IMG/VR virus record: IMGVR_UViG_3300033463_000005
Span: 32,001-96,000 of that record
Length of the DNA stretch: 64,000 nt
Reading direction: 5' to 3' (one strand)
From: a virus
Taxonomy: Duplodnaviria > Caudoviricetes
In this document: in pieces, positions 1 to 64,000 of the stretch
Position numbering within the stretch: the stretch's first letter is position 1
Layout of the letters: each line of letters opens with the position of its first letter
The notes under the pieces: model-generated
What the model was told of the DNA's origin: nothing
Database searches by the model: none
What the model saw: only the letters and a program-made list of their open reading frames with translations
Position numbers and translations under genes: made by a program

Positions 1-964
1 TGCTATTATGCGTTTCATTTATATTCCGGCAGAGCATGTTTGTCAATGTACAATCAATGAAGATGGTGCAGGTAAAGGTCATTCCATGTTGGAAGGCGGA
101 TTGATTACAGCGAGAATGTATATGTTCTTGAAGCTGTATTCCATCTTATTCCAAATCAACAATTCTGCGATTCGTGTGTATCATTTGCGTTCGTCCGGTA
201 TTGATAAGAATTACAAACAATTCGTTCAACAGACAATGCGCAAGTTTGCTGCACGTCGTGTTACCTCTAATGATATCTTCAATTATCGTTCATCGATGAC
301 GAAAGTTTCTGGTGGATCGGAATTGATTATGCCAACTGGTGCAAACAATGAACCTGCACTGAGCATTGAAACAATACCTGCATCCGAAGCACCGCTCAGT
401 ACGGATCTGTTGGACAATCTTCGTGCAGAAGCATTGAACTCGACTCCAGTTCCTGCAATCATGGTACAAAATGGTGGTGTTACTGAAATCGAATTCTCGA
501 AGGAAACTGAATTGGCAAATACAAGATTCAATTCATTTATTGCTTCTTGTAAGATTGATTTCAATCGTGACATCACGAAGCTGTATCGAAAGATTCTTCG
601 TTGGGAAACTGATATTGATCCGGATATTCTACATAGTTTGAAATTCATGTTCCGTATGTCAACTGCAAAAGAATTGTCTGTTACTGCAGAAAAGTTGAAT
701 AACTTTGAAGCGTTGTTCAATATGGCGGTTCAAACATTCTTGACAGAAGATGAATCAAAACCGAATGGTGAAGAAAACATGACATCAAATGTTGTAAGAG
801 AATTCCGGAAACAAATGATTGGTCGGTATCTACCAGAAATCGATATTGAGGATCTGGAAGACTTGGCAAATCTTGCACGTATTGAAGCCAACAAAGAAAC
901 GTTGGGTGAAACTCCTCCAGAAGAGAATCTCGCAAATGCAGATAGTATTCCAGAGGAGGCTTGA
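1..964 (+). CDS. Portal protein, C-terminal part (gene probably starts before the window)
   Basis: The order AIRVYHL...VQQTMRKF...ELIMPT...SIETIP...LNSTPVP...EFSKETELANTRFNSFIASCKIDF parallels the T4 gp20 portal C-terminal core. Acidic tail. Jumbo-phage context. Confidence 0.65.
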   Translation, partial: AIMRFIYIPAEHVCQCTINEDGAGKGHSMLEGGLITARMYMFLKLYSILFQINNSAIRVYHLRSSGIDKNYKQFVQQTMRKFAARRVTSNDIFNYRSSMTKVSGGSELIMPTGANNEPALSIETIPASEAPLSTDLLDNLRAEALNSTPVPAIMVQNGGVTEIEFSKETELANTRFNSFIASCKIDFNRDITKLYRKILRWETDIDPDILHSLKFMFRMSTAKELSVTAEKLNNFEALFNMAVQTFLTEDESKPNGEENMTSNVVREFRKQMIGRYLPEIDIEDLEDLANLARIEANKETLGETPPEENLANADSIPEEA

Positions 965-969
965 TGTGA

Positions 970-1340
970 ATGAAAATTGAAAAAACGACAACCGGTGTGA
1001 TTATCCGTGAGCCAAATGATATGGTAAAACGGAAATGTTTGGCTTATTTTTCATTAGACAAACCTCTTCGTGAATTTTTTATCTACACAGGTAATGATCC
1101 GGATAACCATGGATGGTTTGGTGGTGAACGTGATGTTATTTACATCACTTCAGGATTCTTATCGTTATCTGATCCGGACATTCATAAGTTGAAAGTGGAT
1201 TCCGTAAAACCAATTCCAACTCCAAAAAAGATCGAGTTGAAAATGAACCGAGAACCCCGTTCCGATTTACAACGTGATTGCATTCAAAAAGTAACAACAT
1301 CGAATACAAATAAAATCACAATGGAACTAAAGCCTGGTGT
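970..1340 (+). CDS. SF2 (UvsW-like) helicase, exon 1
   Basis: Q-motif-like PRSDLQRDCI, then MELKPG-V, the first half of Walker A. It joins exon 2 in frame to give LKPGVGKT. Confidence 0.85.
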
Positions 1341-1667
1341 TGAACTTTACCGGCACCCGCGTACGGTGACGTGCGTGAAAAATACACCCCATTGAATTGC
1401 TGGGACGATAACTCTAATGCTCACAATGCTACAACGTAACGATGAAATATGCGTAAGCGTGAATGCGACGAAAGTAGAAAGAAATTGTGAGATGATGCAT
1501 GGTTAAATCCTAAACATCACAAGAATGAGCAATCAGCAGCGAAGCCTTGAATAGAGGAACGTTCGTCGGTCATTCTGTGTTTAACAGATTAGGAGTTTCA
1601 TTAGCTCCGAAGCGGTGGGCATCTCATATATATGAGATGATGATATGACCAAGCGGGTTGAACGCCG
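1341..1667 (+). mobile_element. Group I self-splicing intron, 327 nt, no homing endonuclease ORF
   Basis: P element GAATTGCTGGGA, Q element AATCAGCAG, P7 TCGGTCA/TGACCA. P1: exon GGTGT pairs with guide GCACC, with U-G at the splice site. P10: TTTACCG pairs with exon 2 TGGTAAA. Terminal G at 1667. Removal restores both frame and Walker A. Confidence 0.92.
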
Positions 1668-2742
1668 TGGTAAAACGTTCATTGCATTATATTCCGCATC
1701 AAAGTTGGGATTGAAACCATTGATTGTTGCACCAACATCATTATTGAAAAACCAATGGATTGAGAATATCGTTGAACTTGGTATTGATAAGAATGATATT
1801 GCAACAAAGATATGGGATGCACCCGATAAGAAAGTTTGTGTTGTAACAATTTCCTCATTGGAATTGGCAATCCGTGATGATTGGAATCGGTTATTGAAAA
1901 CATTGGATAATTCCGGATTTGGTATCAAAGTTATCGATGAAGCGCATCTTCATTTGAAAGGTATGCTGAAATTTGATGCTTTGTGTAATATCAAACACAA
2001 CTGGTATCTGTCCGCAACACTTGGAAGATCTGATGCAAAAGAGGATCGTATTTTAAATCGTGCTTTAAAAGATGCGGAACGATTCGTTGGAAATTCATCG
2101 TATGAAGAATATCAAAATGAATATGTCCAAGTATATTTCCAAGATATCTACTATTTCCCGTCATCCAGTTTATGTAAAAAATATTTCAAATATGGATCAA
2201 AGGGATTAATCAGAGCTTCTTATTATAAGATGCTTTTGAATTATCGCGGTGGAGATGCATTCATACGAAATCTGATTACGTTGATGAAACGCACAAAAGA
2301 ACTGTTGAATTATGATGCAAAGATTCTGTTGCTGGTTCCGTTGATTGACATTTTGAAACGGCTGTATGATGTTATGAAACGTGATCCATATTTCAGCAGA
2401 TACAAATTTGCAATCATTGAGGGTCATCTGACATTGTCGGAAAGACGTGAAGCAATGGAATCGGATTTCATTCTGTCAACATCTCTATCGATGGGAACTG
2501 GTGTCGATGTTTCAAATCTTGGTGCTGTGATCAATTTTGACCAATATGCATCACCGATTATTACGGAGCAGATCTTTGGTCGACTTAGAGATCGAGGAAA
2601 GGAAACATACTACATCGACGTTTGTGATCATGTCCGGCAAGCACGCGTGATTGCAAACTGGGGTGAACGCAGAAGAATCTTGATTCCATATTTCCCGGGT
2701 GCAAAACAAACGATCAAAAAGTTTTCACGCATTATATGCTAA
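1668..2742 (+). CDS. SF2 (UvsW-like) helicase, exon 2; spliced product 481 aa
   Basis: GKT, motif Ia IVAPTSLL, DEAH, SAT, motif V TGVDV, motif VI QIFGRLR. Confidence 0.88.
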
Positions 2743-2754
2743 AACATGAAAGTA
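2743..2754 (+). promoter_or_regulatory. Late-type phage promoter AACA-N6-TA
   Basis: AACA TGAAAG TA matches the AR9 late promoter consensus. The final A coincides with the first base of the downstream RNA closing stem. Confidence 0.6.
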
Positions 2755-2931
2755 ATCCGGAATGTGTTTCGAATCGTTACACCACGTGAATCTTCTCTCG
2801 AAAGATTGGTTACCTGACCCAATCTTTGGTTCACGCAAAATGTTGAGATTCCATCATATGCGAGTCATGATGGGTGTGTTCCTCCGAACCTCCGAGCACA
2901 ATGCCATTCTCGATTAACAACATTCCGGATT
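2754..2931 (+). ncRNA. Candidate structured small RNA 1 (multibranch, anti-SD loop)
   Basis: A 12-bp closing stem (2754-2765/2920-2931) encloses hairpins 2801-2827, 2851-2873 and 2875-2900. The last carries two CCTCC motifs. Bounded by a promoter and a terminator; no ORF in the track. Confidence 0.7.
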
Positions 2932-2942
2932 TTAGGGTTGTA

Positions 2943-2966
2943 AGTGTGGGGCTTCGGCCCCACACT
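2943..2966. terminator. GC-rich hairpin terminator
   Basis: AGTGTGGGGC-TTCG-GCCCCACACT. Confidence 0.75.
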
Positions 2967-2994
2967 GTATCCTATTATTCTGACTTTTCATATA

Positions 2995-3003
2995 TATATT
3001 ATT
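2995..3003 (+). promoter_or_regulatory. Early-type phage promoter TATATTAT
   Basis: The motif recurs upstream of non-structural genes and resembles the phiKZ early consensus TATATTAC. Confidence 0.6.
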
Positions 3004-3077
3004 AATATGAAGAGAGAATAAATTACTCTCTTTACAAAATTTTTACTGGTCTCTATGAGACCGGAAAGGAGAAAACA

Positions 3078-3413
3078 ATGTTTGTAGTAATATTAAAAGT
3101 TAGGCGGATGACCACAGAAAATGATGAGGTTGTCCTTGACGAAAGATCAGAGAGAGTAATCTCTCTGAGAGCCGATTTGGCTTCCGCAATTGTGGATGCC
3201 AAAAAAGCATCCGACAGTATATGGCTGTCCACATGCCTACTTGAGTATGAAACGACCATGGAATGCGAGCTTGGTGGGCGGTTGAACAACACATGGTGTT
3301 CGCCCGGCGAAAATCCCACAGAATTCGGTGGATATATAGACGATGGCGTCAACCACTTCAATTGGACGACCATTGTTGAGGAAGGTGACTTTTGGGAAGC
3401 AGAAGAATCTTGA
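3078..3413 (+). CDS. Hypothetical acidic early protein
   Basis: RBS GAAAGGAG, downstream of an early-type promoter. Confidence 0.7.
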   Translation: MFVVILKVRRMTTENDEVVLDERSERVISLRADLASAIVDAKKASDSIWLSTCLLEYETTMECELGGRLNNTWCSPGENPTEFGGYIDDGVNHFNWTTIVEEGDFWEAEES

Positions 3414-3470
3414 TTCCATTCTTCTGCTTCCCAGGAAATAACGATCAATCGGAACCGGATTGAAAGGGGT

Positions 3471-3857
3471 ATGTATATGAAACGATATATTTGCAATGTA
3501 GATATTGGGCATCACATTTATACCGAGCTCGGAGTTCTTTGGATATGTGGAGAAAATGGACTCTTCGTCACCTATGACGAAAATATTACGATATCGTGGC
3601 GGTATGATAATGGCCGTGCAACCGGTCCACGGTTGGAAACAGATGCCATTAGAAGAGCAGCCGAGAGAGTCTCGGCTGCGGCAAATGCTGGTGAGCTCAC
3701 AGAGAAGCACATTGCGGATCTCGTATCCGCAATGATCACGGGCAAATATGATATGACGGAGGATGAGAGATATATCCTCCGGGCAAAGCGCGGTTATTAC
3801 CGTGCCAGAACTGGTGAACTTGTAAAGGTTCACCAGAGGAAGAGAAGGGGCGCTTAA
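3471..3857 (+). CDS. Hypothetical early protein with basic C-terminus
   Basis: RBS GAAAGGGG; ends in a terminator hairpin; contains the 22-nt match to candidate sRNA 2. Confidence 0.65.
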   Translation: MYMKRYICNVDIGHHIYTELGVLWICGENGLFVTYDENITISWRYDNGRATGPRLETDAIRRAAERVSAAANAGELTEKHIADLVSAMITGKYDMTEDERYILRAKRGYYRARTGELVKVHQRKRRGA

Positions 3858-3878
3858 TGCGCCCCACTCTTTTTTTTT
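3847..3878. terminator. Terminator between convergent genes
   Basis: GGGGCGC-TTAAT-GCGCCCC followed by a T-run. Confidence 0.7.
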
Positions 3879-3880
3879 GT

Positions 3881-6016
3881 TTAAAATGTCTGATTGACGT
3901 CATAGAAGAATGATAGATCAGATACAGAAACCTGCTGATCCAATTCTGATTTTTTTGCAATACCAGCGTATTGATTTCTTTGATATCCATATTCGTCGCG
4001 ATCATTTTGACCAATCACATGCATTGGGTCTTGAGATGTTAAATCACGCAGCATTTGATTTTCAAATGCATACGGATTTGCATATGGAATCATATTGTTG
4101 ATTTGTTCGACTTCTAATTCCCGGTCATATTCTTTGACAACTTGTTTTGCATTTTTAAATACACATAATGTTTTGTCAATGTTAAACCGTTCAATTTTGT
4201 ATCCATAATAGAAAACATATAGCACATGGTTGTATGCCATGACCATGTCATCATGGAAACCGGTTGCTGCTTCAACTTTTCCATTTTTAGCACGGACGAG
4301 ATTCGTAATATCCCGTGCAAGATATCTTGTGCACAGCAGATGCGTATAATCTTTCACATGAAGCTTCAATAAGTCGAACATATTCTTTCTGATTTGTGGT
4401 GTGACGTATGTTCCAATATATCCTTTTTCTTTTGCTTTCCGTTTCATTGTCATTTCCGGAGTTTCGTATTCTGTAACATTCTTTGCCATATCCAATTTTG
4501 GATCATGATAGAAGCGATGTTCCAGATGTGATTCCTGAATGAAATCGACAATCGCTTTACCAATGGAATTTGTTTCAACACAGAATACACCGGATGGACA
4601 TAGTTTTGCAATGTCCGTAATGATACGCATCAGATCCATCACACCGATATATGGTGAAATCAATTCACCAACGACTTCAAATGTATATGGATGCACAATG
4701 CAGATCGCGGTATTATCTCCATCACCACCAGCAGCAACGTCGATTCCGATTAGATACGGGATTGTGATATCGAAATACGGTGTATCGGAATTTAAATCGG
4801 TTACTTGTACTTGATGTTTGTATACATATAAGAAGAATTTCTTTCTTAAGAAGATTTCATAATCTGGCTGTTTTGTATTTTGTACAATGTAATCAATGTC
4901 TTTTTGTTCAAACAATACGCTGCCAGAACCACGGTATCTTTGTAACAAAACACCGCGTCGATACTCGTCTGTTTTACCAAGATTTACAACCAATTCTTGA
5001 TGTTGTTGACGTAACCATTTATCATCTTTGCGTAGTTGTTTATAATTGAATTCTATATAGAAACCTGTAATCGGTTTACGAACTTCACCATTATCCAAAA
5101 CAACTTCATCGAACAATGCTTTCAATTCGTCTTCTGTCAAATCATATAACTTTTCACTGAATGTTGGAGTTGCTTCAATCATTCGTAATGCATCACGACC
5201 TTCATCGGTTTCCAAATCTCCAGGTGTAGAATACATCATGATGCATGTTCTACCACCGACAGCACGAATGATATTACGTGCAGATGTAATAGCTGGTGCG
5301 CCGCCTTCCATAACATCTGCGAAGTGTGGAATATATTCATACTCATCGAATGCACCTGCTGCGGAAGTCGCACCACGTAATGCATCGCGAGCTTTTTCTT
5401 TGGAATCAGATTGTGCCAATACAGCAAGTTTTGTTTTATGTGCATCATATATCAATGACTTTGGTCCAGGCGGTTTTGTTTTTTCATACCATGGATTCAG
5501 ATATGAAGGTAATGCATAAACATAATCACGGAATAATGTTGCATTCTGTAAACAGCGTTCCAATTTCAAATGCATCATTGGAATTGTTGCATTCTGATAT
5601 TCGAACAGCATCATGTATTCCAGGATAATGGTACACCATGTCGTCTTGTGTGTCTGACGCGGTTGACATAGTTTGAAATCAAAACTGTGAATGAAGCACC
5701 AGCATATTGCCAATGATGCTCGTGTCAATATTGGTGGGACATTACCAGCACCGATGACGGGAACACGTGCAATCTCTCGAAAAAAGAACCATGGATTCTT
5801 TTTACATTCCACAACAATTCTTCCAATTTCTTCGGCTTTGATATCACTTTTATATGGATCGATATCCTGAACGTTTAAATTCGGATATGCGACTTCTAAC
5901 ATGAAATACCAATTCTTGATACCAAGTGTTTTTAATTCTTGAGCAGTTGTTAAGAATGATGCGTTCTTTGTTCCAAAGTCGTAAAACTTATTTCCAATCT
6001 TAACAATTTTACTCAT
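3881..6016 (-). CDS. terL: Terminase large subunit
   Basis: Walker A-like PRQTHKTT, Walker B FDEYE, STPG coupling motif, nuclease GIDVAAGGDGD, ETNSIG, HDDMVMA. Start placed after RBS GAGGAGGT. Confidence 0.9.
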   Translation of the reverse strand: MSKIVKIGNKFYDFGTKNASFLTTAQELKTLGIKNWYFMLEVAYPNLNVQDIDPYKSDIKAEEIGRIVVECKKNPWFFFREIARVPVIGAGNVPPILTRASLAICWCFIHSFDFKLCQPRQTHKTTWCTIILEYMMLFEYQNATIPMMHLKLERCLQNATLFRDYVYALPSYLNPWYEKTKPPGPKSLIYDAHKTKLAVLAQSDSKEKARDALRGATSAAGAFDEYEYIPHFADVMEGGAPAITSARNIIRAVGGRTCIMMYSTPGDLETDEGRDALRMIEATPTFSEKLYDLTEDELKALFDEVVLDNGEVRKPITGFYIEFNYKQLRKDDKWLRQQHQELVVNLGKTDEYRRGVLLQRYRGSGSVLFEQKDIDYIVQNTKQPDYEIFLRKKFFLYVYKHQVQVTDLNSDTPYFDITIPYLIGIDVAAGGDGDNTAICIVHPYTFEVVGELISPYIGVMDLMRIITDIAKLCPSGVFCVETNSIGKAIVDFIQESHLEHRFYHDPKLDMAKNVTEYETPEMTMKRKAKEKGYIGTYVTPQIRKNMFDLLKLHVKDYTHLLCTRYLARDITNLVRAKNGKVEAATGFHDDMVMAYNHVLYVFYYGYKIERFNIDKTLCVFKNAKQVVKEYDRELEVEQINNMIPYANPYAFENQMLRDLTSQDPMHVIGQNDRDEYGYQRNQYAGIAKKSELDQQVSVSDLSFFYDVNQTF

Positions 6017-6100
6017 ATCATACACCTCCTCGTGTGATGTGATTTATAATCGATGTTTGATGGCATATTGATAAACATGACGTTTTGTATAACAAAAAAA

Positions 6101-6131
6101 TATGCGGGTATTGTGTGTGAATACCCGCATA
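6101..6131. terminator. Hairpin terminator
   Basis: TATGCGGGTATT...AATACCCGCATA with flanking A-runs. Confidence 0.7.
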
Positions 6132-6149
6132 CAAAATAGATGTCCGTGA

Positions 6150-6347
6150 TTATTCTTTACAGAATGGATCCGATGACATCGATAATTGATGTATATGTTG
6201 CAACAGTTGGGTGTTGTCATCTGTCAGAATATGACAGACGGTTTTTAACATAACATCAATGCTTTTGTTTCTGGTTGGACATGCGATCTGAATGGGTTCA
6301 AATTCAGATCGCCCAACCACCATCGATTGACTCATATGATTCACCAC
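6150..6347 (-). CDS. Small hypothetical early protein
   Basis: RBS GAAAGGTGG; TATATTAT promoter at 6370-6377 (-); own terminator. The true start may be a few codons downstream. Confidence 0.55.
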   Translation of the reverse strand: MVNHMSQSMVVGRSEFEPIQIACPTRNKSIDVMLKTVCHILTDDNTQLLQHIHQLSMSSDPFCKE

Positions 6348-6394
6348 CTTTCATGTGTGATTCATATGAATAATATATATAAATAAAAAATATA

Positions 6395-6420
6395 ATATGG
6401 GGGCCATCGGCCCCCATATT
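6395..6420. terminator. Hairpin terminator
   Basis: ATATGGGGGCC-ATC-GGCCCCCATAT. Confidence 0.75.
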
Positions 6421-6448
6421 TCAATTCATGTGCACGATCTGATATCCG

Positions 6449-8662
6449 TCAGGAGTATTGTTTTAATTGTTGCAGAATTGGTAAGAGTTGCGTGAATCGC
6501 TCATAGATGGATTCAATATAATCACGTGAGCATCCTTCAAACAGATTGGTTTCGTCGATCATTTTATAGAATTCTATCATGTCTACGAATGGATGTGATT
6601 CTTGATAATACATGAAATAGGAATGCATGATCAAGAAGAATCGAAGATCCGGAATGGATACATCGATTTTCACATTATTGATGTAAACAGGATACGTTTT
6701 ATCAACCGCGCCAATTGTTGAAAATCCAAAGATGTCTGGACGTAATTTGATACCCATAAATTTGAGCGTATTCTTCAGGTTATCCAATTGTGGGAATTGA
6801 TTGTACTTCGACAGATCAACACCCATATCATTCAGCTGCGACATCAGAATGGAATTCTCTTCATATTGTGATCCACGGAAATATGTTGTGATTTTTGAGA
6901 AATCCCGAACACCAACTCCAGCGAGGAAATTGTATGTGTCATATTCACCAAATTTCACGGGGTTATCGGAATAATGACGGAGATTCTTATTGAACTGATG
7001 TGTCTTAACAGGTTGATCATAAAGCGTTGTACGACCAGTCGAAACTGCGGCCAATGATTTAGAAGGCTCCTGCTTTAACACCCAAGTATACTGGAATCCG
7101 ACTGGATATTTATCATCCAATTTGACCCAACGTTTATGAAGCTTTGTGAATACATTATAATGCTTCATAATATCCGGGTATTTATCATATGCTTCCAGAA
7201 TTGCGTCACGAATGCAAACTTCATTAAACGGTTTGATTTGAATAATGTTTCCATTTGTCAGAATGTCATTGATGACAGCATTCGGATTCTCGGCATATAA
7301 CCGGCGAATTTCATCCGCTTGTTGTGGATTGAAGATTCCGACGAAGTCAGAAGTAATCTTCACAATGTCATCATTGGAAGCACCGTCATGATGCATTTTT
7401 GCAATATGTTGATTCATGCGATCCATCATGAACGTCATGGAACCTTCGTATGTTGCGAATGCAATGATACGGTTTGGAACCGCCAACGCATTTGCTAACA
7501 TATGAATCGGTCTACCATCATCCGTTCTCGGCATATCTTCCGTCGGAATGATTTTGGAAATAACGGATTTGTTTCCGTAACGTCCAACGACTTTCTGACC
7601 AACGGCAATCTTCATGGGTTGTAACATCGTGAATTTGATAATGGTATCCGCAATGTATTCCTTTGTAACCCATGTTGAATGATTCAAATACTTTTCTGCT
7701 TGATGGTAGATATCCAGCAGCGAAGTATCATCTTGAAATTTATCATCAAGCAATGCGGAAATATATGCATAGATGTCAGAATACCATTGACGAATTTGTG
7801 TCAGATACATGTTGAATTGCTCGTTCTCAACATCAACATTTGAAAAGATATCAATATCTACAACAGTTCCATGTGAGAAGTAATTCGTGTCATTGATATG
7901 TGGGATGGATGCTTCTGCAAATGTTGATACATATGAATTCTCACGAATGGAGCATAAGATGTTATCCTGCACCTCTTCACCAATATTCGGAAATGGTTTG
8001 TATTCTCCGTCTCTGCCATAACGGTTCAACAGGAATGATTTCTTTGACACATTTACTGTGACAATGTCAACCATATCATATTCCAATGCTTTTGCGGCAT
8101 CCGAAGAAATGATCAACGAATCTTCTGTTAATTGTGGAAGAACCGCATATGCCATTCGAAGATTCACACCAGCACAGTAATTGTCATTTACATATGAAGA
8201 TGATTGTGCAATTGCAGCGCCCTTCTTCAACACATCTCCTTCACGAATCTGTTGAATGTAATTCTTCATTCTGAATCCATATTTCTCAACAAGATTCACG
8301 GCCGGTTTATAAATCTTACAAATGTATTTTCCCGTCGCTAAATTCTGAAAGATGTATGCAATTGGAGAAAATGGTGCATTTGGGAATTTTACAAACTTTT
8401 TCATCAATTTGTAATCGTCAGTTGCACGGACATTCCATGATGAACGTTTTCCAAATTCATTTTCTGCACCGGAGAAAATCATAGGGAATTCCGGATTCCG
8501 CAGAACCAATCTCTGTGACACATGCTTCACCATCATTCCACCACGTGTTGTAGAGATCTTTTCAGGAAATCCCATTGCAGACATTCCAGTTAGTGACAAC
8601 GGATCGACATCAGCACATCTCCGATCGATATCCGATGCATTATTCATAACTTGTTTCGGCAT
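6449..8662 (-). CDS. Multisubunit RNA polymerase beta subunit, C-terminal half (probably non-virion RNAP)
   Basis: GVNLRMAY, TEDSLIIS, GQKVVGRYGNKSVISKI (compare GDK..GRHGNKG), MPRTDDGRP, PVKFGEYD. Early-type TATATGAT promoter at 8749-8756. Confidence 0.9.
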   Translation of the reverse strand: MPKQVMNNASDIDRRCADVDPLSLTGMSAMGFPEKISTTRGGMMVKHVSQRLVLRNPEFPMIFSGAENEFGKRSSWNVRATDDYKLMKKFVKFPNAPFSPIAYIFQNLATGKYICKIYKPAVNLVEKYGFRMKNYIQQIREGDVLKKGAAIAQSSSYVNDNYCAGVNLRMAYAVLPQLTEDSLIISSDAAKALEYDMVDIVTVNVSKKSFLLNRYGRDGEYKPFPNIGEEVQDNILCSIRENSYVSTFAEASIPHINDTNYFSHGTVVDIDIFSNVDVENEQFNMYLTQIRQWYSDIYAYISALLDDKFQDDTSLLDIYHQAEKYLNHSTWVTKEYIADTIIKFTMLQPMKIAVGQKVVGRYGNKSVISKIIPTEDMPRTDDGRPIHMLANALAVPNRIIAFATYEGSMTFMMDRMNQHIAKMHHDGASNDDIVKITSDFVGIFNPQQADEIRRLYAENPNAVINDILTNGNIIQIKPFNEVCIRDAILEAYDKYPDIMKHYNVFTKLHKRWVKLDDKYPVGFQYTWVLKQEPSKSLAAVSTGRTTLYDQPVKTHQFNKNLRHYSDNPVKFGEYDTYNFLAGVGVRDFSKITTYFRGSQYEENSILMSQLNDMGVDLSKYNQFPQLDNLKNTLKFMGIKLRPDIFGFSTIGAVDKTYPVYINNVKIDVSIPDLRFFLIMHSYFMYYQESHPFVDMIEFYKMIDETNLFEGCSRDYIESIYERFTQLLPILQQLKQYS

Positions 8663-8776
8663 AATAGATACTCCCTTCCGTAACATAAATTGTATTTGTT
8701 AGTTACAATGCTTATGATATTAAACACAATCATTGTACATACACGGAAATCATATACATGCCAAAATAAAATTAAT

Positions 8777-8804
8777 ATATGTGGGGGCATATGCCCCCAC
8801 ATAT
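8777..8804. terminator. Hairpin terminator
   Basis: ATATGTGGGGGC-ATAT-GCCCCCACATAT. Confidence 0.75.
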
Positions 8805-8811
8805 ATTACCA

Positions 8812-9666
8812 TCATAGAACCGATGCGACGTTTCGAATAAATGTAACTGCTTCAGATTCTGTATGAATCTTCATATCAGCACATGCATATGATGCATTCA
8901 GATAAACACCCAGAACAATGAAGATATCGGATTTGATTGTGATATTGGTGAACAAGCGTTTGATCAGATCATCCAAATCAAACTTCGGAACGAATTCATC
9001 TTCCGTCGTCATATAGAATTTTGTGATCATCTGATAATCAGGTCCGAAGAAAAGTAGATCATCATACTTGTCCATTTTCTCCAGATCAATCTTGCTCCGC
9101 ATCAGATAGTTATTCAAATCTTCATAGGAAACTTCTCTTGCAACATATTCAATGACAGGAGTCATATTAGAGAAGATTTGAATCCGAATGCGTTCAATCT
9201 GATCAATATACTTGAATAGACAATAATAAATGAAAATGTCATCGATGACATCGTCCATTGTAACTTTATTGTCATTCAATGCGACAATAACCGGATGTGT
9301 TTCTCCGAGAGTATGACGCAGTTCTTCCGGCGTGACTCTGGATTTGATTCTACCGTATTCCGGAACGGTTTGATTTGTGACAAATAGCTTTGTCTTTTTC
9401 GGTTGACGTTCCGTGGATTCCGGTTCTTCTACTGGTTTATCATCATCGGTACATGGAATGAATGCATCCAATGGTAATGTCTCTAGTTCAATATCCCATG
9501 TGAATGCTTTGTAATACTTCGTATAATCATCACGTGTTAGAATTGTATGACGTCCATTCAATAATCGAATGTTTTGGAAAAATACATCACACGAAGAAAT
9601 CAACATCTTGTGTCGTTCCAGACGTTTCTCGAATTCTAATACAGATGCTTTTGGAATCATAATCAT
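8812..9666 (-). CDS. Hypothetical protein
   Basis: 284-aa ORF with RBS; overlaps the upstream stop codon. Confidence 0.75.
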   Translation of the reverse strand: MIMIPKASVLEFEKRLERHKMLISSCDVFFQNIRLLNGRHTILTRDDYTKYYKAFTWDIELETLPLDAFIPCTDDDKPVEEPESTERQPKKTKLFVTNQTVPEYGRIKSRVTPEELRHTLGETHPVIVALNDNKVTMDDVIDDIFIYYCLFKYIDQIERIRIQIFSNMTPVIEYVAREVSYEDLNNYLMRSKIDLEKMDKYDDLLFFGPDYQMITKFYMTTEDEFVPKFDLDDLIKRLFTNITIKSDIFIVLGVYLNASYACADMKIHTESEAVTFIRNVASVL

Positions 9667-9854
9667 GATTGTGATCTTCCTTCCATTGTGTTTGATTGCT
9701 GCCTTGCATTATTTTTATTCTCGTAATATTCATTTCGAATTGGTTGATAATTCTCGACAACATACGAAATTCCATTACGTTGTATGAAAACATGAACGAA
9801 GTCGTTCAACCGAATTTGTTGAACGACTTCGAATGTCGTGATCGTGGCCACCAT
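9663..9854 (-). CDS. Small hypothetical protein
   Basis: RBS GAAAGGA; ATGA overlap with the next gene. Confidence 0.55.
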   Translation of the reverse strand: MVATITTFEVVQQIRLNDFVHVFIQRNGISYVVENYQPIRNEYYENKNNARQQSNTMEGRSQS

Positions 9855-9892
9855 ATGATTCAGATCCTTTCATAATGAATATTTTTGTTTGA

Positions 9893-10120
9893 TTATGAAA
9901 GTTCATCGACCAGATCATCAATTGCCGTATCATGAAATACCTGACGTGCATGATTAATCGAATCTGTATGCGATGAATTCATCGCCTGCATATTCTGTTT
10001 CGCTTGATGTTCTTTCTGTATCTTTCGAATCTCTCGGAGACGGTTTACGAATTTTCGTGGCATTCGTAAGAGTGTCTCTATTGGCAAACATCGATTGAAT
10101 AAGTCACCCAATTCAATCAA
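9893..10120 (-). CDS. Small partner of the baseplate/tail assembly protein (possible frameshift extension)
   Basis: LPIETLLRMPRK resembles the small ORFs that follow T4 gp26/gp51-like genes; lies in the -1 frame of the upstream gene. Confidence 0.55.
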   Translation of the reverse strand: MIELGDLFNRCLPIETLLRMPRKFVNRLREIRKIQKEHQAKQNMQAMNSSHTDSINHARQVFHDTAIDDLVDELS

Positions 10121-11889
10121 TTCGACTCCATCCCGATCAAGTTTATTTCGGTAGACGACAGCCTCCGAGCAAGTTGGAAAATCAAGTCTTCTCCAATGTC
10201 AGGAATAATGATACGGTCGTCATGGTGACCACAATTATCACATGTGAAGTTCTCGATATAGAACTGCATGGGTGATGCGGTCTTCTTTGCAATTGTCTGA
10301 ATCAGATTCAACAGGATTGCCTGATCCTTCATATCCAATGATGTTGTGATAATCTTCTCGATATCATCCCAATCATCAAACCGATATTCAACCTCTTCAC
10401 CCTTGTTATTCTTCTTGATGATAGAGATTGCGGTGATGAACAGAGCATGTGTCAACAGATAACCATGCTCCGGATTCTCCTCGGTATCATCGGTTCTGCC
10501 ATCCGGATAGAATCGTTTCTCCAAAGCATTCATCAGAGGATAACGACGATTCAAGAAATCGTATGCAGAAGGACGATCATCGATTTCAACAATGAATCCG
10601 GTGTTCGGAAGCTTGTACCGTTTCAATGTGGAATTAATTTTGTTATAATGGTCAATTGCGGGTTGACCATAGCCAACAGTATGTGTTGTTTCATACTGGT
10701 ATTCTTTCATCAATTCATCATCAACATGAATGATGGTGCGAGGACGATACTTCAAGCTATGGACCTTTTTACATTTCGGATTCGAGCAACGAATCGGAAC
10801 CGTCTCCTCATCATCTGCAGCACCAATCAGGATACCCCACATCAACAGCTCACGATCACCATACTTGGTTTTCTTCAAGAAATCTTCGAAATCTTTGAAC
10901 TCACCGATGGAAACGTTCTTGATATGATCGTAAATAATAGACCACTGTTTCTTATCCTGGTCAACAGAATTACCGGACATCGGTGTAGAACCAAGCTGAA
11001 TGAATTCATAATAGTTGACCGGTTTCAATGTGCAACGATATGCAGACAACGGAAGTGTCAGCGGCACATCACCGAGTTCTGCAACATACGGTTCAATGAT
11101 ACCAGCCTGCTGTGAATTATGAATCACCTTTGATGACATCAATTCTTGTTGTGTCACTTCTTTCACGATGATGTTGATCTGATTGGTTGTTGTCATTGCC
11201 TGTACAACATCCTGGTCCACATTCACCGTGACAGGAGAACCTTTCTCAACACTGATGTTGATCGTTGGCGGTTCTTGGCTTGGCATCTGATTGTCTGATG
11301 CAACCGTTTCTGTTGTTTCTACTGCATCCTGTGTTTCCTGCTTTGGTTCTTCCGGCTGTACTTCCGCAGGAACCCAGTTCCTGATGATCAGCTGTTCAAA
11401 TTCCGGTGTAATCGTCGTGCCAGAAACATGATAGATGGAAACCAATTCGCCCATGATGTGACGCTGCAACTCCGGATCGTCATCGGTTGAAACCGGGATG
11501 CCACCAACAGGAAGATTGTTCTTCTTCACAACTTCATCAATCATCTGACCAACAATATCAAGTGTCGTTGCTTGGAATGTAATAGCTTGATTTTGATATT
11601 CTTTGTCAATTGAAATCGGGGGCATAGCAACCTTCTTGGCTTCTTCTTGCTCTCGTTCAATACGAGACTGTGCTGCACGCAAAGCGCGTTCTTCAGCATC
11701 TGCTTCCTCTTCACGTGCAATTTCTGATGCAAGATCATTTACGCCATATTCATCATCAGCATCAGAAGTTTGATTTGCCATTTCTGATGTTGCTTCAACT
11801 GCATCAGAAATGGGTTCGGAACTTGGTTCTGTTTTTGACACACGAGACATCAGTTCCTCGAGCGGATCTATGAATTGTGTATTATCCAT
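10117..11889 (-). CDS. Baseplate hub/tail assembly protein, T4 gp26/gp51-like, with acidic N-terminal extension
   Basis: LTLPLS, DRELLMWGI, Cys pairs CSNPKC and CDNCGH near the C-terminus. Confidence 0.55.
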   Translation of the reverse strand: MDNTQFIDPLEELMSRVSKTEPSSEPISDAVEATSEMANQTSDADDEYGVNDLASEIAREEEADAEERALRAAQSRIEREQEEAKKVAMPPISIDKEYQNQAITFQATTLDIVGQMIDEVVKKNNLPVGGIPVSTDDDPELQRHIMGELVSIYHVSGTTITPEFEQLIIRNWVPAEVQPEEPKQETQDAVETTETVASDNQMPSQEPPTINISVEKGSPVTVNVDQDVVQAMTTTNQINIIVKEVTQQELMSSKVIHNSQQAGIIEPYVAELGDVPLTLPLSAYRCTLKPVNYYEFIQLGSTPMSGNSVDQDKKQWSIIYDHIKNVSIGEFKDFEDFLKKTKYGDRELLMWGILIGAADDEETVPIRCSNPKCKKVHSLKYRPRTIIHVDDELMKEYQYETTHTVGYGQPAIDHYNKINSTLKRYKLPNTGFIVEIDDRPSAYDFLNRRYPLMNALEKRFYPDGRTDDTEENPEHGYLLTHALFITAISIIKKNNKGEEVEYRFDDWDDIEKIITTSLDMKDQAILLNLIQTIAKKTASPMQFYIENFTCDNCGHHDDRIIIPDIGEDLIFQLARRLSSTEINLIGMESN

Positions 11890-12041
11890 ATCGCTTCAAT
11901 TCTCCTTTATCATAATTTAATTTCAAACAGAAACATATATGATTATTATGAATCATCATATGAAATAAGTATGAAATTATAAGGACTGTTTAAGGAATGT
12001 CTGTATAAAAATAAATAACTTCATTTGAAAGGAATGAGTTC

Positions 12042-12770
12042 ATGATGACTGTTACATTTAACAGAGAAAACGAAACAGATATCTTTGGCAAATTATTATG
12101 GGAAAATCCGGAGTTTCCATATGTCTTTAGAAAGAACATTGTTGAATATGATATGCGGTCTGCATCATTGTCCGTATCACGTAGATTCAAACTGTTACCG
12201 GATCAACAGTTGGATCAATTCGAACGCATGCCAAAAGAGAAACGAACAAAAGAAGTTGGTTTGATTCAACGGGACAACAAAGAATTCTCGGAAAATATGA
12301 TCAATGGTATTCTGCAAACCAGAAAAGAATTTCTGACATTGAATCATTTGGATGAATCGAATATCATCACATTGCATTCCGATGCAATCATATTCATCCA
12401 ATCATCCGATGTGATTGACAAAATTGATTGTGTTCCATTTATCAAGAAACACACATGGTCATCTTATCTACGATATGACCGTGTCGAAATGTTTTATGAC
12501 AATGGAATCATCACATATAAAGGAATTCCAAAACAAATGTTACAGCAACATACACTTGGTATCTGTCAATATCTATTAAAAGTATTTGAGATGATTGAAG
12601 AATACGATGATTCCATTTTCCAATATCTAAATAAATTTCAAAAGATGTATTTGCAAGACAAATTTCCGGAATACTATTATATCCCATTTGGAAACACCGG
12701 AAAATACAAACGTGAAAATATGCGATTGTTTTCGTATATCGCAAAGATTGCACTACAGGAGGTGCGGTGA
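12042..12770 (+). CDS. Small DNA polymerase (PolB-like) palm-domain protein
   Basis: Motif A-like IVEYDMRSAS, motif C-like ITLHSDAIIF, downstream YKGI. Early-type promoter at 11936-11943. Confidence 0.45.
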   Translation: MMTVTFNRENETDIFGKLLWENPEFPYVFRKNIVEYDMRSASLSVSRRFKLLPDQQLDQFERMPKEKRTKEVGLIQRDNKEFSENMINGILQTRKEFLTLNHLDESNIITLHSDAIIFIQSSDVIDKIDCVPFIKKHTWSSYLRYDRVEMFYDNGIITYKGIPKQMLQQHTLGICQYLLKVFEMIEEYDDSIFQYLNKFQKMYLQDKFPEYYYIPFGNTGKYKRENMRLFSYIAKIALQEVR

Positions 12771-12773
12771 ATC

Positions 12774-13391
12774 ATGACTGCGAAGGGATATAAATTCACA
12801 TGGAAACCAATGATTCAAAATGCCAATACAACATTCCAAACCGTATGTGCATATGACAGAGAATCCATCACAATGTTTCTCACACAGCATGGATTTGATC
12901 CGAATACAGCACATATCGAAATCGTATATGACGAAGAGGAGATTGAAGATGGATGCCTGCTACACATCCATCATTTCGGATCAAGAAACAGAGACCGGCT
13001 GTATGATGTTATGACATGTGAAGAAATCATGACATATGTCATTACACGTGTCGGTGATGAATTAAATTCGACAATGGAATTGGGTGCATGTGCATTACGT
13101 GGCGAGATTGAATTATTCGGAAAAATATCAAAGTTATTGGAACAATTGGAATATACATTCATACAAGATCCATTTGCTGCTGATGCATCCGGATATGATT
13201 CCGTTGATCCGAAAGAATATGGGAATGGATATCCGTATTATGAATCGTTCGCAATCACAAAAGATGAATATGTCGATGCATTGTATGAGTTTCTACACAC
13301 GGAAAGTCATTATAGCAGACCAGTACAACCAATTACATTGGAATCATATGTGAATATATTCACATCAGGATTATTGTTAGGAGGACATTGA
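12774..13391 (+). CDS. Hypothetical protein
   Basis: RBS GGAGGTG; operon position. Confidence 0.75.
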   Translation: MTAKGYKFTWKPMIQNANTTFQTVCAYDRESITMFLTQHGFDPNTAHIEIVYDEEEIEDGCLLHIHHFGSRNRDRLYDVMTCEEIMTYVITRVGDELNSTMELGACALRGEIELFGKISKLLEQLEYTFIQDPFAADASGYDSVDPKEYGNGYPYYESFAITKDEYVDALYEFLHTESHYSRPVQPITLESYVNIFTSGLLLGGH

Positions 13392-13392
13392 T

Positions 13393-13791
13393 ATGCCAAA
13401 GAAACCAGAACCAACATTGGTTGAATTAATTGAATCTCATAAACCAAAGAATTTCAAATATTACTTTCATATGAAAGATGATGCCTATCTGATCGAACTC
13501 GAGAATCAGAAGTATGATCTGACAAATCTTGATACAATTCAGAATTCCGAATTGATTCATGCTGCGATGGAAGCACCATTTCAGTATTATGATAGAAGCA
13601 TTGTTGCAAAAGCAAAGGAACCATCTGTCATGGAACACGGGGTGTTATTGACAAAGAAGATGGCAACGAAAACAGACAAGAAGTTATCACAAGTTGGTTT
13701 GGGTTATTTCACACTCAATCAGGTATCATATGTCACAATCAAATTATGTTATGACAAATTTGATATCTATGAGATTTTCATATTGACATAA
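13393..13791 (+). CDS. Hypothetical protein
   Basis: RBS AGGAGG; ends at a terminator. Confidence 0.75.
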   Translation: MPKKPEPTLVELIESHKPKNFKYYFHMKDDAYLIELENQKYDLTNLDTIQNSELIHAAMEAPFQYYDRSIVAKAKEPSVMEHGVLLTKKMATKTDKKLSQVGLGYFTLNQVSYVTIKLCYDKFDIYEIFILT

Positions 13792-13796
13792 AGAGA

Positions 13797-13822
13797 TATG
13801 TGGGGGCTTTCGCCCCCACATA
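13797..13822. terminator. Bidirectional hairpin terminator
   Basis: TATGTGGGGGC-TTTC-GCCCCCACATA between convergent genes. Confidence 0.75.
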
Positions 13823-13832
13823 CCATCTTCGA

Positions 13833-14948
13833 TTACTCGTTATCTTTTTTCTTGATGACCGGACGATACGGGTCAGCAATAGAGGTATAACTACCTTGTG
13901 GGTCGTTATAGATACGAGAGTGATCAGCAGGTGTGATTGCAGCTTCCGGTTTCGCCGCACGAACAACATTACGCTGCTCGGCTTCGAATACAGGAATGTT
14001 ACCGACACCAGACTGAACAGCATCCAGATCAGGACGTCTACCCTTATTGAACATATCGGTGTTGATATCACCATATGTTGTCGGGTTCGCAGTCGTGAAG
14101 AATGCATCGCCAGCACCAGGATTGAAGTTGAGCTTGTTGCCAAAGATCGCAAACTGTTGAACATATCTTGCAGCAAGGTCATTGACATATGCAGACTCGA
14201 CGAACTGACAGTTGTATGTCAGTGTAAGTGTCTGCAGATTAGATTGACCCTGACCATTATGATTGAAGAGATCATATCCAACCTTTGCAGTCGGAATGCA
14301 ACCAAGTGCCATCAGAGCACCCTCAACACGTGCACCAGATCTATCGAGTGCAATGATGAGGAATTCTGCAACTTCCCATGCAGGGGATGGCTCCAGTGCC
14401 AGAGAAGATCCGCCACCGTTTGCCGGCATGAAGATACGCTGCGGAACTTCATTTGCATCAACAGAACCTGCAACAAGACCCTGATAATGTGTGAGACCAG
14501 TGATCTCATCAGCAATACCATCAATCCACATATTATGGAAGTTCGCTGCAGGACGACCCTGAAGTTCAGGAATCGTGATGCTCAATTGTTGGTTATTGTT
14601 CGCATTCTGAACAGTCGGAATGGCGATGCTTCTTGCAGCAAAACCACCCTGCAGGTTCGTGAATGCCAGTGAGTGATCACCAGGCTGAACCTGAATGCCA
14701 GTATTGTAGAATTCAACCAACTTCTTGTATGTCGCAAATTGAGTGTTGGTATATGCATCTCTTCCGTCACCGAAATAATGCATCAAGAAGAAAGGACCGC
14801 GATACATGACACAGATAACACGGTTTGTTGTCTCGGGGTTTAGACTCCGGAGTGTATGAACATCCGGAGTCAAACCGCCGAGCATACCTGTATACTGGGA
14901 GAGATCTCCATTGTATTCGCGAATACCAGTTTGAAGGCTAATCGGCAT
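13833..14948 (-). CDS. Probable tail tube protein
   Basis: Directly downstream of the sheath gene; beta-rich; strong RBS. Assignment rests mainly on synteny. Confidence 0.55.
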   Translation of the reverse strand: MPISLQTGIREYNGDLSQYTGMLGGLTPDVHTLRSLNPETTNRVICVMYRGPFFLMHYFGDGRDAYTNTQFATYKKLVEFYNTGIQVQPGDHSLAFTNLQGGFAARSIAIPTVQNANNNQQLSITIPELQGRPAANFHNMWIDGIADEITGLTHYQGLVAGSVDANEVPQRIFMPANGGGSSLALEPSPAWEVAEFLIIALDRSGARVEGALMALGCIPTAKVGYDLFNHNGQGQSNLQTLTLTYNCQFVESAYVNDLAARYVQQFAIFGNKLNFNPGAGDAFFTTANPTTYGDINTDMFNKGRRPDLDAVQSGVGNIPVFEAEQRNVVRAAKPEAAITPADHSRIYNDPQGSYTSIADPYRPVIKKKDNE

Positions 14949-14973
14949 AATCGTTTACTCTCCTTTCTGTAAA

Positions 14974-17900
14974 TTAGCTGGAACGTCTGTTGACATTCAC
15001 GATGACCGGGATCCGGAGAGTGATACCACGGAATGTGACGTTCACATAGCAGACAACAACCTCACCACCGTCGATTGGATCGATGTCGCGAGCAAACTCA
15101 ATTTGAAGTGATTCAACCAAGTTGCCAGCCCAGTTGGAGAACATGTTGTTGACTTCATCAGAGATTGTCTTCAGCACAGAATCATCCGTATACTCAAACA
15201 GCTTCTCTTCCAACTTGTTCTGGAGCATATAGCAGAGTTGAGAGAGTGTTCTCATATTGGATTCCTGGAGCAGGTCTGATGTCGAAGAAGATCTCATGAG
15301 CGTGCGCTGAGATTTACGAACGAGGTTGCCGTTCACATCCGGTACCCAAACGTTACCACCAGCATTATACAGAAGCTCTCTGTAATCCCAATCTGTGACG
15401 TCGAGATCCGGGAAGAAGGAGAGATATTCGGTTGGACGAATCATTGTATAGTTGCCAGTGAACGGTTTGTTGACCGTCGTGGACTTGCAGTGTCTTGCCA
15501 GATTGTCTGCAATTCTCTTGACGAATGTGTATGGGTTGCCATCTGCTGCAGAGACATAACCACCAATATCCCAAGAACCGTTCGGGTTATCGAAACGCTT
15601 CAGGAAGGAATTGTTGATTGCAGTTGCAGAGATGGAATCAGACATACCACCATCAAGATGCAGTGACAGGCCATAACCAGGACCGAGCGGACGCTTTGAT
15701 TCTGGCATGCCATAGTAGCAACGGTACACCATCAGATCATACATTGCAGCCTTAACGTCAATGTCAGCAGAATCCCAAGTGATGATATTCGGATGGAGCA
15801 TAACTTCATCTTTCTCATCTGCAGTGAAGATTGTGGAAGCATTGATCAATTCAGCCGGAGTGTACTGAATCGACGGAAGTACAGTCTGTCCAACGATTGT
15901 GTTCGTACCACCGTCAAACAGATATTTTGCCGCGCATCTGACAGGAGACATGATTCTCGGATCAAGTTGACCGCGATATGCACGAACAAGCAGTTGTGAA
16001 TATCTCCACTTGAACTCGATATCATTCAGAGCATCATCGAAGAAACCGGTGTAACCATCGTGGAGTTTCACACCACCATAGTTCGAAGTGACGTTGATGC
16101 CGTAGTTATTGGAGTAATAATCATTCGGAATCACGACAGCGGTTTCTTCTTGTACACGGAAGATGGAACCAATGGAACCAGTCACCATGTAACGAACGAT
16201 GTCCTTCGGAATGAAGTTGTCGCCAATGACCTGTGTGAAGTCATTCGCTGTGAATGCGAAGTTTGTCACCTTCACGATTTCGGTTGCTGAAGAATCATCG
16301 GTATAACCGGATGCACTCTTCACAACCATCCTGACGAATTTGTCGCTCTTCTGGAATGCATCTGCTGCAGCCAGATAGTAGTAATCACCAGCAACCTGAT
16401 CGAAGTATCTCGTGTGATTATCCTGGGTGAGTTCAGTGGTGTATGCAGCATCCGAATAGAACTTTCCATCTTCGGTCTTGTAATAACCAGCAACATCTTT
16501 CGTGACGAGACGATATGTGCCAGCAATATCATCAAGATCTTGCATGTTCGGTTCTGCAGCAGTACCATAATTGATGAACGGATGATTCTTCGCGTTATAT
16601 TGCTGCAGACGAACAGTACCTTCTGATGTTGCATAACCATCGAGCAGAGAAACGATCTTCTGACCGATGTAATATGTATCAGTAGTCCATTCCGGAGCAG
16701 TATCACCGACAACAGGCTTGTATTCAACATTATCGCCACTACCAGTTTTCACGAAGTAGTTCTTATAATGATCAGCCCAATCAGAAGGTGCAGCATTCAG
16801 TAATGTATACTGATAGGATTCAAACGCATACTTTCTGTCAGTACCGACAGTTGACATATAGGTGAGTTGTTCCTGGGAGAAACCACTACCAGATGTCACA
16901 GCGCTCTTTGGCTGATAGTACTGGAAGTCATCTTCACTGACCTGGAAGACATCAAACTCGGTACCAATCACATCTGCATCAACAGAGACATTAGAAGGAA
17001 CAGCACCATACTTCTTGGTTGCAGCAGTAACTTCAACCAGTTCATCCAGCTTCGATTCAATGTTAGAAGCATCGATCGGAGTCTCGGTATACGGAACGAC
17101 ATACACTTTCGATGCAGTATCATCAAGATCGATGTAGGTGCTTCCGATTGTGATGTCAGGAGCCTGTTGACCAGCAGGTGGAGTCAACTCAGTAGACAAT
17201 GTGACCAGATTCGAATGCTGAACAGCATCCCAATTGATCTTGCTGTAGATATCACCTGTCAGCTCGTCAACGCTGTCAAGTGCATTGACAACGAAGAGCT
17301 TCCATGATGTGTTATTGGTATCTTCTGTATCAACACCAACCACATGCTTTGCAATGATATCACCGAGGTGAACAGAACCGTTGTCAAGCTTTCTCTTCAA
17401 TGCTGCCGTGATGTCATCTGTGATTGCATTGACATCAAAGATTGCACTCAGCGTTGCCGGAGTGTTATTGTTGTTCAGGAGTGAATTGGTTCTGATTGTG
17501 GTAATTGCACCACTGAACTGATTCACACCAGTAACAACATACAAGAACGGATTCGTCATGGAGGATGTGCCAGAATAGAGATAAACATCACCAACATAAG
17601 TCGTTGAACCATCACCATTCACACCCTTTGTCATCGGAAGCAGCTTGTCATTCAACAGCTGCGGAGCATTCTTGTTTTCCTCTGTGGTGTAGATGCAATT
17701 GGATGCAGGAAGCATCTGAATATCAGCAGAACGCATATCAACCTGGAAGAACGGAAGCTTCACAGCTTCATCAGTTCCACCATAGATATACAGACCAAAG
17801 ATCGGATCAAACGTATTGATGTTCATGAATGTGAACACTTCGCGCTGATAATCTGTGATCAGACTGCCGTCAGACATATTGACGAGATTCTGGTAGTTTG

Positions 17901-18753
17901 CACGATACTCATTGTAGAGTTCGCGAACTGCAGCTTCATTCACAAAGTTGACAACAACGGAAGAACCATCGACACGACGTTTCATCGCAACATTAACGCA
18001 TTCAACTGCATCGTCACGATCACCGTTGTTTTCATTGATCAATGATGCGAAATACTGTTCAACGTATACGCTTCTGGTTGTGTCATATGTGGAGAACATA
18101 TAACGAACATTTGCAGGACGTTTACCCTGAACAGTCTGGTTGATCATCGTCGAATAGACATTATATGCAGAACCACGACCAGCAGAGATGTTGACCATGA
18201 ATGCACGACGCTTCCACGGAATCTGGTACGGATCATTTGCAGCAGGTGCGACTTCACCAGCAGCAGCTTTCACGATAGCAGCATTCAGACGTTCTTTATT
18301 GCTGTAATTTGCAAGAGAACGATTCTGCATCAATGTTGCGTTGTCGAGTGTGTTGTAACGGACATGCATTTTCTGCTCATCCGGAATCCAACGCCATTCA
18401 ACTGTCACACAAGAATACGCATAACATGCATCATCCGGTGTAACACGCATCAGCTTGACCGGTGCACCCTGTTCAATCAAAGATAATGGATATGTGATTG
18501 TTTGTCCATATTTTTGAATATCACTTGTGGCAAGATTGCCGAGACCGAATGCAACATTCAGAACATCTGAACGTGTGACATTGATCATCTTTCTGTCTTC
18601 ACCCAACGGCGTACCGACAACAACAATGGTTCCATACAGAGATGGATCGTCCGCCGTCAAGACACCGAGCTCACCCGTGTACGATGAGTTATCCACGATA
18701 TGGATTAACACATGCGGAAACGGATATTTCAGACCAAACTTTGTCTCAAGCAT
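14974..18753 (-). CDS. Tail sheath protein (1259 aa, large insertions)
   Basis: N-terminal YPFPHVLIHIVDNS. C-terminal sheath signature SQRTL...LLQESNMRTL...LFEY...CYVNVTFRGITLRIPVIVNV. CACA-N6-TA promoter at 18847-18858. Confidence 0.85.
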   Translation of the reverse strand: MLETKFGLKYPFPHVLIHIVDNSSYTGELGVLTADDPSLYGTIVVVGTPLGEDRKMINVTRSDVLNVAFGLGNLATSDIQKYGQTITYPLSLIEQGAPVKLMRVTPDDACYAYSCVTVEWRWIPDEQKMHVRYNTLDNATLMQNRSLANYSNKERLNAAIVKAAAGEVAPAANDPYQIPWKRRAFMVNISAGRGSAYNVYSTMINQTVQGKRPANVRYMFSTYDTTRSVYVEQYFASLINENNGDRDDAVECVNVAMKRRVDGSSVVVNFVNEAAVRELYNEYRANYQNLVNMSDGSLITDYQREVFTFMNINTFDPIFGLYIYGGTDEAVKLPFFQVDMRSADIQMLPASNCIYTTEENKNAPQLLNDKLLPMTKGVNGDGSTTYVGDVYLYSGTSSMTNPFLYVVTGVNQFSGAITTIRTNSLLNNNNTPATLSAIFDVNAITDDITAALKRKLDNGSVHLGDIIAKHVVGVDTEDTNNTSWKLFVVNALDSVDELTGDIYSKINWDAVQHSNLVTLSTELTPPAGQQAPDITIGSTYIDLDDTASKVYVVPYTETPIDASNIESKLDELVEVTAATKKYGAVPSNVSVDADVIGTEFDVFQVSEDDFQYYQPKSAVTSGSGFSQEQLTYMSTVGTDRKYAFESYQYTLLNAAPSDWADHYKNYFVKTGSGDNVEYKPVVGDTAPEWTTDTYYIGQKIVSLLDGYATSEGTVRLQQYNAKNHPFINYGTAAEPNMQDLDDIAGTYRLVTKDVAGYYKTEDGKFYSDAAYTTELTQDNHTRYFDQVAGDYYYLAAADAFQKSDKFVRMVVKSASGYTDDSSATEIVKVTNFAFTANDFTQVIGDNFIPKDIVRYMVTGSIGSIFRVQEETAVVIPNDYYSNNYGINVTSNYGGVKLHDGYTGFFDDALNDIEFKWRYSQLLVRAYRGQLDPRIMSPVRCAAKYLFDGGTNTIVGQTVLPSIQYTPAELINASTIFTADEKDEVMLHPNIITWDSADIDVKAAMYDLMVYRCYYGMPESKRPLGPGYGLSLHLDGGMSDSISATAINNSFLKRFDNPNGSWDIGGYVSAADGNPYTFVKRIADNLARHCKSTTVNKPFTGNYTMIRPTEYLSFFPDLDVTDWDYRELLYNAGGNVWVPDVNGNLVRKSQRTLMRSSSTSDLLQESNMRTLSQLCYMLQNKLEEKLFEYTDDSVLKTISDEVNNMFSNWAGNLVESLQIEFARDIDPIDGGEVVVCYVNVTFRGITLRIPVIVNVNRRSS

Positions 18754-18889
18754 CAGGATATCTCTCCTTTACTATAGATTTTAAATTGGCTATATTATGA
18801 AGATCTGGCATGAAGAATCGCAATTCATGCAGATAAACCTCACAATTATCTTTTTGTGTGAAGGCGCATTTGGACACGTGATATAAATG

Positions 18890-18916
18890 AGATATGGGGG
18901 CAAACGCCCCCATATC
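18890..18916. terminator. Hairpin terminator
   Basis: GATATGGGGGC-AAAC-GCCCCCATATC. Confidence 0.75.
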
Positions 18917-18919
18917 GTA

Positions 18920-19888
18920 TTATAAATCTCTCTTAAATTTAACCTTGTACACCTGCATCAAATCATCTGTCGCAGATGAATTCTCACCATCCCGGACGAC
19001 ATCGACAATCTTTGTATCCGGTTTCGGATAATCGGGAAGTAGTTCTCCTGATGCAGAATATGTAATGAAATCATAATCAGAATCTGTATCACCAAGAAGA
19101 ACATATGTTGTTGGGTTATCTTTTTCATATTGCACAGTTGGATTAATAGACTGCGCTTCACCGATAATATCATCTAATACCACAGAAGCTTGATCTGGAT
19201 TTACCGTTGGGAAATTTGTAGATGCTGTAGCCGTGTCAACTTGTGTTTGTGATGGATTCATATCGAAGATTGTATCCATAATCGTCCTTCCCATTTCAAA
19301 TGGAGTCGAAGGTCTTCCGCCAGATACTTGATTCGGATTCGCTCCTTGTCCCGACTGTTGCTGTTGCTTAATTTTCAATTCAGCAATGTTTTTCTTAATT
19401 CCAATCTGTTCTTTATTGATTGCGGTAATTGCGGAACGAGCAGATGTCAATGCTTGCATTGCTGCAATGTCATCTTCATTCAATCCAAATTTTCCTTTGT
19501 CATTTAAGCTCTCCAGCAGTTTCCGTTCAAATACACGGATCACTTTAATTTGATCCGCAGCCAGTGTTCTCAATGCCGCAATGTCAGATGTAAATATCTT
19601 ATTTGGATCTAAACGTTCTTGTAGTGGTCCAAGTTCCAACTGGGATGATAGCTTCTGCATGATATCAGATGAAGCACCCCAGTGTCCACTTGCATATGGT
19701 GAAATATATCCATCGATATTTGGATTAAATTTCGGACGTTCGGAAAATTGTGCATATCGATCTAACCACACATGTGGATCATCTGCAGGACGATCCCATT
19801 CAGCTTGTGGTTGTGCTTGCATTGTTTCCGCCACTTGCTCGAATGATTGCATTTGATCTGCTTGACGGAATGAATCTAACATACTCAT
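18920..19888 (-). CDS. Hypothetical coiled-coil protein
   Basis: 322-aa ORF, RBS GAGAGGAG. Confidence 0.8.
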   Translation of the reverse strand: MSMLDSFRQADQMQSFEQVAETMQAQPQAEWDRPADDPHVWLDRYAQFSERPKFNPNIDGYISPYASGHWGASSDIMQKLSSQLELGPLQERLDPNKIFTSDIAALRTLAADQIKVIRVFERKLLESLNDKGKFGLNEDDIAAMQALTSARSAITAINKEQIGIKKNIAELKIKQQQQSGQGANPNQVSGGRPSTPFEMGRTIMDTIFDMNPSQTQVDTATASTNFPTVNPDQASVVLDDIIGEAQSINPTVQYEKDNPTTYVLLGDTDSDYDFITYSASGELLPDYPKPDTKIVDVVRDGENSSATDDLMQVYKVKFKRDL

Positions 19889-19919
19889 GGAGATTCTCCT
19901 CTCAATATACTATTATAAA

Positions 19920-19998
19920 ATGATAGAGAGGGTGGAGGATGTTAGGAGGTTGACATATCACGGGCAAATATGATATGAATGGCAGCCCTCTCTATCAT
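19920..19998 (-). ncRNA. Candidate structured small RNA 2 (or 5' leader of the 19888 gene)
   Basis: 13-bp closing stem 19920-19932/19986-19998; inner hairpin CATATCA/TGATATG; two anti-SD motifs on the minus strand; AACA-N6-TA promoter at 20009-19998. Confidence 0.6.
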
Positions 19999-20035
19999 AT
20001 CCTTTTGTTCAGATAAATTCAAATATCAAAAAAAA

Positions 20036-20062
20036 ATATGGAGGGACATTGTCCCTCCATAT
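20036..20062. terminator. Hairpin terminator
   Basis: ATATGGAGGGAC-ATT-GTCCCTCCATAT with a T-run on the minus strand. Confidence 0.75.
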
Positions 20063-20065
20063 CGT

Positions 20066-21571
20066 TCATTCCATTTTGGTTAAACCATACAAACCATTCA
20101 ATGCTTCTTTCTCTATCGGGAAAGCTGCACTCAAATCAGGACGAATATTATATGCTTTTGATACCATCAATTTTTCTGCTTGTTCATTTGCTTCATCCGA
20201 CCATATTCCAGTACTCTTAACCGTATCACCATCGTAGTCGCCATTCAAATTAATCAGTCTTGCATTTGACATCTGCAACACATCAATGAACGATGTTGAA
20301 GCAACAGCATGGGATGCTTGTGGATCTACTATTGGATATGTCTGATACGTTTCACCCATGAACTGAACTGGGATTGTATTATTCGTTGACAACACATGGA
20401 TCTTTGTAAAGAATGCACCAAGATAATCACCGATTGGATATCGAACGGTGTAAACATGCTTGTTTCCTTTGACACAAGCGTTGTAGCAACATAGATAAAT
20501 AACGTCAGTTAATGTCAATTCTCTTGTGATCGGTTCTTTCGTTTTCAAGTTCATGGCAGAGAAAGTGATGGGTCTCTTATTCTCTGGATCCGCATAAAGG
20601 ATTCTAAATCTACTACCAGGGTTTTGCATAAAGATTCGCATCAATTCTTCCATCGCTCTATCATCATAGATATTATCAATGTCCGAACGTTTGATATCAT
20701 CCGGACTTGGATCAAATGAAACGATATTATCATATGACAAAAATTGTTTCATTTGGAATTTTACAAATGGATGGAACATGGACACGAGTGACATCATTGG
20801 ATAACCCGTTCGATAGATACCGATCACTGGATTATTGGATCGATAGGATGGTGCAGAAATGACATTACGAACAGTTCCAACTGTATTCTTTGCCAATAGA
20901 TTCTTTTGTAAGAATCCATTCTTTGTGCCACAATATTTATGGACATACGAGTATACTTCGATTACAGCATTTTGAATCTGGTTGTATACCTTATATACAT
21001 TTGCCGTTGTATGTGCTGTGACACTCTGATATCCAAGTAGCTTAATATAAATAGAATTCAATTCGGATTTAACGGGTCTACCATTTCGCATACCAGTTGG
21101 ACGCATTGCGGGTGGAAGTACCAAAAGCTTATCAATGAATAATAAACGTTTTGGAGTCTTGATTAAAATCTCAATATTTTCTTCTCGACGAGATTTCATT
21201 GTTTTCGCAATATCAATCTGATCCCAGATCTCATATAGATCTTTTAAACCACAATACTTACCATTTTCATTTTCGTGTAAGACACCGTCTACAAGATCAC
21301 ATTTAATTTCTGCAAATGCCAACTTTCGAATGATTCCACCAGATCGACCGATGATAGTTTTTGCAATATGTGGATTAAATACGTGGATTGGTAATTTCAG
21401 ATATCCACATTTGTATTTTCTTTCATCTTCCGTTTGTCCGAATATTTCCTCTGAAAATAATCCGGTTGGATTCCATTGGTTTGTTGATCGATATATTGCT
21501 GCGGATGTGACTTCTTGTAAATTATTAACTTTGATATCTTGGTCGATATCATACAATCCCTGAATCTTCAC
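20066..21571 (-). CDS. RNA polymerase beta' subunit, N-terminal/catalytic part (probably virion RNAP)
   Basis: GLFSEEIFG, VLPPAMRP, RNVIS, RYP, catalytic NGDYDGD. GTG start after AGGAGGT. Late-type AACG-N6-TA promoter at 21611-21600. Confidence 0.9.
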   Translation of the reverse strand: MKIQGLYDIDQDIKVNNLQEVTSAAIYRSTNQWNPTGLFSEEIFGQTEDERKYKCGYLKLPIHVFNPHIAKTIIGRSGGIIRKLAFAEIKCDLVDGVLHENENGKYCGLKDLYEIWDQIDIAKTMKSRREENIEILIKTPKRLLFIDKLLVLPPAMRPTGMRNGRPVKSELNSIYIKLLGYQSVTAHTTANVYKVYNQIQNAVIEVYSYVHKYCGTKNGFLQKNLLAKNTVGTVRNVISAPSYRSNNPVIGIYRTGYPMMSLVSMFHPFVKFQMKQFLSYDNIVSFDPSPDDIKRSDIDNIYDDRAMEELMRIFMQNPGSRFRILYADPENKRPITFSAMNLKTKEPITRELTLTDVIYLCCYNACVKGNKHVYTVRYPIGDYLGAFFTKIHVLSTNNTIPVQFMGETYQTYPIVDPQASHAVASTSFIDVLQMSNARLINLNGDYDGDTVKSTGIWSDEANEQAEKLMVSKAYNIRPDLSAAFPIEKEALNGLYGLTKME

Positions 21572-21680
21572 GATAATACCTCCTTGACATGTAGGATGTT
21601 ATCGAGACGTTTTTATATTCATCCATTACAGAACAAAAAATAAAGAGCCGAAATGTTCCCGCATTCCAGCTCTTTATTTT

Positions 21681-21836
21681 TTATTTCGACCATGGTCTTG
21701 CAATGGATGATTTACTCTTTATTGCTTTATGGCAATAGCGAGATTCAATCATCTGTGCAGTTTCCATGATCGATTTCCGTGTGTTCGATGCTTTGGGGTT
21801 GCAGGGAGACACACGGATAATGGATGATTGGTGCAT
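21681..21836 (-). CDS. 51-aa basic protein, absent from the ORF track (MHQSSIIRVSPCNPKAS...RPWSK)
   Basis: Strong RBS GGAAAGGAGGTG; followed by a hairpin and T-run at about 21635-21682. Confidence 0.6.
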   Translation of the reverse strand: MHQSSIIRVSPCNPKASNTRKSIMETAQMIESRYCHKAIKSKSSIARPWSK

Positions 21837-21878
21837 TCTGACACCTCCTTTCCAAACGTGGGATTAGATTGGGGCGCA

Positions 21879-22163
21879 TCAGCGCCCCAACCGTCCCATG
21901 TTCTTCTTCCACCGAGCGATGTACTCGCTCGGCGTTTCTTTATTTCTGATTGTCACCCAGAAGACAATCAGAATATTCGCACAGATCATCCAAGGATGAT
22001 CTTCCGCGATGGGGTTGTACCCCTCACGGATCAGATAATACAGGGATACAATCGTATTGATCCCTGTGAACCCGAAGAACATTAACCAGGATACAAACCA
22101 ACCAATGTTCTTCCAATTGAGGTGTCTTTTCACAGACGCCTTTCTTTCTAGCTTCTTAACCAT
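21879..22163 (-). CDS. Small membrane protein (94 aa, two predicted TM segments)
   Basis: Start MVKKLERK after RBS GAAAGGAG; two hydrophobic stretches; early-type promoter at 22227-22234. Confidence 0.65.
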   Translation of the reverse strand: MVKKLERKASVKRHLNWKNIGWFVSWLMFFGFTGINTIVSLYYLIREGYNPIAEDHPWMICANILIVFWVTIRNKETPSEYIARWKKNMGRLGR

Positions 22164-22259
22164 TTTGATCTCCTTTCTGTGACATGAGTTGAAATTTATT
22201 TGTTTAAAATATCTCATGTCAATATAATAATATATATATATGTAATATGAAAAAAGAAG

Positions 22260-22283
22260 AATGTGGGGCAAAAGCCCCACATT
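22260..22283. terminator. Hairpin terminator
   Basis: AATGTGGGGC-AAAA-GCCCCACATT with a T-rich tail on the minus strand. No annotated gene leads into it. Confidence 0.75.
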
Positions 22284-22404
22284 CAAATCAGGGTGATTCT
22301 TACCCGATGAGTTAAGGTAAGAATCGGCTAGGAGGCAAGCAATGGCCCAATGAGTTCGGAAAATCTTCAACGGCAAGTGAAGATTGGGTTCATCAGATGA
22401 ACTT
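22284..22404 (-). ncRNA. Candidate structured small RNA 3
   Basis: GACA-N6-TA promoter at 22415-22404; hairpins 22388-22402, 22362-22385 and 22295-22325; single-stranded CCTCCT; ends at the 22260-22283 terminator. Confidence 0.55.
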
Positions 22405-22524
22405 ACAATTTTGTCGGTTGAATATGTATATTATTAAAATGATTTCGGAGAGATTTAACATAATAAATAGAATCCGAAAACAAACAATTATACCGTTTAT
22501 CAATCATAAGGAGGATACAGACAC

Positions 22525-24846
22525 ATGCCGAAAATGAAAGATGACAAAATCACCATTATAACCAATGACATTGAACGTATTCGGAAACGCCCGAGTATGA
22601 TCATTGGTTTTCTGGGTGAGAGAGGTATTCTGCATTTATGCAAAGAAATCATTGACAACAACCGGGATGAATGTATGAAAACGGAATCTCCTGGTAATAC
22701 AATTGAAATTGAAATTTATAAAGACCATATTGTGTCAAGAGATAATGGTAGAGGTTTACCAACAAATCTACTGCGTACGATTCATGAAACATCGCAGGCG
22801 GGTTCTAATATGACACGTTCTCATGGTACAACTGCAGGTGAGAATGGCATTGGTACAACCGCATTCACAGCATTATCCGCAGTATTGATTGTAACGACAT
22901 ATCGGCCACAAGAGAAAAAGAAATTGACATTGGAATATCATGAGGGTATTCTAGTGAATGAAAAACTGGAAGACTATTCGGGAAGTCATCATGGTTTGGA
23001 GACATATTTCAAACCATCAAAGAAGATTCTCGGTGAATCAGATATCCCGATTGATCAATTGATTGAATGGATTCGGGATTTCGAATATACACTTCCGAAG
23101 AAGACAAACATGTCATACACATTGAATGGTGAGAAACATGAACTGAAACACATTCAATTGAGCGATTATTTCATGGAGAATATTCCGAATGATATGTTCA
23201 TGTCTGCACCCGTTACCATTGAATGCAATGGTGAATTACAAGAGATCATCAATGAGAAAACATATGATCGGCATTTTCATGTGGAAGCATCCGTGATGTA
23301 TGCATCGCCGGATTATCGTGGTGAAGACATCAGAAAATCATGGATGAATATGATTTATACATCACAGAATGGTTCTCATATGAATGGTGTCGTGAATGGT
23401 TTGACAAAGTATCTGTCTGATCGTGCAAAAGCCAAGAAGAAAACATTGGAAAGTGAAGATCTGAAACGCGATATTTTATCACATTTGAATGTCGTTGTTA
23501 AAGCCGAATGTGACTTTGCAAACATGTTCTCGTCTCAAGCGAAGTCCACTGTTTTCCCGAGACAGTTGACAACATCGATTGGTGATGCTGTGTACAAAGA
23601 ATTGTGTGATATGAATCAATCAAAACTGAATGAATTAGTTGAGATTGTGATTCAGAATAACCGTGTTCGAAAAGAAGGAGAACGGGTTCGCAATATTGCG
23701 ACGGAGACGAAAAAGAAACAATGGACAAAGCCGGATTCATATCTTCCGTGCGCTTCCATTAAGACGCCTGAACCAAAAGAACTATTCTTGGTTGAGGGTA
23801 ATTCTGCAGCAGGTGGAATCAATGCAGCACGAAATGCAAAGTATCAAGCAATCTTGATGTTCCGTGGTAAATCGCTGAATGCATGGGATTTGACACTGGA
23901 TCAGACACTGAAATCAAATGTTTGGTTTGATTTGGTGAAGGTTCTTGGGTGTGGAATTGGTCCAACATTTGATATCAAGAAATTAAACTTTGATAAAATC
24001 ATCATCTCAACAGATGCTGACGTTGATGGATATCATATTCGTGTCGGTATGTGTTCCTTCTTCCTTCGTTTCATGCCGGAATTATTGGAAGCGGGAAAGA
24101 TTTATATCGCAGAACCACCGTTATACAAACTCGTCAATGGCAAGCAGATTTTGTATGTTGCATCTCACAGTGAGTATATTCAGGAATGTATTCATTCTGT
24201 CGGTAATGCAACATTACAATTCCAAGACAAGAAAGTCAAAGCCGATGTTTTCATTGAACATGCTTTTGATTATTTGAATACACTGGTTGAAGTATCACTG
24301 GATCGTTCGGTGAATCGTTATCTGTTGGAACACATTGCACATGGTATGGCAATTGCAGGATCTGTTGATGCATTCATTGATGATATTGATGAATGGATTC
24401 GTTCTCTGACAAAGACTTATCCAGAACTTGGATTTGATCATAAATCGCATCAGATTATGGCAACGATCGATCTTGTAGATCAGGTGGTTGTTGTGGATGA
24501 AGCATTGTACAATGCGTTGATTTATGTGATTAACATTCAAAAAGAATATGGTATGATTGTAGCATTCGATTGCAGGACAACATCGATTGGACGTTTCTTT
24601 GAGGATATTCAAAAGAAATATCCCGTCATCAAAGAGCGTTATAAAGGTCTCGGCTCATCTGATGCAAAAGTATCAAAGGAAATTATCATGGATCCTCGCA
24701 CAAGAAGAATCTTCAGAATCGACGCATCTGATGTCAATATCATGAAGACATATGACATGTTGGTTGGTAAGACACCGGATGATATCAAAGCGCGAAAAGA
24801 AATGTTAATGAATTTCGAATGGAAACCGTCTGACATCGATACATGA
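22525..24846 (+). CDS. gyrB: Type II topoisomerase subunit B (GyrB/ParE-like)
   Basis: IRKRPSM, EIIDNNRDE, DNGRGLP, GENGIG, EGNSA, FRGK, TDADVDG, RYKGLG. Early-type promoter at 22427-22434. Confidence 0.92.
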   Translation: MPKMKDDKITIITNDIERIRKRPSMIIGFLGERGILHLCKEIIDNNRDECMKTESPGNTIEIEIYKDHIVSRDNGRGLPTNLLRTIHETSQAGSNMTRSHGTTAGENGIGTTAFTALSAVLIVTTYRPQEKKKLTLEYHEGILVNEKLEDYSGSHHGLETYFKPSKKILGESDIPIDQLIEWIRDFEYTLPKKTNMSYTLNGEKHELKHIQLSDYFMENIPNDMFMSAPVTIECNGELQEIINEKTYDRHFHVEASVMYASPDYRGEDIRKSWMNMIYTSQNGSHMNGVVNGLTKYLSDRAKAKKKTLESEDLKRDILSHLNVVVKAECDFANMFSSQAKSTVFPRQLTTSIGDAVYKELCDMNQSKLNELVEIVIQNNRVRKEGERVRNIATETKKKQWTKPDSYLPCASIKTPEPKELFLVEGNSAAGGINAARNAKYQAILMFRGKSLNAWDLTLDQTLKSNVWFDLVKVLGCGIGPTFDIKKLNFDKIIISTDADVDGYHIRVGMCSFFLRFMPELLEAGKIYIAEPPLYKLVNGKQILYVASHSEYIQECIHSVGNATLQFQDKKVKADVFIEHAFDYLNTLVEVSLDRSVNRYLLEHIAHGMAIAGSVDAFIDDIDEWIRSLTKTYPELGFDHKSHQIMATIDLVDQVVVVDEALYNALIYVINIQKEYGMIVAFDCRTTSIGRFFEDIQKKYPVIKERYKGLGSSDAKVSKEIIMDPRTRRIFRIDASDVNIMKTYDMLVGKTPDDIKARKEMLMNFEWKPSDIDT

Positions 24847-24859
24847 GGAGGTGCCCGTT

Positions 24860-26866
24860 ATGGCATTTGATTGGATGCATGACCCGAAATATGAATTGTT
24901 TGATGATTTATCACAGATTAACGAAATCACAACCCCCGAGCAGATACATGAACTGCTCGGGGATCCCATTGTGTTAGAGCGATATCAAAACAATTATGAT
25001 TACTTGTTCAACCGTGTTGTCGCAATCGGTGAACTGTGCTGGGGTAATCGAGATGAAAATGGCAATAAACTTCAGAAGACTATGATTCAAATCAAAAAGA
25101 GTATTGAAGATAATGTGACAACAGATGTCCGTGTATTACCATTGAATCGATTGATGATGTCATTAACGTTCCTTCGTCCAATTATGATGTATCTGGAATA
25201 CATCAATCTGGATGAATTTCTGTTGGATACCAATATGACAGAAAAACGCAGAAGGACTGTACAAGATCGAATCGTGCATGTTCTCCAACAATTCGGAACA
25301 CCGATTGTGGAGATTCAAGAAAAGATGTCACGGTTATCGCTGGATTGGAAAATGTTGATGATCACATTCTCCGAAGCAGATATGCAAATCTATACCGCAG
25401 AGAATCTGTTCCTTGATCATTATCGGGATTCTGAAATCATCCGCGAAATCAACAACACGGAATATCCACCTGATATGCAGACTGCAGATATTGTGGAAGA
25501 AAATGCAAAACGCTATGAAGTTTTGGAGAAGATTATGCTGGAACGTGGAAACCCGTTCTTTGTCGGAAATAAATATACAAAACTCGTGAAACCGAAACAA
25601 ATGGAAGAGTTGTATATTAACTTCTCACAGATTCCAGATGGTAGAAATATCATTCCGGTTATCATGAATGGAAATGGTTTCCGTGCAGGATATCATTCGC
25701 TGCCAGTGTTCTATACTGGTGCAATTGCAGCACGTGTTCCTGATATCATGAATAAGGACTATATGGGTCAAGCGGGATACTTCAACCGAAATCTGATGAT
25801 GCTTGCATATGGAACCGTATCACCAACCGTGTATGATTGTGGATCACAGAATCCGATTCCGATTACAATTGATGATGTGAATCTTCAAATGTTTGACGGA
25901 AGATACTATTATAATGATCCGCATGATGGTGTTCTTCATGTATTACATAAGAACCAAAAAGACATGATCGGAAAGAAACTGTGGTTCCGTTCTCCGTGTA
26001 CATGCAATCTGAATGAAGATTGCTGTCATATCTGCTATGGTCAACGCGCATTGAAGGTTGCTGATCTAAAAGGTGGATTCATTTATACAACTGAGCTGAT
26101 GACATCACGTGTCTCACAGAACATTCTTTCCGCAAAACATCTTCTGAAAAGTAATGCAGAAAAGATCGAATATTCTGAAAGCTTCGATAAATACTTCATC
26201 GTTGATATGTCAACCATTATCCCGAAAGATGATAAGCGGTTTGACATTTTCATCAGAGAAGATTACATGGATGATATTTCCGAAAAGTTCACATGTTATG
26301 TGACAAAGGATATGATTCCAGTTACAATCTCGAAGTATGCATCATTGTCAATTCCGGATAGTATTATGGATAAATGCAAAGACGTTGTCATTGATGATGT
26401 GACATATCATAAGATTACATCATACAAAATCATTGAATCCGGTGGACAATTTGCAGTTGTCATTCCGATCAATATCATGATGACAAAGAAATACATGGAC
26501 ATCATGCGGTTATTCGAATCTGATATTACGAAGTTTGATTCCATTGAAGCAATTGTGGATGCATTGTCTCATATGTGTTATGGTGTGATTCCAATTCTAT
26601 CAACACATGGCGAAATTTTGATTGGACATCATATTCGTTCTATGGAGAATCGGTTACTGCGACCCGATTGGTTGGTTCCGAATCAGAAATATCAAATCAT
26701 GCGTTTGAAAACAGTGTTGCAGAATATCGAATCGTTTGCAACGGCAATGTCGTTTGAACAAACAAAACACCATCTGTATCATTCTATCTTTGACGAAAGA
26801 AATGAGATCAATCGTGTTGGTGCACGTTCGTTCTCTGATTACATCTTCGGATCCGAGACTTTGTGA
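24860..26866 (+). CDS. RNA polymerase beta' subunit, C-terminal part (probably non-virion RNAP)
   Basis: Bridge-helix-like AGYFNRNL, DCGS, Zn site RSPCTC...CCHICYG, trigger-loop-like SQNILSAKH, HGEILI, SFEQ. Confidence 0.85.
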   Translation: MAFDWMHDPKYELFDDLSQINEITTPEQIHELLGDPIVLERYQNNYDYLFNRVVAIGELCWGNRDENGNKLQKTMIQIKKSIEDNVTTDVRVLPLNRLMMSLTFLRPIMMYLEYINLDEFLLDTNMTEKRRRTVQDRIVHVLQQFGTPIVEIQEKMSRLSLDWKMLMITFSEADMQIYTAENLFLDHYRDSEIIREINNTEYPPDMQTADIVEENAKRYEVLEKIMLERGNPFFVGNKYTKLVKPKQMEELYINFSQIPDGRNIIPVIMNGNGFRAGYHSLPVFYTGAIAARVPDIMNKDYMGQAGYFNRNLMMLAYGTVSPTVYDCGSQNPIPITIDDVNLQMFDGRYYYNDPHDGVLHVLHKNQKDMIGKKLWFRSPCTCNLNEDCCHICYGQRALKVADLKGGFIYTTELMTSRVSQNILSAKHLLKSNAEKIEYSESFDKYFIVDMSTIIPKDDKRFDIFIREDYMDDISEKFTCYVTKDMIPVTISKYASLSIPDSIMDKCKDVVIDDVTYHKITSYKIIESGGQFAVVIPINIMMTKKYMDIMRLFESDITKFDSIEAIVDALSHMCYGVIPILSTHGEILIGHHIRSMENRLLRPDWLVPNQKYQIMRLKTVLQNIESFATAMSFEQTKHHLYHSIFDERNEINRVGARSFSDYIFGSETL

Positions 26867-26877
26867 GGTGATCATAT

Positions 26878-27924
26878 ATGAACAAAGTTTCGAGTGGAAT
26901 TATCAGTGGATTATTAAAACCGAAATACAAATTCATTTCAACAGTTTTGGGTGAATTGTATGATGCACCGAATGGTTTGGATATTTATATCGATTTCAAT
27001 ACATTTGTGCATGCTTTATCAAAATATCAAAAATATCTGAATTATCTCCCGTTTGCCGGAGAAGACGTTGAAGTCGATTTGATATCATCCATTCTCATGA
27101 CATTAAACCATTGGAAAAACTTTGCAAAGAAATGGGACAATGTCCGTATTATTGGAATCATGAATGCATTCAAAATGACGAAAGTTGCCGAATCCGTTCA
27201 ACTGAAATCATATCTGATTCCACATATGCACAAATTTGAGAATGAACGTTATACACAATTCACATATTACATGACAGAAGCAATCAAGAAAGTGCAAGCC
27301 ATTCTCAAGTATGTTCCGAATATGTATTTCATTACGTCTGATGAATTTGATTCATATGTCATTCCAAATGTATTAACGGATTATGAGAAAACAAAACGGA
27401 ATCGAATCGTGATATCCGGTGATTCATTGATGACCGGATATCACAACATTCCAAACACAAAAATGATATATGCAAAATTCCGTCGGAATGGCATATCGCA
27501 AATTTCTGATCCAATGATGATCGTGCAATCCATTACGAAAGTTGACGAAGATATCGTCGGTGAATTCACAAAGAACAAAGTATTCTATAATCTACTGAAT
27601 ATCATTGTCGGTGATTTTGATCGTGGTATCGTTGGTATGACACAATTGGGCATTACGACATTTGCATATAATCTATTACGCGGGATTGAACAGAACAAGA
27701 TTCAAGCAAATCCAAAGAGTGTGGAATCTACATTGAAAGTCATCGACACCGTATATCATGATTACATTCTGAAATCATATCCACTTGTGGATATTGAAAC
27801 ACATTCGAAAATGATTCCGCAATCATCCATTCAAAAGATGAAATCAGAAATGATTGATTTGATTGATATCGATGGTTTACGGAGTTTATCGATTGACGGT
27901 TTGAATCTGTTGGAACTGTTGTAA
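26878..27924 (+). CDS. FEN/T4 RNase H-like 5'-3' nuclease (PIN fold)
   Basis: IYIDFN, EFDS, ISGDS and H3TH-like IVGDFDRGIVGMTQLG. Confidence 0.55.
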   Translation: MNKVSSGIISGLLKPKYKFISTVLGELYDAPNGLDIYIDFNTFVHALSKYQKYLNYLPFAGEDVEVDLISSILMTLNHWKNFAKKWDNVRIIGIMNAFKMTKVAESVQLKSYLIPHMHKFENERYTQFTYYMTEAIKKVQAILKYVPNMYFITSDEFDSYVIPNVLTDYEKTKRNRIVISGDSLMTGYHNIPNTKMIYAKFRRNGISQISDPMMIVQSITKVDEDIVGEFTKNKVFYNLLNIIVGDFDRGIVGMTQLGITTFAYNLLRGIEQNKIQANPKSVESTLKVIDTVYHDYILKSYPLVDIETHSKMIPQSSIQKMKSEMIDLIDIDGLRSLSIDGLNLLELL

Positions 27925-27927
27925 TCG

Positions 27928-27951
27928 TATCGGGGGCATTTGCCCCCGATA
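27928..27951. terminator. Hairpin terminator
   Basis: TATCGGGGGC-ATTT-GCCCCCGATA followed by a T-run. Confidence 0.75.
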
Positions 27952-28038
27952 TAATTTTTTCGTATATATATAATTAATTTGTATACATAGCATATCGTTG
28001 TATGCAATTTGCCAACTTTTAATGAAAGGAAAATGAAA

Positions 28039-29250
28039 ATGAAAGAGAAGCTATTTTCAAAATTACCGTTTGGATTATTGAATCCAATCACAGAGCCCAT
28101 CATATCAACAATTCGAGATGCGACATCCAATCTCATGTGGTATGAGATTGATATGTCATACATCAGATGGTCCTTGAAAGCCGAGGTATTAAGCAAATAT
28201 TTCAAGCATTATCCGAAGGCACTCAATACGTACTCGGATAATGGAAAAGTCAAATTCCAAATGGAGAGATTGCAACTCCACAAACATCATATCGATGTGT
28301 GTATTTTCAAAGGTGTAACGATCTTCTTGGATTCCACCACAGAATCCAAAAAGAATGAACAATCCAACATATGGGATATGTCTCTCAAAGTCATCCACAC
28401 AAAGAGGAATGCCAAAGTTCTCGATGAGTTTATCAAGAGACTTGTAAATGAATCCAGAAAGATTGAAACCAAGAATGCACGAAATACATATCACATCGTG
28501 AAAGTTCGGAACATGGAAGAATACACCCGCACCAATCATCGTTCATTTGATGATGTGTTCATCCCGAATGAACAGGAATCATTGATTCGGGATGCTGTAA
28601 CGAAATTCTGTAAATCCCGAACATGGTACAAGAGTCATCATATCCCGTATCATTTCGGAATTATGTTACACGGATTTCCCGGTACCGGTAAGAGTTCCGT
28701 TGTCCAGGCGATTATCAACATGATTCCGTGCGATGTTTACTATGTGCCGATTGAATACCTGAAAGCCGCAATCGCAGATCCATACTGGATCAAATATGGT
28801 TCTGGTGACAGAATGCGAATTGTCATCATCGAAGATGTCGACACGGTTGCATTCTCTAGGAATCGTCATCCTGATGATGTTTCAATTACATCTCCGGATT
28901 ATTATGATTCTGATTTGGATTGTCACAGAAACGCAATTCAATCAATCGGAACATTGTTAAACTTCATTGATGGATTTGAATCACCGGAGAATGTCATTTA
29001 CGTCATGACAACGAACCATCTTAATGATTTGGACCCGGCATTGATTCGTCCCGGTCGAATTGATCTGTCATTGGAGATTGGTTATGTCACGGATGAAACA
29101 TTCGGATACTTCATGGAATACCATTTTCATGAGAAGGTTCCTGAAACTGTACATGTTTGCGATGGCATCACCTTTGCTGAGCTGCAGACGCTCATCATGC
29201 GTGGATATACATTCGAACAAATGTGTGATTTTGTGGGAGATGGGGCTTAA
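28039..29250 (+). CDS. BCS1-like AAA+ ATPase
   Basis: GIMLHGFPGTGKSS, IEDVD, LLNFIDG, TTNH, LDPALIRPGRID, WY...IPYHFG. Early-type promoter at 27967-27974. Confidence 0.85.
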   Translation: MKEKLFSKLPFGLLNPITEPIISTIRDATSNLMWYEIDMSYIRWSLKAEVLSKYFKHYPKALNTYSDNGKVKFQMERLQLHKHHIDVCIFKGVTIFLDSTTESKKNEQSNIWDMSLKVIHTKRNAKVLDEFIKRLVNESRKIETKNARNTYHIVKVRNMEEYTRTNHRSFDDVFIPNEQESLIRDAVTKFCKSRTWYKSHHIPYHFGIMLHGFPGTGKSSVVQAIINMIPCDVYYVPIEYLKAAIADPYWIKYGSGDRMRIVIIEDVDTVAFSRNRHPDDVSITSPDYYDSDLDCHRNAIQSIGTLLNFIDGFESPENVIYVMTTNHLNDLDPALIRPGRIDLSLEIGYVTDETFGYFMEYHFHEKVPETVHVCDGITFAELQTLIMRGYTFEQMCDFVGDGA

Positions 29251-29323
29251 TGCCCCATCTTCTTTTTTGTTTACAACAATCGAAAAACGGTTTCATAACT
29301 TTATATAGAAAGGAGTTGTCGAT

Positions 29324-29518
29324 ATGGCAGTTGCTAATACCGCGCCATTGGTATTTGACTTACCAGATGGAGACCATGCTGAATTGTACACATGGGAAGG
29401 AATTGTATATAAGCTCACAGATTTCATGAATCGTTTATCGACTGCAGAAGAAACTGTGAATGAATCTTTGTTACAGATTGAAGCGAAGATTGATACGTGG
29501 ATTGACGATCAATCTTAA
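29324..29518 (+). CDS. Small late protein
   Basis: RBS GAAAGGAG; AACG-N6-TA promoter at 29286-29297. Confidence 0.7.
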   Translation: MAVANTAPLVFDLPDGDHAELYTWEGIVYKLTDFMNRLSTAEETVNESLLQIEAKIDTWIDDQS

Positions 29519-29539
29519 TTTTTATAAGGAGATGATTTT

Positions 29540-29935
29540 ATGGATCAGATTTTTGAGAGATTGGTATCTGCAATTGAAACGCAGCAGCAAATCATCAAAC
29601 GTCTCGCAGATAAAATAGATCTGATTGAAAGTATCGGCGGAGGAGGTGGAGGTTCCGCATCCATCGAAGATTATGAATCTGGAAAAGATTATACCAGAAA
29701 TATGTTGATTGTTGATCCGAATACAGAAACAGTTTATCGTGTTCTATCAGAATATACATCTGAAACTGTTGAAGATGATATTGCGAATGGATACTTGAAA
29801 CTGGTTGGATATGAATCACAAGTTATCACATTCTCACATCAACCTTCACAAACAGAAATTGAGACATTGCCGGATGATGCATTGGTTGCTGTGTATTCTC
29901 CGACTGATACACCGTATTCACCAGATTCACAATAA
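29540..29935 (+). CDS. Small virion-associated protein (coiled coil, Gly linker, small beta module)
   Basis: The YRVLSEYTSETVEDDIANGYL module also appears at the C-terminus of the 46783 protein. Confidence 0.7.
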   Translation: MDQIFERLVSAIETQQQIIKRLADKIDLIESIGGGGGGSASIEDYESGKDYTRNMLIVDPNTETVYRVLSEYTSETVEDDIANGYLKLVGYESQVITFSHQPSQTEIETLPDDALVAVYSPTDTPYSPDSQ

Positions 29936-29949
29936 TGGTGGTGATATAA

Positions 29950-32900
29950 ATGGCAAGATTTTTAGGATATGCAAATCATATCTGGAAAGAACATCAATCC
30001 TTCACATATACCGGTGTACCACAATCTTTCACATTACAACCCGGCACATATTTGTTGACATGTGGTGGTGCACAAGGTGGGCATACATTTGCTGCTGATA
30101 GTGGTGATGATACAACCCGCACAACAGGTATTGGTGGTGTTTCATATGGTATCATTCAATTGAATGAATCAAAAACACTACAAGCATATGTGGGTGGGGA
30201 TGGTGAGAATAGTTATGCAGCAACACGTACATATGGGCGTGGTGGCTGGAATGGTGGTGGAGATGGTGCTCCATCTTATCATGCATTAAATACATCACCA
30301 ACTTATCCATATGATTTTGGTGCAGGTGGTGGCGGTGCATCTGATATTCGTTTATTATCTGAAGATGATGTGCCCGTTACATTTCAACCAACATTACCAG
30401 ATGAATATCAACAAGTTGAATACTTGGATACAACAAATGTGACCCAATATTTGAATACTGGTTGGACACCCACTTCAACTGATACTATCGAGACAAAAAT
30501 ATCATTTGCATCTGATATCGCATCTTCACAATCTGTATGCGGTGTGAATGTACCTTCATCAGTATGGAATTTCAATATTAAAAATGAAACAATTGCGACA
30601 ACAGATCCATTGATTCCAAATATGACATCTAACTCTGATCAGATTGGTATCATCACATATGGTGGTGGATACTGTTATGGTTCATTTGGATATATTGAAC
30701 CATGGAATGCATTCGATGGTAATACATCAACAAGTGTATATTATAAAGATTATGATGTGACAAATGGTTGGTTACAATATGAATTCCGAACTGCAAAATC
30801 GATTGCAACAATTGTTGCAAGAATGAGCAGTAGTTCAGGTCCAACAGACGTTTCATTATATGTATATGATGAAAATGATACGGAAACATTGATTGAAACA
30901 AAATCCATTTCATCAACAGCAGACTATACATTTACATTGAATCAAATCGTAAAACGATTTAAATTTGTATATGGATATTCATCATGGAATCAGAATTGTT
31001 TCACATATACTGTGCAAGCATATGCAATGACAGATATGATTCAACCAATGGTTCAGAATATTTATGGCTCTGGAACGGCATCATTTATAAATACTGGCAT
31101 TCCCGCAAATACACCCGCAATTTACAAGATAACACCAACCAACATAGTCGTTGATGATATTACTGTTGATACCGAAACGACAACTGGTTCTGTTGCAAAT
31201 TCACCAATGGGACTATTTGCAACACGTTCAAATGATTCACCCGCGGTATATTCCAATCCATTCCATGGTAAGTTATACTTCTTCCGGGCTATCAGTTATA
31301 AAACGAATGCTCAATTTGTATGTGATCCCGGGTTTTATTTCGATTCCCCTGTATCATGTGTCATTGCTGGACGAACTTTTACATCCACTGGAACTTCACC
31401 AATTATTGCATTCGTTGTTCATATGAATGGATATAGTGCAATGCAAATTATATCTACTGATCGTAATAGTGTGCAATATACATGTTCATTTGGATCAAAT
31501 AATATTGTTAACGCATCAGTTGAATATAAAGGGATGACATTTTATTGGGGTGACATAGATTATTCAATGGAGGGTGAATATTATGATGATTCATCTGGAA
31601 ATTTGCAAACCTATCCTGGATCACTCGAATATTCATCTGGTGCCACACCATCTGCAATTTTACAAGTATTGGAATCATTGCATGTCAAACCCGCGTCAGA
31701 TGAGAATATAAAAAAATGTGAATTGATTCCTTGTTATCGAAAATCTGATCATGTTCCTGGAATGTATGACACTGTATCTGAACAATTTATCACGGGTGAA
31801 GTATTTGGTGTTACATTTGGAATTGGTCCAGAAGGAACATATGAAATCCCCATACCACTATCACAAACTACTGAATCATATCAACATAAACAGTCATTGT
31901 TATCTCGTATCATTGTTGCAGGTGGTGCTGGTGGTGGTTCTAAATGCGCAGGAAATGCAGCTGTTGATTATAATCGACCTGATATTTGCAACTATGGTGG
32001 TGGTATTGTTGGTAGTCCATATATTTCTAAAAATGATACTACCAAAAATCTTGTTCAAGCAACACAATCATCTGGATATGGATTTGGTATTGGTGAAATC
32101 GCCGTATATCCATCTTCTTCAAGTACAACAGGTTCATCTGGTGGTGGTGGCGGTTGGTATGGTGGTTACACCACATCACCTGCATTGAGCATTAGTTATG
32201 CATCATCACCCGGAAGTGGTGGTTCTGGATATGTGTTGACAAGTTCCTCGTATAAACCAGACGGTTATATTCCAAATTCTGATTTCTATATGACACATGC
32301 ACTGACATTGGGTAATCGTGCAGAATCTGCATTTGTAAAGATTTATAAACTCGATGATGTTGCAAATTTGAATCATGATGATGTAATTGAATTTCCATCC
32401 GTTGGACATTCTGAAACAATTGCATTGAATCCTGGCACATATACAATGAAATGTTGGGGTGCCGATGGTGGTGCATCTTATAATGTTACGGATGGTGGAC
32501 GTGGTGGATACGCTGAAGGAAAAGTATTATTCCAAAATATTGAGAATCTTCAAATATCTACCGGTGGTTCTGGTATTGGTGATATGATGTCACAGATGTT
32601 ACCATCATTCCCAGACATGTACTACAATGGTGGTGGTGTGTCATCAGACTATACATTATCTGCATCTGTCCATGGTGGTGGAGGCGGTGGCGCATCGGAT
32701 GTACGTGTGATCACTTCGCTAGAACCAACTGAAATTTCCGATGTTCGTGTATTACCAGATACATTCCAAGCAATTGAATATATCGAATTCGATGGTCATC
32801 AATATTATGATACTGGATTTTATGCGCAATATGATTGTTCTATGGAATCCGATATTATGATGACAGATGCTTCAATTGCAGTGGGCAATTCATGGTTAAC

Positions 32901-34311
32901 AATCATGAGTGGCGGTAGAGCAAATGAAAACAATGAATTTGGAATGTATATCAATCCAAAATATAGTGGTACAACACGTTTTTCATTTCATTATAATAAT
33001 AGATATTCCGACAATGCTTGGGCATGGAGTAAAGATATTAAATACAATATCAAGATAACATATAATCGTGTAGTGTTTAATCATACATTTAGTGCAACAT
33101 TAGATGCTGTCACATCAAGTTCAAATAATAGTTCAGTGTGTATCGGTGTTCGAAATACAAATGCAAATCAAACAAAACAAATATATTTCATTGGTAAAAT
33201 CTATGAATGTAAAATTTGGAAAGGTGTTGAACTGGTTTTCTATGGAATTCCATGTATTGAAATTGAATCAGAAAAAATTGGTTATTATGATTTAATTTCA
33301 GAAACATTCATTGAGAATTCTGGAACAACTGATCCAGTTGCTGGTAATCCAACAGGTCAAACTGTATTTCCAATTGTTGATAAATTCGACAATGATGCAA
33401 CATTGAATGCACGATTGATTGTTGCTGGCGGTGGTGGAGGATGTGGAACTATACCAGGATTGGTAGGTGGAGCTGGCGGTGGATTAACTGGTGGATCTCC
33501 AGTTGGCGGTTCATATGGTTCCACGCCAGGACCTGGAACACAAACAGAATCTCCGCAAAGTGCATCTTATCCAATCATCAATGGTGGATTTGGTTATGGT
33601 GGAAATGCCGGATCAAATGCATCTGGATATGCCGGTGGTGCCGGTGGTGGAGGATGGTATGGTGGATCTGGAACATATCCTTCTACAAATAAGGCATCCG
33701 AAAAAGGTGGATGTGGCGGTTCTGGATTTGTATTATCCGAAACATCAATTGGAGATACTCCTGAAGGATATCTGTTGAATGAAAATTATTTCATGACAGA
33801 TGTTACATTGACACAAGGTGGAAATGATTTAACACGTGGATTGGCCAAGGTGGAAATTGTTGTAGATCAAATCTCCAAAGTCAAATTTCTATGTAAAGAT
33901 GAACAAGGTGTCAAACGATTCAATCCGGAATTAAACCGTTGGGTTTTCTTAGCTGGAACTGTTTCAGTGGAGTTGTTTGAAACGTATGGATCTCTATTAT
34001 TTGATACAGATGCTGGATTATTAGATGATTATGAAATTCTAATGTATGATCCAGATGATAGTGTTGAAAGTATGGACTTTGACGTTGTTCCACCAGCACA
34101 GCATATCGTGTGTGATGATTTGACAAAGATATTGATCGATCGTATTGTATCAGATACAGATTATGATCCATCATTGTATGATGTGGAATTTACGGTTACA
34201 CGTGAACCGCGCGGTGCAATGACAAAGGTCCATACCGATTTGATGATCAATAAGAAACAAGCAACCGAGAAAACACCAAAGGTTTATTCGGTATCGTTCT
34301 TTACCAAATAA
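29950..34311 (+). CDS. Glycine-rich tail fibre/receptor-binding protein with LamG-like and discoidin-like inserts
   Basis: Two glycine-rich units (GAQGG/GADGG...GGGGASDIR...RIIVAGG...GGGGWYGG...GGSG); PWNAFDGN discoidin-like segment; two EY..QY..TG...IPC...G.YD modules. Confidence 0.75.
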   Translation: MARFLGYANHIWKEHQSFTYTGVPQSFTLQPGTYLLTCGGAQGGHTFAADSGDDTTRTTGIGGVSYGIIQLNESKTLQAYVGGDGENSYAATRTYGRGGWNGGGDGAPSYHALNTSPTYPYDFGAGGGGASDIRLLSEDDVPVTFQPTLPDEYQQVEYLDTTNVTQYLNTGWTPTSTDTIETKISFASDIASSQSVCGVNVPSSVWNFNIKNETIATTDPLIPNMTSNSDQIGIITYGGGYCYGSFGYIEPWNAFDGNTSTSVYYKDYDVTNGWLQYEFRTAKSIATIVARMSSSSGPTDVSLYVYDENDTETLIETKSISSTADYTFTLNQIVKRFKFVYGYSSWNQNCFTYTVQAYAMTDMIQPMVQNIYGSGTASFINTGIPANTPAIYKITPTNIVVDDITVDTETTTGSVANSPMGLFATRSNDSPAVYSNPFHGKLYFFRAISYKTNAQFVCDPGFYFDSPVSCVIAGRTFTSTGTSPIIAFVVHMNGYSAMQIISTDRNSVQYTCSFGSNNIVNASVEYKGMTFYWGDIDYSMEGEYYDDSSGNLQTYPGSLEYSSGATPSAILQVLESLHVKPASDENIKKCELIPCYRKSDHVPGMYDTVSEQFITGEVFGVTFGIGPEGTYEIPIPLSQTTESYQHKQSLLSRIIVAGGAGGGSKCAGNAAVDYNRPDICNYGGGIVGSPYISKNDTTKNLVQATQSSGYGFGIGEIAVYPSSSSTTGSSGGGGGWYGGYTTSPALSISYASSPGSGGSGYVLTSSSYKPDGYIPNSDFYMTHALTLGNRAESAFVKIYKLDDVANLNHDDVIEFPSVGHSETIALNPGTYTMKCWGADGGASYNVTDGGRGGYAEGKVLFQNIENLQISTGGSGIGDMMSQMLPSFPDMYYNGGGVSSDYTLSASVHGGGGGGASDVRVITSLEPTEISDVRVLPDTFQAIEYIEFDGHQYYDTGFYAQYDCSMESDIMMTDASIAVGNSWLTIMSGGRANENNEFGMYINPKYSGTTRFSFHYNNRYSDNAWAWSKDIKYNIKITYNRVVFNHTFSATLDAVTSSSNNSSVCIGVRNTNANQTKQIYFIGKIYECKIWKGVELVFYGIPCIEIESEKIGYYDLISETFIENSGTTDPVAGNPTGQTVFPIVDKFDNDATLNARLIVAGGGGGCGTIPGLVGGAGGGLTGGSPVGGSYGSTPGPGTQTESPQSASYPIINGGFGYGGNAGSNASGYAGGAGGGGWYGGSGTYPSTNKASEKGGCGGSGFVLSETSIGDTPEGYLLNENYFMTDVTLTQGGNDLTRGLAKVEIVVDQISKVKFLCKDEQGVKRFNPELNRWVFLAGTVSVELFETYGSLLFDTDAGLLDDYEILMYDPDDSVESMDFDVVPPAQHIVCDDLTKILIDRIVSDTDYDPSLYDVEFTVTREPRGAMTKVHTDLMINKKQATEKTPKVYSVSFFTK

Positions 34312-34330
34312 TGAAAGTAGAGGTGAAACC

Positions 34331-35905
34331 ATGAGTTTACATCTCATACCGGTGAAAACGGGAAGCGAACAGTTTCCCGTTTTCTACCAAAACTATTTAC
34401 CCAGTGCAGATAATTCATTAACATATGCAACTACGGTTGCACATAAGACACTATATACCGCCAGTGTACTACGTGCCAGTATTCTCACAGAACAACCAAT
34501 CTTGACTGAAGGAAGTATTAATGGTACAAGTGGACAAGATATTGTGGTGACAGATGATACGCGTTATCGAACAGATTATATTCCATTGAATGCCGGTTCA
34601 TATCGCTTATCATGGATATTCCGTGCGGGTGCATCCGGTTCATCAGCATGGGTATTTAAATATGATTCAAATCATAATTTCATTGAGCGTGTTGGTAACA
34701 GTGGTTCTACCATGACATTCACAACATCTGTCAACGGATATATTCGAATTGTGTGGTATTATAATGGTTCTGCATTCTATTCATCCGATATTCATGATAT
34801 TACATTGACAAATTCCGCAACAAATGGCACAAGTTGTTATGTATATGCATTGAATTTATTGACATGGAATCGTCGATTGATGGGTATCATTCCATATACA
34901 CAAATTGATTCTCGTTCAATTGGATCCATTCTTGTAGATGATAATTTTGTATATTTGTCATCGATATCCAATGCAACAAAGATTTACAAATTCAAATTAT
35001 CTGATTTGAGTTTTGTAGAATCATATACATATGCAGCATCAACTGGTCCAAATGCATATGGAAAAATGCAATGGGTAAATGATCATACAATCTGTATGGC
35101 ATATGTAAATGGATTTATCTTTTTTGACACATCGACAAATCAATTCACATATGCAGATTCCGGAGCATCATATGCAATTCAAGATTTTGCAGTTGGTACG
35201 AATTGTATTGTAGGTTGCCGAAATTCAACCGGTTCAAATTGTATCATGATATATGATATGACATTACAGACATTTTCATATTTATCACCGACATCAACAA
35301 ATCAATGTGTTGTATGTTATGATTCTGGAAAATTCTATATTGCAAATGCTGCATATTTGTATATCATGGACGAATCAACTGAATTGATTGATCGAACATT
35401 GGTTATGTCATGGACACGTCCAAGAAACATTTGCATTACCAATCAAACTGTATTTGTTGCATGCACATCTAGTGAGCGTTTGTTCATATATGATATTGAA
35501 CACGAGGTACATTCATCCACATATTTACAGTGGACGGTGAGTGATTTTGCTTCTTCATATACCGATGTCCCGTCGTCATTCAATGGATGGTACTTTTATC
35601 AAAAACAAACATTGTTGATGTTGCATGATCCTGGTTATTCCAAATATAACTTTGGACCAAAGATGGATTCACTCGGAATCATGTATAATCTCAGCACAGC
35701 AAATCATTTCACATATGATCATTCATGTATTGAATTTCATGATACATATGTGACGATACATGATAAAACAATTACCAAATCAGCAGCTGAATATGATTCA
35801 GAAAATCACATCAAACGTATTATTATGAATAAATCGGAATACAATGTCATGAAGAAATCCAAAATCAATTATCATCAAGAGGAAGGAGATGATAACCATG
35901 AATGA
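34331..35905 (+). CDS. Virion structural protein, beta-propeller-like
   Basis: Beta-rich, repetitive S/T/Y composition; lies in the tail fibre operon. Confidence 0.65.
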   Translation: MSLHLIPVKTGSEQFPVFYQNYLPSADNSLTYATTVAHKTLYTASVLRASILTEQPILTEGSINGTSGQDIVVTDDTRYRTDYIPLNAGSYRLSWIFRAGASGSSAWVFKYDSNHNFIERVGNSGSTMTFTTSVNGYIRIVWYYNGSAFYSSDIHDITLTNSATNGTSCYVYALNLLTWNRRLMGIIPYTQIDSRSIGSILVDDNFVYLSSISNATKIYKFKLSDLSFVESYTYAASTGPNAYGKMQWVNDHTICMAYVNGFIFFDTSTNQFTYADSGASYAIQDFAVGTNCIVGCRNSTGSNCIMIYDMTLQTFSYLSPTSTNQCVVCYDSGKFYIANAAYLYIMDESTELIDRTLVMSWTRPRNICITNQTVFVACTSSERLFIYDIEHEVHSSTYLQWTVSDFASSYTDVPSSFNGWYFYQKQTLLMLHDPGYSKYNFGPKMDSLGIMYNLSTANHFTYDHSCIEFHDTYVTIHDKTITKSAAEYDSENHIKRIIMNKSEYNVMKKSKINYHQEEGDDNHE

Positions 35906-38507
35906 AGTTGATCTGAAATATCAACGTGCGATGGACTTTGCAAAAAATTACCAAGCAAACCATCATGCACTTGGAATGTCAAATGTATATGTTTTGCAAA
36001 CTGTTGATGAGGCAGGGAATGTCACAGGTGAATATTATGGTATGAATGCATTTACCGATTATGGTATGACAACATATTTTAATTCTGGAAATCCGAGTTT
36101 TGCAACGAATGTTTACATTGGAAATGGTGTTGGAACTATCACAGTTGCATCCAATGCATTATTTGCTGCTGTAACATCCAATCCCGCAACGGTATCAAAT
36201 TCTACAAAGAATTATGCATATCCATTATATTATGCACGTGAGACAGGTTTGATTACATGTACATGTCAATTCCTTGTTGCATATTTTGATTATAATGTAA
36301 ATTCATCACCATGGACGATTTCAGAATATGGAATTGGCACAGGTATCAATGCATTATGGACACATTCATGGGTATATGATAATTTGGGCAGAACGGTTAC
36401 AATTACCAAATTGCCCAATGAAAGATTGTATATCACCGTGTACATGTGTTTATCATACAATGAACAACTGATCAATGATGCATGGACACAACACAAACAT
36501 ATTGTGATTACAACCATGCAACGATTCTTTGATCATATGGATGTCAATACATCATCTGGTGTAAAAACATTTAAACGATATAATGCAACATATAACCGCG
36601 CATCAACAAGAACCCGTTCGTCATTTGACCAAACGAATCATGCATTCACGAATTATCAAAATTTAACTGAATTTACATTCTCAACAGGAACAACAGATGA
36701 AGTTGGATATATGGATGGTATTGCAGAATATACAACCGGTTTCTTAATGTTGGAACGGGAGACAAATCCAACTGCAGAAAATATTTCTACAGTATTATCT
36801 CCATATACGAGCAAGATTACCGAAAACGATGCATTTGCATATAATTTCGGTGATAAGAATCGGCAACCATTTACGCAAGTAGATATTTCAAAATCATATA
36901 CATTTGACCATCTAACTGGTCAATATGATTCTGAAGAAACATTCACACAAACGGCAAATAAATGGTATACCGAAACACCGATGTCAACTGCATTTGCAAT
37001 GCCAATTTACCATACAACAAACAATACGGTTCAAACAATGTATGTGTATCAAAACTTGCAAACGGATGATCCAATTCTTGCAATTCGTGGTAATCATACA
37101 ACGGTATACGCAACCGACAAATATTGGGATACCACAGCATGGACATTCATATCCAATCTGACCGATATTCCTGTATCAGAACGAAATCGAAAGTATTGGA
37201 TTTCAGGATCGAATGTAGATAATTTGGATCCATTACGTGGAAACCCGCCATACAAAGTTGGACCTGAAGATGGTCGTGTATTAGGATTTACCCAATCATT
37301 CAATTCTGGTATTCGAGATGCATGTGCATCGAAAAATGGAAATTACTTTGTCATCGATAATTATGTATTTGACATGACAAGATTATCCCGTGTTACAATT
37401 GATTCCACAACAGGATTGGCCTATACACGTTCTTATGTTATGGATGATAATGATGTAAAAATCATTTATACGATTCATTCAAATGGAACACAATATGTCG
37501 TGACAACATATGATTCTGTATTGCAACAATGGAACACGACAAATCAAACGACACCATCAAGTGGATTGGTCACAAATCTGTGGAATTGTTATATGACACA
37601 TAATATCGCTCCTACATCCGGAGATGCATGTTTGTGTTCAATAGGCACATCTGGTGTTGCTGGCGATGATAATATTTTTGAAATGGTCATTGGTGATGGC
37701 ACCACATCCTATTTCAAAAAGAATTGTGTGACTGGTTGTGTTGTACATGGAACAGAAAATCATATTGCATTGATTATGTCAGCAACAGATCATGTGATTG
37801 ATTATTATTCCGATTTGTCATCATCACCAATCAAACAGTTCACAATTCCATCCGGGGCCGCAACCCCGAAATGGATATGTGGATATGAGAAATGGTTGTA
37901 TGTGACAGATGGTGCAACGTACATGTATGTGATTGATACTGTCAATGAAACTGTCAATGCATGTGACGCATATATTCCATGGAATTCGAATTTTTATAAG
38001 ATTCGATTTACTGCAACGGATGATTGCATGATTGCATATCGATATGATGATACCCATATGCAATATGGATATTTGATGCGTGCTGATAATCCAACACATA
38101 TTGTGACAATGTCTGCAATGGATTCAGGAGTATCTTCAAAATCGACTGGTTGTTCATATGAGCTATATAAACACAATGGGACGGATATTCTATTATATCA
38201 AATCGGATATTCTTCTAATTATTCTACGATACCATATGTGTTTGATTTTTCACATTGGATGTATGATGGAACAATTCAAAAGATTACATTGGATACTTCA
38301 TCAACCAGATGTGTGTTGATTGGTTCATTGTTGGGTCGTCAAAATACATTGTCAAAGATTGTGAATTATATTCCACATAAAATTACTGGTACAACCAACA
38401 CGATTACAGCAATTAACAACATCAAGAATATCCGTGGAAAACAATGGAGTATCACATACACGAATACACCATCATTCAATGGATTACCACCTGGCGTATT
38501 ACAATGA
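35898..38507 (+). CDS. Tail fibre/baseplate-associated protein (paralog A)
   Basis: Shares blocks with the 39066 protein: QT.D..GN.T, MN..TD.G, ETG.I, TITK..NERL, DKYWDT..WT, PH.ITGTT.TI. Confidence 0.7.
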   Translation: MNEVDLKYQRAMDFAKNYQANHHALGMSNVYVLQTVDEAGNVTGEYYGMNAFTDYGMTTYFNSGNPSFATNVYIGNGVGTITVASNALFAAVTSNPATVSNSTKNYAYPLYYARETGLITCTCQFLVAYFDYNVNSSPWTISEYGIGTGINALWTHSWVYDNLGRTVTITKLPNERLYITVYMCLSYNEQLINDAWTQHKHIVITTMQRFFDHMDVNTSSGVKTFKRYNATYNRASTRTRSSFDQTNHAFTNYQNLTEFTFSTGTTDEVGYMDGIAEYTTGFLMLERETNPTAENISTVLSPYTSKITENDAFAYNFGDKNRQPFTQVDISKSYTFDHLTGQYDSEETFTQTANKWYTETPMSTAFAMPIYHTTNNTVQTMYVYQNLQTDDPILAIRGNHTTVYATDKYWDTTAWTFISNLTDIPVSERNRKYWISGSNVDNLDPLRGNPPYKVGPEDGRVLGFTQSFNSGIRDACASKNGNYFVIDNYVFDMTRLSRVTIDSTTGLAYTRSYVMDDNDVKIIYTIHSNGTQYVVTTYDSVLQQWNTTNQTTPSSGLVTNLWNCYMTHNIAPTSGDACLCSIGTSGVAGDDNIFEMVIGDGTTSYFKKNCVTGCVVHGTENHIALIMSATDHVIDYYSDLSSSPIKQFTIPSGAATPKWICGYEKWLYVTDGATYMYVIDTVNETVNACDAYIPWNSNFYKIRFTATDDCMIAYRYDDTHMQYGYLMRADNPTHIVTMSAMDSGVSSKSTGCSYELYKHNGTDILLYQIGYSSNYSTIPYVFDFSHWMYDGTIQKITLDTSSTRCVLIGSLLGRQNTLSKIVNYIPHKITGTTNTITAINNIKNIRGKQWSITYTNTPSFNGLPPGVLQ

Positions 38508-38522
38508 TTGGGGTGTTGATAT

Positions 38523-39059
38523 ATGGCTGACTATTACAGAAGTAAAGAAGTTTATAAACAACATCACAATTTAGAACATGAGTCCACGATCATTCCTGTT
38601 CGTGGACTCTATGTGTCTGGTACACACCTTGAAGCTGTGTATGAAGACCATGTTATTACTGTGACTGGATTCACATCTTCGCCATTGGAATTCTATGATT
38701 ATACAACAAAGACCATCAATATGCAAACAGAATCTGCATATAGAATATTGGATGTATTCTGTGCAGATGACGGTGTTACAATGGTGGATTATACACAAAG
38801 ATCTCAAAATCTACAAACAGAATCAGCATATAGAATATTGGATGTATTCTGTGTAGATGATGGTGTCACGTTGGTTGATTTTGAATCTAAAACAATCAAT
38901 CTACAAACAGAATCAGCATATAGGATACTGGATGTATTCTGTGTAGATGATGGTGTTACAATGGTGGATTACATTCAAACAAATCAATCATTTGGTCGGG
39001 AATCCGTTGTCACAGTATTAGATTTTACATCCAATGATTTAACGATTTCAGAGGGGTGA
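38523..39059 (+). CDS. Small repeat-containing virion protein
   Basis: Three 30-aa repeats, QTESAYRILDVFC.DDGVT.VD. Confidence 0.75.
   Translation: MADYYRSKEVYKQHHNLEHESTIIPVRGLYVSGTHLEAVYEDHVITVTGFTSSPLEFYDYTTKTINMQTESAYRILDVFCADDGVTMVDYTQRSQNLQTESAYRILDVFCVDDGVTLVDFESKTINLQTESAYRILDVFCVDDGVTMVDYIQTNQSFGRESVVTVLDFTSNDLTISEG
38718..38972 (+). repeat. Tandem 90-bp coding repeat, about 3 copies
   Basis: CAAACAGAATC at 38724, 38814 and 38904. Confidence 0.9.
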
Positions 39060-39065
39060 TGATAT

Positions 39066-42000
39066 ATGTACGAAAATACGCAATCTAACATGTTGCCAGA
39101 AGAATTGTCTCAATTTATTCATACTATAAATCAGAAGCATGAAAAAAATGAGATGTCTGCTGACTTAAGAAATATCTTCATGTTTCAAACAGAAGATATG
39201 GATGGAAATATTACAGATACAAAATTTGCAATGAATCTCATGACAGATGTCGGAACAATTTCCACAACATCAATTGGCGGTCAATTTCGTCTGTGTTATG
39301 CTGAAAATTATGTGCCTGCATATGATAAGGCGTATATTCAATCAACTGGTGATGATACTGGTTGGTTGGATATGAGCAATGCTTATACGTATTATCCAAT
39401 GACATTTGATTCAGAAACTGGCATGATTTCACAACGATATCGCGATTTTTCTTATACATGGGATTATAATATATCCGGATGGACTGCAGATAAAACTTTT
39501 AATATCATTGCATTGCGATGGTTGAGCGAAACTTTTAACAGTATTGGTGCAATTGCAAATATTGTCGATTCACACGGTGACCCATCAACAATTACAAAGA
39601 AATTAAATGAACGATTAACAGTATATAGCTTTCGTTCTACATCTATGCATGAAAGTGTGATTACACGTGCTTGGAATGATGGTGTATATCTCGCTATAAC
39701 ACCAAATAACTGTGTGATATCATATAACCATCGTGATTATCCATTACGTGGTATCAACTTTCAATTACAAAATGGAATCACAGATCAAAGTACATATTAT
39801 TACAATAATGGATCAGGTGATAATTATAAAACACCAACAAATTATCATCGTTTTTATTATCCAATATCGTGTTATGATAATCATACACCATATCCAATTA
39901 ATTCAAATTTACATAGTAATTATGAAATTAACCTAAGTGACAATCTCACTATAGAGGATCATCGATTATTTTGGTCCCAAGCATCGTGGTATAATAATGG
40001 TGATATAGATGAGAATATGTCTGCGTTTTATTTTATACACATGAATACAGCTGATGAAATTACAACAAATAATCGATTGAATTTGGTTTATACGGATTCT
40101 GATACAACTGGAACAATTGGAAATGCTTTCGGTAAATATGCAGTTGACACAACATATCAAAGAGGCGTTGTGCCAGTGACGGATTTCAATATGACCGATT
40201 CTAAAATGTTTAATTATCAAACGAAATCATGGGATATTCAAGATACATTTGTGAATAAACCAGATGCATGGTATGATGAAACATTGATTGGTTGGTGTAA
40301 ATCATTATGGATAACAGATCCAGATAATATATCAGAGTATTATTATGTGTATATTAATGCACGCCCAGACATTCCAATTACAAAACTAAATTATGATTCA
40401 CGTGCAAAAGTATATCTTGCCGATAAATATTGGGATACTTCAACATGGACACGTATTGTGAGCGGTACGATTCCCGCAGAATTACAATCAAAAAAATATT
40501 ATATCACAAATAATTATGGATATACTCCATATCCTGTTACACGTCAACAAGATGTTCATTCTATTACACCGTCTCATGCAAGATATAAAATTGCATCCAC
40601 ACCAGAATTTCCACAAAATACATCCAACACAGATTGGATACGGGTGAAACCAATTGCATCTGATACGTACAAATTCATTTTATCATATAAACATTTAATG
40701 TTTATTGATAATGGAGCTTGTGACGCATCATTTGAGTTAGTTGGTGATTCAGATAATCGTGAAATTGATGCTTACCAATTTAGATATCTATTTGGATCAA
40801 ATCTGCTTGTTGCACCACAACAGAATCCACACTTAGCTCAAAATAATGATTGTGGTGGTATTCCATATAATGTTCGTGTATATGACGTTTCAAACTATGG
40901 TGTTCAACCCACATATACGGATTTGACCATTCCAACTGATGTGTGTGATCAGCTTAAAAAGGGATACTATAGCAAATCAGAAAATGGATACATTGGTATG
41001 TGGGAGAGTGGTAATAACAAAGCAGCATTGATTGATATGAATCAATTTGCAATTGATCCTACAACATGTGTGAAACAATTTGACGATGTATTGTATTTTC
41101 ATGTTCAAGAATTCACCAATTATGCAATTTATTTCGTTGCCGGATCATCTCCTGCAAGATTGGTTGTTTACGATCTTTCAACAGATTCCGTTCTTCAAAC
41201 TTGTGATTATAATGGAGAATATGGTAATCAAATTTGGGGTATAATTGGTGCCAGTGATTATGTGTATATTCGCATATATTCAACCACTGATTCAGAATGG
41301 AGAACATTGTTGTATCGCATTTCAACAAATTCATATGAGTGGATGCTTAACAATGATTTGTATTTCCGTCAAAAATATAACGAAACAATTTATGACAATA
41401 ATAATGATAAATTGCGTCATGATGTTACAGCATTAAGTATTGTCTACCATCAGGATGGATTTGTATTAACACATGATACGTTATATAATAATAGTAGTGG
41501 GGGATATCCCGGCGGTACAAATAGTGAAATACAATACGTAACATTTGATACACCGACAACAGTTCGTAAATTGTTCTATAGTTCTCAGACATATGTTCCT
41601 GGTCGAAACACTTCACCTGGAAATACCTCAGCCGGTGGCGGACCAGAATCGTGGTATTTTTATAATGAAAATGGCACTTTTGTTTCAGGTGCACAAATTG
41701 TCGAAACACCAGCACATCAACTATTGTTGGTTGGAATATTTGGTGCATATCGCGAATATTACACATATATGACATCTTGTTACCGCCGTATCTGTTGTGC
41801 TGATTTGGGTTATGCATTTGCAAATAAATATACACTGAATCAATGTTATAATCATTTCCACAAATATGATTCCAAACTACAACCGGGTGATACAAGTTAT
41901 AATCGCAGCGGTGGCGCATGTTATTTTGATAATGGCATTGTATATATTGATGACGGTGGTGATTGTTATTGGAATCCACTTGAATACATGTTACCACATG

Positions 42001-42575
42001 CCATCACAGGTACAACCTACACAATTAATTTCTACAACAATCCACGAAAAATGTATGTAAATAATTTCCGCATTAATGCAACAATGACAAACCGTGGAAA
42101 TTTAATTGAAACACCAGAACGTGTGCCAGATGCAAATGGTTTGGTATGGTGTAATGGATCATATTGGAATGCATACTATTATAGTTCTAGGTATTATCTG
42201 AGAAAAGATTTGCTTTCAAAATGTATATGTCCCGATAAAATCATCAAGATCCAAGCAGGATCATCTATCACAGTATCATGGCAGCTTAAGAGTAATGTCA
42301 CCACACTTGCAGGAACAACACCGGCAATTCAGTATCAATCTGTGTTCTTTGATTGGACGACAGCCATGGATGATCCAGCATCTCATTATGTTAGCGACTT
42401 AATGATCACAAATTATACGAGTCAAACGAATAAATCTAGTGGCACAACAATTACAGCACCAGCATCATCAACAGGATATGTTGGATTTGCTTTATATCTA
42501 CAAACAACATCAGAATGTGTATTGTCATATGGATTGTTCGATTCTATCACAGTCACAATTACACCACCAGCATAA
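39066..42575 (+). CDS. Tail fibre/baseplate-associated protein (paralog B)
   Basis: Paralog of the 35898 protein with an extra C-terminal beta domain. Confidence 0.7.
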   Translation: MYENTQSNMLPEELSQFIHTINQKHEKNEMSADLRNIFMFQTEDMDGNITDTKFAMNLMTDVGTISTTSIGGQFRLCYAENYVPAYDKAYIQSTGDDTGWLDMSNAYTYYPMTFDSETGMISQRYRDFSYTWDYNISGWTADKTFNIIALRWLSETFNSIGAIANIVDSHGDPSTITKKLNERLTVYSFRSTSMHESVITRAWNDGVYLAITPNNCVISYNHRDYPLRGINFQLQNGITDQSTYYYNNGSGDNYKTPTNYHRFYYPISCYDNHTPYPINSNLHSNYEINLSDNLTIEDHRLFWSQASWYNNGDIDENMSAFYFIHMNTADEITTNNRLNLVYTDSDTTGTIGNAFGKYAVDTTYQRGVVPVTDFNMTDSKMFNYQTKSWDIQDTFVNKPDAWYDETLIGWCKSLWITDPDNISEYYYVYINARPDIPITKLNYDSRAKVYLADKYWDTSTWTRIVSGTIPAELQSKKYYITNNYGYTPYPVTRQQDVHSITPSHARYKIASTPEFPQNTSNTDWIRVKPIASDTYKFILSYKHLMFIDNGACDASFELVGDSDNREIDAYQFRYLFGSNLLVAPQQNPHLAQNNDCGGIPYNVRVYDVSNYGVQPTYTDLTIPTDVCDQLKKGYYSKSENGYIGMWESGNNKAALIDMNQFAIDPTTCVKQFDDVLYFHVQEFTNYAIYFVAGSSPARLVVYDLSTDSVLQTCDYNGEYGNQIWGIIGASDYVYIRIYSTTDSEWRTLLYRISTNSYEWMLNNDLYFRQKYNETIYDNNNDKLRHDVTALSIVYHQDGFVLTHDTLYNNSSGGYPGGTNSEIQYVTFDTPTTVRKLFYSSQTYVPGRNTSPGNTSAGGGPESWYFYNENGTFVSGAQIVETPAHQLLLVGIFGAYREYYTYMTSCYRRICCADLGYAFANKYTLNQCYNHFHKYDSKLQPGDTSYNRSGGACYFDNGIVYIDDGGDCYWNPLEYMLPHAITGTTYTINFYNNPRKMYVNNFRINATMTNRGNLIETPERVPDANGLVWCNGSYWNAYYYSSRYYLRKDLLSKCICPDKIIKIQAGSSITVSWQLKSNVTTLAGTTPAIQYQSVFFDWTTAMDDPASHYVSDLMITNYTSQTNKSSGTTITAPASSTGYVGFALYLQTTSECVLSYGLFDSITVTITPPA

Positions 42576-42589
42576 AAACAATGAAATGA

Positions 42590-42616
42590 TATGTGGGGGC
42601 AAATGCCCCCACATAT
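42590..42616. terminator. Bidirectional hairpin terminator
   Basis: ATGTGGGGGC-AAAT-GCCCCCACAT between convergent genes. Confidence 0.75.
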
Positions 42617-42625
42617 TCATATTCA

Positions 42626-45600
42626 TCATAATACATTCAATACAATGTTTTCATCCGATAAAACAAACATTTCCGGAACAAACCGTTCCAATTCATCCGT
42701 TGGCATAGATCCCAATGTATCCCATTTCTGAACAATTGCTTGATAATCCGCATTCATATAATTGCCATTTTTCAAGTCTTTTTCATTTGTATAGAAACCT
42801 TTGTATTTCAGATATGCAACGTTTGGATGTTCCTCTAACAATTGAATCAACTGTGAAATGTAGATATTATTGTCCATTGAAACCATGTCTACTGGCGTGT
42901 GGATATTCGTTAATCGATTGAAATATGATTTCACGATACCACGAAGTTCATTCAATGTATTCGTTTCTAATGCAGGATTAAACAGTTTCACATCGAATTG
43001 AATCTGAACATCCAGATTTGGCCAGAATTTATCAATCGGAAGATCCTTATCAATATCAGCGCAATAGGAATGTGGTAATCCATACGTTGCAATCAATTTG
43101 CAGTCCAGATAATTGTTTCCTTCCAACCGTGTAAAGATGACTGGTTCGATTGCTTTATGAACTTGCGTGAATGAGGACACAAATGAATCAAACCGCTCGG
43201 ATGTCATGAGTGTAGATTGAACAAACGGAACCAGTTGGATTTCAACATCACTATTGACAGAAGTATTTGCAAAGATCTCATCAACGAATCCTGGATATGC
43301 AGATGTTTGAGTTAATACCGGAATCCAATCAACATCACTCTGATATTGTGTTGAGTAGATTGTTTGCAATGTATCCAATAATTCATGAATCAAACCGGTA
43401 TCGATTGTTGGGATATCAGGATTCAATGCATAACGTGCGATGATTTGTTGCAATTCCGCATACATATATGAAGCACATAACTTGATATCATCATATGATA
43501 TTTCAGATTCATCGGTTGTGCCATTGACAATGTGATATGCAAACTGTTGAATTGTATACAGATTATTGACTTCCGGATTATATTCATACAAATTCATCAA
43601 TGCATCATATGCTTGAATTTGATCATGTTGTGGTTCAATGTATTCTCCGAAATGTGTCACACTACGCATTTCTTTTAATTCCTGCACCAATGTGATATCA
43701 TTCAGATTCCAAGCATCTGTCAAACGATATCCGATGTAATCATCATTACCCTCAATATCAGAAGGACGCGTCGTATCTTGTGAACGATACAAGAACGACA
43801 CTCTGAATTCTGGGTTTGATGCATCCACGGAGACAGAACCACCAGAAACAGAAGGAATCCATGATCCACCACCATGATCCAGTGATGCAATTTGAATCCG
43901 ATTATCGACATCCACAAGTTTGTTCAACGGATACATCAAAGTATCAAACATGACACTTCCATCGCTTTGAATGCTGACCGGTTGCATTTCAATCATACCG
44001 GTTTGAACACCATTCAAGCTTGCAGTCAATACAACACGCAAATCGTTTTGATACAATGGCAGTTGTTCATTCATCATATAAAACAACGCAACATCCTTTT
44101 GAATCAAAGAGAGCGGAATGCGATAATATGCAATTGCAGATTCCGATGCGGTTGGTTTCATGTCGGCATATAGCAGCACACCACCCGGGTTGACTTGAAT
44201 CAGCTCAAAGGTATATGTGTGATCCCCATTGTCAATTGGCGTATATGGAATATATACGTTTGCAGCATTCTGAATCTGATATGTTGCACGCGTTCCATCT
44301 TCATATAGAATATTGATTGCAACAGAAGGAGCATAACTTTGACCAATTCTGTACAGCTTCGTTTCACCAAATTTTGTCAATGATGTTTCATACACATCAC
44401 CAGTTGTAATCGAAACAACACGCTTTCCAACATCAATTACTTCTTTCAGCATCAATCGATAATAGTTCTGTGATGTAACACGCGTGAACTCGATTGGATC
44501 AATTGCTTCCGGTACAGGATACATGTTGATGTCCGTGTTTCCAGAAACTTTTACTTCGTATCCGTTCCATAAACCATTGTCTCCCCAGATGTCATCTGTT
44601 CCATAGAAACTGTTCATTCCTGTGATTGGTAACGGGATTGTCTTTTGATTTGCAGAAGAATTATCTTCAATCCACAAATCATTCAACACCCATCGATTAT
44701 CTTCTGTGCGATTTTTAGTTCTAACACAGAAATATGTGTGTTCGGGATTAAACACCAGATACTGGTCATCCGGTTGTAATACCAATACTGGAATTCGAAC
44801 AGAATACAAATCCACTGGTTTTGCAAAATAATTCCACATTGCCTCTGGGAACGTTGGAGGTGTTACCTTTGAACGTGTGTATGAAACGAAGTTATCGCCA
44901 TTGATTGCGGTTGCAGTTGTCGGAGATACCAGAATGGATAACCGGTAGAAATCTTCCTGATAAGTGCGGCGAATATTGATTGCAGTTGGTGTCGCATGAT
45001 ACAGAATGCTGATATCATTTGAATCAGTTGCGTTCTGGTAAATCGTGTTCGATGGAACAATCGATGCAGTCGCAGATTGATTCACCCATGGATTGAAATA
45101 TCCAATTGCAAACGGGGATTTTTGAATGCGAATACCGAATGGATTTGCAAACACAAAATCCGAATTTACATTCACAGCGCTCTTTGCCGTCTCAACCTGA
45201 TCACCATCATTCATGACCAATGGTTTCACAGTATATCGATTCACCGATGGGTTCTGATAAATCCAAGCCCATCCTGGTGGAATGATAATCTCATTATCGG
45301 AAATCAGATTGTCATTATTATTGTACAGAATCCGATATGGGATTTTTGCATGAAGTGTATTCGTGCGGAATACAGTATCGTCCGTATCTTTTAATGCAAA
45401 GAATCCACTCCAGATACGGCCCCACGGATCATCGCGGCGTTTGAAGAAGAACGGGTACAGAATATTCTTGAAGAAGAATGTTTTAAAGTATTCCTCAATG
45501 TCATGATCCGATGAAATCACATTCGCGGTATTGTACGCTTGGATTGTTTCGCGACGTGTTGTTTCAATTGTTCCAATGTTGGTTCCACCCATGCTACCAG

Positions 45601-46636
45601 ACCTCGCAAATGCGGCTTTTGTCACATTTCCATTGTTGGAGTATCGATTGGATGTTGAAATAACAGATGGTTGTTCATCCGGTTTAAACGCAGTAAAGTT
45701 TGCCGCTTCGCCATGACAAACATAAACCGTTATTTCATATGATGAATTCAATGACGGAACAAAATACCGATTACCATTCAATTGGAACATAAAGCGAATC
45801 GTCTGTGGGGAATCCATGATATAATGAATGTACGGTTCCTGATCTTTGACATCGGTATGAATTGGAAGAATGTGGTCTCTCGACAAATATTGTTCATTGC
45901 CATTTCCATCAATGTATTTAACATCAAAACCAGCAATGTGATTCTGGCATGTGATGAGTTGATCCGCATTCGGAATCCCATTTGTCATATTATTCACAAA
46001 GATATGTGTTTCTCGTTCATACTCGGAAATCTTCAGGAATAAACACAGCCATGCTTCTGATACACGATATAGAATATATGGATTCTTATTAACCGCACAG
46101 ATATTCTCTTCCTCCATATTGGTATAACGAACATTCCATGCAGGTGTTGGTGTTGATGTGATTGTTGATGTCTCGACATTCTGATATTGGATCAACACAT
46201 CGTAATCCAATGAATATACAGAACCATTTTTCAGATTAAATTTCGTATTCTTATCCAGAATGAATTCATATAACCCGGTATCAGAATTATACGTTGCATT
46301 CTTTTGGATATCTTCAATTCGCAATTCCAGTAGCATATTACATACAGATGGATGTGCAAATGAATATCCAATATTAAAGATTGCAGCTTCTGAATAAATC
46401 GAATCTGCCAAAACCGCTTTTGTGATGAAAGATTCATTCTCATAGAATGCGGATGTAAATGCAAGATTCTCAGTTGCTTGGGATATGTATTCATTAATAA
46501 TAGAATACTGACCCGTGTTTAGTACGTTCAACGGGATATCGTGAAAAACACGTGGCATCAATACATCATGAATGTATCGTTTAATCTGTGCGTCATCTGA
46601 ATAATTATTCAGAATCACAGTATCATTGACTGCCAT
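42626..46636 (-). CDS. Baseplate wedge protein (T4 gp6-like)
   Basis: ESFITKA...SIYSEA, CHGEAANF, GGTNIGTIETTR...VISSDHDIEEYF, C-terminal IYISQLIQLLE. AACG-N6-TA promoter at 46730-46719. Confidence 0.75.
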   Translation of the reverse strand: MAVNDTVILNNYSDDAQIKRYIHDVLMPRVFHDIPLNVLNTGQYSIINEYISQATENLAFTSAFYENESFITKAVLADSIYSEAAIFNIGYSFAHPSVCNMLLELRIEDIQKNATYNSDTGLYEFILDKNTKFNLKNGSVYSLDYDVLIQYQNVETSTITSTPTPAWNVRYTNMEEENICAVNKNPYILYRVSEAWLCLFLKISEYERETHIFVNNMTNGIPNADQLITCQNHIAGFDVKYIDGNGNEQYLSRDHILPIHTDVKDQEPYIHYIMDSPQTIRFMFQLNGNRYFVPSLNSSYEITVYVCHGEAANFTAFKPDEQPSVISTSNRYSNNGNVTKAAFARSGSMGGTNIGTIETTRRETIQAYNTANVISSDHDIEEYFKTFFFKNILYPFFFKRRDDPWGRIWSGFFALKDTDDTVFRTNTLHAKIPYRILYNNNDNLISDNEIIIPPGWAWIYQNPSVNRYTVKPLVMNDGDQVETAKSAVNVNSDFVFANPFGIRIQKSPFAIGYFNPWVNQSATASIVPSNTIYQNATDSNDISILYHATPTAINIRRTYQEDFYRLSILVSPTTATAINGDNFVSYTRSKVTPPTFPEAMWNYFAKPVDLYSVRIPVLVLQPDDQYLVFNPEHTYFCVRTKNRTEDNRWVLNDLWIEDNSSANQKTIPLPITGMNSFYGTDDIWGDNGLWNGYEVKVSGNTDINMYPVPEAIDPIEFTRVTSQNYYRLMLKEVIDVGKRVVSITTGDVYETSLTKFGETKLYRIGQSYAPSVAINILYEDGTRATYQIQNAANVYIPYTPIDNGDHTYTFELIQVNPGGVLLYADMKPTASESAIAYYRIPLSLIQKDVALFYMMNEQLPLYQNDLRVVLTASLNGVQTGMIEMQPVSIQSDGSVMFDTLMYPLNKLVDVDNRIQIASLDHGGGSWIPSVSGGSVSVDASNPEFRVSFLYRSQDTTRPSDIEGNDDYIGYRLTDAWNLNDITLVQELKEMRSVTHFGEYIEPQHDQIQAYDALMNLYEYNPEVNNLYTIQQFAYHIVNGTTDESEISYDDIKLCASYMYAELQQIIARYALNPDIPTIDTGLIHELLDTLQTIYSTQYQSDVDWIPVLTQTSAYPGFVDEIFANTSVNSDVEIQLVPFVQSTLMTSERFDSFVSSFTQVHKAIEPVIFTRLEGNNYLDCKLIATYGLPHSYCADIDKDLPIDKFWPNLDVQIQFDVKLFNPALETNTLNELRGIVKSYFNRLTNIHTPVDMVSMDNNIYISQLIQLLEEHPNVAYLKYKGFYTNEKDLKNGNYMNADYQAIVQKWDTLGSMPTDELERFVPEMFVLSDENIVLNVL

Positions 46637-46782
46637 ATGCGATAACCTCCTTATTCAAATAGACTATTGGAAAACCCAAATGTAATGTTCACACCAATAT
46701 ATTAGGTGTTGAATCATTTACATCAACGTTTTTGCGATTGATGCATACTATTAATATATTAAAAGAAAGGAGTGTCTTCTGT

Positions 46783-49428
46783 ATGGGAATGGACAATGTT
46801 CAATTGAAGCAAGAAGATATCCTGAATGACAATGTTGTTCTATCCGATATCAATCCGATTACGAACACAAATTCTGTTGACGATTCTGCTTCTGGGGAAA
46901 AATTGAACGAGACATTATCCAGATTATGGAATGCCATCAATAACAAATTGACACGTATTGTGAATTCTGTGAATGGTAGAACTGGTGTCGTTGTGTTATC
47001 TCCAGAAGATGTTGGTTTGGGTGATGTTGATAATGTGTCATTTGCCGAAATCAAACAATGGGTGATTGATCAAATCAAAAATGAATTTGTGAACCGTTCT
47101 CTGAAATTGTACGAGTCGTTGGCTGACGTTGATGAAGTATGTTTGACCAACGACCAATCGTATATCGGTGCACCATTCTTCTGCGATATCACAAATGCAA
47201 ATGATCGTCGGTCATGTATCGGATGTTATATTTGGGATACGGGTTCTTCATCATTAGGTTATATCCAGCATCCGATCAATACAGTCGGATATGCAGATAA
47301 CAGTATCATTTACAATGAAGAAGTAAATAATACTGATTTACGTGGTGGAGGAATCGGTGTTAACATTCACCCTGATGAAGAGGCTTTGCAATTATTCAAT
47401 GGACCGTCGAAAGCAGATTCTGGTTTACGAATTGATGGTTCGAAAATAACTGGAAAGATTTATTTCTTCAATTGTTTGTATGGTGTTCCGACAACCGCAT
47501 CCGATGATAATCCAACACATCCATCATCTGGAAGAAACCCCGCACCACCAAAAACCGATTCCATGTTGTTGTCATGTCAAGATGAATCCAATGGTGCTGC
47601 AGTTCATATTTATCTGAATGGAACTGAAATCACGGATCCTCGTGGCATCTATTTGGATCGTACATCAAACGTGCGTTTGAAACCGGGTGATGTGATTGTT
47701 ACTAATTTCGGATGGTATGGTTTTATTGATGCTGCGTTACCGTTGCATGTGCCATATTACAATGCTTCAACAAATCTGATGGCACGTCAACCTGCAATTG
47801 GTTATGTTGAAACCGTTCCAAATGATTTCATGGTTGATGCACCGTATGTCATCCGATTCACGACAATTAAACCGACAGTCGGTTTTGGTATTCGTTACAG
47901 ACAAACCCATGTTCTCGATGACACGTTGCGTGATAATATCATAATACCAGATATCAATGTATTTAATATATCCGGTATGAATGCGACTGATAAAGATACA
48001 CCGAATGTTTTCCATACGGATCTTGAAGAAGGAAATGACATGATGCTATATACACAAACACCATGGAGTCCTATGGAAATGCATGGTCTTGGTATCACAT
48101 CAGATGTATCCATTTCATCATATCAGTTAAATGATCTGGCACCATCAGGTCTTCAATATGTTGGTGAAGATGGTGTTGTTCGATATAAAGGATCCAATTG
48201 TTGCAAAAATTATGCGTATGATCCAGAAAAGAAATTCACCCAAAATCTATGTACATATCGCAGTACTGCAGATTCGTTCGATGCCGGTATTGTAGCACCG
48301 GAATCAAGATTGTCTGTTAATTTAAACAGAGCAATCAAACGTGAAACCCAAACACGAGATTCTGTTTATTTCTACAATCTATCTGGTTTAAAATTTGCGG
48401 AATATGATCCGGATTCGCGTGATCAACATAGCGAAAAATCCATTGAAGATATTCTCCCGAAGCTTGGTATGTATGACGGTTTGACCACTGATGGTCTAAT
48501 GCCGGATTATATTCCATACAGCGGTGAATCTGGTGGTCTTCAAATCAATATCGGTAAATTCTTGGAGATATGTCCAAAACGAACAGTAAACGCTGTTGAC
48601 TACGATAAAGGTGGTAAACTTCAGGTTCGTATTGGTCGAGGTCTAAAAGAAGAAATATCATACGAATTGGTCGAGAATGAGCCGGATGATTGGTATGAGA
48701 ATATCGATTCATATGTGACAACTGAGACAGACGATTATCCAAATATCGACATACATCCAGAATTGATTATTCCGATTCCGGAAATATTTGAATTAACACA
48801 GGCAGAACCTGATAACTGGCGAGATTTGTATCAGAGTTATTACGATGATCAATACGAGCACATTCCTGAAGGTCCTGTATATTACAGATTAAATGATGGA
48901 TTGACAGCGCCATCATGGTATGCAGAACCATACTATGAACGTGTTTGGGATGAAACAATCCAAGAATACAGATACGAACGGGTTGACTATAAACCCGATA
49001 ACTGGAATGTCACAAGTCCGGATGTTCCGAATACATACAAATCATATTATGTAAAACGAACCCAGGCACCGACATGGGAGCCGAATAAATACTATCTCCG
49101 GCGTCATCAAACATTTGCAGAAGTTGTTGCTTCAGATAGAGATGTGTTTAAAATTGTATCAACGAATCGAATCGTTGTTGATGAATCAAAATTAACATTA
49201 CAAACATATTTTGCAGAATATTCATATAAACAAAAACAGATATTATATAGCGAAGGAAAAGTGTATCTGGTTGTACAAGATTTCACAGCAACGACGTTGG
49301 TGGATGATATTACATCTGGATATCTTATCGATATCTCTGGTGGCAGCGAAATCGCCACTGCATTGACACAACTCACAGAACGTGTGGGATTGTTGGAACA
49401 ACGCATTGCGGCGTTGGAACAGCATTAA
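46783..49428 (+). CDS. Virion/tail-fibre-like protein
   Basis: VNSVNGRTGVVVLSPEDVGLGDVDN fibre motif; P-D-x-W repeats; C-terminal coiled coil. Start placed after GAAAGGAG. Confidence 0.7.
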   Translation: MGMDNVQLKQEDILNDNVVLSDINPITNTNSVDDSASGEKLNETLSRLWNAINNKLTRIVNSVNGRTGVVVLSPEDVGLGDVDNVSFAEIKQWVIDQIKNEFVNRSLKLYESLADVDEVCLTNDQSYIGAPFFCDITNANDRRSCIGCYIWDTGSSSLGYIQHPINTVGYADNSIIYNEEVNNTDLRGGGIGVNIHPDEEALQLFNGPSKADSGLRIDGSKITGKIYFFNCLYGVPTTASDDNPTHPSSGRNPAPPKTDSMLLSCQDESNGAAVHIYLNGTEITDPRGIYLDRTSNVRLKPGDVIVTNFGWYGFIDAALPLHVPYYNASTNLMARQPAIGYVETVPNDFMVDAPYVIRFTTIKPTVGFGIRYRQTHVLDDTLRDNIIIPDINVFNISGMNATDKDTPNVFHTDLEEGNDMMLYTQTPWSPMEMHGLGITSDVSISSYQLNDLAPSGLQYVGEDGVVRYKGSNCCKNYAYDPEKKFTQNLCTYRSTADSFDAGIVAPESRLSVNLNRAIKRETQTRDSVYFYNLSGLKFAEYDPDSRDQHSEKSIEDILPKLGMYDGLTTDGLMPDYIPYSGESGGLQINIGKFLEICPKRTVNAVDYDKGGKLQVRIGRGLKEEISYELVENEPDDWYENIDSYVTTETDDYPNIDIHPELIIPIPEIFELTQAEPDNWRDLYQSYYDDQYEHIPEGPVYYRLNDGLTAPSWYAEPYYERVWDETIQEYRYERVDYKPDNWNVTSPDVPNTYKSYYVKRTQAPTWEPNKYYLRRHQTFAEVVASDRDVFKIVSTNRIVVDESKLTLQTYFAEYSYKQKQILYSEGKVYLVVQDFTATTLVDDITSGYLIDISGGSEIATALTQLTERVGLLEQRIAALEQH

Positions 49429-49443
49429 TCATATAAGAAAGGA

Positions 49444-50730
49444 ATGATACATTTGAAACAATCCATTGATATGGGTGATAAGCTTGCATTCAAGGATCAG
49501 CAGACCAGTGCAAAGAAACAAGGTCTCCGTGGTCATGTTTCTGTATATCGCAGAAACAAGACTACTGGAGAAACTGCACTCTGGTATGAATCGGATAACA
49601 TTATTCCGATTTCCGGTATGCAATGGACACTCATGAAAATGTTTGGTTTGTATCTGGATGCTCCACATGGAGTATCCTATGAGGTATTGAATAAAGATAC
49701 AAATCTCGTGATTCCGGAATTGAACCAAGATGCAATTCTTGGAATCGGTGTGGATCCAACGATGTATACAGTGATGAATGAAAACATATCATCATCTCAT
49801 ATCGTACAGGGATTCATGGTTGGTAATGGTGGATCCGGTGAAGACCAGATGACAACAAAGAATACAGATTATTCTTTTATTAATCTGCGAAACCCGATTC
49901 CATTCCGTCAAACAAATCAACCATTGACTGATGGGAAATACCTCGGTAAGATTCGTGTAGGTACACATGCCTACACGAATTCTTATTACATCAAAACGTT
50001 TGAACAAACTCCGCACATTTATCATAGTTGGTGGAGAGATGGTCAACGTTGGGATGAGGTAGATCCTGTTACACAAGATGACCTTGGTCCAAATGCAACA
50101 AATGGTGTTGGTAAAACAAATCGAATCGAATCTTATGTTGAATGCAAACTGGTTCTGGATGAGAGTGATTGTATTGAGTATTTCTCCAGAGAAGGAAATA
50201 CACAAACACCCGCAATCAATGAACTTGGTTTGGTTGCATATGATGCAACAATCAATGAGACACGTTCAACGATGATTTCGATTTATGATTCTTATATCAA
50301 ACCAATCTTCGATATGATCGGTGCTTATTATATTACGGATGACACCGAAGAATTGAAGACACTTGCATTGGAAGCTGTCGCTGCATTGAATGATATCATC
50401 ACAGAACATTCACAATCCAATATCAATGAGCTGTTTGCAACATTGCAAGAAATTGCAACTGCAGAAACCATTGACAAAACCGCGCTTGGAAATCAACTTG
50501 CACAAGACGCAAATATTGGATTGCAATGTTGGTATACACGTGATGGTGATACTGTCAAATATGAATATGAGGTTGATAAATACTTGACCTATATTCAGGA
50601 TGACGCGTTCAATGATGATACCGAAGTGGATGCACAACGAATCAAATTGATCACATATTACACGTTCCCATCCATCACAATTCAAGAGAATTGGGAAACA
50701 CTGATCAATTATCGCATCTATGCAAATTAA
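49444..50730 (+). CDS. Probable baseplate/tail-collar structural protein
   Basis: LRGHVSVY...DNIIPISG...FMVGNGG...INELGL...INYRIY, an architecture typical of fibre-attachment proteins. Confidence 0.55.
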   Translation: MIHLKQSIDMGDKLAFKDQQTSAKKQGLRGHVSVYRRNKTTGETALWYESDNIIPISGMQWTLMKMFGLYLDAPHGVSYEVLNKDTNLVIPELNQDAILGIGVDPTMYTVMNENISSSHIVQGFMVGNGGSGEDQMTTKNTDYSFINLRNPIPFRQTNQPLTDGKYLGKIRVGTHAYTNSYYIKTFEQTPHIYHSWWRDGQRWDEVDPVTQDDLGPNATNGVGKTNRIESYVECKLVLDESDCIEYFSREGNTQTPAINELGLVAYDATINETRSTMISIYDSYIKPIFDMIGAYYITDDTEELKTLALEAVAALNDIITEHSQSNINELFATLQEIATAETIDKTALGNQLAQDANIGLQCWYTRDGDTVKYEYEVDKYLTYIQDDAFNDDTEVDAQRIKLITYYTFPSITIQENWETLINYRIYAN

Positions 50731-50752
50731 TGTATGAAAGGGTGAATACGAG

Positions 50753-51334
50753 ATGGAAGATATCACACAGAAGAATGTTGACGAGTTGATGCATAACGCT
50801 CCACCTCGTGTTCTGGATCGAATTGCTGCATCGATGAATGTATACAAATCGATTCGATGGAAACATGTGTCATTTGTTGTTCCAACAGATCCGGTTCCGT
50901 CTCATCGACCACGCTTATGTGGGTATCGAATATATGTTCCCGGTGCAGCAAAAAACCAGGCATTTTTCAATAAACATGTATTACCAACTTTGGGTAAATT
51001 ATTTATAACAACACCATGCATTATAAAATCTGACATATACATCAGAACACCAAAATCATTTACTGCGGTTCAGAAAGTTCTTGCGGAAATGAAAATTCTC
51101 CGTCCATGGGGAAATGTTGGAGATGTTGACAATTTTGCAAAATCAATATATGATTTCATGCAACCGAACGAAAAACGTGGACATGTTGGTATTATGGAGA
51201 ATGACTGTCTCATTATAAGTTCAACTGAAAACAAATACTATTCAAATGAACCGAGAACGGAAATAAGCATATCATATATGAACACTTCAAACCTTCCGGA
51301 TGAATTTCTAAAGCTTTTAAGAATAAAAAAATAG
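50753..51334 (+). CDS. rusA: RusA-like Holliday junction resolvase
   Basis: PVPSHRPR, GDVDNFAKSIYD, ENDCLI, KYYSNEPRTEI. Confidence 0.8.
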   Translation: MEDITQKNVDELMHNAPPRVLDRIAASMNVYKSIRWKHVSFVVPTDPVPSHRPRLCGYRIYVPGAAKNQAFFNKHVLPTLGKLFITTPCIIKSDIYIRTPKSFTAVQKVLAEMKILRPWGNVGDVDNFAKSIYDFMQPNEKRGHVGIMENDCLIISSTENKYYSNEPRTEISISYMNTSNLPDEFLKLLRIKK

Positions 51335-51404
51335 AGCCCATATGATCATATGGGCTCTTGTATTTTCTCTTTAAATATTTTAAATCATAAGGAGCGTGAT
51401 TATT

Positions 51405-53240
51405 ATGGCAACGGAAGATACCAAGAAAACAACTTCCGGGGAAACAACAGAACCCACACAGCCAACATTTGACAGTACTACAAAAGCCGTTGAGAAAGCG
51501 TCGGAAAGCATTAAGACTGGTGCAAAAACAACCGGTCATGCAATTGATGACGTTGCATCGGCTGTCAGTGGTTTTGAAACACTGAAAGGGCAGATCAAAG
51601 CGAAGACTTCTGCATCAGCAGGTCAAATTGGATCTTCATCCATTGTTGGTAAAGCTGCACGGAATATCTTTGAATTCCCCGTGTTTGTTTCTTCCTCTGT
51701 TCCGATTGCATATGCAACTGCAACAAATGCATTGTTGGAACAAATGTATGCATCTTACTTGCAGATGGCGGTTTCCATCAATCCAGTTGTATCGGAAGAT
51801 GAAATCAAAAAAGGAACGTTGTTCAGCAAGTACAAGACAGATACAAATCGATATCTTGAATTTGCATCAGAGTTCTATCAGAAGGAAGCTTGTCACAATG
51901 TGATTCAGTTCGATGATTGTGTTACTGAATTCAACATGGTAACAGTTCCTGATGATGAGATGAAAGTCATACAGGAAGCACTTGCGTATGAACCACTGTC
52001 TGAATTTGACCACTACTTCCAGGAAGCGGCGCAAAAGTCTGATAAGATCAAACGGTTGGAAGCGGAAGTCAACAAAGTTCGTGATGAGTTGGATGATATC
52101 AATGCAATGATGTCAACCCCACAATTCCATGCATTGAGTTCTGCCGATCAACGTGGTACCAGAATGGATCGTGAACGTTTAAGACGTGAATTACAAACCG
52201 CTGAACGGACGCTCGCGGACGCAAAACGTGACGAACGCGAAGATTCCAAGCAATCGTATCAGGAGAAGAAGGATAAGAGAGAATCTGATTACAAGAAAAA
52301 GCGTGATAAAGAGGAATCCGAGTACAAGAAGCAACGTGATGAAGCACGTGATAAACGTGAACAAGAACGTGATGAATATCAGAAGAAACGTGATGAAGAA
52401 GAAAAAGCATATCGGGCTGAACGTGATGCAAAAACAGATGAAGATCGTGCACGTCATGCGGCAATGGATAATTTAAGCAAAACAAAAATGCTGTCTGACA
52501 TGAAGTATGCAAAAGACCGTCATGCAGTTGATATGAAGGTAAAAGCACCACAGATGTTGGATGAAACAAAGATCCAGAAGCTTAACAGCATGAAGCCACT
52601 CATGATGTCTGTTGGTGTCAAAGTCATGAATCGTGCCGGAAACGTTTCTGATATGATCGATTATGTCGTTGGTGTTAAGACACACTGCCGTGTTGTCAAA
52701 GCTTCTGTTCTTCCGGATGTGGTTGCATATCCGTCAGAGGCAAGCAATCTTCTTTCCAGACGTGCAAAATGGCGTGCAGGTGAAATCAAGTTCTTGGATT
52801 ATCTGTTCAATCGTGATGCAAAGAAACAAGCTGCATATGATTCACAGAGTGTTGATCGTAGATGGTATCATCGCTTGTATACACTTGCACACTCCAAGGG
52901 TTCTTCTTCCGTTGTGAAAAAGATTTCTGGAAAAGGTGCAAAGGGTGGTTTGATCCCGAATGTCACAATCGTCATGTCGAAAGCCGATGTCGATATGATT
53001 GAAGCAACGAAGGGTATCGATCTGATGAAGGGTAGTGTTGCAGCAAACTTCTGCAAAGAACTGTTCCTCATGGCTCTTGTTGTGATCGATACTGATTCTG
53101 AATCCGTGAAGATTCTGCTTCCTGACATTCATAGAGATTATGATGTTCATTCTATCGCATCGATCAACAAACAGCTTGCAACACTTGATACTTCCAACAC
53201 CGTTTCCCAGGAAGTTAACAAATTAATGCGTGGCAGATAA
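51405..53240 (+). CDS. Probable head/virion protein with charged coiled-coil insert
   Basis: Long ORF; K/R/D/E-rich stretch of about 11-aa period; IQEA and FQEA motifs. Confidence 0.65.
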   Translation: MATEDTKKTTSGETTEPTQPTFDSTTKAVEKASESIKTGAKTTGHAIDDVASAVSGFETLKGQIKAKTSASAGQIGSSSIVGKAARNIFEFPVFVSSSVPIAYATATNALLEQMYASYLQMAVSINPVVSEDEIKKGTLFSKYKTDTNRYLEFASEFYQKEACHNVIQFDDCVTEFNMVTVPDDEMKVIQEALAYEPLSEFDHYFQEAAQKSDKIKRLEAEVNKVRDELDDINAMMSTPQFHALSSADQRGTRMDRERLRRELQTAERTLADAKRDEREDSKQSYQEKKDKRESDYKKKRDKEESEYKKQRDEARDKREQERDEYQKKRDEEEKAYRAERDAKTDEDRARHAAMDNLSKTKMLSDMKYAKDRHAVDMKVKAPQMLDETKIQKLNSMKPLMMSVGVKVMNRAGNVSDMIDYVVGVKTHCRVVKASVLPDVVAYPSEASNLLSRRAKWRAGEIKFLDYLFNRDAKKQAAYDSQSVDRRWYHRLYTLAHSKGSSSVVKKISGKGAKGGLIPNVTIVMSKADVDMIEATKGIDLMKGSVAANFCKELFLMALVVIDTDSESVKILLPDIHRDYDVHSIASINKQLATLDTSNTVSQEVNKLMRGR

Positions 53241-53263
53241 TGACAGGAAGGAGATGATTCATC

Positions 53264-54577
53264 ATGTTTGGTAAGAATAAAAACCAAAGAAAATTAGAAG
53301 CAACAATGCTTTCTATCAATTCAATTCTTCGAGAAATTTATTCTAATAAATCTTCCGATGAATTTAAAATGAAGGGTGATATTTCAAAATCTCCATCTTA
53401 TGGTGATATTGAAAAGATGGTCGCCGATCTGTCCACCCTCAAGGGATATTCAAAAGGCGATGCTTCTGCAATCAAGCAGATGTTCAACACGTTGCATCGT
53501 CCTATTTTCAAATCTCTTGTGAAAGAATACATTATGGAACCAAACGATCGTAATACGATCTTCACCTCAATGTATACAATTGGTTACAGACTGCTCGTTG
53601 GTGAACTTTCACGCATTTACTCTTCGACACAAGCTAACCCTTCTGGCATCGTGTATAAACCGGATAAGATTTCCAGAAAAGAAGATGCCGGAAAAATGAT
53701 TCGTCTGTTTAATGATGATCTGGAAGCAAAACTCGATAAGTGTGTTCGCGATCTGCATGCAGATCCGAATTCCGCTTCTCCTGTCAATGAGGCTTATCTC
53801 ATGGAGATGTTTAATCTCGTTCAAGAAGGTTTTGGTTTCCGTGAAATCAGAAACCCGGAAAATGTTTCAGACGAAGCTCCGAAACAAAATGATCCTAAGG
53901 CACCACCGAAGGAAATCGGCGAAATTGGTAAAAAATCATATCCAAAACCTCCAGCTGAAATTGGTGAGATTCAGGAAGATGCGGAACCAGTTGATGATTC
54001 CGTGGTTGATAGTTCTGAAGAACCGGATACCAATGTGTCAGATTCCGATGAATCTGTCCAGGAGTCCATGGAAGGAGTATTGTCAGCCGTTGGTAAAGGT
54101 GCTGCTGCAGTTGGTAGTGCTTTCAAAACAGTCGGTTCTGTTGCAGGATTGGTCGTTGCGGGTGCATCAGCAATTGGTGCATTGTTCTCATTCCTGAATG
54201 GTATGATTGCTGGATTCAATCCGATCGCAAGATTCAACTATTTCTTCATGGATTCCTATGAGAAGAAGATCAGTCAATTGGCTTCTGTCTCAGCAAATTA
54301 TCAGGAGACAAAGAAAGCATATGAAGAATATATGAAGATTCCGGAAGCGAAGCGTAGCAAGAAAGTGGAAAGCAAGTATATTCAGAATATGGAAAAGTAT
54401 AATGTTACGATGAAGAATCTTGCTGCAGAAATTGAACACTACAATCAGCGTGCTGAAAAGGAAGCTGAAGAAACTGTGAATGAAACAGAAAAGAAGATTC
54501 CGAATACAAATGCACCAACATCATCCGACGAAAAGAAACCGGATGATACAAAGCAGGATGATGATTTCCAATTCTAA
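53264..54577 (+). CDS. Probable head/virion protein with acidic spacer
   Basis: VNEA, VQEG, IQED and VQES motifs precede a hydrophobic Gly/Ala helix. Confidence 0.65.
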   Translation: MFGKNKNQRKLEATMLSINSILREIYSNKSSDEFKMKGDISKSPSYGDIEKMVADLSTLKGYSKGDASAIKQMFNTLHRPIFKSLVKEYIMEPNDRNTIFTSMYTIGYRLLVGELSRIYSSTQANPSGIVYKPDKISRKEDAGKMIRLFNDDLEAKLDKCVRDLHADPNSASPVNEAYLMEMFNLVQEGFGFREIRNPENVSDEAPKQNDPKAPPKEIGEIGKKSYPKPPAEIGEIQEDAEPVDDSVVDSSEEPDTNVSDSDESVQESMEGVLSAVGKGAAAVGSAFKTVGSVAGLVVAGASAIGALFSFLNGMIAGFNPIARFNYFFMDSYEKKISQLASVSANYQETKKAYEEYMKIPEAKRSKKVESKYIQNMEKYNVTMKNLAAEIEHYNQRAEKEAEETVNETEKKIPNTNAPTSSDEKKPDDTKQDDDFQF

Positions 54578-54664
54578 TGATGAAAACGAGGTGAGGGGCA
54601 TTGCCCCTCACCATACTTTTCTCTCATTTACACACATATCATTATATGCGAATGGGGTGATTGG

Positions 54665-55078
54665 ATGAAGTTGCAATATATCATACATGATATATCTGAA
54701 GTGCTGGTGCAACATTACATAAAAATCAGAGATATCAAAGTAATGAATAATAAATACAGCGTGATGGTACTTCATATGAAACAAGCGATTGCAGATACAT
54801 TCAAATTCATGTATCGAGATTTTGATGACGTATACAGTATTGATATTTATTATGGATTTCAGAAAACAACATGTGTATTGGGATATGAATTGGATTATGA
54901 CAGAACCATTGTATCAAAAATGATTGATACAATGAAAACTATACTTAATAAAACAGATTCATTTGCTGGTCAGGAAAATTCGAATGATGATGTGATCAAT
55001 ATTCATGTTTGTCCATTTGATGATTTTCTCATTACGATGGATGATATTATAACATTATTGAATCTTGACTGTGTTTAA
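54665..55078 (+). CDS. Hypothetical protein
   Basis: RBS GGGGTG; CATATCAT early-like motif at 54635-54642. Confidence 0.65.
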   Translation: MKLQYIIHDISEVLVQHYIKIRDIKVMNNKYSVMVLHMKQAIADTFKFMYRDFDDVYSIDIYYGFQKTTCVLGYELDYDRTIVSKMIDTMKTILNKTDSFAGQENSNDDVINIHVCPFDDFLITMDDIITLLNLDCV

Positions 55079-55385
55079 TAAAATGCTATTACGTAAATAT
55101 TTCACATTATCATTATTTACATAGATTTATGTTATAAATTGAAATGAGGTGAATTCACATGGGGAGAGCGATTCAAATTCTCGATGAAAATCAAAAGCTG
55201 ATTGGAGAATTAATGACTGCTTCTGATACGGATATTGTCAAGTATATTGCAAAAGGTTTACGAGTCGTTGACAAGAAAACTGGTGAAATGATTACAGAAG
55301 CTGATATCACACCATGTATGGGTGTGTCCGATGGTGAAATGATTCTGGAATAATATGTGACATCATTACGTAATAGCATTTTATT
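55077..55385. repeat. 20-bp perfect inverted repeats (55077-55096 / 55366-55385) flanking a small gene
   Basis: AATAAAATGCTATTACGTAA and its exact reverse complement, extending imperfectly 11 bp inward. Confidence 0.85.
55159..55353 (+). CDS. Small hypothetical protein (64 aa)
   Basis: RBS GAGGTG; sits inside the inverted repeats. Confidence 0.7.
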   Translation: MGRAIQILDENQKLIGELMTASDTDIVKYIAKGLRVVDKKTGEMITEADITPCMGVSDGEMILE

Positions 55386-55477
55386 GATTATACATACATA
55401 TATACTTCCATTGTATATAGCTGGATTATTCTGATTCAGTTTATATATAACCATATTTTCTTAAGGAGGAACACATT

Positions 55478-55882
55478 ATGGCAACGAACAAAGTTTCCAG
55501 TCTCCCTGAGTGGGTGCAGTACAGCAATGCTAGACTGCAGGAGGCGGCCCGTGCAGACTTCAAGAAGAATGCTGCAAAACTGGGTTACCCGAGCAAGGAT
55601 GAAATCTCCATTGTTGATAATGCAACTCTGGACATTTCCAACACTATGAGCGCCATTCCTGGTGCAATCTCCGGTTACATGCATGATCAGGGTCGTGCAT
55701 TCGATCTTCCGGCTCCGGATGCAAAGACCGCTCCGGCAACGCTGAAGGTCGTTAAGGTTCCGAAGAAGACCAAGACTGGTAAGATCATGCTCGGTGACAA
55801 GAAGGGTGAGACCTACACTTCTACCATCGAGGCTCATGAGGAAGTCAAGGTTAAATCTCGTAACAAGGGCTTCAAGAAGTAA
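55478..55882 (+). CDS. Divergent HU/IHF-like DNA-binding protein
   Basis: Arm-like ATLKVVKVPKKTKTG...KGETYTSTIEAHEEVKVK; basic; RBS AAGGAGG; codon bias suggests high expression. Confidence 0.55.
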   Translation: MATNKVSSLPEWVQYSNARLQEAARADFKKNAAKLGYPSKDEISIVDNATLDISNTMSAIPGAISGYMHDQGRAFDLPAPDAKTAPATLKVVKVPKKTKTGKIMLGDKKGETYTSTIEAHEEVKVKSRNKGFKK

Positions 55883-56014
55883 TTCAAAATCAGGATACGA
55901 CGATTGGATGTGGGGAGGCATTGCCTCCCCATTTCTAATTTTTTATTTTTATTATATATATAATTAATATGATATGATAAAAGCATATCAAAATAAAATC
56001 TGGAGGTACCGAAA

Positions 56015-56371
56015 ATGGATAAAAAGTACGTACTCGACATGATCAATCGAGACAGTCTGTTCAGAATCATTTGCATGAATCTGAACAAGATTCTGGAACA
56101 GGAATATGTGAAAGAGCGTATTCCGTTGACGAATGAAACAACAACAATCAACATTCACACCAACCGGGTTTTGGCACTTTATATCAATGCCGGAACAATC
56201 AGAGTGAAACTGTACGATCACAACAATGTTGTCGGATTGTACATGCTGACGGTCTTGCCAAACAAGTGTGTGACATACGGTATCAGCGAAATCGTACCGT
56301 CACATCTTGTTGGCAAAATCGCGGCAATGTGGGAAGAAACATTCCGCGAAACGACAAAAGTCGTCAAATAA
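56015..56371 (+). CDS. Hypothetical early protein
   Basis: RBS GGAGGT; TATATAAT promoter at 55957-55964; terminator at 56374-56396. Confidence 0.7.
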   Translation: MDKKYVLDMINRDSLFRIICMNLNKILEQEYVKERIPLTNETTTINIHTNRVLALYINAGTIRVKLYDHNNVVGLYMLTVLPNKCVTYGISEIVPSHLVGKIAAMWEETFRETTKVVK

Positions 56372-56407
56372 ATATGGAGGGGCAAAAGCCCCTCCAATTA
56401 TTTTTTC

Positions 56408-59400
56408 TTATACGACTGATGCGAATGCCTCAATGAATTCATCATCGTCATCTTCCAAATATTCTGGTAATTCATCGAAGATTGATTCTACCAAATCTCT
56501 GATTGGTTGTGATTCCACATCATATGTCGCATATAGAATCGAATCCAAATGATCCAATAAACTATATTGCATATTCATGAAATCATTCACAATGATTGGT
56601 TGACCTCCATCCATTGATGATACATCACCAGAACCATGTAAAGCATAATAATAATCTTCTGCTTTTTGATGACGCTTATTGATGTCTGTTTGTGACATCC
56701 ACGAATATCTCTTTAAAACTTCCGCGTCGCTGTTGAAATCAACACCTGCAGCAAATCTCCAGAAGAAGTATTTGTTTGCTTCTGTCGGTGATGATGCTCG
56801 TGATATTGCATTAAACAATGACGTTCCTTTGTATTTGGCTCCGCGTAATTGTGATGTCAATAGATCCAACTGTGATGGAACATCTGCAATGGATTTACCA
56901 CGTTTCACGGTTCTCGCATACAGATCACGTTTGAGATTTGATGATGTGAATTGTGACAAACCGTAACCAACAGCTTCACCCGGAGTCTGACTGCTGTAAC
57001 GTCTGTACTTTCTACCAGTGATGAATTGCTGTTCGCTTTCTTTACCAGTATCAACCGCTCTGGTATACTCTTCGTCGGACATTCCAAAGAATGTTGGCTT
57101 ATTGTATTCATCTTCCAGATTGTTCGATTTCATTCCGGATTCGTGATACAAAATACCCATAATACCAGCAGCACCAATCTCACTCATTCCAAGAGTATGA
57201 ACGAGATACTGGAATATTTGTCTCTCATTCATATTCACATTTTCTGCATTGGAACCAATGTATCTTGTTATTGGTTTACCGACATAACGAATGATACGTG
57301 TTGGGCTTTTATAAGGGTCATCTTTACCACCACCCATTGCTGTGTGCAGATAACTTTGCCAATTTTTATCACCCGTTAGATATGCTGTCGCGGCTTTGAT
57401 TGAATCCGGGATACCAGTTCCTTTCGAGATTGAACCCGCACCAGAACCACCGTCAAATCCATGTGTCTTTTTATTGTATTCCAAATCAATCAATGGCATA
57501 CTGACATGACCATTCACAGCTGTAATATCACCATACTGAAGATCATTCACATCAAAATCAAGATATGCCCAGTCTGGTGATGCTTGACCTGTTTTCGGAT
57601 CCAAGATGAAAGCATTCTGTCCAGCAAATACTGGTGAACGAACAGAACCATTTGGTTCAGCATTTTTCAATTGATATCCCATTTCAGTAATAGCCATTGA
57701 TACAATACCAGAGCAGTCGGGTCTTAAGTTTCGTTGATGCCCATTCAGCGAGATTGTTTTTGTCGTTCCATAGTTATAATGACCAGCAGGATCAATCTTT
57801 CCATATGCATTGTACACAGTTGCAATACTTCGAACAAGATCTTCTTTATCATATCCTTCAGTATAGGTTCCGCCTCGTGAACTTCCGACCGTATCCGCAA
57901 ATTGTTGAATGCCAGATCCTTGTTGAACTTGTGAATCAATGTCACCAAATGTATCTGCAAATCCAGACAGGAAACCGGAATCACCAACGGATTCATTCAA
58001 CATTTTCGTGAATGCGTCATCTGAACCACCTGGTGATGATTTCACTTTGTCACGAAGAATGCTGGATGCTGCCATGGTCCAATAACGTGCTTTCTTTGAT
58101 TCATATCGTTTCTTATAATCCTTATCGGATTCTTCGTCTTGTTGTGGATTTTCATTCTTGAACAATTCAAACGCTTTTGAATCAACTTGCTGACGCTCCT
58201 CTTCCGACAATTGCGCTTCTGCATCGATTTGTGATTGTTGATATGCATTCTTTTCATCTTCATCTTTGATTGCTGCAGATACAGAATCATCACCCGTGAA
58301 GATATTTACAATACCACCAACAATTTCACGCAATGTGCTCAAAGCATCCTGAACAGAGTCAGAGAATTCAATGGGAGAATCACCGGAACCAGTCAGTCCA
58401 TCCATCACAGAACCATGCATGACATATTGTGTTGATTCAGATTGTTTTGATTTTTGATTCGATGATTCATCGTTTGCTGATGCAGGAACCACAAGTTCAA
58501 CCGCATCTTTTATTGTTTGATTAATCAAGAATACTTGGTTCTTCATACCGGTTACAACATTATTGATGCCACCGGTAATCATGGTCGTGCCAGTTTCCAT
58601 CAACTGTTTACCTTGATCAATTAAGGAACGTGCACCAAACAGTTTACCAATGTAACCAACTGCGGTCATGATACCACCAAGCAATGTCAATATCAAACCA
58701 AAACTGACTTGCAAGAATCCAGCTTGAATCTGAATAATGTTTGCAATGAATTTGATTCTTGGTATAATATAGATCTTCAACAATGCAGTCAACGGAATTA
58801 CCAATAATGAAATCATGGAACTCAACATTTCCAATATTGGAGACAATGTCTCCATGATTCGTTCGATGATCGGATTAATTAATTCCAACATCGGTTGGAT
58901 CAATCCAACAATCGATTTGACAATTTCCGTGATAGCTTGAACGATTGTTGTCAACATCTTTTGAATTGTTGTCAAAATCGGTTTGATTAATTTGATGACG
59001 GTGAAGAATACCTTATTCAATGGCTTCAATGATTTTGTTAAAATGGATTCAATCATATCCATTAATTTGGTTGCACCCTTTAACACAGCAACAGCAGATG
59101 CAATTGATGCCATGATTGCAGATAGGATATTTGCAATACCTCCGACAATCTTACCAAAGTTATATGCGGCACCCTTTTTCTTCAAACGTTCCCGTTCTTC
59201 TTGACGTTTCTTTTTCCGTTCTTCCCGTTTCTCTGGGGATAATTTGTCATGGAGATTGTGAAACCAATCTTTCACAGTTTCCCCAATGTTATCTAACAAA
59301 GACTTGATAAACGTTAAGAACGAGAAACCTTTTGTTTGTTTGGATAATAATTTCTCAATGTCATTAGAATTATAATCTTCTAATGTTTTAGAAGCAATTT

Positions 59401-62020
59401 TATTTTTTCTCTTGAATGCATCCGCAAATCCTTGACCAAATTTTGAGTTCTTTAATTTATCAAACAATTTGGATGGTCCACGTTGACTCAACTTCTCTTG
59501 CATCCGTTCAACACGAGACGCTTCATCTTCTTCTTTCTGTTGTTGTGCAACACGTTTGTTGTGTTCTTCAATGATCTTTTGTTGTTTTCGAATTAATTCC
59601 AAATTACGATCATATTGTGCCCAACGTTCTTTTTGTCGGGTCTTATCAATGTTTCGAATCTCTTTGGATTTCTGTCTATATTGATATGCTTTGACCAAAT
59701 TATTCTTAATATCAACAATACCTTTTCCAACCGATTTCACATTATTCTTCAAACCACGGACACCAGCCAATGCGGAAGCCGCACCGGTACTGACATTGAA
59801 CAGTGATTTGTTCAAAGACTTTATCACAAATGGTGTGAACTTCTTTCCGATTGACATTGTCAACTTACGTGTATTTTTGAATATTTTTGAAATCATCGGT
59901 TTTCCAAATGTCCAAACAAGCATCAATGCTTTTCCAAAGATTGTCTTTTGTGCAGACACCTTCTTCATTCGATCTTTAAAACCGGTGATCATACCTTGTA
60001 ATCTGGATCGTATATCATCATTTGTGATTTTTGATAAACGTGATAACAGGTCTCCGGAATCCTGTTCGGACATTTCACCATCTTGTGCAACGGCTTTCAT
60101 ACCAGCCAAGACTTCTTTTTGTTTCATTCGATCTGGATTCAATGCATCTGATATTTTACCTGCAACAGAAGAAACCTTATCCAAGATACCACTCGGAATC
60201 ATTTTTAAGATATCATCAATTGTAATCGGTGATGATGATGGATTTTTATTGGATGATTCATAGACTTCTTTTTCAGGAATCACAGATGATGTTTCACCAT
60301 TCTGTTTTGGAGATTCCATTGTGACTTGTAATGGGTTCATTCGTTTCATACTACCATTTTGGAAATATGTATTGAGACCCATATTCAATCTACCAAAGAT
60401 TGCAGATAGATATTTCAATTTTTCTTGATATACGTTTTCATATGTTTCTTTTGTTGATTCAATTCCGGCAGCACGAAGTTTATACTCCATATCAACAAAG
60501 CTGGTGATAGGTTCATTGTAACGTTCCATCTGATCTTTTGTCAATGTAGAACGTTTGATGACTCCTTCATCAACCAATTGTTTCAATGTCTTTCCAGCAT
60601 ATTCGAATTCACTTGTTTCATGTTTCAATCGTTCTAATACAACTTGATCGAACATGTCTTGTGTGAATTGCATATCTTCGGAACCGTCGGATGTGATTGC
60701 ATATTTTCGTGCAGATTGATGTAATTGTGCGGCACATTGATTAATCAATCTTGCCATACTCTTACGGAATTTTTCATCAAGCTGCAGTTGAACCTGTAAT
60801 GCTGTCAACAAGGTTGTCCATTTCTTCGTATCATATTTTTTGGATTTCAATAATACTTGCAAAATATGATTTCGAACAGAAATTAGTCCACCATTATTGA
60901 ACACTTTTGGATCCAATATTTCGATCCCACGGGTATACATGTAATAGACATATTGGGAAATGAAAATGCGTTGGATTTCTTTCACATCTGCAGTTGAAAT
61001 CGTTTTGTCCAGATTGTTTGAATGTGCCGTCAGCAAATTTGTACGCTGTTCACTTAACGCAGGAATATCAAACATATTATGGATCAAACCGACAAAGCCT
61101 CGTGGTTTCTCTGTTGTCAACTCACCATAGGCACTAACATGATACATCGTATTCGTTGTTTCTCGTGTAATGATTTTCAAATATGATGGGATAACAGAGA
61201 CAATCGAATGACGTGTCATGTTGTCAAATAATGCACGTTCTTTGTTATAACCATTCTCAATATAGGAAGAATAGTCTGTTTGTCGATTTGAATTCAAATT
61301 GAGATTCTTTTTAATGAAAGGGATATTCAGAATTGACGTTACCAGATTATTCTGGAAATTCAAAATCGTATCATTCAACTTTGAATCAAGTTGATCCAAT
61401 TTCAAAAGTTGCATGGCACGTTTTGTTGTGGATTGTGTATCTGATTTTGACACATTTCTCAAATGATCAAATACACTCTTGATTGTCAATCTTCCTTTTG
61501 CGTCATAGATCGTTTGTTCATTCCGACGAGCCTTTTCTGCCGCAGTCATATGAATTTCTAACAAGCGATCCAATTTACTCATAATCGACGAAATGTATGA
61601 TGTGGAGTGTTGTAGACTTGTAATGATTTCTGTACTACGATCATCAATAACTTGTATGATTTCTGCAGTCGTATGTAATTTTGCTTCAACCTGCTTCTTT
61701 CCAACGCGGTACATTTCATTTCGTTGTGATTGAGTAATATCGTCAAGCTGTTGTTGGCTTAATACCGATGATGAATGTAATCCGATATCATCCTCATCAT
61801 CCAGCAAACTGTCATTTGATTCATCTGTTCGTTGATCAAACCATGACAACAGTTTTCTCATATAAACGTTATCATGTTTTAATTCCATTAAACGTTGCGA
61901 AGTGTTTTGATACCCGCCAGTCAATGACTCACGAATGCGCGTTGTATCATGCTTCAATCGTTGCAACGTTTGAAATGTTGATGATTCGCTTACAACGCGA
62001 TTCAACAGGTTCGACATCAT
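56408..62020 (-). CDS. Tape-measure-like tail protein with NlpC/P60-type amidase and phage tail lysozyme domains
   Basis: Amphipathic helical repeats; RPDCSGIVS...GHVSM; GAAGIMGILYHESG...GYGLSQFT...QLDLL. Confidence 0.8.
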   Translation of the reverse strand: MMSNLLNRVVSESSTFQTLQRLKHDTTRIRESLTGGYQNTSQRLMELKHDNVYMRKLLSWFDQRTDESNDSLLDDEDDIGLHSSSVLSQQQLDDITQSQRNEMYRVGKKQVEAKLHTTAEIIQVIDDRSTEIITSLQHSTSYISSIMSKLDRLLEIHMTAAEKARRNEQTIYDAKGRLTIKSVFDHLRNVSKSDTQSTTKRAMQLLKLDQLDSKLNDTILNFQNNLVTSILNIPFIKKNLNLNSNRQTDYSSYIENGYNKERALFDNMTRHSIVSVIPSYLKIITRETTNTMYHVSAYGELTTEKPRGFVGLIHNMFDIPALSEQRTNLLTAHSNNLDKTISTADVKEIQRIFISQYVYYMYTRGIEILDPKVFNNGGLISVRNHILQVLLKSKKYDTKKWTTLLTALQVQLQLDEKFRKSMARLINQCAAQLHQSARKYAITSDGSEDMQFTQDMFDQVVLERLKHETSEFEYAGKTLKQLVDEGVIKRSTLTKDQMERYNEPITSFVDMEYKLRAAGIESTKETYENVYQEKLKYLSAIFGRLNMGLNTYFQNGSMKRMNPLQVTMESPKQNGETSSVIPEKEVYESSNKNPSSSPITIDDILKMIPSGILDKVSSVAGKISDALNPDRMKQKEVLAGMKAVAQDGEMSEQDSGDLLSRLSKITNDDIRSRLQGMITGFKDRMKKVSAQKTIFGKALMLVWTFGKPMISKIFKNTRKLTMSIGKKFTPFVIKSLNKSLFNVSTGAASALAGVRGLKNNVKSVGKGIVDIKNNLVKAYQYRQKSKEIRNIDKTRQKERWAQYDRNLELIRKQQKIIEEHNKRVAQQQKEEDEASRVERMQEKLSQRGPSKLFDKLKNSKFGQGFADAFKRKNKIASKTLEDYNSNDIEKLLSKQTKGFSFLTFIKSLLDNIGETVKDWFHNLHDKLSPEKREERKKKRQEERERLKKKGAAYNFGKIVGGIANILSAIMASIASAVAVLKGATKLMDMIESILTKSLKPLNKVFFTVIKLIKPILTTIQKMLTTIVQAITEIVKSIVGLIQPMLELINPIIERIMETLSPILEMLSSMISLLVIPLTALLKIYIIPRIKFIANIIQIQAGFLQVSFGLILTLLGGIMTAVGYIGKLFGARSLIDQGKQLMETGTTMITGGINNVVTGMKNQVFLINQTIKDAVELVVPASANDESSNQKSKQSESTQYVMHGSVMDGLTGSGDSPIEFSDSVQDALSTLREIVGGIVNIFTGDDSVSAAIKDEDEKNAYQQSQIDAEAQLSEEERQQVDSKAFELFKNENPQQDEESDKDYKKRYESKKARYWTMAASSILRDKVKSSPGGSDDAFTKMLNESVGDSGFLSGFADTFGDIDSQVQQGSGIQQFADTVGSSRGGTYTEGYDKEDLVRSIATVYNAYGKIDPAGHYNYGTTKTISLNGHQRNLRPDCSGIVSMAITEMGYQLKNAEPNGSVRSPVFAGQNAFILDPKTGQASPDWAYLDFDVNDLQYGDITAVNGHVSMPLIDLEYNKKTHGFDGGSGAGSISKGTGIPDSIKAATAYLTGDKNWQSYLHTAMGGGKDDPYKSPTRIIRYVGKPITRYIGSNAENVNMNERQIFQYLVHTLGMSEIGAAGIMGILYHESGMKSNNLEDEYNKPTFFGMSDEEYTRAVDTGKESEQQFITGRKYRRYSSQTPGEAVGYGLSQFTSSNLKRDLYARTVKRGKSIADVPSQLDLLTSQLRGAKYKGTSLFNAISRASSPTEANKYFFWRFAAGVDFNSDAEVLKRYSWMSQTDINKRHQKAEDYYYALHGSGDVSSMDGGQPIIVNDFMNMQYSLLDHLDSILYATYDVESQPIRDLVESIFDELPEYLEDDDDEFIEAFASVV

Positions 62021-62054
62021 CATCACTTCCTTTATATAAAATCTCACAAGATAA

Positions 62055-62079
62055 AGATGGGCTCGGATGAGCCCATCTC
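62055..62079. terminator. Hairpin terminator
   Basis: AGATGGGCTC-GGAT-GAGCCCATCT. Confidence 0.7.
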
Positions 62080-62100
62080 ATCTCGTGAAATGTAATCGTA

Positions 62101-64000
62101 TCAGCCTACCGATAACCGTTCTACTTGTTTCGGTATGTCGTTATCCTGGAATTCACCATCCAGTTTTCTTCTTGGAGGTTTTGTTGAGAGTTGTTGCTGT
62201 TTACGTTGTTGATTCCGTTCTTTCATCAGTTTCAGCATATCGCTCAACATGGTTTCAATCTGAACAGAACGAACATTGAATGTGTGATCCATAATCCGTT
62301 TCACATTCTCTGTCATATCTGTCGTTGCTGATTGACGATATCTGTTGACAATCACTGGTTGTTGTGATTGCATATCAGATGAATACTGGAATAACTCGTC
62401 GATGTTATTCAGCGGCGGGATATCTTGTTGGATGATGGATGACATATCACCATTTGCAACGGTTGTCGTCATGGTTGATTCGAATTTCGTATTGACGTCC
62501 GGATTCACAAGACCATGTTCAATACTACTTTCACCCGCAGATACCTCGACGTTTCGATTTGGATCCATATATCCCTGTGCTTTTGCTTCATCCAGATATC
62601 GTTCGCCATCTGATTTCTTCAAATATTTCAGAACAGTTTTTGCATTTTCGGAATTACCGACATTATACACATAATACTTGTCTTTGCCATATGTGTACTC
62701 ATATACATCCGGATAGGTCTTACGGAATTCGCTATATGCAATGGATTGCTTCTTCAACTTATCATATTGCACAGCATTCATTGCAGATGCAATCGATTCA
62801 TTGTTTTCATCCGTAAGCGAATACATACCGCCACCATTTCCGTTGAATGTAACAGGAACACCCAATGTATATGAATAACTATCGGTTGGAATCACGATGG
62901 AAGACGGACCATTCTCTGAATCAGATTCGTCCTCTCTCCATTTGAAGAATGTCATCGGGTTCAATTTTGTTTGTGACGCACCATCTTTGATCGTGTAGTG
63001 TAAGTGTGCACCAGTTGAGTGACCAGTGCTACCGACTCTACCAACAACTTGACCACCTTGAATCTTATCACCTGGGTTGAGAGAGGTCTTCATACCAGCG
63101 ACATATGTGTATGGTAATTCAGACAAATGGTAGTAATGGTGCTCATCTCCACCAGAGTCTTTCCAAATCAACGTGTTACCAGTTGATTTATCCCAGCTTG
63201 AAGAAGCTGTTCTAACAGTACCACCAGTCGTTGCAACGACTTCTGGTGTACGATCAGAAGACCACAAGAAGTCAATACCGCTGTGATCACTACCAGTTGT
63301 ACCTTGACCTTGACGGTTTGGTGTTTGACGCTTACGGAACCAGTGACCAATGTTACCAGAAGACCAAGCCTTATTGGATCTACCGGAGCCATTTGTCATT
63401 GTGAAGAATTCATGCAACGGAGATTCTGATGTTGCTCCAGTCTGTGGAATATTTGGTTCGAATATTGAAGGTGTATACACATCCGTCGCGAGTTTCGCAC
63501 CACGATCGGAGAAGAAACCTGTACCAGATACTTCAACATTATTACCAGTCAATGCCGTTGTCATTTGATCGATAAACGAACCCGCGGAAGAATCAGCAGC
63601 GGATAACGCATCTGTCATACCGGAAATGATACCACCTGTCGGATTTCCATTTTCATCCGTTTCACCAATTGCAGTCTTCATGAATGAACTGAATGATTCA
63701 GAATCTGTGTTTGCTTGTTTCTTCAACCGTTCAGTTGCAGCTTTTGCATAATATGTATTAATATTCTTTTGGAATCGTTTCTCATATTCTGCATCAGACT
63801 CACCGGCATATTTTGAATTTTCCTTCTTAAAGATTTCTCGTGCTTCTTGTTCCAATTTGATACGATCATTTTCATCCATATTACTCAAATCGATACCAGC
63901 ATCTTGTAACGCTTTCTGATTCTTGGCGTTCTTCTGTTCTTCATTCAATGAAGACTCCATGTCACTTTCACCGATGAAGATTGATACAAGCTGACCAACG
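62101..64000 (-). CDS. Tail-associated M23 peptidase protein, C-terminal part (5' end beyond the window); paralog of the 56408 protein
   Basis: HSGIDF, YYHL, GRVGSTGHSTGAHLHY. The frame stays open to the window edge (VGQLVSIFIGESD before the track's Met). Confidence 0.85.
   Translation of the reverse strand, partial: VGQLVSIFIGESDMESSLNEEQKNAKNQKALQDAGIDLSNMDENDRIKLEQEAREIFKKENSKYAGESDAEYEKRFQKNINTYYAKAATERLKKQANTDSESFSSFMKTAIGETDENGNPTGGIISGMTDALSAADSSAGSFIDQMTTALTGNNVEVSGTGFFSDRGAKLATDVYTPSIFEPNIPQTGATSESPLHEFFTMTNGSGRSNKAWSSGNIGHWFRKRQTPNRQGQGTTGSDHSGIDFLWSSDRTPEVVATTGGTVRTASSSWDKSTGNTLIWKDSGGDEHHYYHLSELPYTYVAGMKTSLNPGDKIQGGQVVGRVGSTGHSTGAHLHYTIKDGASQTKLNPMTFFKWREDESDSENGPSSIVIPTDSYSYTLGVPVTFNGNGGGMYSLTDENNESIASAMNAVQYDKLKKQSIAYSEFRKTYPDVYEYTYGKDKYYVYNVGNSENAKTVLKYLKKSDGERYLDEAKAQGYMDPNRNVEVSAGESSIEHGLVNPDVNTKFESTMTTTVANGDMSSIIQQDIPPLNNIDELFQYSSDMQSQQPVIVNRYRQSATTDMTENVKRIMDHTFNVRSVQIETMLSDMLKLMKERNQQRKQQQLSTKPPRRKLDGEFQDNDIPKQVERLSVG

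Follow-up and report, generated by a model that had tools for sequence, protein, structure and literature searches.

Two open reading frames on the plus strand of a phage genome, lying in the same frame and each encoding part of a helicase, raise the question of whether the phage makes two proteins or a single enzyme from an interrupted gene. They lie in the window, by which we mean the whole 64,000-nucleotide stretch of DNA analysed here, taken from an uncultured phage record of 258,509 bp that is judged 96% complete. The upstream frame (970-1395, plus strand, 141 aa) passes from helicase sequence into the intervening stretch and then stops, ending ...MELKPGVELYRHPRTVTCVKNTPH, and the downstream frame (1645-2742, plus strand, 365 aa) begins MTKRVERRGKTFIALY. 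A preliminary description, made from the sequence letters, had proposed that a group I intron interrupts the Walker A motif of the helicase at this place. Our analysis indicates that positions 1341-1667 are very probably a group I intron that carries no gene and has the architecture of subgroup IA, situated in the Walker A loop and proposed to be self-splicing. In several public assemblies, gene callers present the helicase as two ORFs (141 and 365 aa) with no relation to each other; the actual product would be one enzyme of 481 aa. The gene is divided as follows:

970..1340, plus strand: helicase exon 1, residues 1-123 and the GT of codon Val124
1341..1667, plus strand: predicted group I intron, 327 nt, endonuclease ORF absent; assigned by its RF00028 match, the family HMM and covariation
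1668..2742, plus strand: helicase exon 2, from the third base of Val124 and GKT through residue 481 to the stop codon

Removal of the 327 nucleotides in silico joins CCT GGT GT to T GGT AAA ACG and yields a 481-aa ORF, TMELKPGVGKTFIALYSA. The interruption splits the codon of Val124 (GT|T), inside the Walker A loop KPGV|GKT of an SF2 helicase. An intron-free homologue of the same length, P0001 (481 aa), is 90% identical to exon 1 through V124 and 92% identical to exon 2 from G125 (residues 125-481), with no gap, and across the junction it reads ...ITMELKPGVGKTFIALYSA. Because P0001 aligns gaplessly across both exons, removal of 1341-1667 restores the helicase gene exactly. This alignment to an intron-less homologue was one of the checks put forward in the preliminary description, and it bears out both the junctions given there (1340/1668) and the 481-aa product. 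Most helicase homologues found in a public protein search are likewise single chains of 481-483 aa.

Exon 2 matches the Pfam families ResIII (E 2e-8), Helicase_C (E 2e-6) and DEAD, as well as PHROG 16, 'DNA helicase'; with the Walker A sequence KPGVGKT, the ATP-binding domain and the C-terminal helicase domain, the spliced product has the features of an SF2 helicase. Its description as UvsW-like holds only loosely. The general SF2 assignment stands, but a profile of the helicase family compared with solved structures matches XPB best (E 4e-7) and UvsW (2oca) less well (E 1.3e-4) and in the C-terminal domain only, and the score against the NCBIfam XPB model is 36 bits, for a cut-off of 610.

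The same intron occupies the same site in eight further phage contigs, which gives nine copies with that of the window. Their lengths are 327, 322, 327, 330, 323, 334, 296, 291 and 307 nt, and in five of the nine the two exons lie in different frames. All nine splice in silico to intact ORFs of 481-483 aa that contain KPGVGKTF.

Searched with Rfam at its curated thresholds, the window contains no match. A local search, on the other hand, aligns the full Intron_gpI model (RF00028, positions 1-253) to 1353-1653 at 21.4 bits (E 0.0035), below the curated cut-off of 50; recognizable P, Q, R and S elements are present in the match, which also has an insertion at the position that P7.1 and P7.2 occupy in introns of subgroup IA. 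For L153, a sister copy with the same insertion site, the score is 60.6 bits (E 3e-13), so the lineage passes the cut-off, whereas the window copy does not. The low score of the window copy is due largely to swapped base pairs in P7. The Rfam search suggested in the preliminary description has thus returned the full group I model, at a score under the threshold for this particular copy. An HMM of the family, built from 89 sequences, recognizes the window intron with an E value of 8e-51 (nhmmer), and the identification as a group I intron is upheld by this profile, by the full-model match and by a covarying core. No second copy of the lineage was found in the phage's own genome by blastn, Rfam or nhmmer. 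The single-sequence minimum-free-energy structure pairs the two ends of the intron with one another and does not reproduce the group I fold; its energy is modestly better than that of shuffled sequences (z = -2.24).

The helices below were taken from the Rfam alignment and from the sequence itself, all on the plus strand:

1336..1357, plus strand: P1, exon GGUGU 1336-1340 with guide GCACC 1353-1357, U1340.G1353 at the 5' splice site
1341-1342 with 1351-1352, plus strand: possible extension of P1, read from the sequence
1346..1352, plus strand: P10 guide UUUACCG, pairing with exon 2 UGGUAAA 1668-1674
1358..1377, plus strand: P2 hairpin, 8 bp, GUGA loop; 100% paired and five pairs double-changed in the nine copies
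1388..1394, plus strand: P3, 5' strand, pairing with 1613-1619
1398-1403 with 1533-1538, plus strand: P4, enclosing P5 and a large P5 extension (1398..1538)
1412-1414 with 1527-1529, plus strand: P5, inside P4
1420-1427 with 1484-1491, plus strand: P5a, in the P5 extension
1429-1432 with 1474-1477, plus strand: P5b, in the P5 extension
1493-1497 with 1515-1519, and 1501-1502 with 1509-1510, plus strand: P5c, in the P5 extension
1539-1540 with 1561-1562, plus strand: P6, in 1539..1562
1545-1548 with 1554-1557, plus strand: P6a, GAAUA loop, in 1539..1562
1568..1573, plus strand: P7, 5' strand GGUCAU, pairing with AUGACC 1645-1650 and forming a pseudoknot with P3
1575-1578 with 1584-1587, plus strand: P7.1, between P7 and the P3 3' strand
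1592-1595 with 1605-1608, plus strand: P7.2, between P7 and the P3 3' strand
1613..1619, plus strand: P3, 3' strand, partner of 1388-1394
1621..1638, plus strand: P8 hairpin, palindrome AUCUCAU AUAU AUGAGAU, matching P8 of the Rfam model
1645..1650, plus strand: P7, 3' strand AUGACC, partner of 1568-1573
1653..1667, plus strand: reduced 3' tail, a 3-bp hairpin and then the terminal G1667, read from the sequence

The hairpins P7.1 and P7.2 are the mark of subgroup IA in the classification of Michel and Westhof. Here they (1575-1587 and 1592-1608) form an insertion relative to the Rfam consensus, and in the nine copies they are 88-90% paired, with some double changes. A classical P9 with a GNRA loop, which supplies the docking domain characteristic of subgroup IA, is absent from the window copy; P9 usually helps to select the 3' splice site. 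In its place stands the 3-bp tail hairpin, for which there are two possible registers, 1653-1655 with 1663-1665 or 1654-1656 with 1665-1667. In L153 and L154 this hairpin is absent too, and only four bases and the terminal G follow P7, while in the alignment of the lineage P7 is followed, in many of the wider relatives, by a hairpin that resembles P9 and is capped by a GAAA loop.

We counted base pairs on structure-blind MAFFT alignments of two sets, the nine helicase copies and 89 diverse relatives, the latter consisting of 88 lineage members remaining after clustering (<88% identity) together with the window copy. Among the 89 relatives, 85.4% of cells are paired, compared with 34-43% when the partners are slid; there are 1046 double-change cells (186-314 slid), and the covariation score of 0.454 (at most 0.11 slid) is not reached by any of 500 shuffles. 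The nine copies give 94% paired cells against 37-44%, 77 double-change cells against 2-13 and a score of 0.315 against at most 0.074, again reached by none of 500 shuffles, and 31 pairs are double-changed, including pairs of P7 and P10. P3, P4, P5, P5a, P5c, P6, P6a and P7 are each supported in the 89 relatives. There, P4 is 97% paired, P5 98.5% and P5a 85%, and the three P5c pairs that are still aligned are 100% paired; P3 is 84% paired, with six of its seven pairs double-changed, and in the nine copies it is 100% paired. P6 and P6a are also 100% paired in the nine copies, with double changes in three of the four P6a pairs. P7 is 100% paired in the same copies; its pair G1568-C1650, the presumed guanosine-binding pair, is invariant in all nine, and the three pairs beside it change from GACUA/UAGUC (L153) through GGCUA/UAGCC (L144) to GGUCA/UGACC (window), every change being compensated. 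P8 and everything 3' of P7 are poorly aligned by MAFFT in the 89-sequence set. Because the program displaces the AT-rich P8 hairpin, only 53-61% of its cells count as paired, a figure that is therefore uninformative.

The elements that set the splice sites agree with those named in the preliminary description, namely a P1 of GGTGT with GCACC including a U-G pair, a P10 of TTTACCG with TGGTAAA, and a terminal G. The five pairs of P1 are present and invariant in all nine copies, so covariation neither supports nor contradicts this helix. In P10, 98% of the cells are paired across the nine copies; where the exon codons are GGA AAG instead of GGT AAA, both partners of two pairs have changed, and a further two pairs change by wobble. 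The guide and exon are UUUACCG with YGGUAAA in copies of the window type and CUUUCUG with CGGAAAG in L153 and L154. Exon 2 of the window begins with T, that of every other copy with C; Val is encoded in either case (GTT/GTC), and the P10 pair is G.U with the former and G-C with the latter. The terminal G is G1667, and in each of the nine copies a final G stands at the point that brings the exons back into frame. A 5' site one base later, after U1341, is rejected, as the frame then shifts into a stop codon. Likewise, the direct repeat GTTGAAC (1338-1344 and 1654-1660) was considered as an alternative junction; deletion between its copies gives PGVERRGKT, which no homologue shows.

From these elements we propose the following route, in which the chemistry is taken over from the family, whereas the junctions, the fold, its conservation and the family membership come from computation. 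The helicase would be transcribed as a single pre-mRNA, within which the intron would fold into the P3-P8 and P4-P6 core, and the guide (1346-1357) would pair with the last five bases of exon 1 (P1) and the first seven of exon 2 (P10). Free guanosine would attack after U1340, the terminal G1667 would next occupy the guanosine site in P7, and the exons would then be joined as CCU GGU GU|U GGU AAA, encoding PGVGK. The predicted sequence of the ligated exons is CCUGGUGU|UGGUAAAACG, beginning UGGUAAA on the exon-2 side. As only the spliced mRNA would encode a working P-loop, production of the helicase would depend on splicing.

A scan of metagenomes for the junction sequence gave a sole match, L212, which is an intron-free DNA allele and so is not evidence of splicing. 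This locus (JAEEGL013133295.1, positions 4399-4424 of L212) belongs to another helicase lineage and is 90% identical to L134, and its flanks (AAACCTGGTGTCGGTAAAACGTTCAT) are typical of intron-bearing alleles. It could be a vacant homing site, the product of precise intron loss, or a coincidence; since just two synonymous differences in the flanks separate it from L134, it argues only weakly for precise loss.

Several features of the window copy, namely its low Rfam score, the lack of a classical P9 and the non-consensus P7, are those of a ribozyme that has decayed, in which case splicing would have been lost and the helicase gene would be broken. We regard this as highly improbable, given that no change in P7 is left uncompensated and that the G-C pair presumed to bind guanosine never varies. 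Furthermore, the nine copies keep their exons open and conserved despite near saturation of the four-fold degenerate sites (0.32-0.52 identity, except for the near-identical pair L153/L154, at 0.86), and in the five closest copies the intron itself is 86-93% identical, with its changes concentrated in compensated pairs. Compensated changes and conserved open exons together indicate that purifying selection maintains the RNA as well as the gene.

The same comparisons bear on a helicase made naturally in two pieces, with the 141-aa and 365-aa ORFs translated separately and the RNA between them serving another role. An ATG is indeed present at 1645, and ORF callers report the 365-aa protein, MTKRVERRGKT..., in several genomes. 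The break, however, would divide the P-loop itself, separating PGV from GKT, and most homologues are single proteins of 481-483 aa. The ATG and the next eight codons lie in the conserved P7 3' strand and the 3' tail, and are constant because the RNA is constant; in L153 and L154 this stretch is missing altogether. The guide, moreover, is complementary to each of the two exons, with covariation between its P10 portion and the 3' exon, so that we give a two-piece helicase slightly less credence even than a decayed ribozyme. The length of 327 nt, a multiple of three that leaves both window exons in frame 1, and the inteins that related phages carry two codons downstream might suggest an in-frame insert, such as an intein, that is either excised from the protein or simply read through. 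Yet a stop codon at 1393-1395 follows 18 codons into the intron, the copies of 322, 323, 334, 296 and 307 nt shift the frame, and Pfam gives no match for the read-through ORF. Such an insert is already refuted by the stop codon together with the frame shifts, and we assign it practically no probability. A group I intron that would still splice is the reading that we retain.

To place the intron among its hosts, we compared 41 distinct related helicase loci, of which nine carry the intron, 11 carry an in-frame intein after K126, 20 are empty and one is cut off. Where the intron is present, the alleles all keep GGTGT|YGG (CCY GGT GT|Y GGN AAR); intron-free alleles vary freely at synonymous sites near the junction, and some encode Thr (ACN) instead of Val. 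Within about 20 nt of the site, the identity of the exon flanks is 0.89 among intron-plus alleles and 0.70 among intron-free ones. The excess in exon identity among the former is confined to these 20 nt or so on either side, and no long co-conversion tracts were seen. On the evidence of the alignments, this constancy fits a constraint imposed by P1 and P10 better than it fits long co-conversion tracts. Identity between introns falls from 0.86-0.93 to about 0.82 and about 0.70 as identity between the helicase proteins falls from 0.70-0.81 to about 0.64 and about 0.56. The intron-plus P0002 and the intron-free P0003 have 100% identical exon-2 proteins, which implies that intron gain or loss between them was recent. 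Overall, the pattern suggests that the intron has mostly been inherited vertically under purifying selection and has at times been lost or transferred. The nine copies form a natural series, useful as test material for ribozyme studies, in which all else is constant while the P9 region ranges from a 3-bp hairpin to nothing and the P7 pairs run from GACUA through GGCUA to GGUCA.

The 11 intein loci (L139, L140, L145, L146, L149-L152, L155, L156 and L158) have their insert seven bases downstream of the intron site. These inteins begin [C/A/E]EPYS, with Cys as first residue in L146 and Ala or Glu in the others, end THN followed by TF (Thr +1), and contain a block rich in Cys (CRCIMVDN) close to their C-terminus. 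They look like class 3 inteins, which in mycobacteriophages and Mycobacterium are known from the P-loops of DnaB-type helicases; here it is the same Walker A loop as that of the intron that they occupy. They differ from the intron in acting at the protein level and in frame, with lengths of 223-359 aa, and some contain a LAGLIDADG endonuclease (PF14528 in P0107), of which the window has none; the 223-aa form is presumably without an endonuclease. Intron and intein occur together in none of the 41 loci, for which the chance would be about 4% if the loci were independent, which they are not. One P-loop that is held by an intron, by inteins or by nothing in related phages offers a compact system for studying competition between selfish elements.

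The preliminary description had stated that the intron carries no endonuclease, and we find the same: there is no endonuclease ORF within it, the longest wholly internal ORF being 33 aa (1547-1648), and all nine helicase copies measure just 291-334 nt. Recognizable nucleases of the homing type number only two in the whole genome, both of them HNH_3 genes far from the helicase (at 9.3 kb and 245.5 kb), and there are no matches to HNH, GIY-YIG or LAGLIDADG_3. These data fit an intron that is either immobile or mobilized in trans; one without an endonuclease would spread or be lost only when it recombines with other phages or is assisted in trans. We think it unlikely, if conceivable, that the endonuclease-free intron persists as a shield of the helicase P-loop against other invaders. 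On that reading, the intron splits the DNA target of a LAGLIDADG intein endonuclease, or of another P-loop homing enzyme, and intron-bearing alleles would therefore be immune.

The lineage to which the intron belongs is defined by two motifs in the P5 extension, ACGAAAGUAGAAA and GGUUAAAUCCUAA, which co-occur in at least 110 IMG/VR stretches. Among cultured phages, blastn finds 70-77% identity over 100-200 nt at several sites: an intron of Clostridium phage D-1873 that bears the annotation 'Group I catalytic intron', the gap in the split portal gene of Bacillus phage LY2, and the gaps behind a truncated tail-tube CDS in a Kayvirus and a Silviavirus. The family HMM recognizes all of these, with an E value of about 1e-41 for the tail-tube introns, as well as the 3' half of Twort nrdE intron 2 (E 3e-12), an intron that carries an HNH gene. 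The Twort-like tail-tube (orf142/tmpA) introns and Twort nrdE intron 2 are credited to Landthaler and Shub (1999) and Landthaler et al. (2002), which PMC5526547 and PMC5618024 cite. The Twort introns are reported to be self-splicing. With the introns of Twort-like staphylococcal phages (Herelleviridae), the window intron shares sequence homology, the same core with P7.1 and P7.2, and a position within the conserved portion of an essential gene, in phages that infect Firmicutes. It differs from them in its gene and site (the P-loop of an SF2 helicase), in having a P9 of only a 3-bp hairpin and in its three swapped P7 pairs, and, unlike Twort nrdE intron 2, it has no HNH gene.

The td, nrdB and nrdD (sunY) introns of phage T4 are the textbook phage introns of subgroup IA2. 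They resemble the window intron in lying in conserved motifs of nucleic-acid enzymes and in having P7.1 and P7.2, and those of the nrdB type can be effectively without an endonuclease; however, no sequence match to T4 was detected, they keep a P9 domain, and the P5 extension motifs of the window intron are specific to its lineage. The sequence comparisons place 1341-1667 as a real and conserved, but ordinary, member of a widespread family of phage group I introns, and nothing in this finding changes the known workings of such introns.

A helicase gene as host is less unusual than the preliminary description had supposed in calling it uncommon: helicase genes with introns have been published for the staphylococcal phages Romulus, Remus, K and G1 (PMC5526547), and AR9-like jumbo phages are rich in introns. 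In the latter (Bacillus AR9 and Staphylococcus MarsHill, Madawaska and Machias), many genes are disrupted by introns or inteins, those listed being the genes for RNA polymerase subunits, prohead protease, DNA polymerase, large terminase and gyrase (bioRxiv 10.1101/2020.12.14.422802). The window phage is of the same kind, and the cultured relatives of its helicase are those of AR9, PBS1, phiR1-37 and the Staphylococcus jumbo phages. This helicase is not, however, among the disrupted genes listed for AR9-like phages, and the window genome has one intron of the lineage. Contigs related to the window carry a gene for a multisubunit RNA polymerase nearby. When exon 2 was compared with cultured jumbo phages by tblastn, matches covered only residues 70-320 (AR9 and PBS1 group) or 1-129 (Staphylococcus S6 and Madawaska group); the helicase genes of these groups may be interrupted at other positions.

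Some further observations concern the neighbourhood of these introns. Some 1.5 kb downstream of its annotated group I intron, Clostridium phage D-1873 has a RAGATH-18 RNA (RF03064, 61.7 bits; L001, 4268-4337) beside a transposase gene. Within the window phage's own genome, outside the window, 106992-107183 is a weak Rfam candidate for Intron_gpI (15.2 bits, E 0.026). A DnaB-like helicase gene 22 kb upstream of the window (L206, positions 8451-11576 of the same genome) also appears to be split. Its first ORF (2-499 of L206) ends ...SGHQLNRMAAQAV..., and an ORF at 1682-1927 resembles the continuation; between them lie a 258-aa HNH_3 ORF (646-1422) and about 260 nt with a weak Intron_gpI signal (14.9 bits in one search and none in another). 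This locus is a candidate for a second, endonuclease-bearing intron.

Downstream of the helicase, positions 2980-3846 of the window are missing in the closest relatives, L123 and L124, in which the 3' end of the terminase gene directly adjoins the small-RNA region that follows the helicase; their absence there indicates an inserted cassette of about 870 bp. Its ORFs, at 3078-3413 (111 aa) and 3471-3857 (128 aa), have no match in Pfam or PHROG. A direct repeat of 26 nt (2669-2694 and 3399-3424, 92% identity, 730 nt apart) copies the 3' coding end of the helicase into the cassette, where, immediately 3' of the ORF at 3078-3413, the repeat contributes one arm to a perfect hairpin of 16 bp (3393-3408 with 3418-3433). 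This repeat may be a recombination scar or a borrowed terminator.

Follow-up and report, generated by a model that had tools for sequence, protein, structure and literature searches.

An earlier note on a stretch of phage DNA of 64,000 nucleotides (the window) described three intergenic loci that share a promoter-like 12-mer, a folded RNA and unpaired CCUCC motifs, which raises the question of whether they constitute a single system of late small RNAs acting on Shine-Dalgarno (SD) sequences. The window belongs to the 258.5-kb genome of an AR9-like jumbo phage that is known from metagenomes alone. All three 12-mers and folds and the CCUCC counts (2, 2 and 1) were confirmed at the positions given. 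The grouping into one system was not supported: judged from sequence comparison, loci 1 and 3 represent two unrelated, clade-specific small-RNA families of AR9-like jumbo phage, here termed sRNA1 and sRNA3, locus 2 is lineage-specific, and there is no sign that the three make up a system.

Two structured RNA genes with covarying helices

Locus 1 (sRNA1, 2754-2975, plus strand) presents the following features, the last of which lies outside sRNA1 and serves a downstream accessory early cassette:

2743..2754, plus strand: promoter AACA-N6-TA, right after the helicase stop codon; predicted +1 is A2754
2754..2930, plus strand: sRNA1 body with covarying helices; fold z = -5.7 against shuffles
2755-2766 with 2919-2930, plus strand: closing helix P1
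About 2850-2874 (P3), plus strand: hairpins P2 and P3 (GCGRG loop); a CU-rich stretch also lies within P1
About 2875-2900, plus strand: hairpin P4, the loop of which holds CCUCC at 2881-2885 and 2889-2893
Near 2904-2909, plus strand: CCAUUC motif
2943..2966, plus strand: 3' GC-rich terminator-type hairpin with a weak U tract
2985..3011, plus strand: AR9-type early promoter ATATATATTAT-N6-G, matching the AR9 early consensus (PMC5312081); a 27-30-mer repeated at several genome sites

The predicted size of sRNA1 is about 180-220 nt. Homologues are present in at least nine distinct relatives, with two further partial ones, always just past the stop codon of a helicase that is 76-92% identical among the relatives bearing the RNA, and a covariance model from a relative finds sRNA1 with 24 bits (E = 0.003). 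The 12 pairs of P1 are 98.1% paired (slid controls, 28-51%) and 4 of them show double, compensatory changes, a covariation score reached by 0 of 500 shuffles. The P3 stems are wholly different among members (UCCAUCAU, GUUGUUGCG, UGCCGA, UGCCGCG), yet always pair round the GCGRG loop, while the P4 stems vary round an invariant UCCUCC and the unpaired UUCCUCC loop is invariant in the homologues. The two CCUCC copies are predicted to be unpaired with P = 0.77 and 0.92, and a second stretch, UCUCC/UCUCU, is likewise exposed. An ATG near +8 lacks an SD and the homologues read the conserved nucleotides in differing frames; sRNA1 is therefore non-coding, as was proposed when no convincing ORF was seen at this locus.

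Locus 3 (sRNA3, 22404-22250, minus strand) is built from a different set of elements:

22404..22415, minus strand: promoter GACA-N6-TA, arranged back to back with the divergent topoisomerase gene's early promoter
22285..22404, minus strand: sRNA3 body; fold z = -5.3 against shuffles; CCUCC unpaired with P = 0.81
22388-22402, minus strand: hairpin H1 (AGUUCAU/AUGAAC), invariant
22362-22385, minus strand: hairpin H2 with a GCCG loop
22331-22345, minus strand: single-stranded CCAUUG-N4-CCUCC
22295-22325, minus strand: hairpin H3
22259..22284, minus strand: intrinsic terminator, an 11-bp stem plus U-run that acts one way on the minus strand

For this RNA, with a predicted size of about 150 nt, six syntenic homologues were found with model R2 at E <= 3e-7, situated between the divergent topoisomerase gene and an RNAP beta'-like gene. 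In an alignment fitted to the structure, 93.7% of cells are paired, 27 of 36 pairs are compensatory and 0 of 500 shuffles equal this; H2, in the same fitted alignment, is 100% paired with compensatory changes in 8/8 pairs. Covariation across relatives, which the earlier note had proposed as a check, extends to sRNA1 and sRNA3, and their compensatory changes uphold them as conserved small RNA genes; locus 2 has no homologue in relatives and drops out on both counts.

The CCUCC pentamers have predicted unpaired probabilities of 0.77-0.99, against RNA-wide means of 0.34-0.50, and across the whole 258.5-kb genome every intergenic CCTCC other than these five can be attributed to an SD, a terminator stem, a tRNA or a miscalled CDS. 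CCTCC shows no over-representation in non-coding DNA, and its weight derives from conservation in loops; in all homologues the motif is kept in an unpaired context, with P(unpaired) of 0.77-1.00 in sRNA1 and 0.38-0.98 in sRNA3. CCUCC could also be read as the reverse complement of SDs for small opposite-strand ORFs, since AGGAGG-N6-ATG faces sRNA3 in the window and ORFs of 42 and 24 codons occur there in genomes G001 and G003. The window ORF, however, has 3 codons, and lengths of 3, 24 and 42 codons with unrelated sequences amount to no conserved frame. Opposite sRNA1, there is either no ATG at a usable distance past the SD or an ORF of 4 codons, and terminators and promoters face the other direction, so that this reading retains next to no probability.

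Promoters and transcript boundaries

The distribution of AAC[AG]-N6-TA indicates a real promoter class. The motif is depleted in coding DNA (0.14-0.17 per kb vs 0.18-0.34 for N5/N7 spacings), enriched in intergenic DNA (0.40-0.52 per kb) and precedes many start codons at a typical fixed distance of 23-35 nt. In AR9, the late consensus is AACA-N6-TA/G with the final base as +1, and the AACA-N6-TA class found here is identical to that of the AR9 late (nvRNAP) units; AR9-type early promoters also flank the loci (PMC5312081). Unlike AR9, the present clade additionally employs the variant AACG-N6-(G)TAAC. It is this promoter analogy with AR9 that would make the RNAs late. Since 57 RACA-N6-TA matches are observed in the window, below the 95 expected, a single match is not significant alone. 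At sRNA1, AAC(G/A)-N6-TA stands at the same site in nine relatives and its +1 always abuts P1. GACA-N6-TA shows no enrichment between genes, and its putative role as the locus 3 promoter is drawn from its conservation, followed by AGTTCAT, in six phages. Additionally, there are no minus-strand genes upstream of the one-directional sRNA3 terminator, and the transcript must therefore start in the divergent region.

A 3' terminator or stem plus U-run, claimed earlier for all three loci, is present at locus 3; the terminator scan detected no terminator-like site at the 3' end of locus 2, and the locus 1 hairpin, without a canonical U-run, fails the U-run rule of that scan. The latter hairpin belongs to a GGGGC-N4-GCCCC class found after genes throughout the genome, and homologous 3' GC hairpins are present in all sRNA1 relatives. 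Loci 1 and 3 are supported as independent, promoter-to-terminator, structured, non-coding RNA genes.

Alternatively, both RNAs might be cis elements, in which case sRNA1 would stabilise or insulate the helicase mRNA from its 3' UTR, sRNA3 would be a leader or insulator before the RNAP beta'-like operon, and CCUCC would be incidental or, upon read-through, would pair in cis with an SD close by. As sRNA1 begins where the helicase reading frame stops, helicase transcripts must traverse it; in L001 and L002 the beta'-like gene's promoter and SD come directly after the sRNA3 terminator, and locus 2 is clearly a leader. However, every homologue keeps a dedicated promoter exactly at the 5' end of the closing helix, an upstream gene on the sRNA3 strand is absent, strong hairpin terminators part both RNAs from downstream genes that have promoters of their own, and some close relatives (e.g. 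L006) retain the helicase but have no sRNA1. Taken for both RNAs, a cis explanation is quite improbable; for sRNA1, a cis role is possible because it doubles as the helicase mRNA's 3' UTR.

Locus 2 within a late-gene leader

Locus 2 (19998-19920, minus strand) and its match elsewhere in the window comprise:

19998..20009, minus strand: promoter AACA-N6-TA, upstream of the hairpin
19920..19998, minus strand: 79-nt stem-loop, a 13-bp closing stem plus an inner hairpin; fold z = -3.3 against shuffles
19945-19949 and 19934-19938, minus strand: unpaired CCUCC
19957-19978, minus strand: inner hairpin, a perfect 22-nt complement of mRNA 3735-3756
3735..3756, plus strand: the 22-nt complement of locus 2 RNA, inside accessory early ORF 3471-3857

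The stem-loop forms the first part of a 110-nt 5' leader that continues into the SD/ATG of late gene 19888..18920, and the hairpin is not present in the orthologous intergenic regions of relatives. The preferred reading of locus 2 is a structured insertion in this leader that is specific to the lineage. The 22-nt match would fit a separate antisense RNA of 79 nt, or a trans-acting leader, directing cleavage or silencing of mRNA 3471-3857: an exact 22-mer is expected by chance about 0.008 times in the genome (an estimate), the target is single-stranded and joins two perfect hairpins (3709-3733 and 3757-3781), and both the target gene and the locus 2 hairpin are confined to this phage lineage. 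However, another exact 21-mer links the same early cassette and the helicase 3' end (2669-2689, 3399-3419) and the cassette is missing from the closest relative, L021, so that short exact repeats may be recombination scars of mosaic insertion. The 22-mer is, moreover, itself folded as a hairpin within locus 2, and an antisense function is considered rather doubtful.

Candidate action on translation initiation

Tentatively, and at a probability slightly under even, sRNA1 and sRNA3 are viewed as nvRNAP-driven antisense regulators of translation initiation, with locus 2 as a leader insertion. The phage's own RNA polymerase of the non-virion type would transcribe both RNAs from AAC(A/G)/GACA-N6-TA, starting within the 5'-terminal helix, which may protect them from 5' exonucleolytic degradation in a host of Firmicute type, and ending at the GC-rich hairpin. 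The conserved pyrimidine motif is kept single-stranded, as the UUCCUCC loop in sRNA1 and as (C/U)CUC(C/U) in sRNA3, and would pair in trans with translation-initiation regions (TIRs), covering the SD alone (sRNA1) or the SD and AUG (sRNA3). Once nvRNAP is active, this pairing would lower translation of some phage and/or host mRNAs.

SD occlusion of this kind is plausible from the sequences. The best candidate targets of sRNA1 would be those phage mRNAs whose SD is extended to GGAGGAA(AA)CA, foremost among them that of a conserved gene of ~300 aa about 9.7 kb upstream. In six phages, the loop and its 5' flank offer a perfect 10-15 nt complement to the SD region of this orthologous gene, a match that is the top-ranked one in G002 and shares the top rank in G003. 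Loop and target track together in the length of the A-run (2, 4, 3-4, 2) and in a CAC to CAUC change, the loop flank follows, in each genome, the 5-mer most often found after the SD, and match counts are higher for cognate than for non-cognate loop/TIR pairs; in G001, another pair does better than the cognate one. Of the GGAGG TIRs in the four genomes, 25-43% are of the GGAGGAA type, and a consensus TIR may simply explain the match to the ~300-aa gene; the tracking, seen among related phages, perhaps stems from one or two independent evolutionary events. The specificity argument is further limited by CCUCC, which would pair with nearly any SD, and by the 5' flank, which is also constrained structurally because it doubles as an arm of the P4 stem. 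The search for an sRNA3 target whose start context matches (CAAUGG/CCAUGG) gave none. The preference for early mRNAs that had been suggested earlier was not borne out, as duplex energies with early and late mRNAs differ by <=0.5 kcal/mol (G000).

SD pairing does not account for the conserved 15-nt CAUAAUACACCAUUC of sRNA1; together with the GCGRG loop and the second CU-rich stretch, it is conserved and single-stranded, and none of these elements has a specific complementary partner in four genomes. Such elements would suit decoys or sponges, in which the exposed UUCCUCCUU imitates the 16S rRNA 3' tail or is a pyrimidine-rich protein site and titrates a factor of host or phage origin (for instance an RNA-binding protein, a ribosomal protein, or a toxin or nuclease hitting the 16S anti-SD end), or else a structural component of a phage RNP. 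Invariant loops in a closed, multibranched architecture are also more typical of protein-binding RNAs than of simple seed-type sRNAs. This explanation is nonetheless unlikely: neighbouring genes differ among relatives, the partner protein is only hypothetical, and the loop flank changes together with the TIR sequences, something a pure protein site would not need.

Among known regulators, RsaE/RoxS, the RNAIII hairpins and FsrA are host-encoded, stress-regulated RNAs of Firmicutes that pair with SD regions through pyrimidine-rich motifs in loops and do not need Hfq. The display of such a motif in a hairpin loop is shared here, although the motif is CCCC/UCCC in those RNAs and UUCCUCCUU in the present ones. 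The Rfam models of these families gave no match in the window, and none of the three RNAs matched any Rfam family.

The streptococcal csRNAs (CcnA-E) are short, cia-dependent, terminator-ended sRNAs that carry anti-SD and anti-AUG (CAU) sequences in an unpaired stretch between stem-loops, and a translation block has been proposed and partly shown (PMC3091779). The CAU-spacer-CCUCC logic of sRNA3 is alike (PMC3091779); its exposed (C/U)CUC(C/U) follows a conserved CCAU(U/G)G after 5-10 effective nt, inserted hairpins set aside, and would give a similar anti-SD plus anti-AUG layout. In contrast to the csRNAs, which are CiaR-driven and have a 6-nt spacer, the present RNAs are phage-encoded with a phage RNAP promoter, the CAU-CUCC spacer is 10-22 nt in 4/6 sRNA3 homologues (with a hairpin in three of these), the side of CCUCC on which CAU lies in sRNA1 would not allow a continuous duplex, and sequence or structure homology is absent.

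A phage antisense RNA with loops that pair round a ribosome-binding site, blocking translation, is c4 of P1/P7 (PMC12197685). The candidate action here is comparable, but c4 derives from a temperate phage, is processed from an operon transcript and has a single target (ant), and neither sequence nor context is similar. Non-coding RNA candidates have likewise been sequenced from phiKZ and other virulent Pseudomonas phages, mostly as UTR-derived processing products (PMC10914365; PMC13282480); by description, these do not form conserved, structured families that have a dedicated promoter and an anti-SD loop. The AR9 transcriptome paper reports mRNAs and antisense RNAs and nowhere uses 'small RNA' or 'noncoding' (PMC5312081), and the gap upstream of the AR9 g145 homologue, just 88 nt, is too small for an sRNA3-like unit. 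Jumbo phages go unmentioned in a 2025 review on phage sRNAs (PMC12197685). For the AR9-like jumbo phage described here, sRNA1 and sRNA3 represent good candidates for phage-made translation regulators.

Conserved RNA units at two of the three loci

The three intergenic loci, which the earlier note had read as one late system of small RNAs displaying CCUCC motifs, carry the sequence features ascribed to them, and two of the three, locus 1 (sRNA1, behind a helicase gene) and locus 3 (sRNA3), are very probably genuine, conserved and structured sRNA genes. At the sequence level, each of these two has a conserved promoter with +1 at the first helix and ends in a GC hairpin, no reading frame is conserved, and each presents a conserved, accessible anti-Shine-Dalgarno (anti-SD) motif. 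The features of all three loci are the following:

2743-2754, + strand: sRNA1 promoter, beginning immediately past the helicase stop codon
2755-2766 with 2919-2930, + strand: P1, closing helix of sRNA1, in an RNA starting at A2754
20009-19998, - strand: locus 2 promoter, exact AR9 late consensus
19998-19920, - strand: 79-nt stem-loop of locus 2 (fold z = -3.3)
19905-19886, - strand: SD and ATG of a 322-aa gene, starting 15-30 nt past the locus 2 hairpin
22284-22259, - strand: sRNA3 terminator, strong and one-directional

The minus strand holds no gene upstream of 22404, the topoisomerase gene diverging from 22525, and because a terminator is present without an upstream minus-strand gene, a transcript must start between 22525 and 22284. 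The unit occurs with the same synteny in six phages and reads, in order, GACA-N6-TA, an invariant hairpin H1 (AGUUCAU/AUGAAC), a variable hairpin H2 with a GCCG loop, CCAU(U/G)G, (C/U)CUC(C/U), a variable hairpin H3 and the terminator. A model built from the window copy alone (R2) retrieved the other five homologues at E = 2e-9 to 3e-7. In the alignment fitted to this model, pairing holds in 93.7% of cells and compensatory changes occur at 27 of 36 pairs; H2 is fully paired (100%), with such changes in 8/8. None of these measures was reached by any shuffle, and slid controls were 35-45% paired. The (C/U)CUC(C/U) motif has a probability of being unpaired of 0.38-0.98 across the six homologues. 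The spacer from CAU to CUCC measures 6 nt in the window phage and in G001, one of three near-complete relative genomes (G001 to G003), and 10 nt in the relatives' contig L001, while in G002, G003 and L002 a small hairpin is inserted, without which 5-6 nt remain. In this CAU-spacer-CUCC arrangement the order SD-N5-10-AUG is mirrored, as it is in the streptococcal csRNAs (PMC3091779).

The sRNA1 unit (fold z = -5.7) lies 3' of the helicase gene in nine distinct relatives and in two truncated ones. Its common parts are an AAC(G/A)-N6-TA promoter adjoining P1, a CU-rich single strand (CCUUCUCC or CUCUCUCG), hairpin P2, hairpin P3 with a GCGRG loop, a P4 loop with UUCCUCC, in which UCCUCC is invariant in nine homologues, a conserved CACCAUUC stretch and, at the 3' end, a hairpin of the GGGGC-N4-GCCCC type followed by an early promoter. 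Since MAFFT/RNAalifold on the whole RNA misaligned the inner helices, these were compared hairpin by hairpin and only P1 was counted formally; a single-sequence covariance model likewise forced divergent members into inserts. P1 is 98.1% paired over 108 cells, with four pairs changed on both sides, and its covariation score was reached by 0/500 shuffles, slid controls being 28-51% paired. The stems of P3 and P4 have unrelated sequences between members and always keep their pairing, and a covariance model from one relative alone found the window sRNA1 end to end (24 bits, E = 0.003). The CCUCC loop is unpaired with a probability of 0.77-1.00 in 8/8 homologues tested, against RNA-wide means of 0.32-0.42. 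An ATG near +8 lacks an SD and the conserved nucleotides fall in differing frames across members, so sRNA1 is non-coding. Small-ORF readings on either strand were rejected, neither frames nor lengths being conserved.

The distribution of sRNA1 is uneven: in some relatives, including L006, whose helicase is 89% identical, the unit is absent, and at the post-helicase site of more distant relatives different short RNAs are found, again with ACCUCC or UCCUCC. Two degenerate DNA-pattern scans of IMG/VR gave, after filtering, no sRNA1 members beyond five already known. In some relatives a further, unrelated RNA unit with its own promoter and terminator also stands in tandem (L007 5075-5235; L012 2140-2375; L005 5500-5960), each with an exposed ACCUCC or CCUCC; one lies between helicase and sRNA1, and that of L005 upstream of a beta'-like gene. 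In addition, 16 nt of sRNA1 (2838-2853; 19 nt with one mismatch) are identical, in the RNA sense, to positions 205744-205759 of the source genome, G000, within the minus-strand gene G000 205459-205854, where an estimated 0.02 or so such matches are expected by chance.

A 3' terminator or stem plus U-run is present at locus 3, the 3' hairpin of sRNA1 lacks a canonical U tract, and locus 2 has no terminator. Conservation of structure and CCUCC was found for loci 1 and 3, with compensatory changes and an exposed motif, and is missing for locus 2. An Rfam search, as the earlier note had suggested, gave no match at gathering score in Rfam 15, and relaxed scans returned terminator-like chance matches only. 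A paralogue search of the genome found the sRNA bodies to be single-copy, the repeats being terminator and early-promoter modules only.

Locus 2 has the make-up of a 5' leader and not of an independent unit: promoter, hairpin and SD/ATG follow one another with nothing terminator-like between them, a scan having found no such site between the hairpin and the 322-aa gene, and the transcript runs into that gene. In G001 and G002 a promoter leads straight into the same TTGAGAG leader, with the hairpin absent; in G001 this visibly continues into the orthologous gene, and L003-L005 have only a short spacer at the site. Because relatives lack it, the hairpin is taken as an insertion specific to the lineage of the window phage, and locus 2 is likely a lineage-specific leader. 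Its inner hairpin contains a perfect 22-nt complement to the mRNA of the accessory ORF 3471-3857, the target site being the linker between two perfect hairpins in that mRNA. The early cassette with this target (~2980-3870, two genes) is absent from L021, the closest relative, and an exact 21-nt direct repeat joins the helicase 3' end (2669-2689) and the end of the early ORF 3078-3413 (3399-3419); absence and repeat together suggest that the cassette may be a mosaic insertion bounded by short homologies. The 22-nt match may accordingly be read in two ways, as a functional antisense pair, for which the position of the site between two hairpins can be considered, or as recombination scars; with the cassette missing in L021 and the exact 21-nt repeat shared with the helicase 3' end, both readings stand side by side.

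Promoters and genomic setting

The window corresponds to positions 32001-96000 of one contig of 258,509 bp with 38.8% GC. Among its genes are those for split beta/beta'-like RNA polymerase subunits, a large terminase, a helicase and a type II topoisomerase. Of the named phages, the AR9/PBS1 group, Goe21, BpSp and Listeria phage LPJP1 come closest, at only ~30-32% identity over a 501-aa RNAP beta'-like protein, whose AR9 homologue is g145, annotated as part of the virion-RNAP beta'. A nucleotide search of the INPHARED phages found none, near or distant, alignable at the DNA level; relatives are metagenomic contigs only (IMG/VR and metagenome assemblies), and the three near-complete genomes among them were used for comparison. 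A 110-bp exact direct repeat at both contig ends (G000 1-110 and 258381-258490) points to a terminal repeat, or else to an assembly that is circular or permuted. The tRNA/tmRNA gene search of the window found none; tRNA-like sequences lie at ~234-247 kb of G000. The helicase gene is apparently split by a group I intron-like element (1353-1653, + strand; exon ORFs 970-1395 and 1645-2742), which matches RF00028 under the gathering score (21.4 bits, E = 0.0023). Bases 1500-1565 share 80-85% identity with unannotated DNA of the Bacillus cereus phages LY2 and LBC2 and with Listeria phage fragments, the DNA in LY2 adjoining a portal gene.

In AR9, the late consensus is AACA-N6-TA/G, with +1 at the last base, and the early consensus is AAATATATATTAT-N6-G (PMC5312081). 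Both apply in this phage genome. In coding DNA, AAC[AG]-N6-TA occurs at roughly half the frequency of its N5- and N7-spaced counterparts; it is enriched between genes and located 23-35 nt before many SD/start pairs, and this genome-wide, spacing-specific pattern supports a putative promoter function. By analogy, AAC(A/G)-N6-TA fits an AR9-type promoter of the non-virion phage RNA polymerase (nvRNAP), its presumed late class following from the AR9 consensus. The promoters of loci 1 and 2 match that consensus exactly, relatives of sRNA1 use the AACG form, and the GACA of locus 3 differs by one base and is kept in six phages; GACA-N6-TA shows no enrichment. RACA-N6-TA occurs 57 times in the whole window against 95 in shuffles, a scarcity consistent with selection against stray promoters and a count at which one isolated match is little proof. 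A subclass, AACG-N6-(G)TAAC, is found 26-30 nt before start codons genome-wide, as at the RNAP beta'-like gene (21600-21611, - strand), and may form a temporal class separate from AACA-N6-TA. The element ATATATATTAT-N6-G stands after the 3' hairpin at both locus 1 and locus 3 and in many further copies in the genome; it drives downstream early genes and is outside the sRNAs. Host sigma-70-like promoters show no enrichment (71 found, 69.7 expected). The topoisomerase gene is preceded (22420-22524, + strand) by an AR9-type early promoter and by AACA-N6-TA (22479-22490, 35 nt before the ATG), which is the arrangement of AR9 for continuously expressed genes.

Possible targets of the anti-SD loops

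CCTCC is not over-represented between genes, and after removal of SDs, terminator stems, tRNAs and miscalled coding sequence, the only orphan copies in the whole genome are the five in these three loci; the weight of the motif is in its conservation in loops. Duplex energies of the sRNAs, computed against all translation-initiation regions (TIRs), show no difference between genes with early and genes with late promoters, and the proposal that the sRNAs silence early mRNAs is therefore without support.

The sRNA1 loop finds its longest perfect complements in SD regions of the GGAGGAA(AA)CA type. Among these, one orthologous ~300-aa gene has a 10-15 nt complement in silico in six phages: it is the best-ranked match in G002 (14 nt), shares the top rank in G003 (12 nt) and is among the five best in G000 (10 nt). 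In the phages of L008 and L007 the complement measures 15 nt and 9+5+5 nt, and in G001 it is 10+4 nt. The number of A residues after GGAGG and a CAC-to-CAUC change run parallel in loop and TIR, and long matches are more numerous in cognate than in non-cognate combinations. This correspondence is suggestive of pairing, but it is weakened by the facts that GGAGGAA TIRs are common, that the phages are related and the events few, and that the loop flank doubles as a stem arm. A conserved hairpin (GATATYC...GRATATC) lies directly 5' of the SD of the ~300-aa gene in all orthologues (G000 24745-24807; L057, L097, L098), which suggests that its translation may be regulated.

From these comparisons, SD occlusion in trans would be the leading mechanism for sRNA1 and sRNA3, at a likelihood somewhat short of even. 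A decoy or protein-binding role is a serious rival because the complement search found no shared target for the other conserved sRNA1 motifs and the anti-AUG context of sRNA3 is without a partner: TIRs with a CAAUGG/CCAUGG start context include no orthologous candidate, and none at all occurs in this genome. A more specific and rather unlikely scheme can be formulated, in which sRNA1 would mimic the anti-SD tail of the ribosome. Its loop would co-evolve with an extended SD, GGAGGAA(AA)CA, common to a small regulon of phage genes led by the ~300-aa gene, and sRNA1 and sRNA3 (anti-SD plus anti-AUG, beside the RNAP beta'-like operon) would together form an nvRNAP-driven layer of post-transcriptional timing. 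To our knowledge, a layer of this sort has not been reported for any jumbo phage that encodes a multisubunit RNA polymerase of its own.

New RNA families in a jumbo phage

Anti-SD sRNAs are a familiar kind, represented by the csRNAs (PMC3091779) and by c4 RNA (reviewed in PMC12197685). For the jumbo phage phiKZ, ncRNA candidates of unknown function have been reported (PMC10914365, PMC13282480), the terms 'small RNA' and 'noncoding' are absent from the AR9 transcriptome paper (PMC5312081), and jumbo phages go unmentioned in a review of phage sRNAs from 2025 (PMC12197685). sRNA1 and sRNA3 are new as RNA families and in their biological setting, though not in their functional kind, and they provide two structured-RNA families for databases, while the AR9 promoter logic is extended to a distant uncultivated clade.

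Jumbo phages of the AR9/phiKZ type have been studied for their self-run transcription, and control of translation in them is almost unknown. Backed by covariation and each combining a phage-polymerase promoter with an anti-SD loop, sRNA1 and sRNA3 are testable riboregulator candidates for hosts of the Gram-positive type. If the co-variation of loop and TIR holds, a virulent phage would here be adjusting a group of its own mRNAs through an sRNA, which is seldom seen.

Follow-up and report, generated by a model that had tools for sequence, protein, structure and literature searches.

A multibranched RNA behind the helicase gene of an AR9-like jumbo phage: a new structured family with exposed CCUCC motifs and a probable role at phage ribosome-binding sites

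What might a compact element bounded by a perfect inverted repeat, lodged directly behind a phage helicase gene, be doing, and does it act as an RNA at all? The window analysed here is a 64,000-nucleotide stretch of DNA (from base 32001 to base 96000 in the 258.5-kb record of an uncultured rumen phage, genome G000), to which the coordinates below refer unless they are given as genome positions. Downstream of a gene for an SF2 helicase with the Pfam domains ResIII and Helicase_C it contains a segment that a sequence-only reading had proposed to be a stand-alone, multibranched structured noncoding RNA of the + strand. The comparative fold, the promoter and terminator motifs and an unconserved reading frame support this proposal, and the exposed motifs of the RNA suggest that, late in infection, it probably occludes ribosome-binding sites in a small number of phage genes.

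Fold and family of the RNA

The folded element occupies 2754-2931 on the + strand (178 nt) and begins 12 nt past the helicase stop codon. RNAfold predicts for this strand a multibranched structure shut by a perfect 12-bp stem, with a minimum free energy of -54.5 kcal/mol (z -3.41) that is reached by 0 of 200 dinucleotide shuffles; the shuffling check recommended by the sequence-only reading hence comes out in favor of a genuine fold. All the stems which that reading had named are present in the sequence, including the closing stem with its 12 perfect pairs, and the presence of a structured RNA at 2754-2931 is confirmed. One of its inner helices, AATCG/CGATT, could indeed pair, but is not the register favored by RNAfold or by the relatives. 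The parts of the locus are as follows:

2743..2754, + strand: AR9-type late promoter motif AACA-TGAAAG-TA, whose last A (2754) is the predicted +1
2754..2931, + strand: RNA core, 178 nt, bounded by the stem that closes its 5' end on its 3' end; one copy in the genome
2754..2765, + strand: P1 5' arm AAUCCGGAAUGU, pairing with 2920-2931 in 12 perfect pairs
2785..2835, + strand: P2, with outer and inner stems and the loop UUACCUGAC
2785-2792/2828-2835, + strand: P2 outer stem CGTGAATC/GGTTCACG, present in the sequence
2793-2800, + strand: CU-rich bulge of P2, UUCUCUCG
2801-2809/2819-2827, + strand: P2 inner stem AAAGATTGG/CCAATCTTT, present in the sequence
2851..2873, + strand: P3 hairpin CCAUCAU/AUGAUGG (arms 2851-2857/2867-2873), loop AUGCGAGUC
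2857..2890, + strand: proposed target-pairing segment (3' side of P3, 5' strand and loop of P4), complementary to ribosome sites of the GGAGGAACAC type
2875..2900, + strand: P4 hairpin UGUGUUC/GAGCACA (arms 2875-2881/2894-2900), with a U.G pair
2920..2931, + strand: P1 3' arm ACAUUCCGGAUU, pairing with 2754-2765
2943..2966, + strand: GC-rich hairpin AGUGUGGGGC-UUCG-GCCCCACACU, presumed terminator, 11 nt past P1

The 12-nt loop of P4, CUCCGAACCUCC, belongs to a stretch with two CCUCC motifs, starting at 2881 and 2889, whose predicted unpaired probabilities are 0.77 and 0.92. The - strand of 2754-2931 folds nearly equally well (z -2.56), so that the strand of the RNA is not given by folding alone. 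The U-G pair of P4, which had been taken to favor the + strand, is present, but on its own is a weak argument, with 7 G.U against 5 A.C cells over the family, a count that is indecisive for the strand. The RNA is assigned to the + strand because the order of promoter and terminator settles the matter.

A search seeded with the helicase recovered 15 viral and 28 metagenome loci, and the search for homologues advocated by the sequence-only reading yielded nine further distinct full-length versions of the RNA and another two truncated at contig ends, all from related phages of 250 kb that are likewise uncultured. The window RNA and these 11 relatives keep the ends AAUCC[G/A]G...C[C/U]GGAUU and fall into a long class of ~175 nt (the window, L069 and L002) and a short class of ~130 nt (L004, L005, L006 and L077), the RNAs of L003 and L008/L089 being intermediate between the two. 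Nine sequences, seven full-length and two cut by contig ends, were aligned with a covariance model of the short class (R1); 90.5% of the cells in this alignment are paired and both sides have changed in 13 of the 30 pairs, a degree of covariation matched by 0 of 500 shuffles, while controls with slid partners are 32-50% paired. Run on the + strand of the window, R1 does not detect the long class, for which reason the two classes were analysed separately; counted over the window, L069 and L002, the window fold is 92.8% paired with 4 double-change pairs. The double changes and the shuffle result together place the fold beyond chance on comparative grounds. All ten full-length versions also fold better than their dinucleotide shuffles, with z-scores from -2.3 to -5.2.

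The substitutions are distributed over several helices. In P1 a G-C pair is replaced by A-U in L069, an A-U by G-C in L003, L008 and L077, and a U-A by C-G in L005, while the outer seven pairs of this stem are invariant across the close family. The outer stem of P2 shows two double changes relative to L069 and L002, in both of which its inner stem is exchanged for CCGG/CCGG with the loop retained, and the P4 stem covaries with that of L069 (GGUGUUC/GAACGCC). A pseudoknot linking the GCGRG of the P3 loop to the CU-rich junction was considered, as was a GUGU/ACAC helix that RNAalifold offered as an alternative; neither is supported with so few sequences. Beyond these relatives, a search of IMG/VR with the exact pattern of the closing-stem arms gave no further matches, blastn of the locus against cultured phages gave no match, and a pattern built on the conserved 3' junction recovered the known loci along with ~40 unrelated matches lacking the 5' arm.

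The RNA is also distinct from known families. Rfam 15 at gathering thresholds has no match in the whole window, and in the region 2600-3100 relaxation to E-values up to 10 recovers chance-level matches only, none of which spans the element; the best of those inside it is sR44 (10.3 bits, E 7). ARAGORN finds no tRNA or tmRNA gene in the window, and the contention that the element is neither of these, nor a recognised riboswitch, is thus borne out by both programs. As judged from its sequence and fold, the RNA is a new family, and with its covariation support it offers a clean new structured family for RNA databases.

Transcription signals and independence of the unit

The helicase stop codon (2740-2742) lies at the 5' edge of the motif AACA-N6-TA. 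In Bacillus phage AR9, the closest relative in culture, the late promoter has the form AACA-(6N)-TA/G, with its last base as the transcription start site (PMC5312081), and the window sequence 2743-2754 conforms to this consensus. In 12 of 12 copies AAC[AG]-N6-TA precedes the RNA in one register, directly followed by AAUCC, with AACA in the window, L069 and L002 and AACG in the other nine homologues. Upstream of genes in this genome AACA-N6-T[AG] occurs 42 times in the sense and 19 times in the antisense orientation. A start at A2754 would leave the two terminal bases of the 178-nt core paired with each other in the closing stem. An equivalent GC-rich hairpin with other stem letters occurs 12-20 nt past each of the ten complete homologues. 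The sequence-only reading had credited the element with a promoter and terminator of its own: the AACA-N6-TA motif and the GC-rich hairpin are indeed there, but no sigma-70-type promoter was found upstream, and a terminator scan based on T-runs does not call the 2943-2966 hairpin, which lacks a clear T-run, so that the promoter claim is valid only in the AR9 sense. At the level of motifs, then, the element has the makings of a late unit, namely a promoter, a terminator and no conserved reading frame.

The kinship with AR9 extends beyond the promoter. The nearest cultured relatives of the helicase are those of AR9/PBS1, Staphylococcus and phiR1-37 jumbo phages. Two products of the window resemble subunits of the AR9 non-virion RNA polymerase (nvRNAP): that of 6449-8686 on the - strand matches 7s00_C (E 1e-55), and that of 24860-26866 on the + strand is a beta'-like subunit matching PDB 7s00_D (E 2.4e-27) as well as PHIKZ074. 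The stretch 22525-24846 encodes a GyrB-like topoisomerase subunit. The likeness to AR9 late units thus comprises the exact late motif, whose last A is the predicted +1, an identical early consensus close by, and homologous polymerase subunits and helicase; the difference is that only a plain hairpin follows the helicase gene of AR9, with no counterpart of the RNA there. The AR9 transcriptome paper reports antisense RNAs, and the terms small RNA, sRNA and noncoding RNA are absent from it (PMC5312081). The early promoter of AR9 is AAATATATATTAT-(6N)-G (PMC5312081), and a motif of this type, ATATATATTAT-N6-G, is located at 2992-3009, between the RNA terminator and a same-strand operon starting at 3078; its 10-nt core with spacing, TATATATTAT-N6-G, has 13 exact copies in the genome, and the early motif also lies 3' of the RNA in L003, L004, L006 and L077. 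The helicase gene itself is in two parts (970-1395 and 1645-2742), with a ~327-nt insert at 1341-1667 at the Walker A site that is missing from the intact 482-aa orthologs of L069 and L004; within it Rfam shows a weak group I intron match below gathering (1353-1653, 21.4 bits, E 0.003).

Two readings would deny the element the status of an independent RNA gene. Its perfect 12-bp terminal inverted repeat and an ATG-led frame of 51 codons (2762-2917) could be attributed to a small mobile element, to a site at the level of the DNA or to a gene for a small protein. However, the RNA is present once per genome and always at the same locus (G000 and G001-G003; four to five genomes), and the multiple dispersed copies that typify MITEs are not seen in these genomes. 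The covarying internal hairpins also count against this reading. The frame opening at nt 9, with ATG or GTG, encodes unrelated peptides of 29-120 aa in the ten full-length versions, starts 8 nt from +1 without a ribosome site and has no family in Pfam; the unrelated peptides argue that the element is not coding. This reading is already largely refuted, and we consider it very improbable. A cis-acting element appears improbable too, though less severely so: it could be a stabiliser or processing site in the helicase 3' UTR, a leader hiding the next gene's ribosome site in late read-through transcripts, or an insulator separating convergent units. The RNA abuts the helicase stop in most genomes in the same orientation as the helicase, an operon with an early promoter follows on the same strand (3078 onward), and in AR9 some genes have an early as well as a late promoter (PMC5312081). 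Against this, a terminator (in L003, L008 and L089) or an opposite-strand gene (in L002) intervenes between helicase and RNA with the promoter motif kept, and L005, L069 and L008 have a convergent next gene, which leaves the RNA no downstream gene to lead. A riboswitch or 5' leader would be located upstream of, and co-oriented with, its controlled gene in all members, which is not the case in these three loci. The retention of the motif despite separation, and the convergent neighbors, point to a stand-alone + strand unit rather than a helicase 3' UTR or a downstream leader.

The CCUCC motif and candidate targets

Within the close family the constant features are the outer P1 pairs, the GCGRG motif of the P3 loop (common to the window and the short-class relatives) and the hairpin loop with CCUCC, to which the short and intermediate classes add the junction AUAAUACACCAUUCG, conserved in six lineages. 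For the conserved CCUCC of the ten full-length versions the unpaired probability is 0.77-1.0, compared with ~0.4 over the entire RNA. Phages further away (helicase identity 58-61%) have unalignable RNAs at the same position, several of which begin with AAUC after a similar motif, and each again presents an unpaired CCUCC(U), the sole motif common to every version of the locus. The scaffolds of these helicase-downstream RNAs span ~45 to 250 nt, from a 250-nt multibranch to the minimal versions of L013 and L082, which hold hardly anything beyond ACCUCCUA and a terminator. Wherever the spacer downstream of the helicase leaves space ahead of the terminator, an unpaired CCUCC is present; at loci without a spacer, where the terminator directly follows the helicase, CCUCC is found only inside the terminator stem, if at all. 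CCUCC is the anti-Shine-Dalgarno core of 16S rRNA, and Shine-Dalgarno sites are heavily used in this phage, the 4-nt core preceding 74% of the genes and GGAGG 32%. Given the unpaired motif and this heavy use, pairing with ribosome-binding sites is the simplest reading, and the unpaired, conserved seed expected of an anti-Shine-Dalgarno small RNA is found in the ten versions as well as the divergent ones.

Whether particular messages are preferred is a separate issue. The segment GUGUUCCUCC (2876-2885) is complementary to GGAGGAACAC, which is found at four of this genome's ribosome sites. When CCUCC was kept and its flanks were shuffled, 58% of the decoy loops matched the best duplex in this genome (-24.4), and single-genome target prediction was rejected as evidence on this count; specificity is accordingly a matter of cross-genome matching. 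There, the flank of the seed and the sites of one gene appear to have changed together. In genome G002 the 12-mer complementary to the short-class RNA occurs once only, on the ortholog of one of the four genes with GGAGGAACAC sites, which encodes a 301-aa protein (genome position 24808). At this gene the site GGAGGAACAC meets the RNA sequence GUGUUCCUCC in G000, AAGGAGGAAAACAC meets GUGUUUUCCUCCUU in G002, AAGGAGGAAAACACA meets UGUGUUUUCCUCCUU in G005, and AGGAGGAACAUC meets GAUGUUCCUCCU in G003. A separate AUGCCAUG/CAUGGCAU block is present in G006, and in G001 the register is off by one base. Among the matched changes, a shift from AA to AAAA in the site goes with UU to UUUU in the RNA, and C to U goes with G to A.

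Over six genomes the cognate duplexes at the 301-aa gene sum to -161.4 kcal/mol versus -138.4 (sd 7.9) for permuted pairs, and 0.7% of 720 permutations are as good as the cognate pairing, in a comparison that amounts to about four independent lineages with mutually interchangeable short-class RNAs and sites, and with energies that leave out the RNA's own helices (P4 takes up the GUGUU strand, and the longer pairings involve the P3 stem). Among 102 ortholog groups built over four genomes, including three whole relatives, the gene for the 301-aa protein comes first by rank product, lying in the top 1-2.5% of each genome with its own RNA, and the neighboring gene for a 230-aa protein ranks second; both are poorer fits than other genes to the generic 16S tail. 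The 301-aa protein could be assigned no function by Pfam, PHROGs, a PDB sequence search or the Atlas. With a longer RNA segment, a further gene combines the strongest cognate preference with the lowest cognate energy of the 102 groups:

24835..24867, + strand: candidate target, the initiation region of the nvRNAP beta'-like gene (ATG 24860), with the strongest cognate preference

This gene was picked out by its cognate preference before its nvRNAP beta'-like identity emerged. In the six-genome test 1.25% of the permutations equal its cognate pairing, with G005 and G006 pairing only generically. The sites of polymerase-subunit genes near the RNA (6025 and 8686, - strand) were considered as well and proved poor matches, with ranks 117 and 81.

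Site types were counted as well. Sites of the form GGAGGAACA occur 6 and 7 times in the two genomes with GUUCCUCC in the RNA (UU before CCUCC) and 0 times in the two with UUUUCCUCC (UUUU); 8- and 9-mer counts of GGAGGAAC versus GGAGGAAAA over five genomes display only a weak trend. Genes behind early and late motifs show no difference in Shine-Dalgarno strength. Four genes in this genome have the extended ribosome site (A)AGGAGGAACAC, at genome positions 11121, 24793, 87465 (window 55465) and 236164, and their relatives display lineage-specific variants with AAA or AAAA replacing AA. Taken together, the compensated complementarity, in which cognate pairs outdo swapped ones in both permutation tests over about four lineages alongside a negative decoy test, is suggestive of target specificity across genomes. 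The joint change of the RNA flank and the ribosome sites of the 301-aa and nvRNAP beta'-like genes is a hint of a specific regulon, and possibly of feedback.

Mode of action and relation to known regulators

The reading that best unites these observations, to which we attach a rough probability of 0.55, is that the element specifies a late, stable, trans-acting RNA that pairs with Shine-Dalgarno regions. The gene would be read late by the phage's own non-virion RNA polymerase from the AR9-type promoter, with transcription running from A2754 to the GC hairpin at 2943-2966, and the closing stem could shield both ends of the RNA from exonucleases. The hairpin loop with its two CCUCC seeds would then pair with GGAGG ribosome-binding sites, and the duplex might extend into the 5' strand of P4 (GUGUU), covering the stretch from the Shine-Dalgarno sequence to the AUG and excluding 30S subunits. 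From these motifs and complementarities we infer transcription of the RNA, its timing, its pairing in vivo and the resulting repression. The preferred targets would be the few phage mRNAs with GGAGGAACAC ribosome sites, including those of the 301-aa protein (genome position 24808) and the nvRNAP beta'-like subunit, and the RNA would be a late brake on both. A small phage regulon that possibly includes a polymerase subunit is thus envisaged.

Two other readings accept an independent RNA and assign it a different activity. It might be a general mimic of the 16S tail devoid of gene specificity, either soaking up Shine-Dalgarno leaders in a shut-off of host or early messages, or titrating a protein or nuclease that binds the anti-Shine-Dalgarno sequence. 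CCUCC(U) being the only universal motif amid widely different flanks would accord with this, as would the finding that loops with shuffled flanks reach equally good single targets, the bareness of the L013/L082 versions, and the presence in the same genome of at least one further RNA behind a late promoter, again with two unpaired CCUCC motifs. We nevertheless regard it as unlikely, for flank and ribosome-site changes are matched between genomes, the best conserved candidates differ from the best generic binders of the 16S tail, and titration in bulk demands a very high copy number. Somewhat less likely again is a protein-binding or catalytic RNA acting by its three-dimensional fold, for instance as a scaffold, a decoy for defence systems or RNases, or a polymerase regulator, with CCUCC as but one contact. 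Such a role would account for the multibranched junction with its invariant outer P1 pairs, the conserved GCGRG loop and AUAAUACACCAUUCG junction, and an architecture exceeding what is usual in base-pairing small RNAs; yet the scaffold varies across the wider clade while CCUCC is kept, no ribozyme or protein-binding family of Rfam matches it, and no partner gene is consistently adjacent. Even under the preferred reading of pairing with Shine-Dalgarno regions, the seven invariant outer P1 pairs and the AUAAUACACCAUUCG junction are unexplained, and suggest a specific contact with a protein or within the tertiary structure.

Base-pairing regulators of comparable type are known from cellular genomes. 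In Firmicutes RsaE/RoxS, the hairpins of S. aureus RNAIII and Listeria LhrC use C-rich loop seeds to block GGAG(G) ribosome sites. The phage RNA resembles these in having its own promoter and a hairpin terminator in a Shine-Dalgarno-using, probably Gram-positive setting, and in its unpaired C-rich loop motif, for which pairing to ribosome sites is predicted here. It differs in showing no homology to them in sequence or structure (no Rfam match), in stemming from a lytic jumbo phage with a late promoter for a phage polymerase, in having its ends locked in a 12-bp closing stem round a multibranch junction, and in its candidate targets, which are phage genes. In alphaproteobacteria, the CcsR or 'cuckoo' family and NfeR1 possess anti-Shine-Dalgarno CCUCCUCCC loops (PMC4615179, PMC10746234). 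These RNAs likewise show a literal anti-Shine-Dalgarno sequence, often repeated, in the loops of a structured RNA, but belong to another host phylum, have another fold and are chromosomal and regulated by stress or nitrogen. Phage regulatory RNAs reviewed recently, such as OOP, c4 of P1/P7, IsrK and AsxR, similarly control translation or mRNA fate by pairing, but come from temperate phages and prophages of enterobacteria (PMC12197685); jumbo phages and Bacillus are absent from this 2025 review, which mentions Shine-Dalgarno once, for a host small RNA (PMC12197685).

By function, therefore, the RNA belongs with the anti-Shine-Dalgarno and C-rich-seed small RNAs of Firmicutes and alphaproteobacteria, and the phage setting, the promoter for a late polymerase and the closed multibranch architecture are new for this kind. 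To our knowledge, when genes are expressed in jumbo phages that encode RNA polymerases of their own has so far been accounted for by promoter classes alone. If the RNA mimics the sequence by which the ribosome docks on messages, a translational layer would be added to the late program of jumbo phages, and if the link to the polymerase subunit is true, that layer would be autoregulatory. A wider generalisation, doubtful at present, is that AR9-like jumbo phages of gut Firmicutes use anti-Shine-Dalgarno RNAs made late by their nvRNAP to shut off defined phage messages, including that of their own polymerase subunit, in a co-evolving feedback loop. The locus constitutes a testable case: the RNA is defined, there are two candidate ribosome sites, and at least four phage lineages supply natural compensatory variants.

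Several further stretches recall the design of this unit. At ~19920-19998 (- strand) of the window lies a second small unit, in which GAACA-N6-TA precedes a 13-bp closing stem, GAUAGAGAGGG/CCCUCUCUAUC, and unpaired CAACCUCCUAACAUCCUCCA; this second CCUCC RNA candidate has no blast-detectable relatives in G001-G004. A third intergenic stretch, 22284-22404 (- strand), has GCCUCCUAG before a GC hairpin, with a flank partly similar in G003. Outside the window, at genome positions 138,588-138,699 (- strand), GAACA-N6-TA is directly followed by ACCUCCUAAAC, which is the 5' motif of the minimal RNAs of L013 and L082. Extra inserts lie between helicase and RNA in some relatives: that of L003 (4072-4257) is another folded element that has GGUACCUCCAAU and a terminator of its own, and that of L008/L089 (L008:2140-2388) a unit starting AAUCCCUGC which contains GGAGG and a 38-codon ORF.

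What the first reader, a model, noticed from the sequence alone, without database searches (positions are those of the whole stretch)
19920..20009. Candidate sRNA 2 carries a 22-nt exact antisense match to an early gene 16 kb away
Seen: ATCACGGGCAAATATGATATGA occurs at 19957-19978 (non-coding) and at 3735-3756 (inside the 3471-3857 CDS). Read from the minus-strand promoter, the RNA is perfectly complementary to that mRNA. Its CATCCTCC (19941-19934) also complements GGAGGATG at 3758-3765, though not collinearly. A 22-nt identity is unlikely by chance in 64 kb. Inference: a trans-encoded antisense or guide RNA that shuts off a possibly toxic early gene late in infection. Alternatives: a shared protein-binding hairpin or DNA site, or a 5' leader controlling the 19888 gene.
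Basis: partly seen in the sequence, partly recalled or inferred. Interest (0 to 1): 0.8.

Follow-up and report, generated by a model that had tools for sequence, protein, structure and literature searches.

The report
Late-gene RNA leader matching an early gene
The 22-base match is real and unique, but the "small RNA" is the conserved, folded 5' leader of a late gene of an uncultured giant phage, and it is still open whether its perfect complementarity to one orphan early gene is used or is only a copied scrap of DNA.

Summary
Observation confirmed. The 22-mer occurs exactly twice in the 258.5-kb phage genome (3735-3756 and 19957-19978, both on the + strand), and chance does not explain it.

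The interpretation needs revision. The phage has AR9-type promoters. A late promoter (AACA-N6-TA, 20009-19998, minus strand) puts the predicted RNA start at A19998, the first base of the 13-bp outer stem. The hairpin is therefore the 5' leader (110 nt) of the conserved 322-aa late gene, not a separate sRNA gene.

All orthologous loci keep this promoter, and all but one keep a 5' hairpin after it. The two nearest relatives share an expanded version, with:
- compensatory changes in 11 of 17 outer-stem pairs
- an inner hairpin with a conserved loop, UUUGYCC
- a single-stranded CCUCCU stretch

The antisense 22-mer is the apical part of that inner hairpin.

The target gene (3471-3857) is an early, GC-rich orphan with no homologues. 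The 22-mer fills exactly the unpaired linker between two perfect hairpins in its mRNA. Pairing is thermodynamically favoured.

My odds: about 0.5 for a cis-acting leader plus a DNA-level copy in the orphan gene, and about 0.3 for real trans-antisense shut-off. No expression data or informative relatives could be obtained.

The parts
20035..20063 (-). Intrinsic terminator of the upstream RNAP beta-like gene (20066-21571)
   Evidence: 13-bp stem followed by a T-run. The gene is identified by phrog_2986.
19998..20009 (-). AR9-type late promoter AACA-N6-TA. The predicted start is A19998.
   Evidence: Read. The consensus comes from PMC5312081. The motif is enriched upstream of genes, 24 found against 7.2 expected. 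It is kept at the same place in all nine distinct orthologous loci read.
19889..19998 (-). Predicted 110-nt 5' leader of the late mRNA for the 322-aa gene
   Evidence: Fold -29.7 kcal/mol, z -3.2. No terminator lies between it and the ATG at 19888.
19920..19998 (-). Expanded 5'-terminal stem-loop. The outer stem arms are 19986-19998 and 19920-19932.
   Evidence: Across three phages, 11 of 17 outer-stem pairs change on both sides and 92% of cells are paired. It is single-copy in the genome by covariance model.
19954..19977 (-). Inner hairpin: 8-bp stem with apical loop AUUUGCCC (19962-19969). The antisense 22-mer is 19957-19978.
   Evidence: The loop is fully unpaired in the ensemble. The loop consensus UUUGYCC is conserved in L008 and L009 while the stems differ.
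19934..19949 (-). Single-stranded C-rich stretch: CCUCCUAA (19942-19949, conserved) followed by CAUCCUCC (19934-19941, only in this phage)
   Evidence: Unpaired in the fold. CCUCCUWA is present in L008 and L009. It is one of only three double CCTCC sites in the genome.
19886..19903 (-). Shine-Dalgarno sequence GAGAGGAG (19896-19903) and start codon (19886-19888) of the 322-aa gene
18920..19888 (-). Conserved 322-aa late gene of unknown function
   Evidence: 145 homologues, none carrying a functional name. The synteny RNAP beta - this gene - 1250-aa gene is kept.
2990..3009 (+). AR9-type early promoter ATATATATATTAT-N6-G. The predicted start is G3009.
   Evidence: Consensus from PMC5312081.
3471..3857 (+). 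Orphan early ORF (128 codons, GC 47%) that holds the second copy
   Evidence: No homologue in two protein searches apart from near-identical strains. GC content. Coding status is uncertain, because several frames are open across this region.
3735..3756 (+). The 22-mer, which is exactly the unpaired linker between hairpins 3710-3734 and 3757-3781
   Evidence: Centroid fold of 3690-3880, z -8.4. Mostly unpaired in the ensemble.
3847..3877 (+). Terminator of the early two-gene operon

Best explanation
The 19920-19998 hairpin is the 5'-terminal stem-loop of the late mRNA of the conserved 322-aa gene. It is transcribed from an AR9-type late promoter, and the predicted start is the first base of the stem. 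All but one of the relatives read carry a short 5' hairpin at this position. In this phage and its two nearest known relatives the hairpin is enlarged by about 55 nt. The enlarged part folds into an inner hairpin with a conserved apical loop (UUUGYCC) and shows a conserved single-stranded CCUCCU, an anti-Shine-Dalgarno-like stretch. Inferred role, acting in cis: the hairpin protects the 5' end of the mRNA and controls translation of the downstream gene. The CCUCCU would compete for the gene's own GGAG site, and the conserved loop on a covarying stem would be a probable protein-binding operator. The 22-nt identity with 3735-3756 arose by a DNA-level copy of the apical part of this leader into a young, orphan, hairpin-rich early gene. 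The leader is the ancestral copy. The resulting 22-bp RNA complementarity follows from that copy and is not shown to be used.
For: Shown:
- Promoter motif at 20009-19998, with the start falling on the stem's first base. The consensus is from PMC5312081.
- The motif is enriched upstream of genes and retained in all orthologous loci.
- Three phages fold to the same architecture independently, with z of -3.2, -4.1 and -4.6.
- 11 of 17 outer-stem pairs are compensatory, and slid controls fall to 37-51% paired.
- The sense strand folds 5-8 kcal/mol better than the antisense strand in L008 and L009.
- The element is single-copy and matches no Rfam family.
- The orphan gene has no homologue, so the leader structure cannot have evolved to serve it.
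- In the orphan gene the copy carries only part of the hairpin: 4 bp can pair there, against 8 in the leader.
- The same 1.6-kb region holds other long ectopic repeats in orientations that cannot give antisense pairing. The 21-mer at 2669/3399 lies inside a diverged duplication of about 80 nt of the helicase 3' end, and there is a 19-mer at 2359/12996.
- The + strand of the insert is homologous to the 5' UTR and start of an opposite-strand early mini-gene in L010 (score 37 against a shuffle maximum of 30), so this locus has a history of rearrangement.

Inferred: the cis functions and the direction of copying.
Against: - The identity stops exactly at the feet of the two flanking hairpins and fills the only long unpaired stretch of a very structured mRNA. 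Selection for an accessible target site would give this. A neutral scrap explains it only if the flanks were later overwritten.
- Cofolding favours the duplex by about 20 kcal/mol, and the 8-nt loop is fully exposed.
- In relative L008 the same apical loop has an 11-nt complement at +3 to +13 of a predicted early mRNA (164 of 3000 shuffles do as well).
- No mechanism is known that copies exactly 22 nt without flanking homology.
- There are no expression data. The transcription start is predicted, not measured.
Confidence: 0.5

Rival explanations
1. Functional trans-antisense control. The late leader, or a 5' fragment of it released by premature termination or processing, pairs through its exposed apical loop with the unpaired linker of the early orphan mRNA. 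This forms a 22-bp duplex that host RNase III cuts or that blocks the mRNA, so the accessory early gene is switched off once late transcription starts. The copy in the orphan gene was kept because it put that gene under this control.
For: - Perfect 22-nt complementarity between a predicted late RNA and a predicted early RNA.
- The target is exactly the inter-hairpin linker.
- The loop is fully unpaired and cofolding gains about 20 kcal/mol.
- The orphan gene holds a second CGGGCAAA at 3780.
- In L008 the loop has an 11-nt complement at the start of a predicted early mRNA (p about 0.05).
- 5'UTR-derived sRNAs are documented in giant phages (PMC11512511).
Against: - The target is an orphan limited to near-identical strains, so no co-variation can be shown.
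- The leader structure and loop are conserved in phages in which no homologue of this gene is known.
- The orthologue in this genome of the L008 early leader lacks the complement.
- 14 of the 22 antisense bases sit in a stable stem.
- No terminator-like U-run follows the outer stem in the relatives.
- The phage encodes no RNase III.
- Neighbouring long repeats are not in antisense orientation.
Confidence: 0.3
2. The + strand is the relevant one. The insert would be the decayed 5' end of an opposite-strand early mini-gene of the kind still intact in L010 and L011, and the 22-mer would be a shared coding fragment (ITGKYDM in both places) left by a partial gene duplication.
For: - Ours(+) 19942-19981 aligns with the L010 early 5' UTR and start, 33 of 42 columns.
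- An early-promoter-like stretch lies at 19904-19922.
- The only open frame through the 22-mer is the same in both places.
Against: - The promoter-like stretch departs from the early consensus, to which the virion polymerase is reported to be very sensitive.
- There is no ATG/GTG/TTG start with a usable spacing from the SD-like site.
- The small + strand ORFs of ours, L008 and L009 use different frames over the shared part (read).
- Wobble pairs and folding energies favour the minus-strand RNA.
- There is no similarity beyond the 22 nt.
Confidence: 0.07
3. A shared double-stranded DNA site: an operator for a phage DNA-binding protein, or a host-type promoter (TTGACA-18-TATGAA with an upstream TG on the + strand at 19950-19979).
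For: Identical DNA at two loci. A perfect -35 hexamer adjoins the copy at 19950.
Against: - The copy at 3735 has no -35 element.
- The scan did not call a promoter there.
- AR9-type phages transcribe with their own polymerases.
- Relatives conserve structure, not sequence, at this position, which points to RNA.
- The TGACAT is part of a module shared with L010.
Confidence: 0.05
4. Chance coincidence.
For: A handful of other unexplained 19-23-nt repeats exist in the genome.
Against: About 0.01 such repeats are expected genome-wide (composition). None was found in shuffles.
Confidence: 0.02

Closest known systems
5'UTR-derived sRNAs of giant phages (201phi2-1 sRNA005 and the phiKZ gp182 leader; PMC11512511)
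   Same: A structured RNA at the start of a late or structural gene's leader, kept at the same place upstream of homologous genes in related jumbo phages, with conserved secondary structure and unknown function.
   Different: Those RNAs were defined by measured starts and premature termination sites. Here nothing is measured and no terminator-like signal follows the stem. There is no sequence relation. The 322-aa protein has no match in cultured phages. Here a candidate target with 22-nt complementarity exists.
AR9 late promoters and long 5' UTRs (Lavysh et al. 2017, PMC5312081)
   Same: The early (ATATATATTAT-N6-G) and late (AACA-N6-TA) motifs are the same. That paper notes 5' UTRs of 26-491 nt as possible translational controllers.
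   Different: This is an uncultured phage, probably from a gut or rumen sample. The late motif here also tolerates AACC and AACT. No individual AR9 leader structure has been described that resembles this one.
Kissing-loop antisense RNAs cut by RNase III (lambda OOP against cII; CopA/CopT) - from general knowledge
   Same: A stem-loop RNA presents a loop complementary to the target, and a long perfect duplex forms that would be an RNase III substrate. Lambda OOP likewise silences a gene of another temporal class.
   Different: Those RNAs are cis-encoded, on the opposite strand of the target, so complementarity is automatic. Here the two loci are 16 kb apart and the complementarity had to be copied.
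C-rich sRNAs of Firmicutes that bind Shine-Dalgarno sites (RoxS, RsaE) and 5'-terminal stabiliser hairpins (ermC and aprE leaders) - from general knowledge
   Same: Single-stranded CCUCC motifs next to hairpins, and a hairpin at the very 5' end of an mRNA.
   Different: No homology. The motifs sit inside an mRNA leader, and an action in cis on the gene's own ribosome-binding site is as likely as an action in trans.

Membership tests
AR9-type late (non-virion RNAP) promoter | AACA, six bases, then T and A/G, the last base being the start | tested here: met
   AACA 20009-20006, N6, T19999, A19998. Consensus quoted from PMC5312081.
AR9-type late (non-virion RNAP) promoter | The motif recurs upstream of many genes of the phage and at orthologous positions | tested here: met
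   24 found against 7.2 expected in upstream regions. Seven sites lie 26-35 nt from a start codon. The motif is present in nine distinct orthologous loci.
AR9-type late (non-virion RNAP) promoter | Measured transcription start | not testable with these tools
Trans-encoded base-pairing sRNA | Own promoter and own terminator giving a discrete short RNA | tested here: inconclusive
   The promoter is present. The only candidate end is the outer stem followed by UUUUAU. Its closing pairs are A-U rich, the relatives lack a U-run, and the terminator scan found nothing there.
Trans-encoded base-pairing sRNA | Accessible complementarity to a target mRNA | tested here: met
   22 nt perfect. The loop and the target linker are unpaired. 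Cofold -134.6 against -114.4 kcal/mol for the two RNAs apart.
Trans-encoded base-pairing sRNA | Pairing conserved or co-varying in relatives | tested here: inconclusive
   The target has no homologues. Only near-identical strains are available. L008 shows an 11-nt loop complement in an early leader, p about 0.05.
5'UTR-derived sRNA of giant phages | Same position upstream of homologous genes, with conserved secondary structure | tested here: met
5'UTR-derived sRNA of giant phages | Premature termination site shortly after the start | not testable with these tools
   This needs RNA end mapping.
Any Rfam family | Score at or above the family's gathering threshold | tested here: not met
   The best hits are far below threshold at both loci.
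Guide RNA of an RNA-guided nuclease (TnpB/Cas12f kind) | Effector gene in the genome | tested here: not met
   No PF07282 match in the 258-kb genome.
Diversity-generating retroelement template/variable repeat | Repeat pair near a reverse transcriptase, differing at adenines | tested here: not met
   A reverse transcriptase exists about 100 kb away. The 22-mer pair is identical, including its 9 adenines, and is not near it.

The most novel reading that the evidence does not exclude
In this clade of AR9-like jumbo phages, the apical hairpin of a late mRNA leader would be a trans-acting antisense module that silences early accessory genes at the early-to-late switch. New targets would be recruited by copying the hairpin sequence into an accessible linker of a newly acquired, heavily structured early gene. 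That would be a phage-internal temporal switch wired by RNA pairing between loci 16 kb apart.
Probability: 0.3. Interest if true: 0.75.

Novelty: new member of a known kind. Interest (0 to 1): 0.42.

Why it matters
Regulation in jumbo phages that carry their own RNA polymerases is thought to rest mainly on promoter classes. RNA-level control there is almost unexplored, and the few sRNAs found in giant phages have no known targets. This locus offers two things. The first is a previously undescribed conserved, covarying leader structure in an uncultured AR9-like clade. The second is a concrete candidate pair, a late leader and an early mRNA, that can be tested with two in-vitro transcripts and one reporter. 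If the pairing is used, it would be a rare case of trans-antisense control between temporal classes in a phage. If it is not, the locus still documents how short patches and hairpins are copied into young phage genes.

Tried and rejected
- DNA and protein searches of cultured phages: no match.
- IMG/VR and GTDB scans for the 22-mer and for the element's pattern: nothing found.
- A 17-base module pattern gave 7 and 102 hits. I had underestimated the chance rate; about 140 hits are expected in 596 Gb. They are noise and were not used.
- Search of the records behind L007, L008 and L012: not held. The 141-kb contig of the L009-type phage gave a gene map but no DNA, so the co-variation test could not be run there.
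- Covariance model of the element: only the one copy in the genome.
- GGGCAAA, the complement of the loop, is not enriched genome-wide: 18 sites against about 21 expected.
- A partial third site at genome 19006-19023, with 15 of 17 matches plus a bulge, is near chance level and in a gene of unknown class.
- General excess of 12-14-mers shared between 3000-3900 and the rest of the genome: not significant.
- Extended gapped similarity around the 22-mer: none.
- Small + strand peptides: frames are not conserved.
- Host-type + strand promoter: rejected as above.
- RNase III and TnpB families: absent.
- MAFFT misaligned the inner hairpin of L008, so its conservation rests on the separate folds.

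Full report
**1. The observation**

The 22-mer is present without mismatch at 3735-3756 and 19957-19978, both on the + strand. With up to three mismatches there are no further copies in the window or in the whole genome. The genome is a 258,509-bp virus record, and the window is its bases 32001-96000. The 22-mer is absent from the rest of IMG/VR. From the base composition, about 0.01 exact repeats of this length are expected in the genome. In a listing of all exact repeats, nearly all long ones are terminators, early promoters, tRNA genes or ribosome-binding sites. Only about eight of 19 nt or more remain unexplained.

**2. What genome this is**

The window encodes split beta-like subunits of a multisubunit RNA polymerase (6449-8686 and 20066-21571), a large terminase, a helicase and a type II topoisomerase. 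It is a jumbo phage with its own polymerases. Its repeated AT-rich motif (for example 2990-3009, ATATATATATTAT-N6-G) matches the early promoter consensus measured for Bacillus phage AR9. The late AR9 consensus is AACA-N6-TA/G, with the last base as the start (PMC5312081). AAC[ACT]-N6-TA occurs 24 times in oriented upstream regions against 7.2 expected, and seven of these sites lie 26-35 nt before a start codon. No cultured relative was found. The relatives are metagenomic contigs, several with ruminant-gut sample names.

**3. What the "sRNA" is**

The element lies between two minus-strand genes. Read on the minus strand, the spacer contains in order:
- the terminator of the polymerase gene (20063-20035)
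- AACA-N6-TA at 20009-19998
- a 13-bp outer stem that begins exactly at the predicted start, A19998
- the ribosome-binding site
- the ATG at 19888

No terminator lies between the hairpin and the gene. The hairpin is therefore the first 79 nt of a predicted 110-nt leader of the late mRNA for the 322-aa gene.

The same promoter motif sits at the same place in nine distinct orthologous loci (L003, L008, L009, L010, L011, L013, L020, L021, L022). In all but L020 it is followed at once by a hairpin that starts at or next to the predicted start. In most loci this hairpin is short, 5-7 bp. In this phage and in the two closest relatives for which the leader sequence is available (L008 and L009, 65-66% protein identity in the flanking gene) it is enlarged by about 55 nt.

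**4. The enlarged leader is a conserved structure on the minus strand**

Folded separately, the three leaders give the same architecture (z -3.2, -4.1, -4.6):
- an outer stem of 13-17 bp
- an inner hairpin of 8-11 bp, with apical loop AUUUGCCC (ours), UUUGUCC (L009) or UUGCCCAU (L008)
- a 3' internal loop of 11-19 nt that shows CCUCCUWA unpaired

On an alignment in register for the outer stem, 11 of 17 pairs change on both sides and 92% of cells pair. Sliding the partners drops pairing to 37-51%. The three inner stems have unrelated sequences. Several pairs are G-U on this strand, and the sense strand folds 5-8 kcal/mol better than its complement in L008 and L009. A covariance model finds only this copy in the genome. 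Rfam has nothing similar.

The antisense of the 22-mer (19978-19957) covers the 5' arm, the whole loop and five bases of the 3' arm of the inner hairpin.

**5. The other copy**

ORF 3471-3857 is the second gene behind the early promoter at 2990-3009 and is followed by a terminator. At 47% GC it is far richer than the genome (37-39%). It has no homologue in two very large protein searches apart from near-identical strains and no domain. Several other frames are open across the region, so even its coding status is not secure.

Its 3' part is one of the most structured stretches of the genome (z -8.4 on shuffles; genome scan). It is a row of perfect hairpins. The 22-mer is exactly the unpaired linker between hairpins 3710-3734 and 3757-3781. 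Cofolding leader and target gains about 20 kcal/mol over the separate folds. The 8-nt loop of the leader is fully unpaired and the target linker mostly so. Pairing is physically plausible.

**6. Which copy is the source**

The leader hairpin is conserved in relatives, and its stem is complete there (8 bp). In the orphan gene only 4 bp of it can form, because the upstream flank differs. The orphan gene is confined to one phage species. I infer that the leader is the source and the orphan gene received a copy. The identity ends sharply on both sides.

**7. Used, or a by-product?**

For a by-product:
- The leader's structure and loop are conserved in phages in which no homologue of this gene is known. 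They must serve another purpose.
- A conserved loop on a covarying stem next to an anti-SD-like stretch is the usual look of a translational operator.
- The 1.6 kb around the orphan gene holds three of the genome's few long unexplained repeats, and the other two cannot give antisense pairing. The 21-mer at 2669/3399 lies inside a diverged duplication of about 80 nt of the helicase 3' end, read in another frame. The 19-mer at 2359/12996 joins two sense strands.
- The insert in the leader is itself homologous, on the + strand, to the 5' UTR and start of an opposite-strand early mini-gene that is intact in L010 and L011.
- A 14-nt stretch of the leader is inverted relative to L009.

DNA-level patching is therefore common at these loci.

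For use:
- The match fits the only accessible linker exactly.
- The loop is exposed and the energetics are favourable.
- A second CGGGCAAA lies 45 nt downstream in the same gene.
- In L008 there is an 11-nt complement to that phage's own apical loop at +3 to +13 of a predicted early mRNA, 2 kb away. Shuffled sequence does as well in 164 of 3000 trials.

The orthologous early leader in our genome lacks such a complement. The L009-type genome could not be read.

I put the by-product reading at about 0.5 and true antisense control at about 0.3.

**8. Other readings**

- A + strand host-type promoter overlaps the copy at 19950-19979 but is absent at 3735. It is not expected to matter in a phage of this kind.
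- Small + strand ORFs exist in all three phages but in different frames.
- No TnpB-like effector and no RNase III are encoded.
- A reverse transcriptase exists elsewhere in the genome, but the pair shows no adenine-specific differences.

**9. Comparison and verdict**

The closest described objects are the 5'UTR-derived sRNAs of giant Pseudomonas phages. They are conserved in position and structure upstream of a tail gene, and their targets are unknown (PMC11512511). The long 5' UTRs noted for AR9 are also close. This element is a new member of that kind, with the added point of a concrete candidate target.

The "trans-encoded sRNA or guide" reading is not established, and its listed alternative, a 5' leader of the 19888 gene, is the best-supported identity.

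Noticed in passing
window 2650-2730 and 3385-3460: The exact 21-mer at 2669 and 3399 lies inside a diverged duplication of about 80 nt of the helicase gene's 3' end. At 3393-3433 the copied part forms one arm and the loop of a perfect 16-bp hairpin. This looks like the scar of an inserted cassette (2743-3385) carrying a terminator, an early promoter and ORF 3078-3413.
   Followed up: partly
window 2853-2900 (+): A hairpin followed by two CCUCC motifs lies between the helicase stop and a terminator. It has the same layout as the inner part of the leader. Together they are two of only three double-CCTCC sites in the genome.
   Followed up: partly
window 3690-3880; genome 17880-18360 (minus strand); window 21600-22000 (minus strand): GC-rich early cassettes whose coding regions are rows of perfect hairpins. 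They are among the most structured 120-nt windows of the genome (z -4.5 to -7.7 after correction for GC).
   Followed up: partly
L023 (G000:C1:153273-156821); genome 155854-155962 and 243170-243278: The phage encodes a 369-aa reverse transcriptase (RVT_1, E 3e-13). A 109-nt inverted repeat pair with 15 scattered mismatches starts just downstream of it, with the partner inside a 746-aa gene. This is a candidate diversity-generating retroelement. The mismatches are not adenine-specific between these two copies.
   Followed up: partly
L008 398-411 and 2418-2428: In this relative the apical loop of the late leader (UUUUGCCCAUG) is complementary to bases +3 to +13 of a predicted early mRNA for a 93-aa ORF, 2 kb upstream.
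   Followed up: partly
L010 1756-2010; L011 1539-1800: A small early gene (64-68 aa) with its own AR9-type early promoter and terminator is inserted on the opposite strand between the polymerase gene and the late promoter. Its 5' UTR hairpin holds the ribosome-binding site in the loop and is homologous to the insert in our leader.
   Followed up: partly
window 19905-19918 versus L009 244-257: A 14-nt stretch between the outer stem and the ribosome-binding site is the exact reverse complement of the corresponding stretch in L009. In our sequence it is flanked by the inverted repeat CCTCTC/GAGAGG, which suggests a small inversion.
   Followed up: no
genome 1-110 and 258381-258490: A 110-nt exact direct repeat lies at the two ends of the record. 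It is probably terminal redundancy or an assembly overlap of a complete genome.
   Followed up: no
genome 19006-19023 (minus strand): A partial third site, GGGCAAA followed after one extra base by 8 of the 10 bases that follow it in the 22-mer, lies at the 3' end of a 69-aa gene. It is close to chance level.
   Followed up: partly
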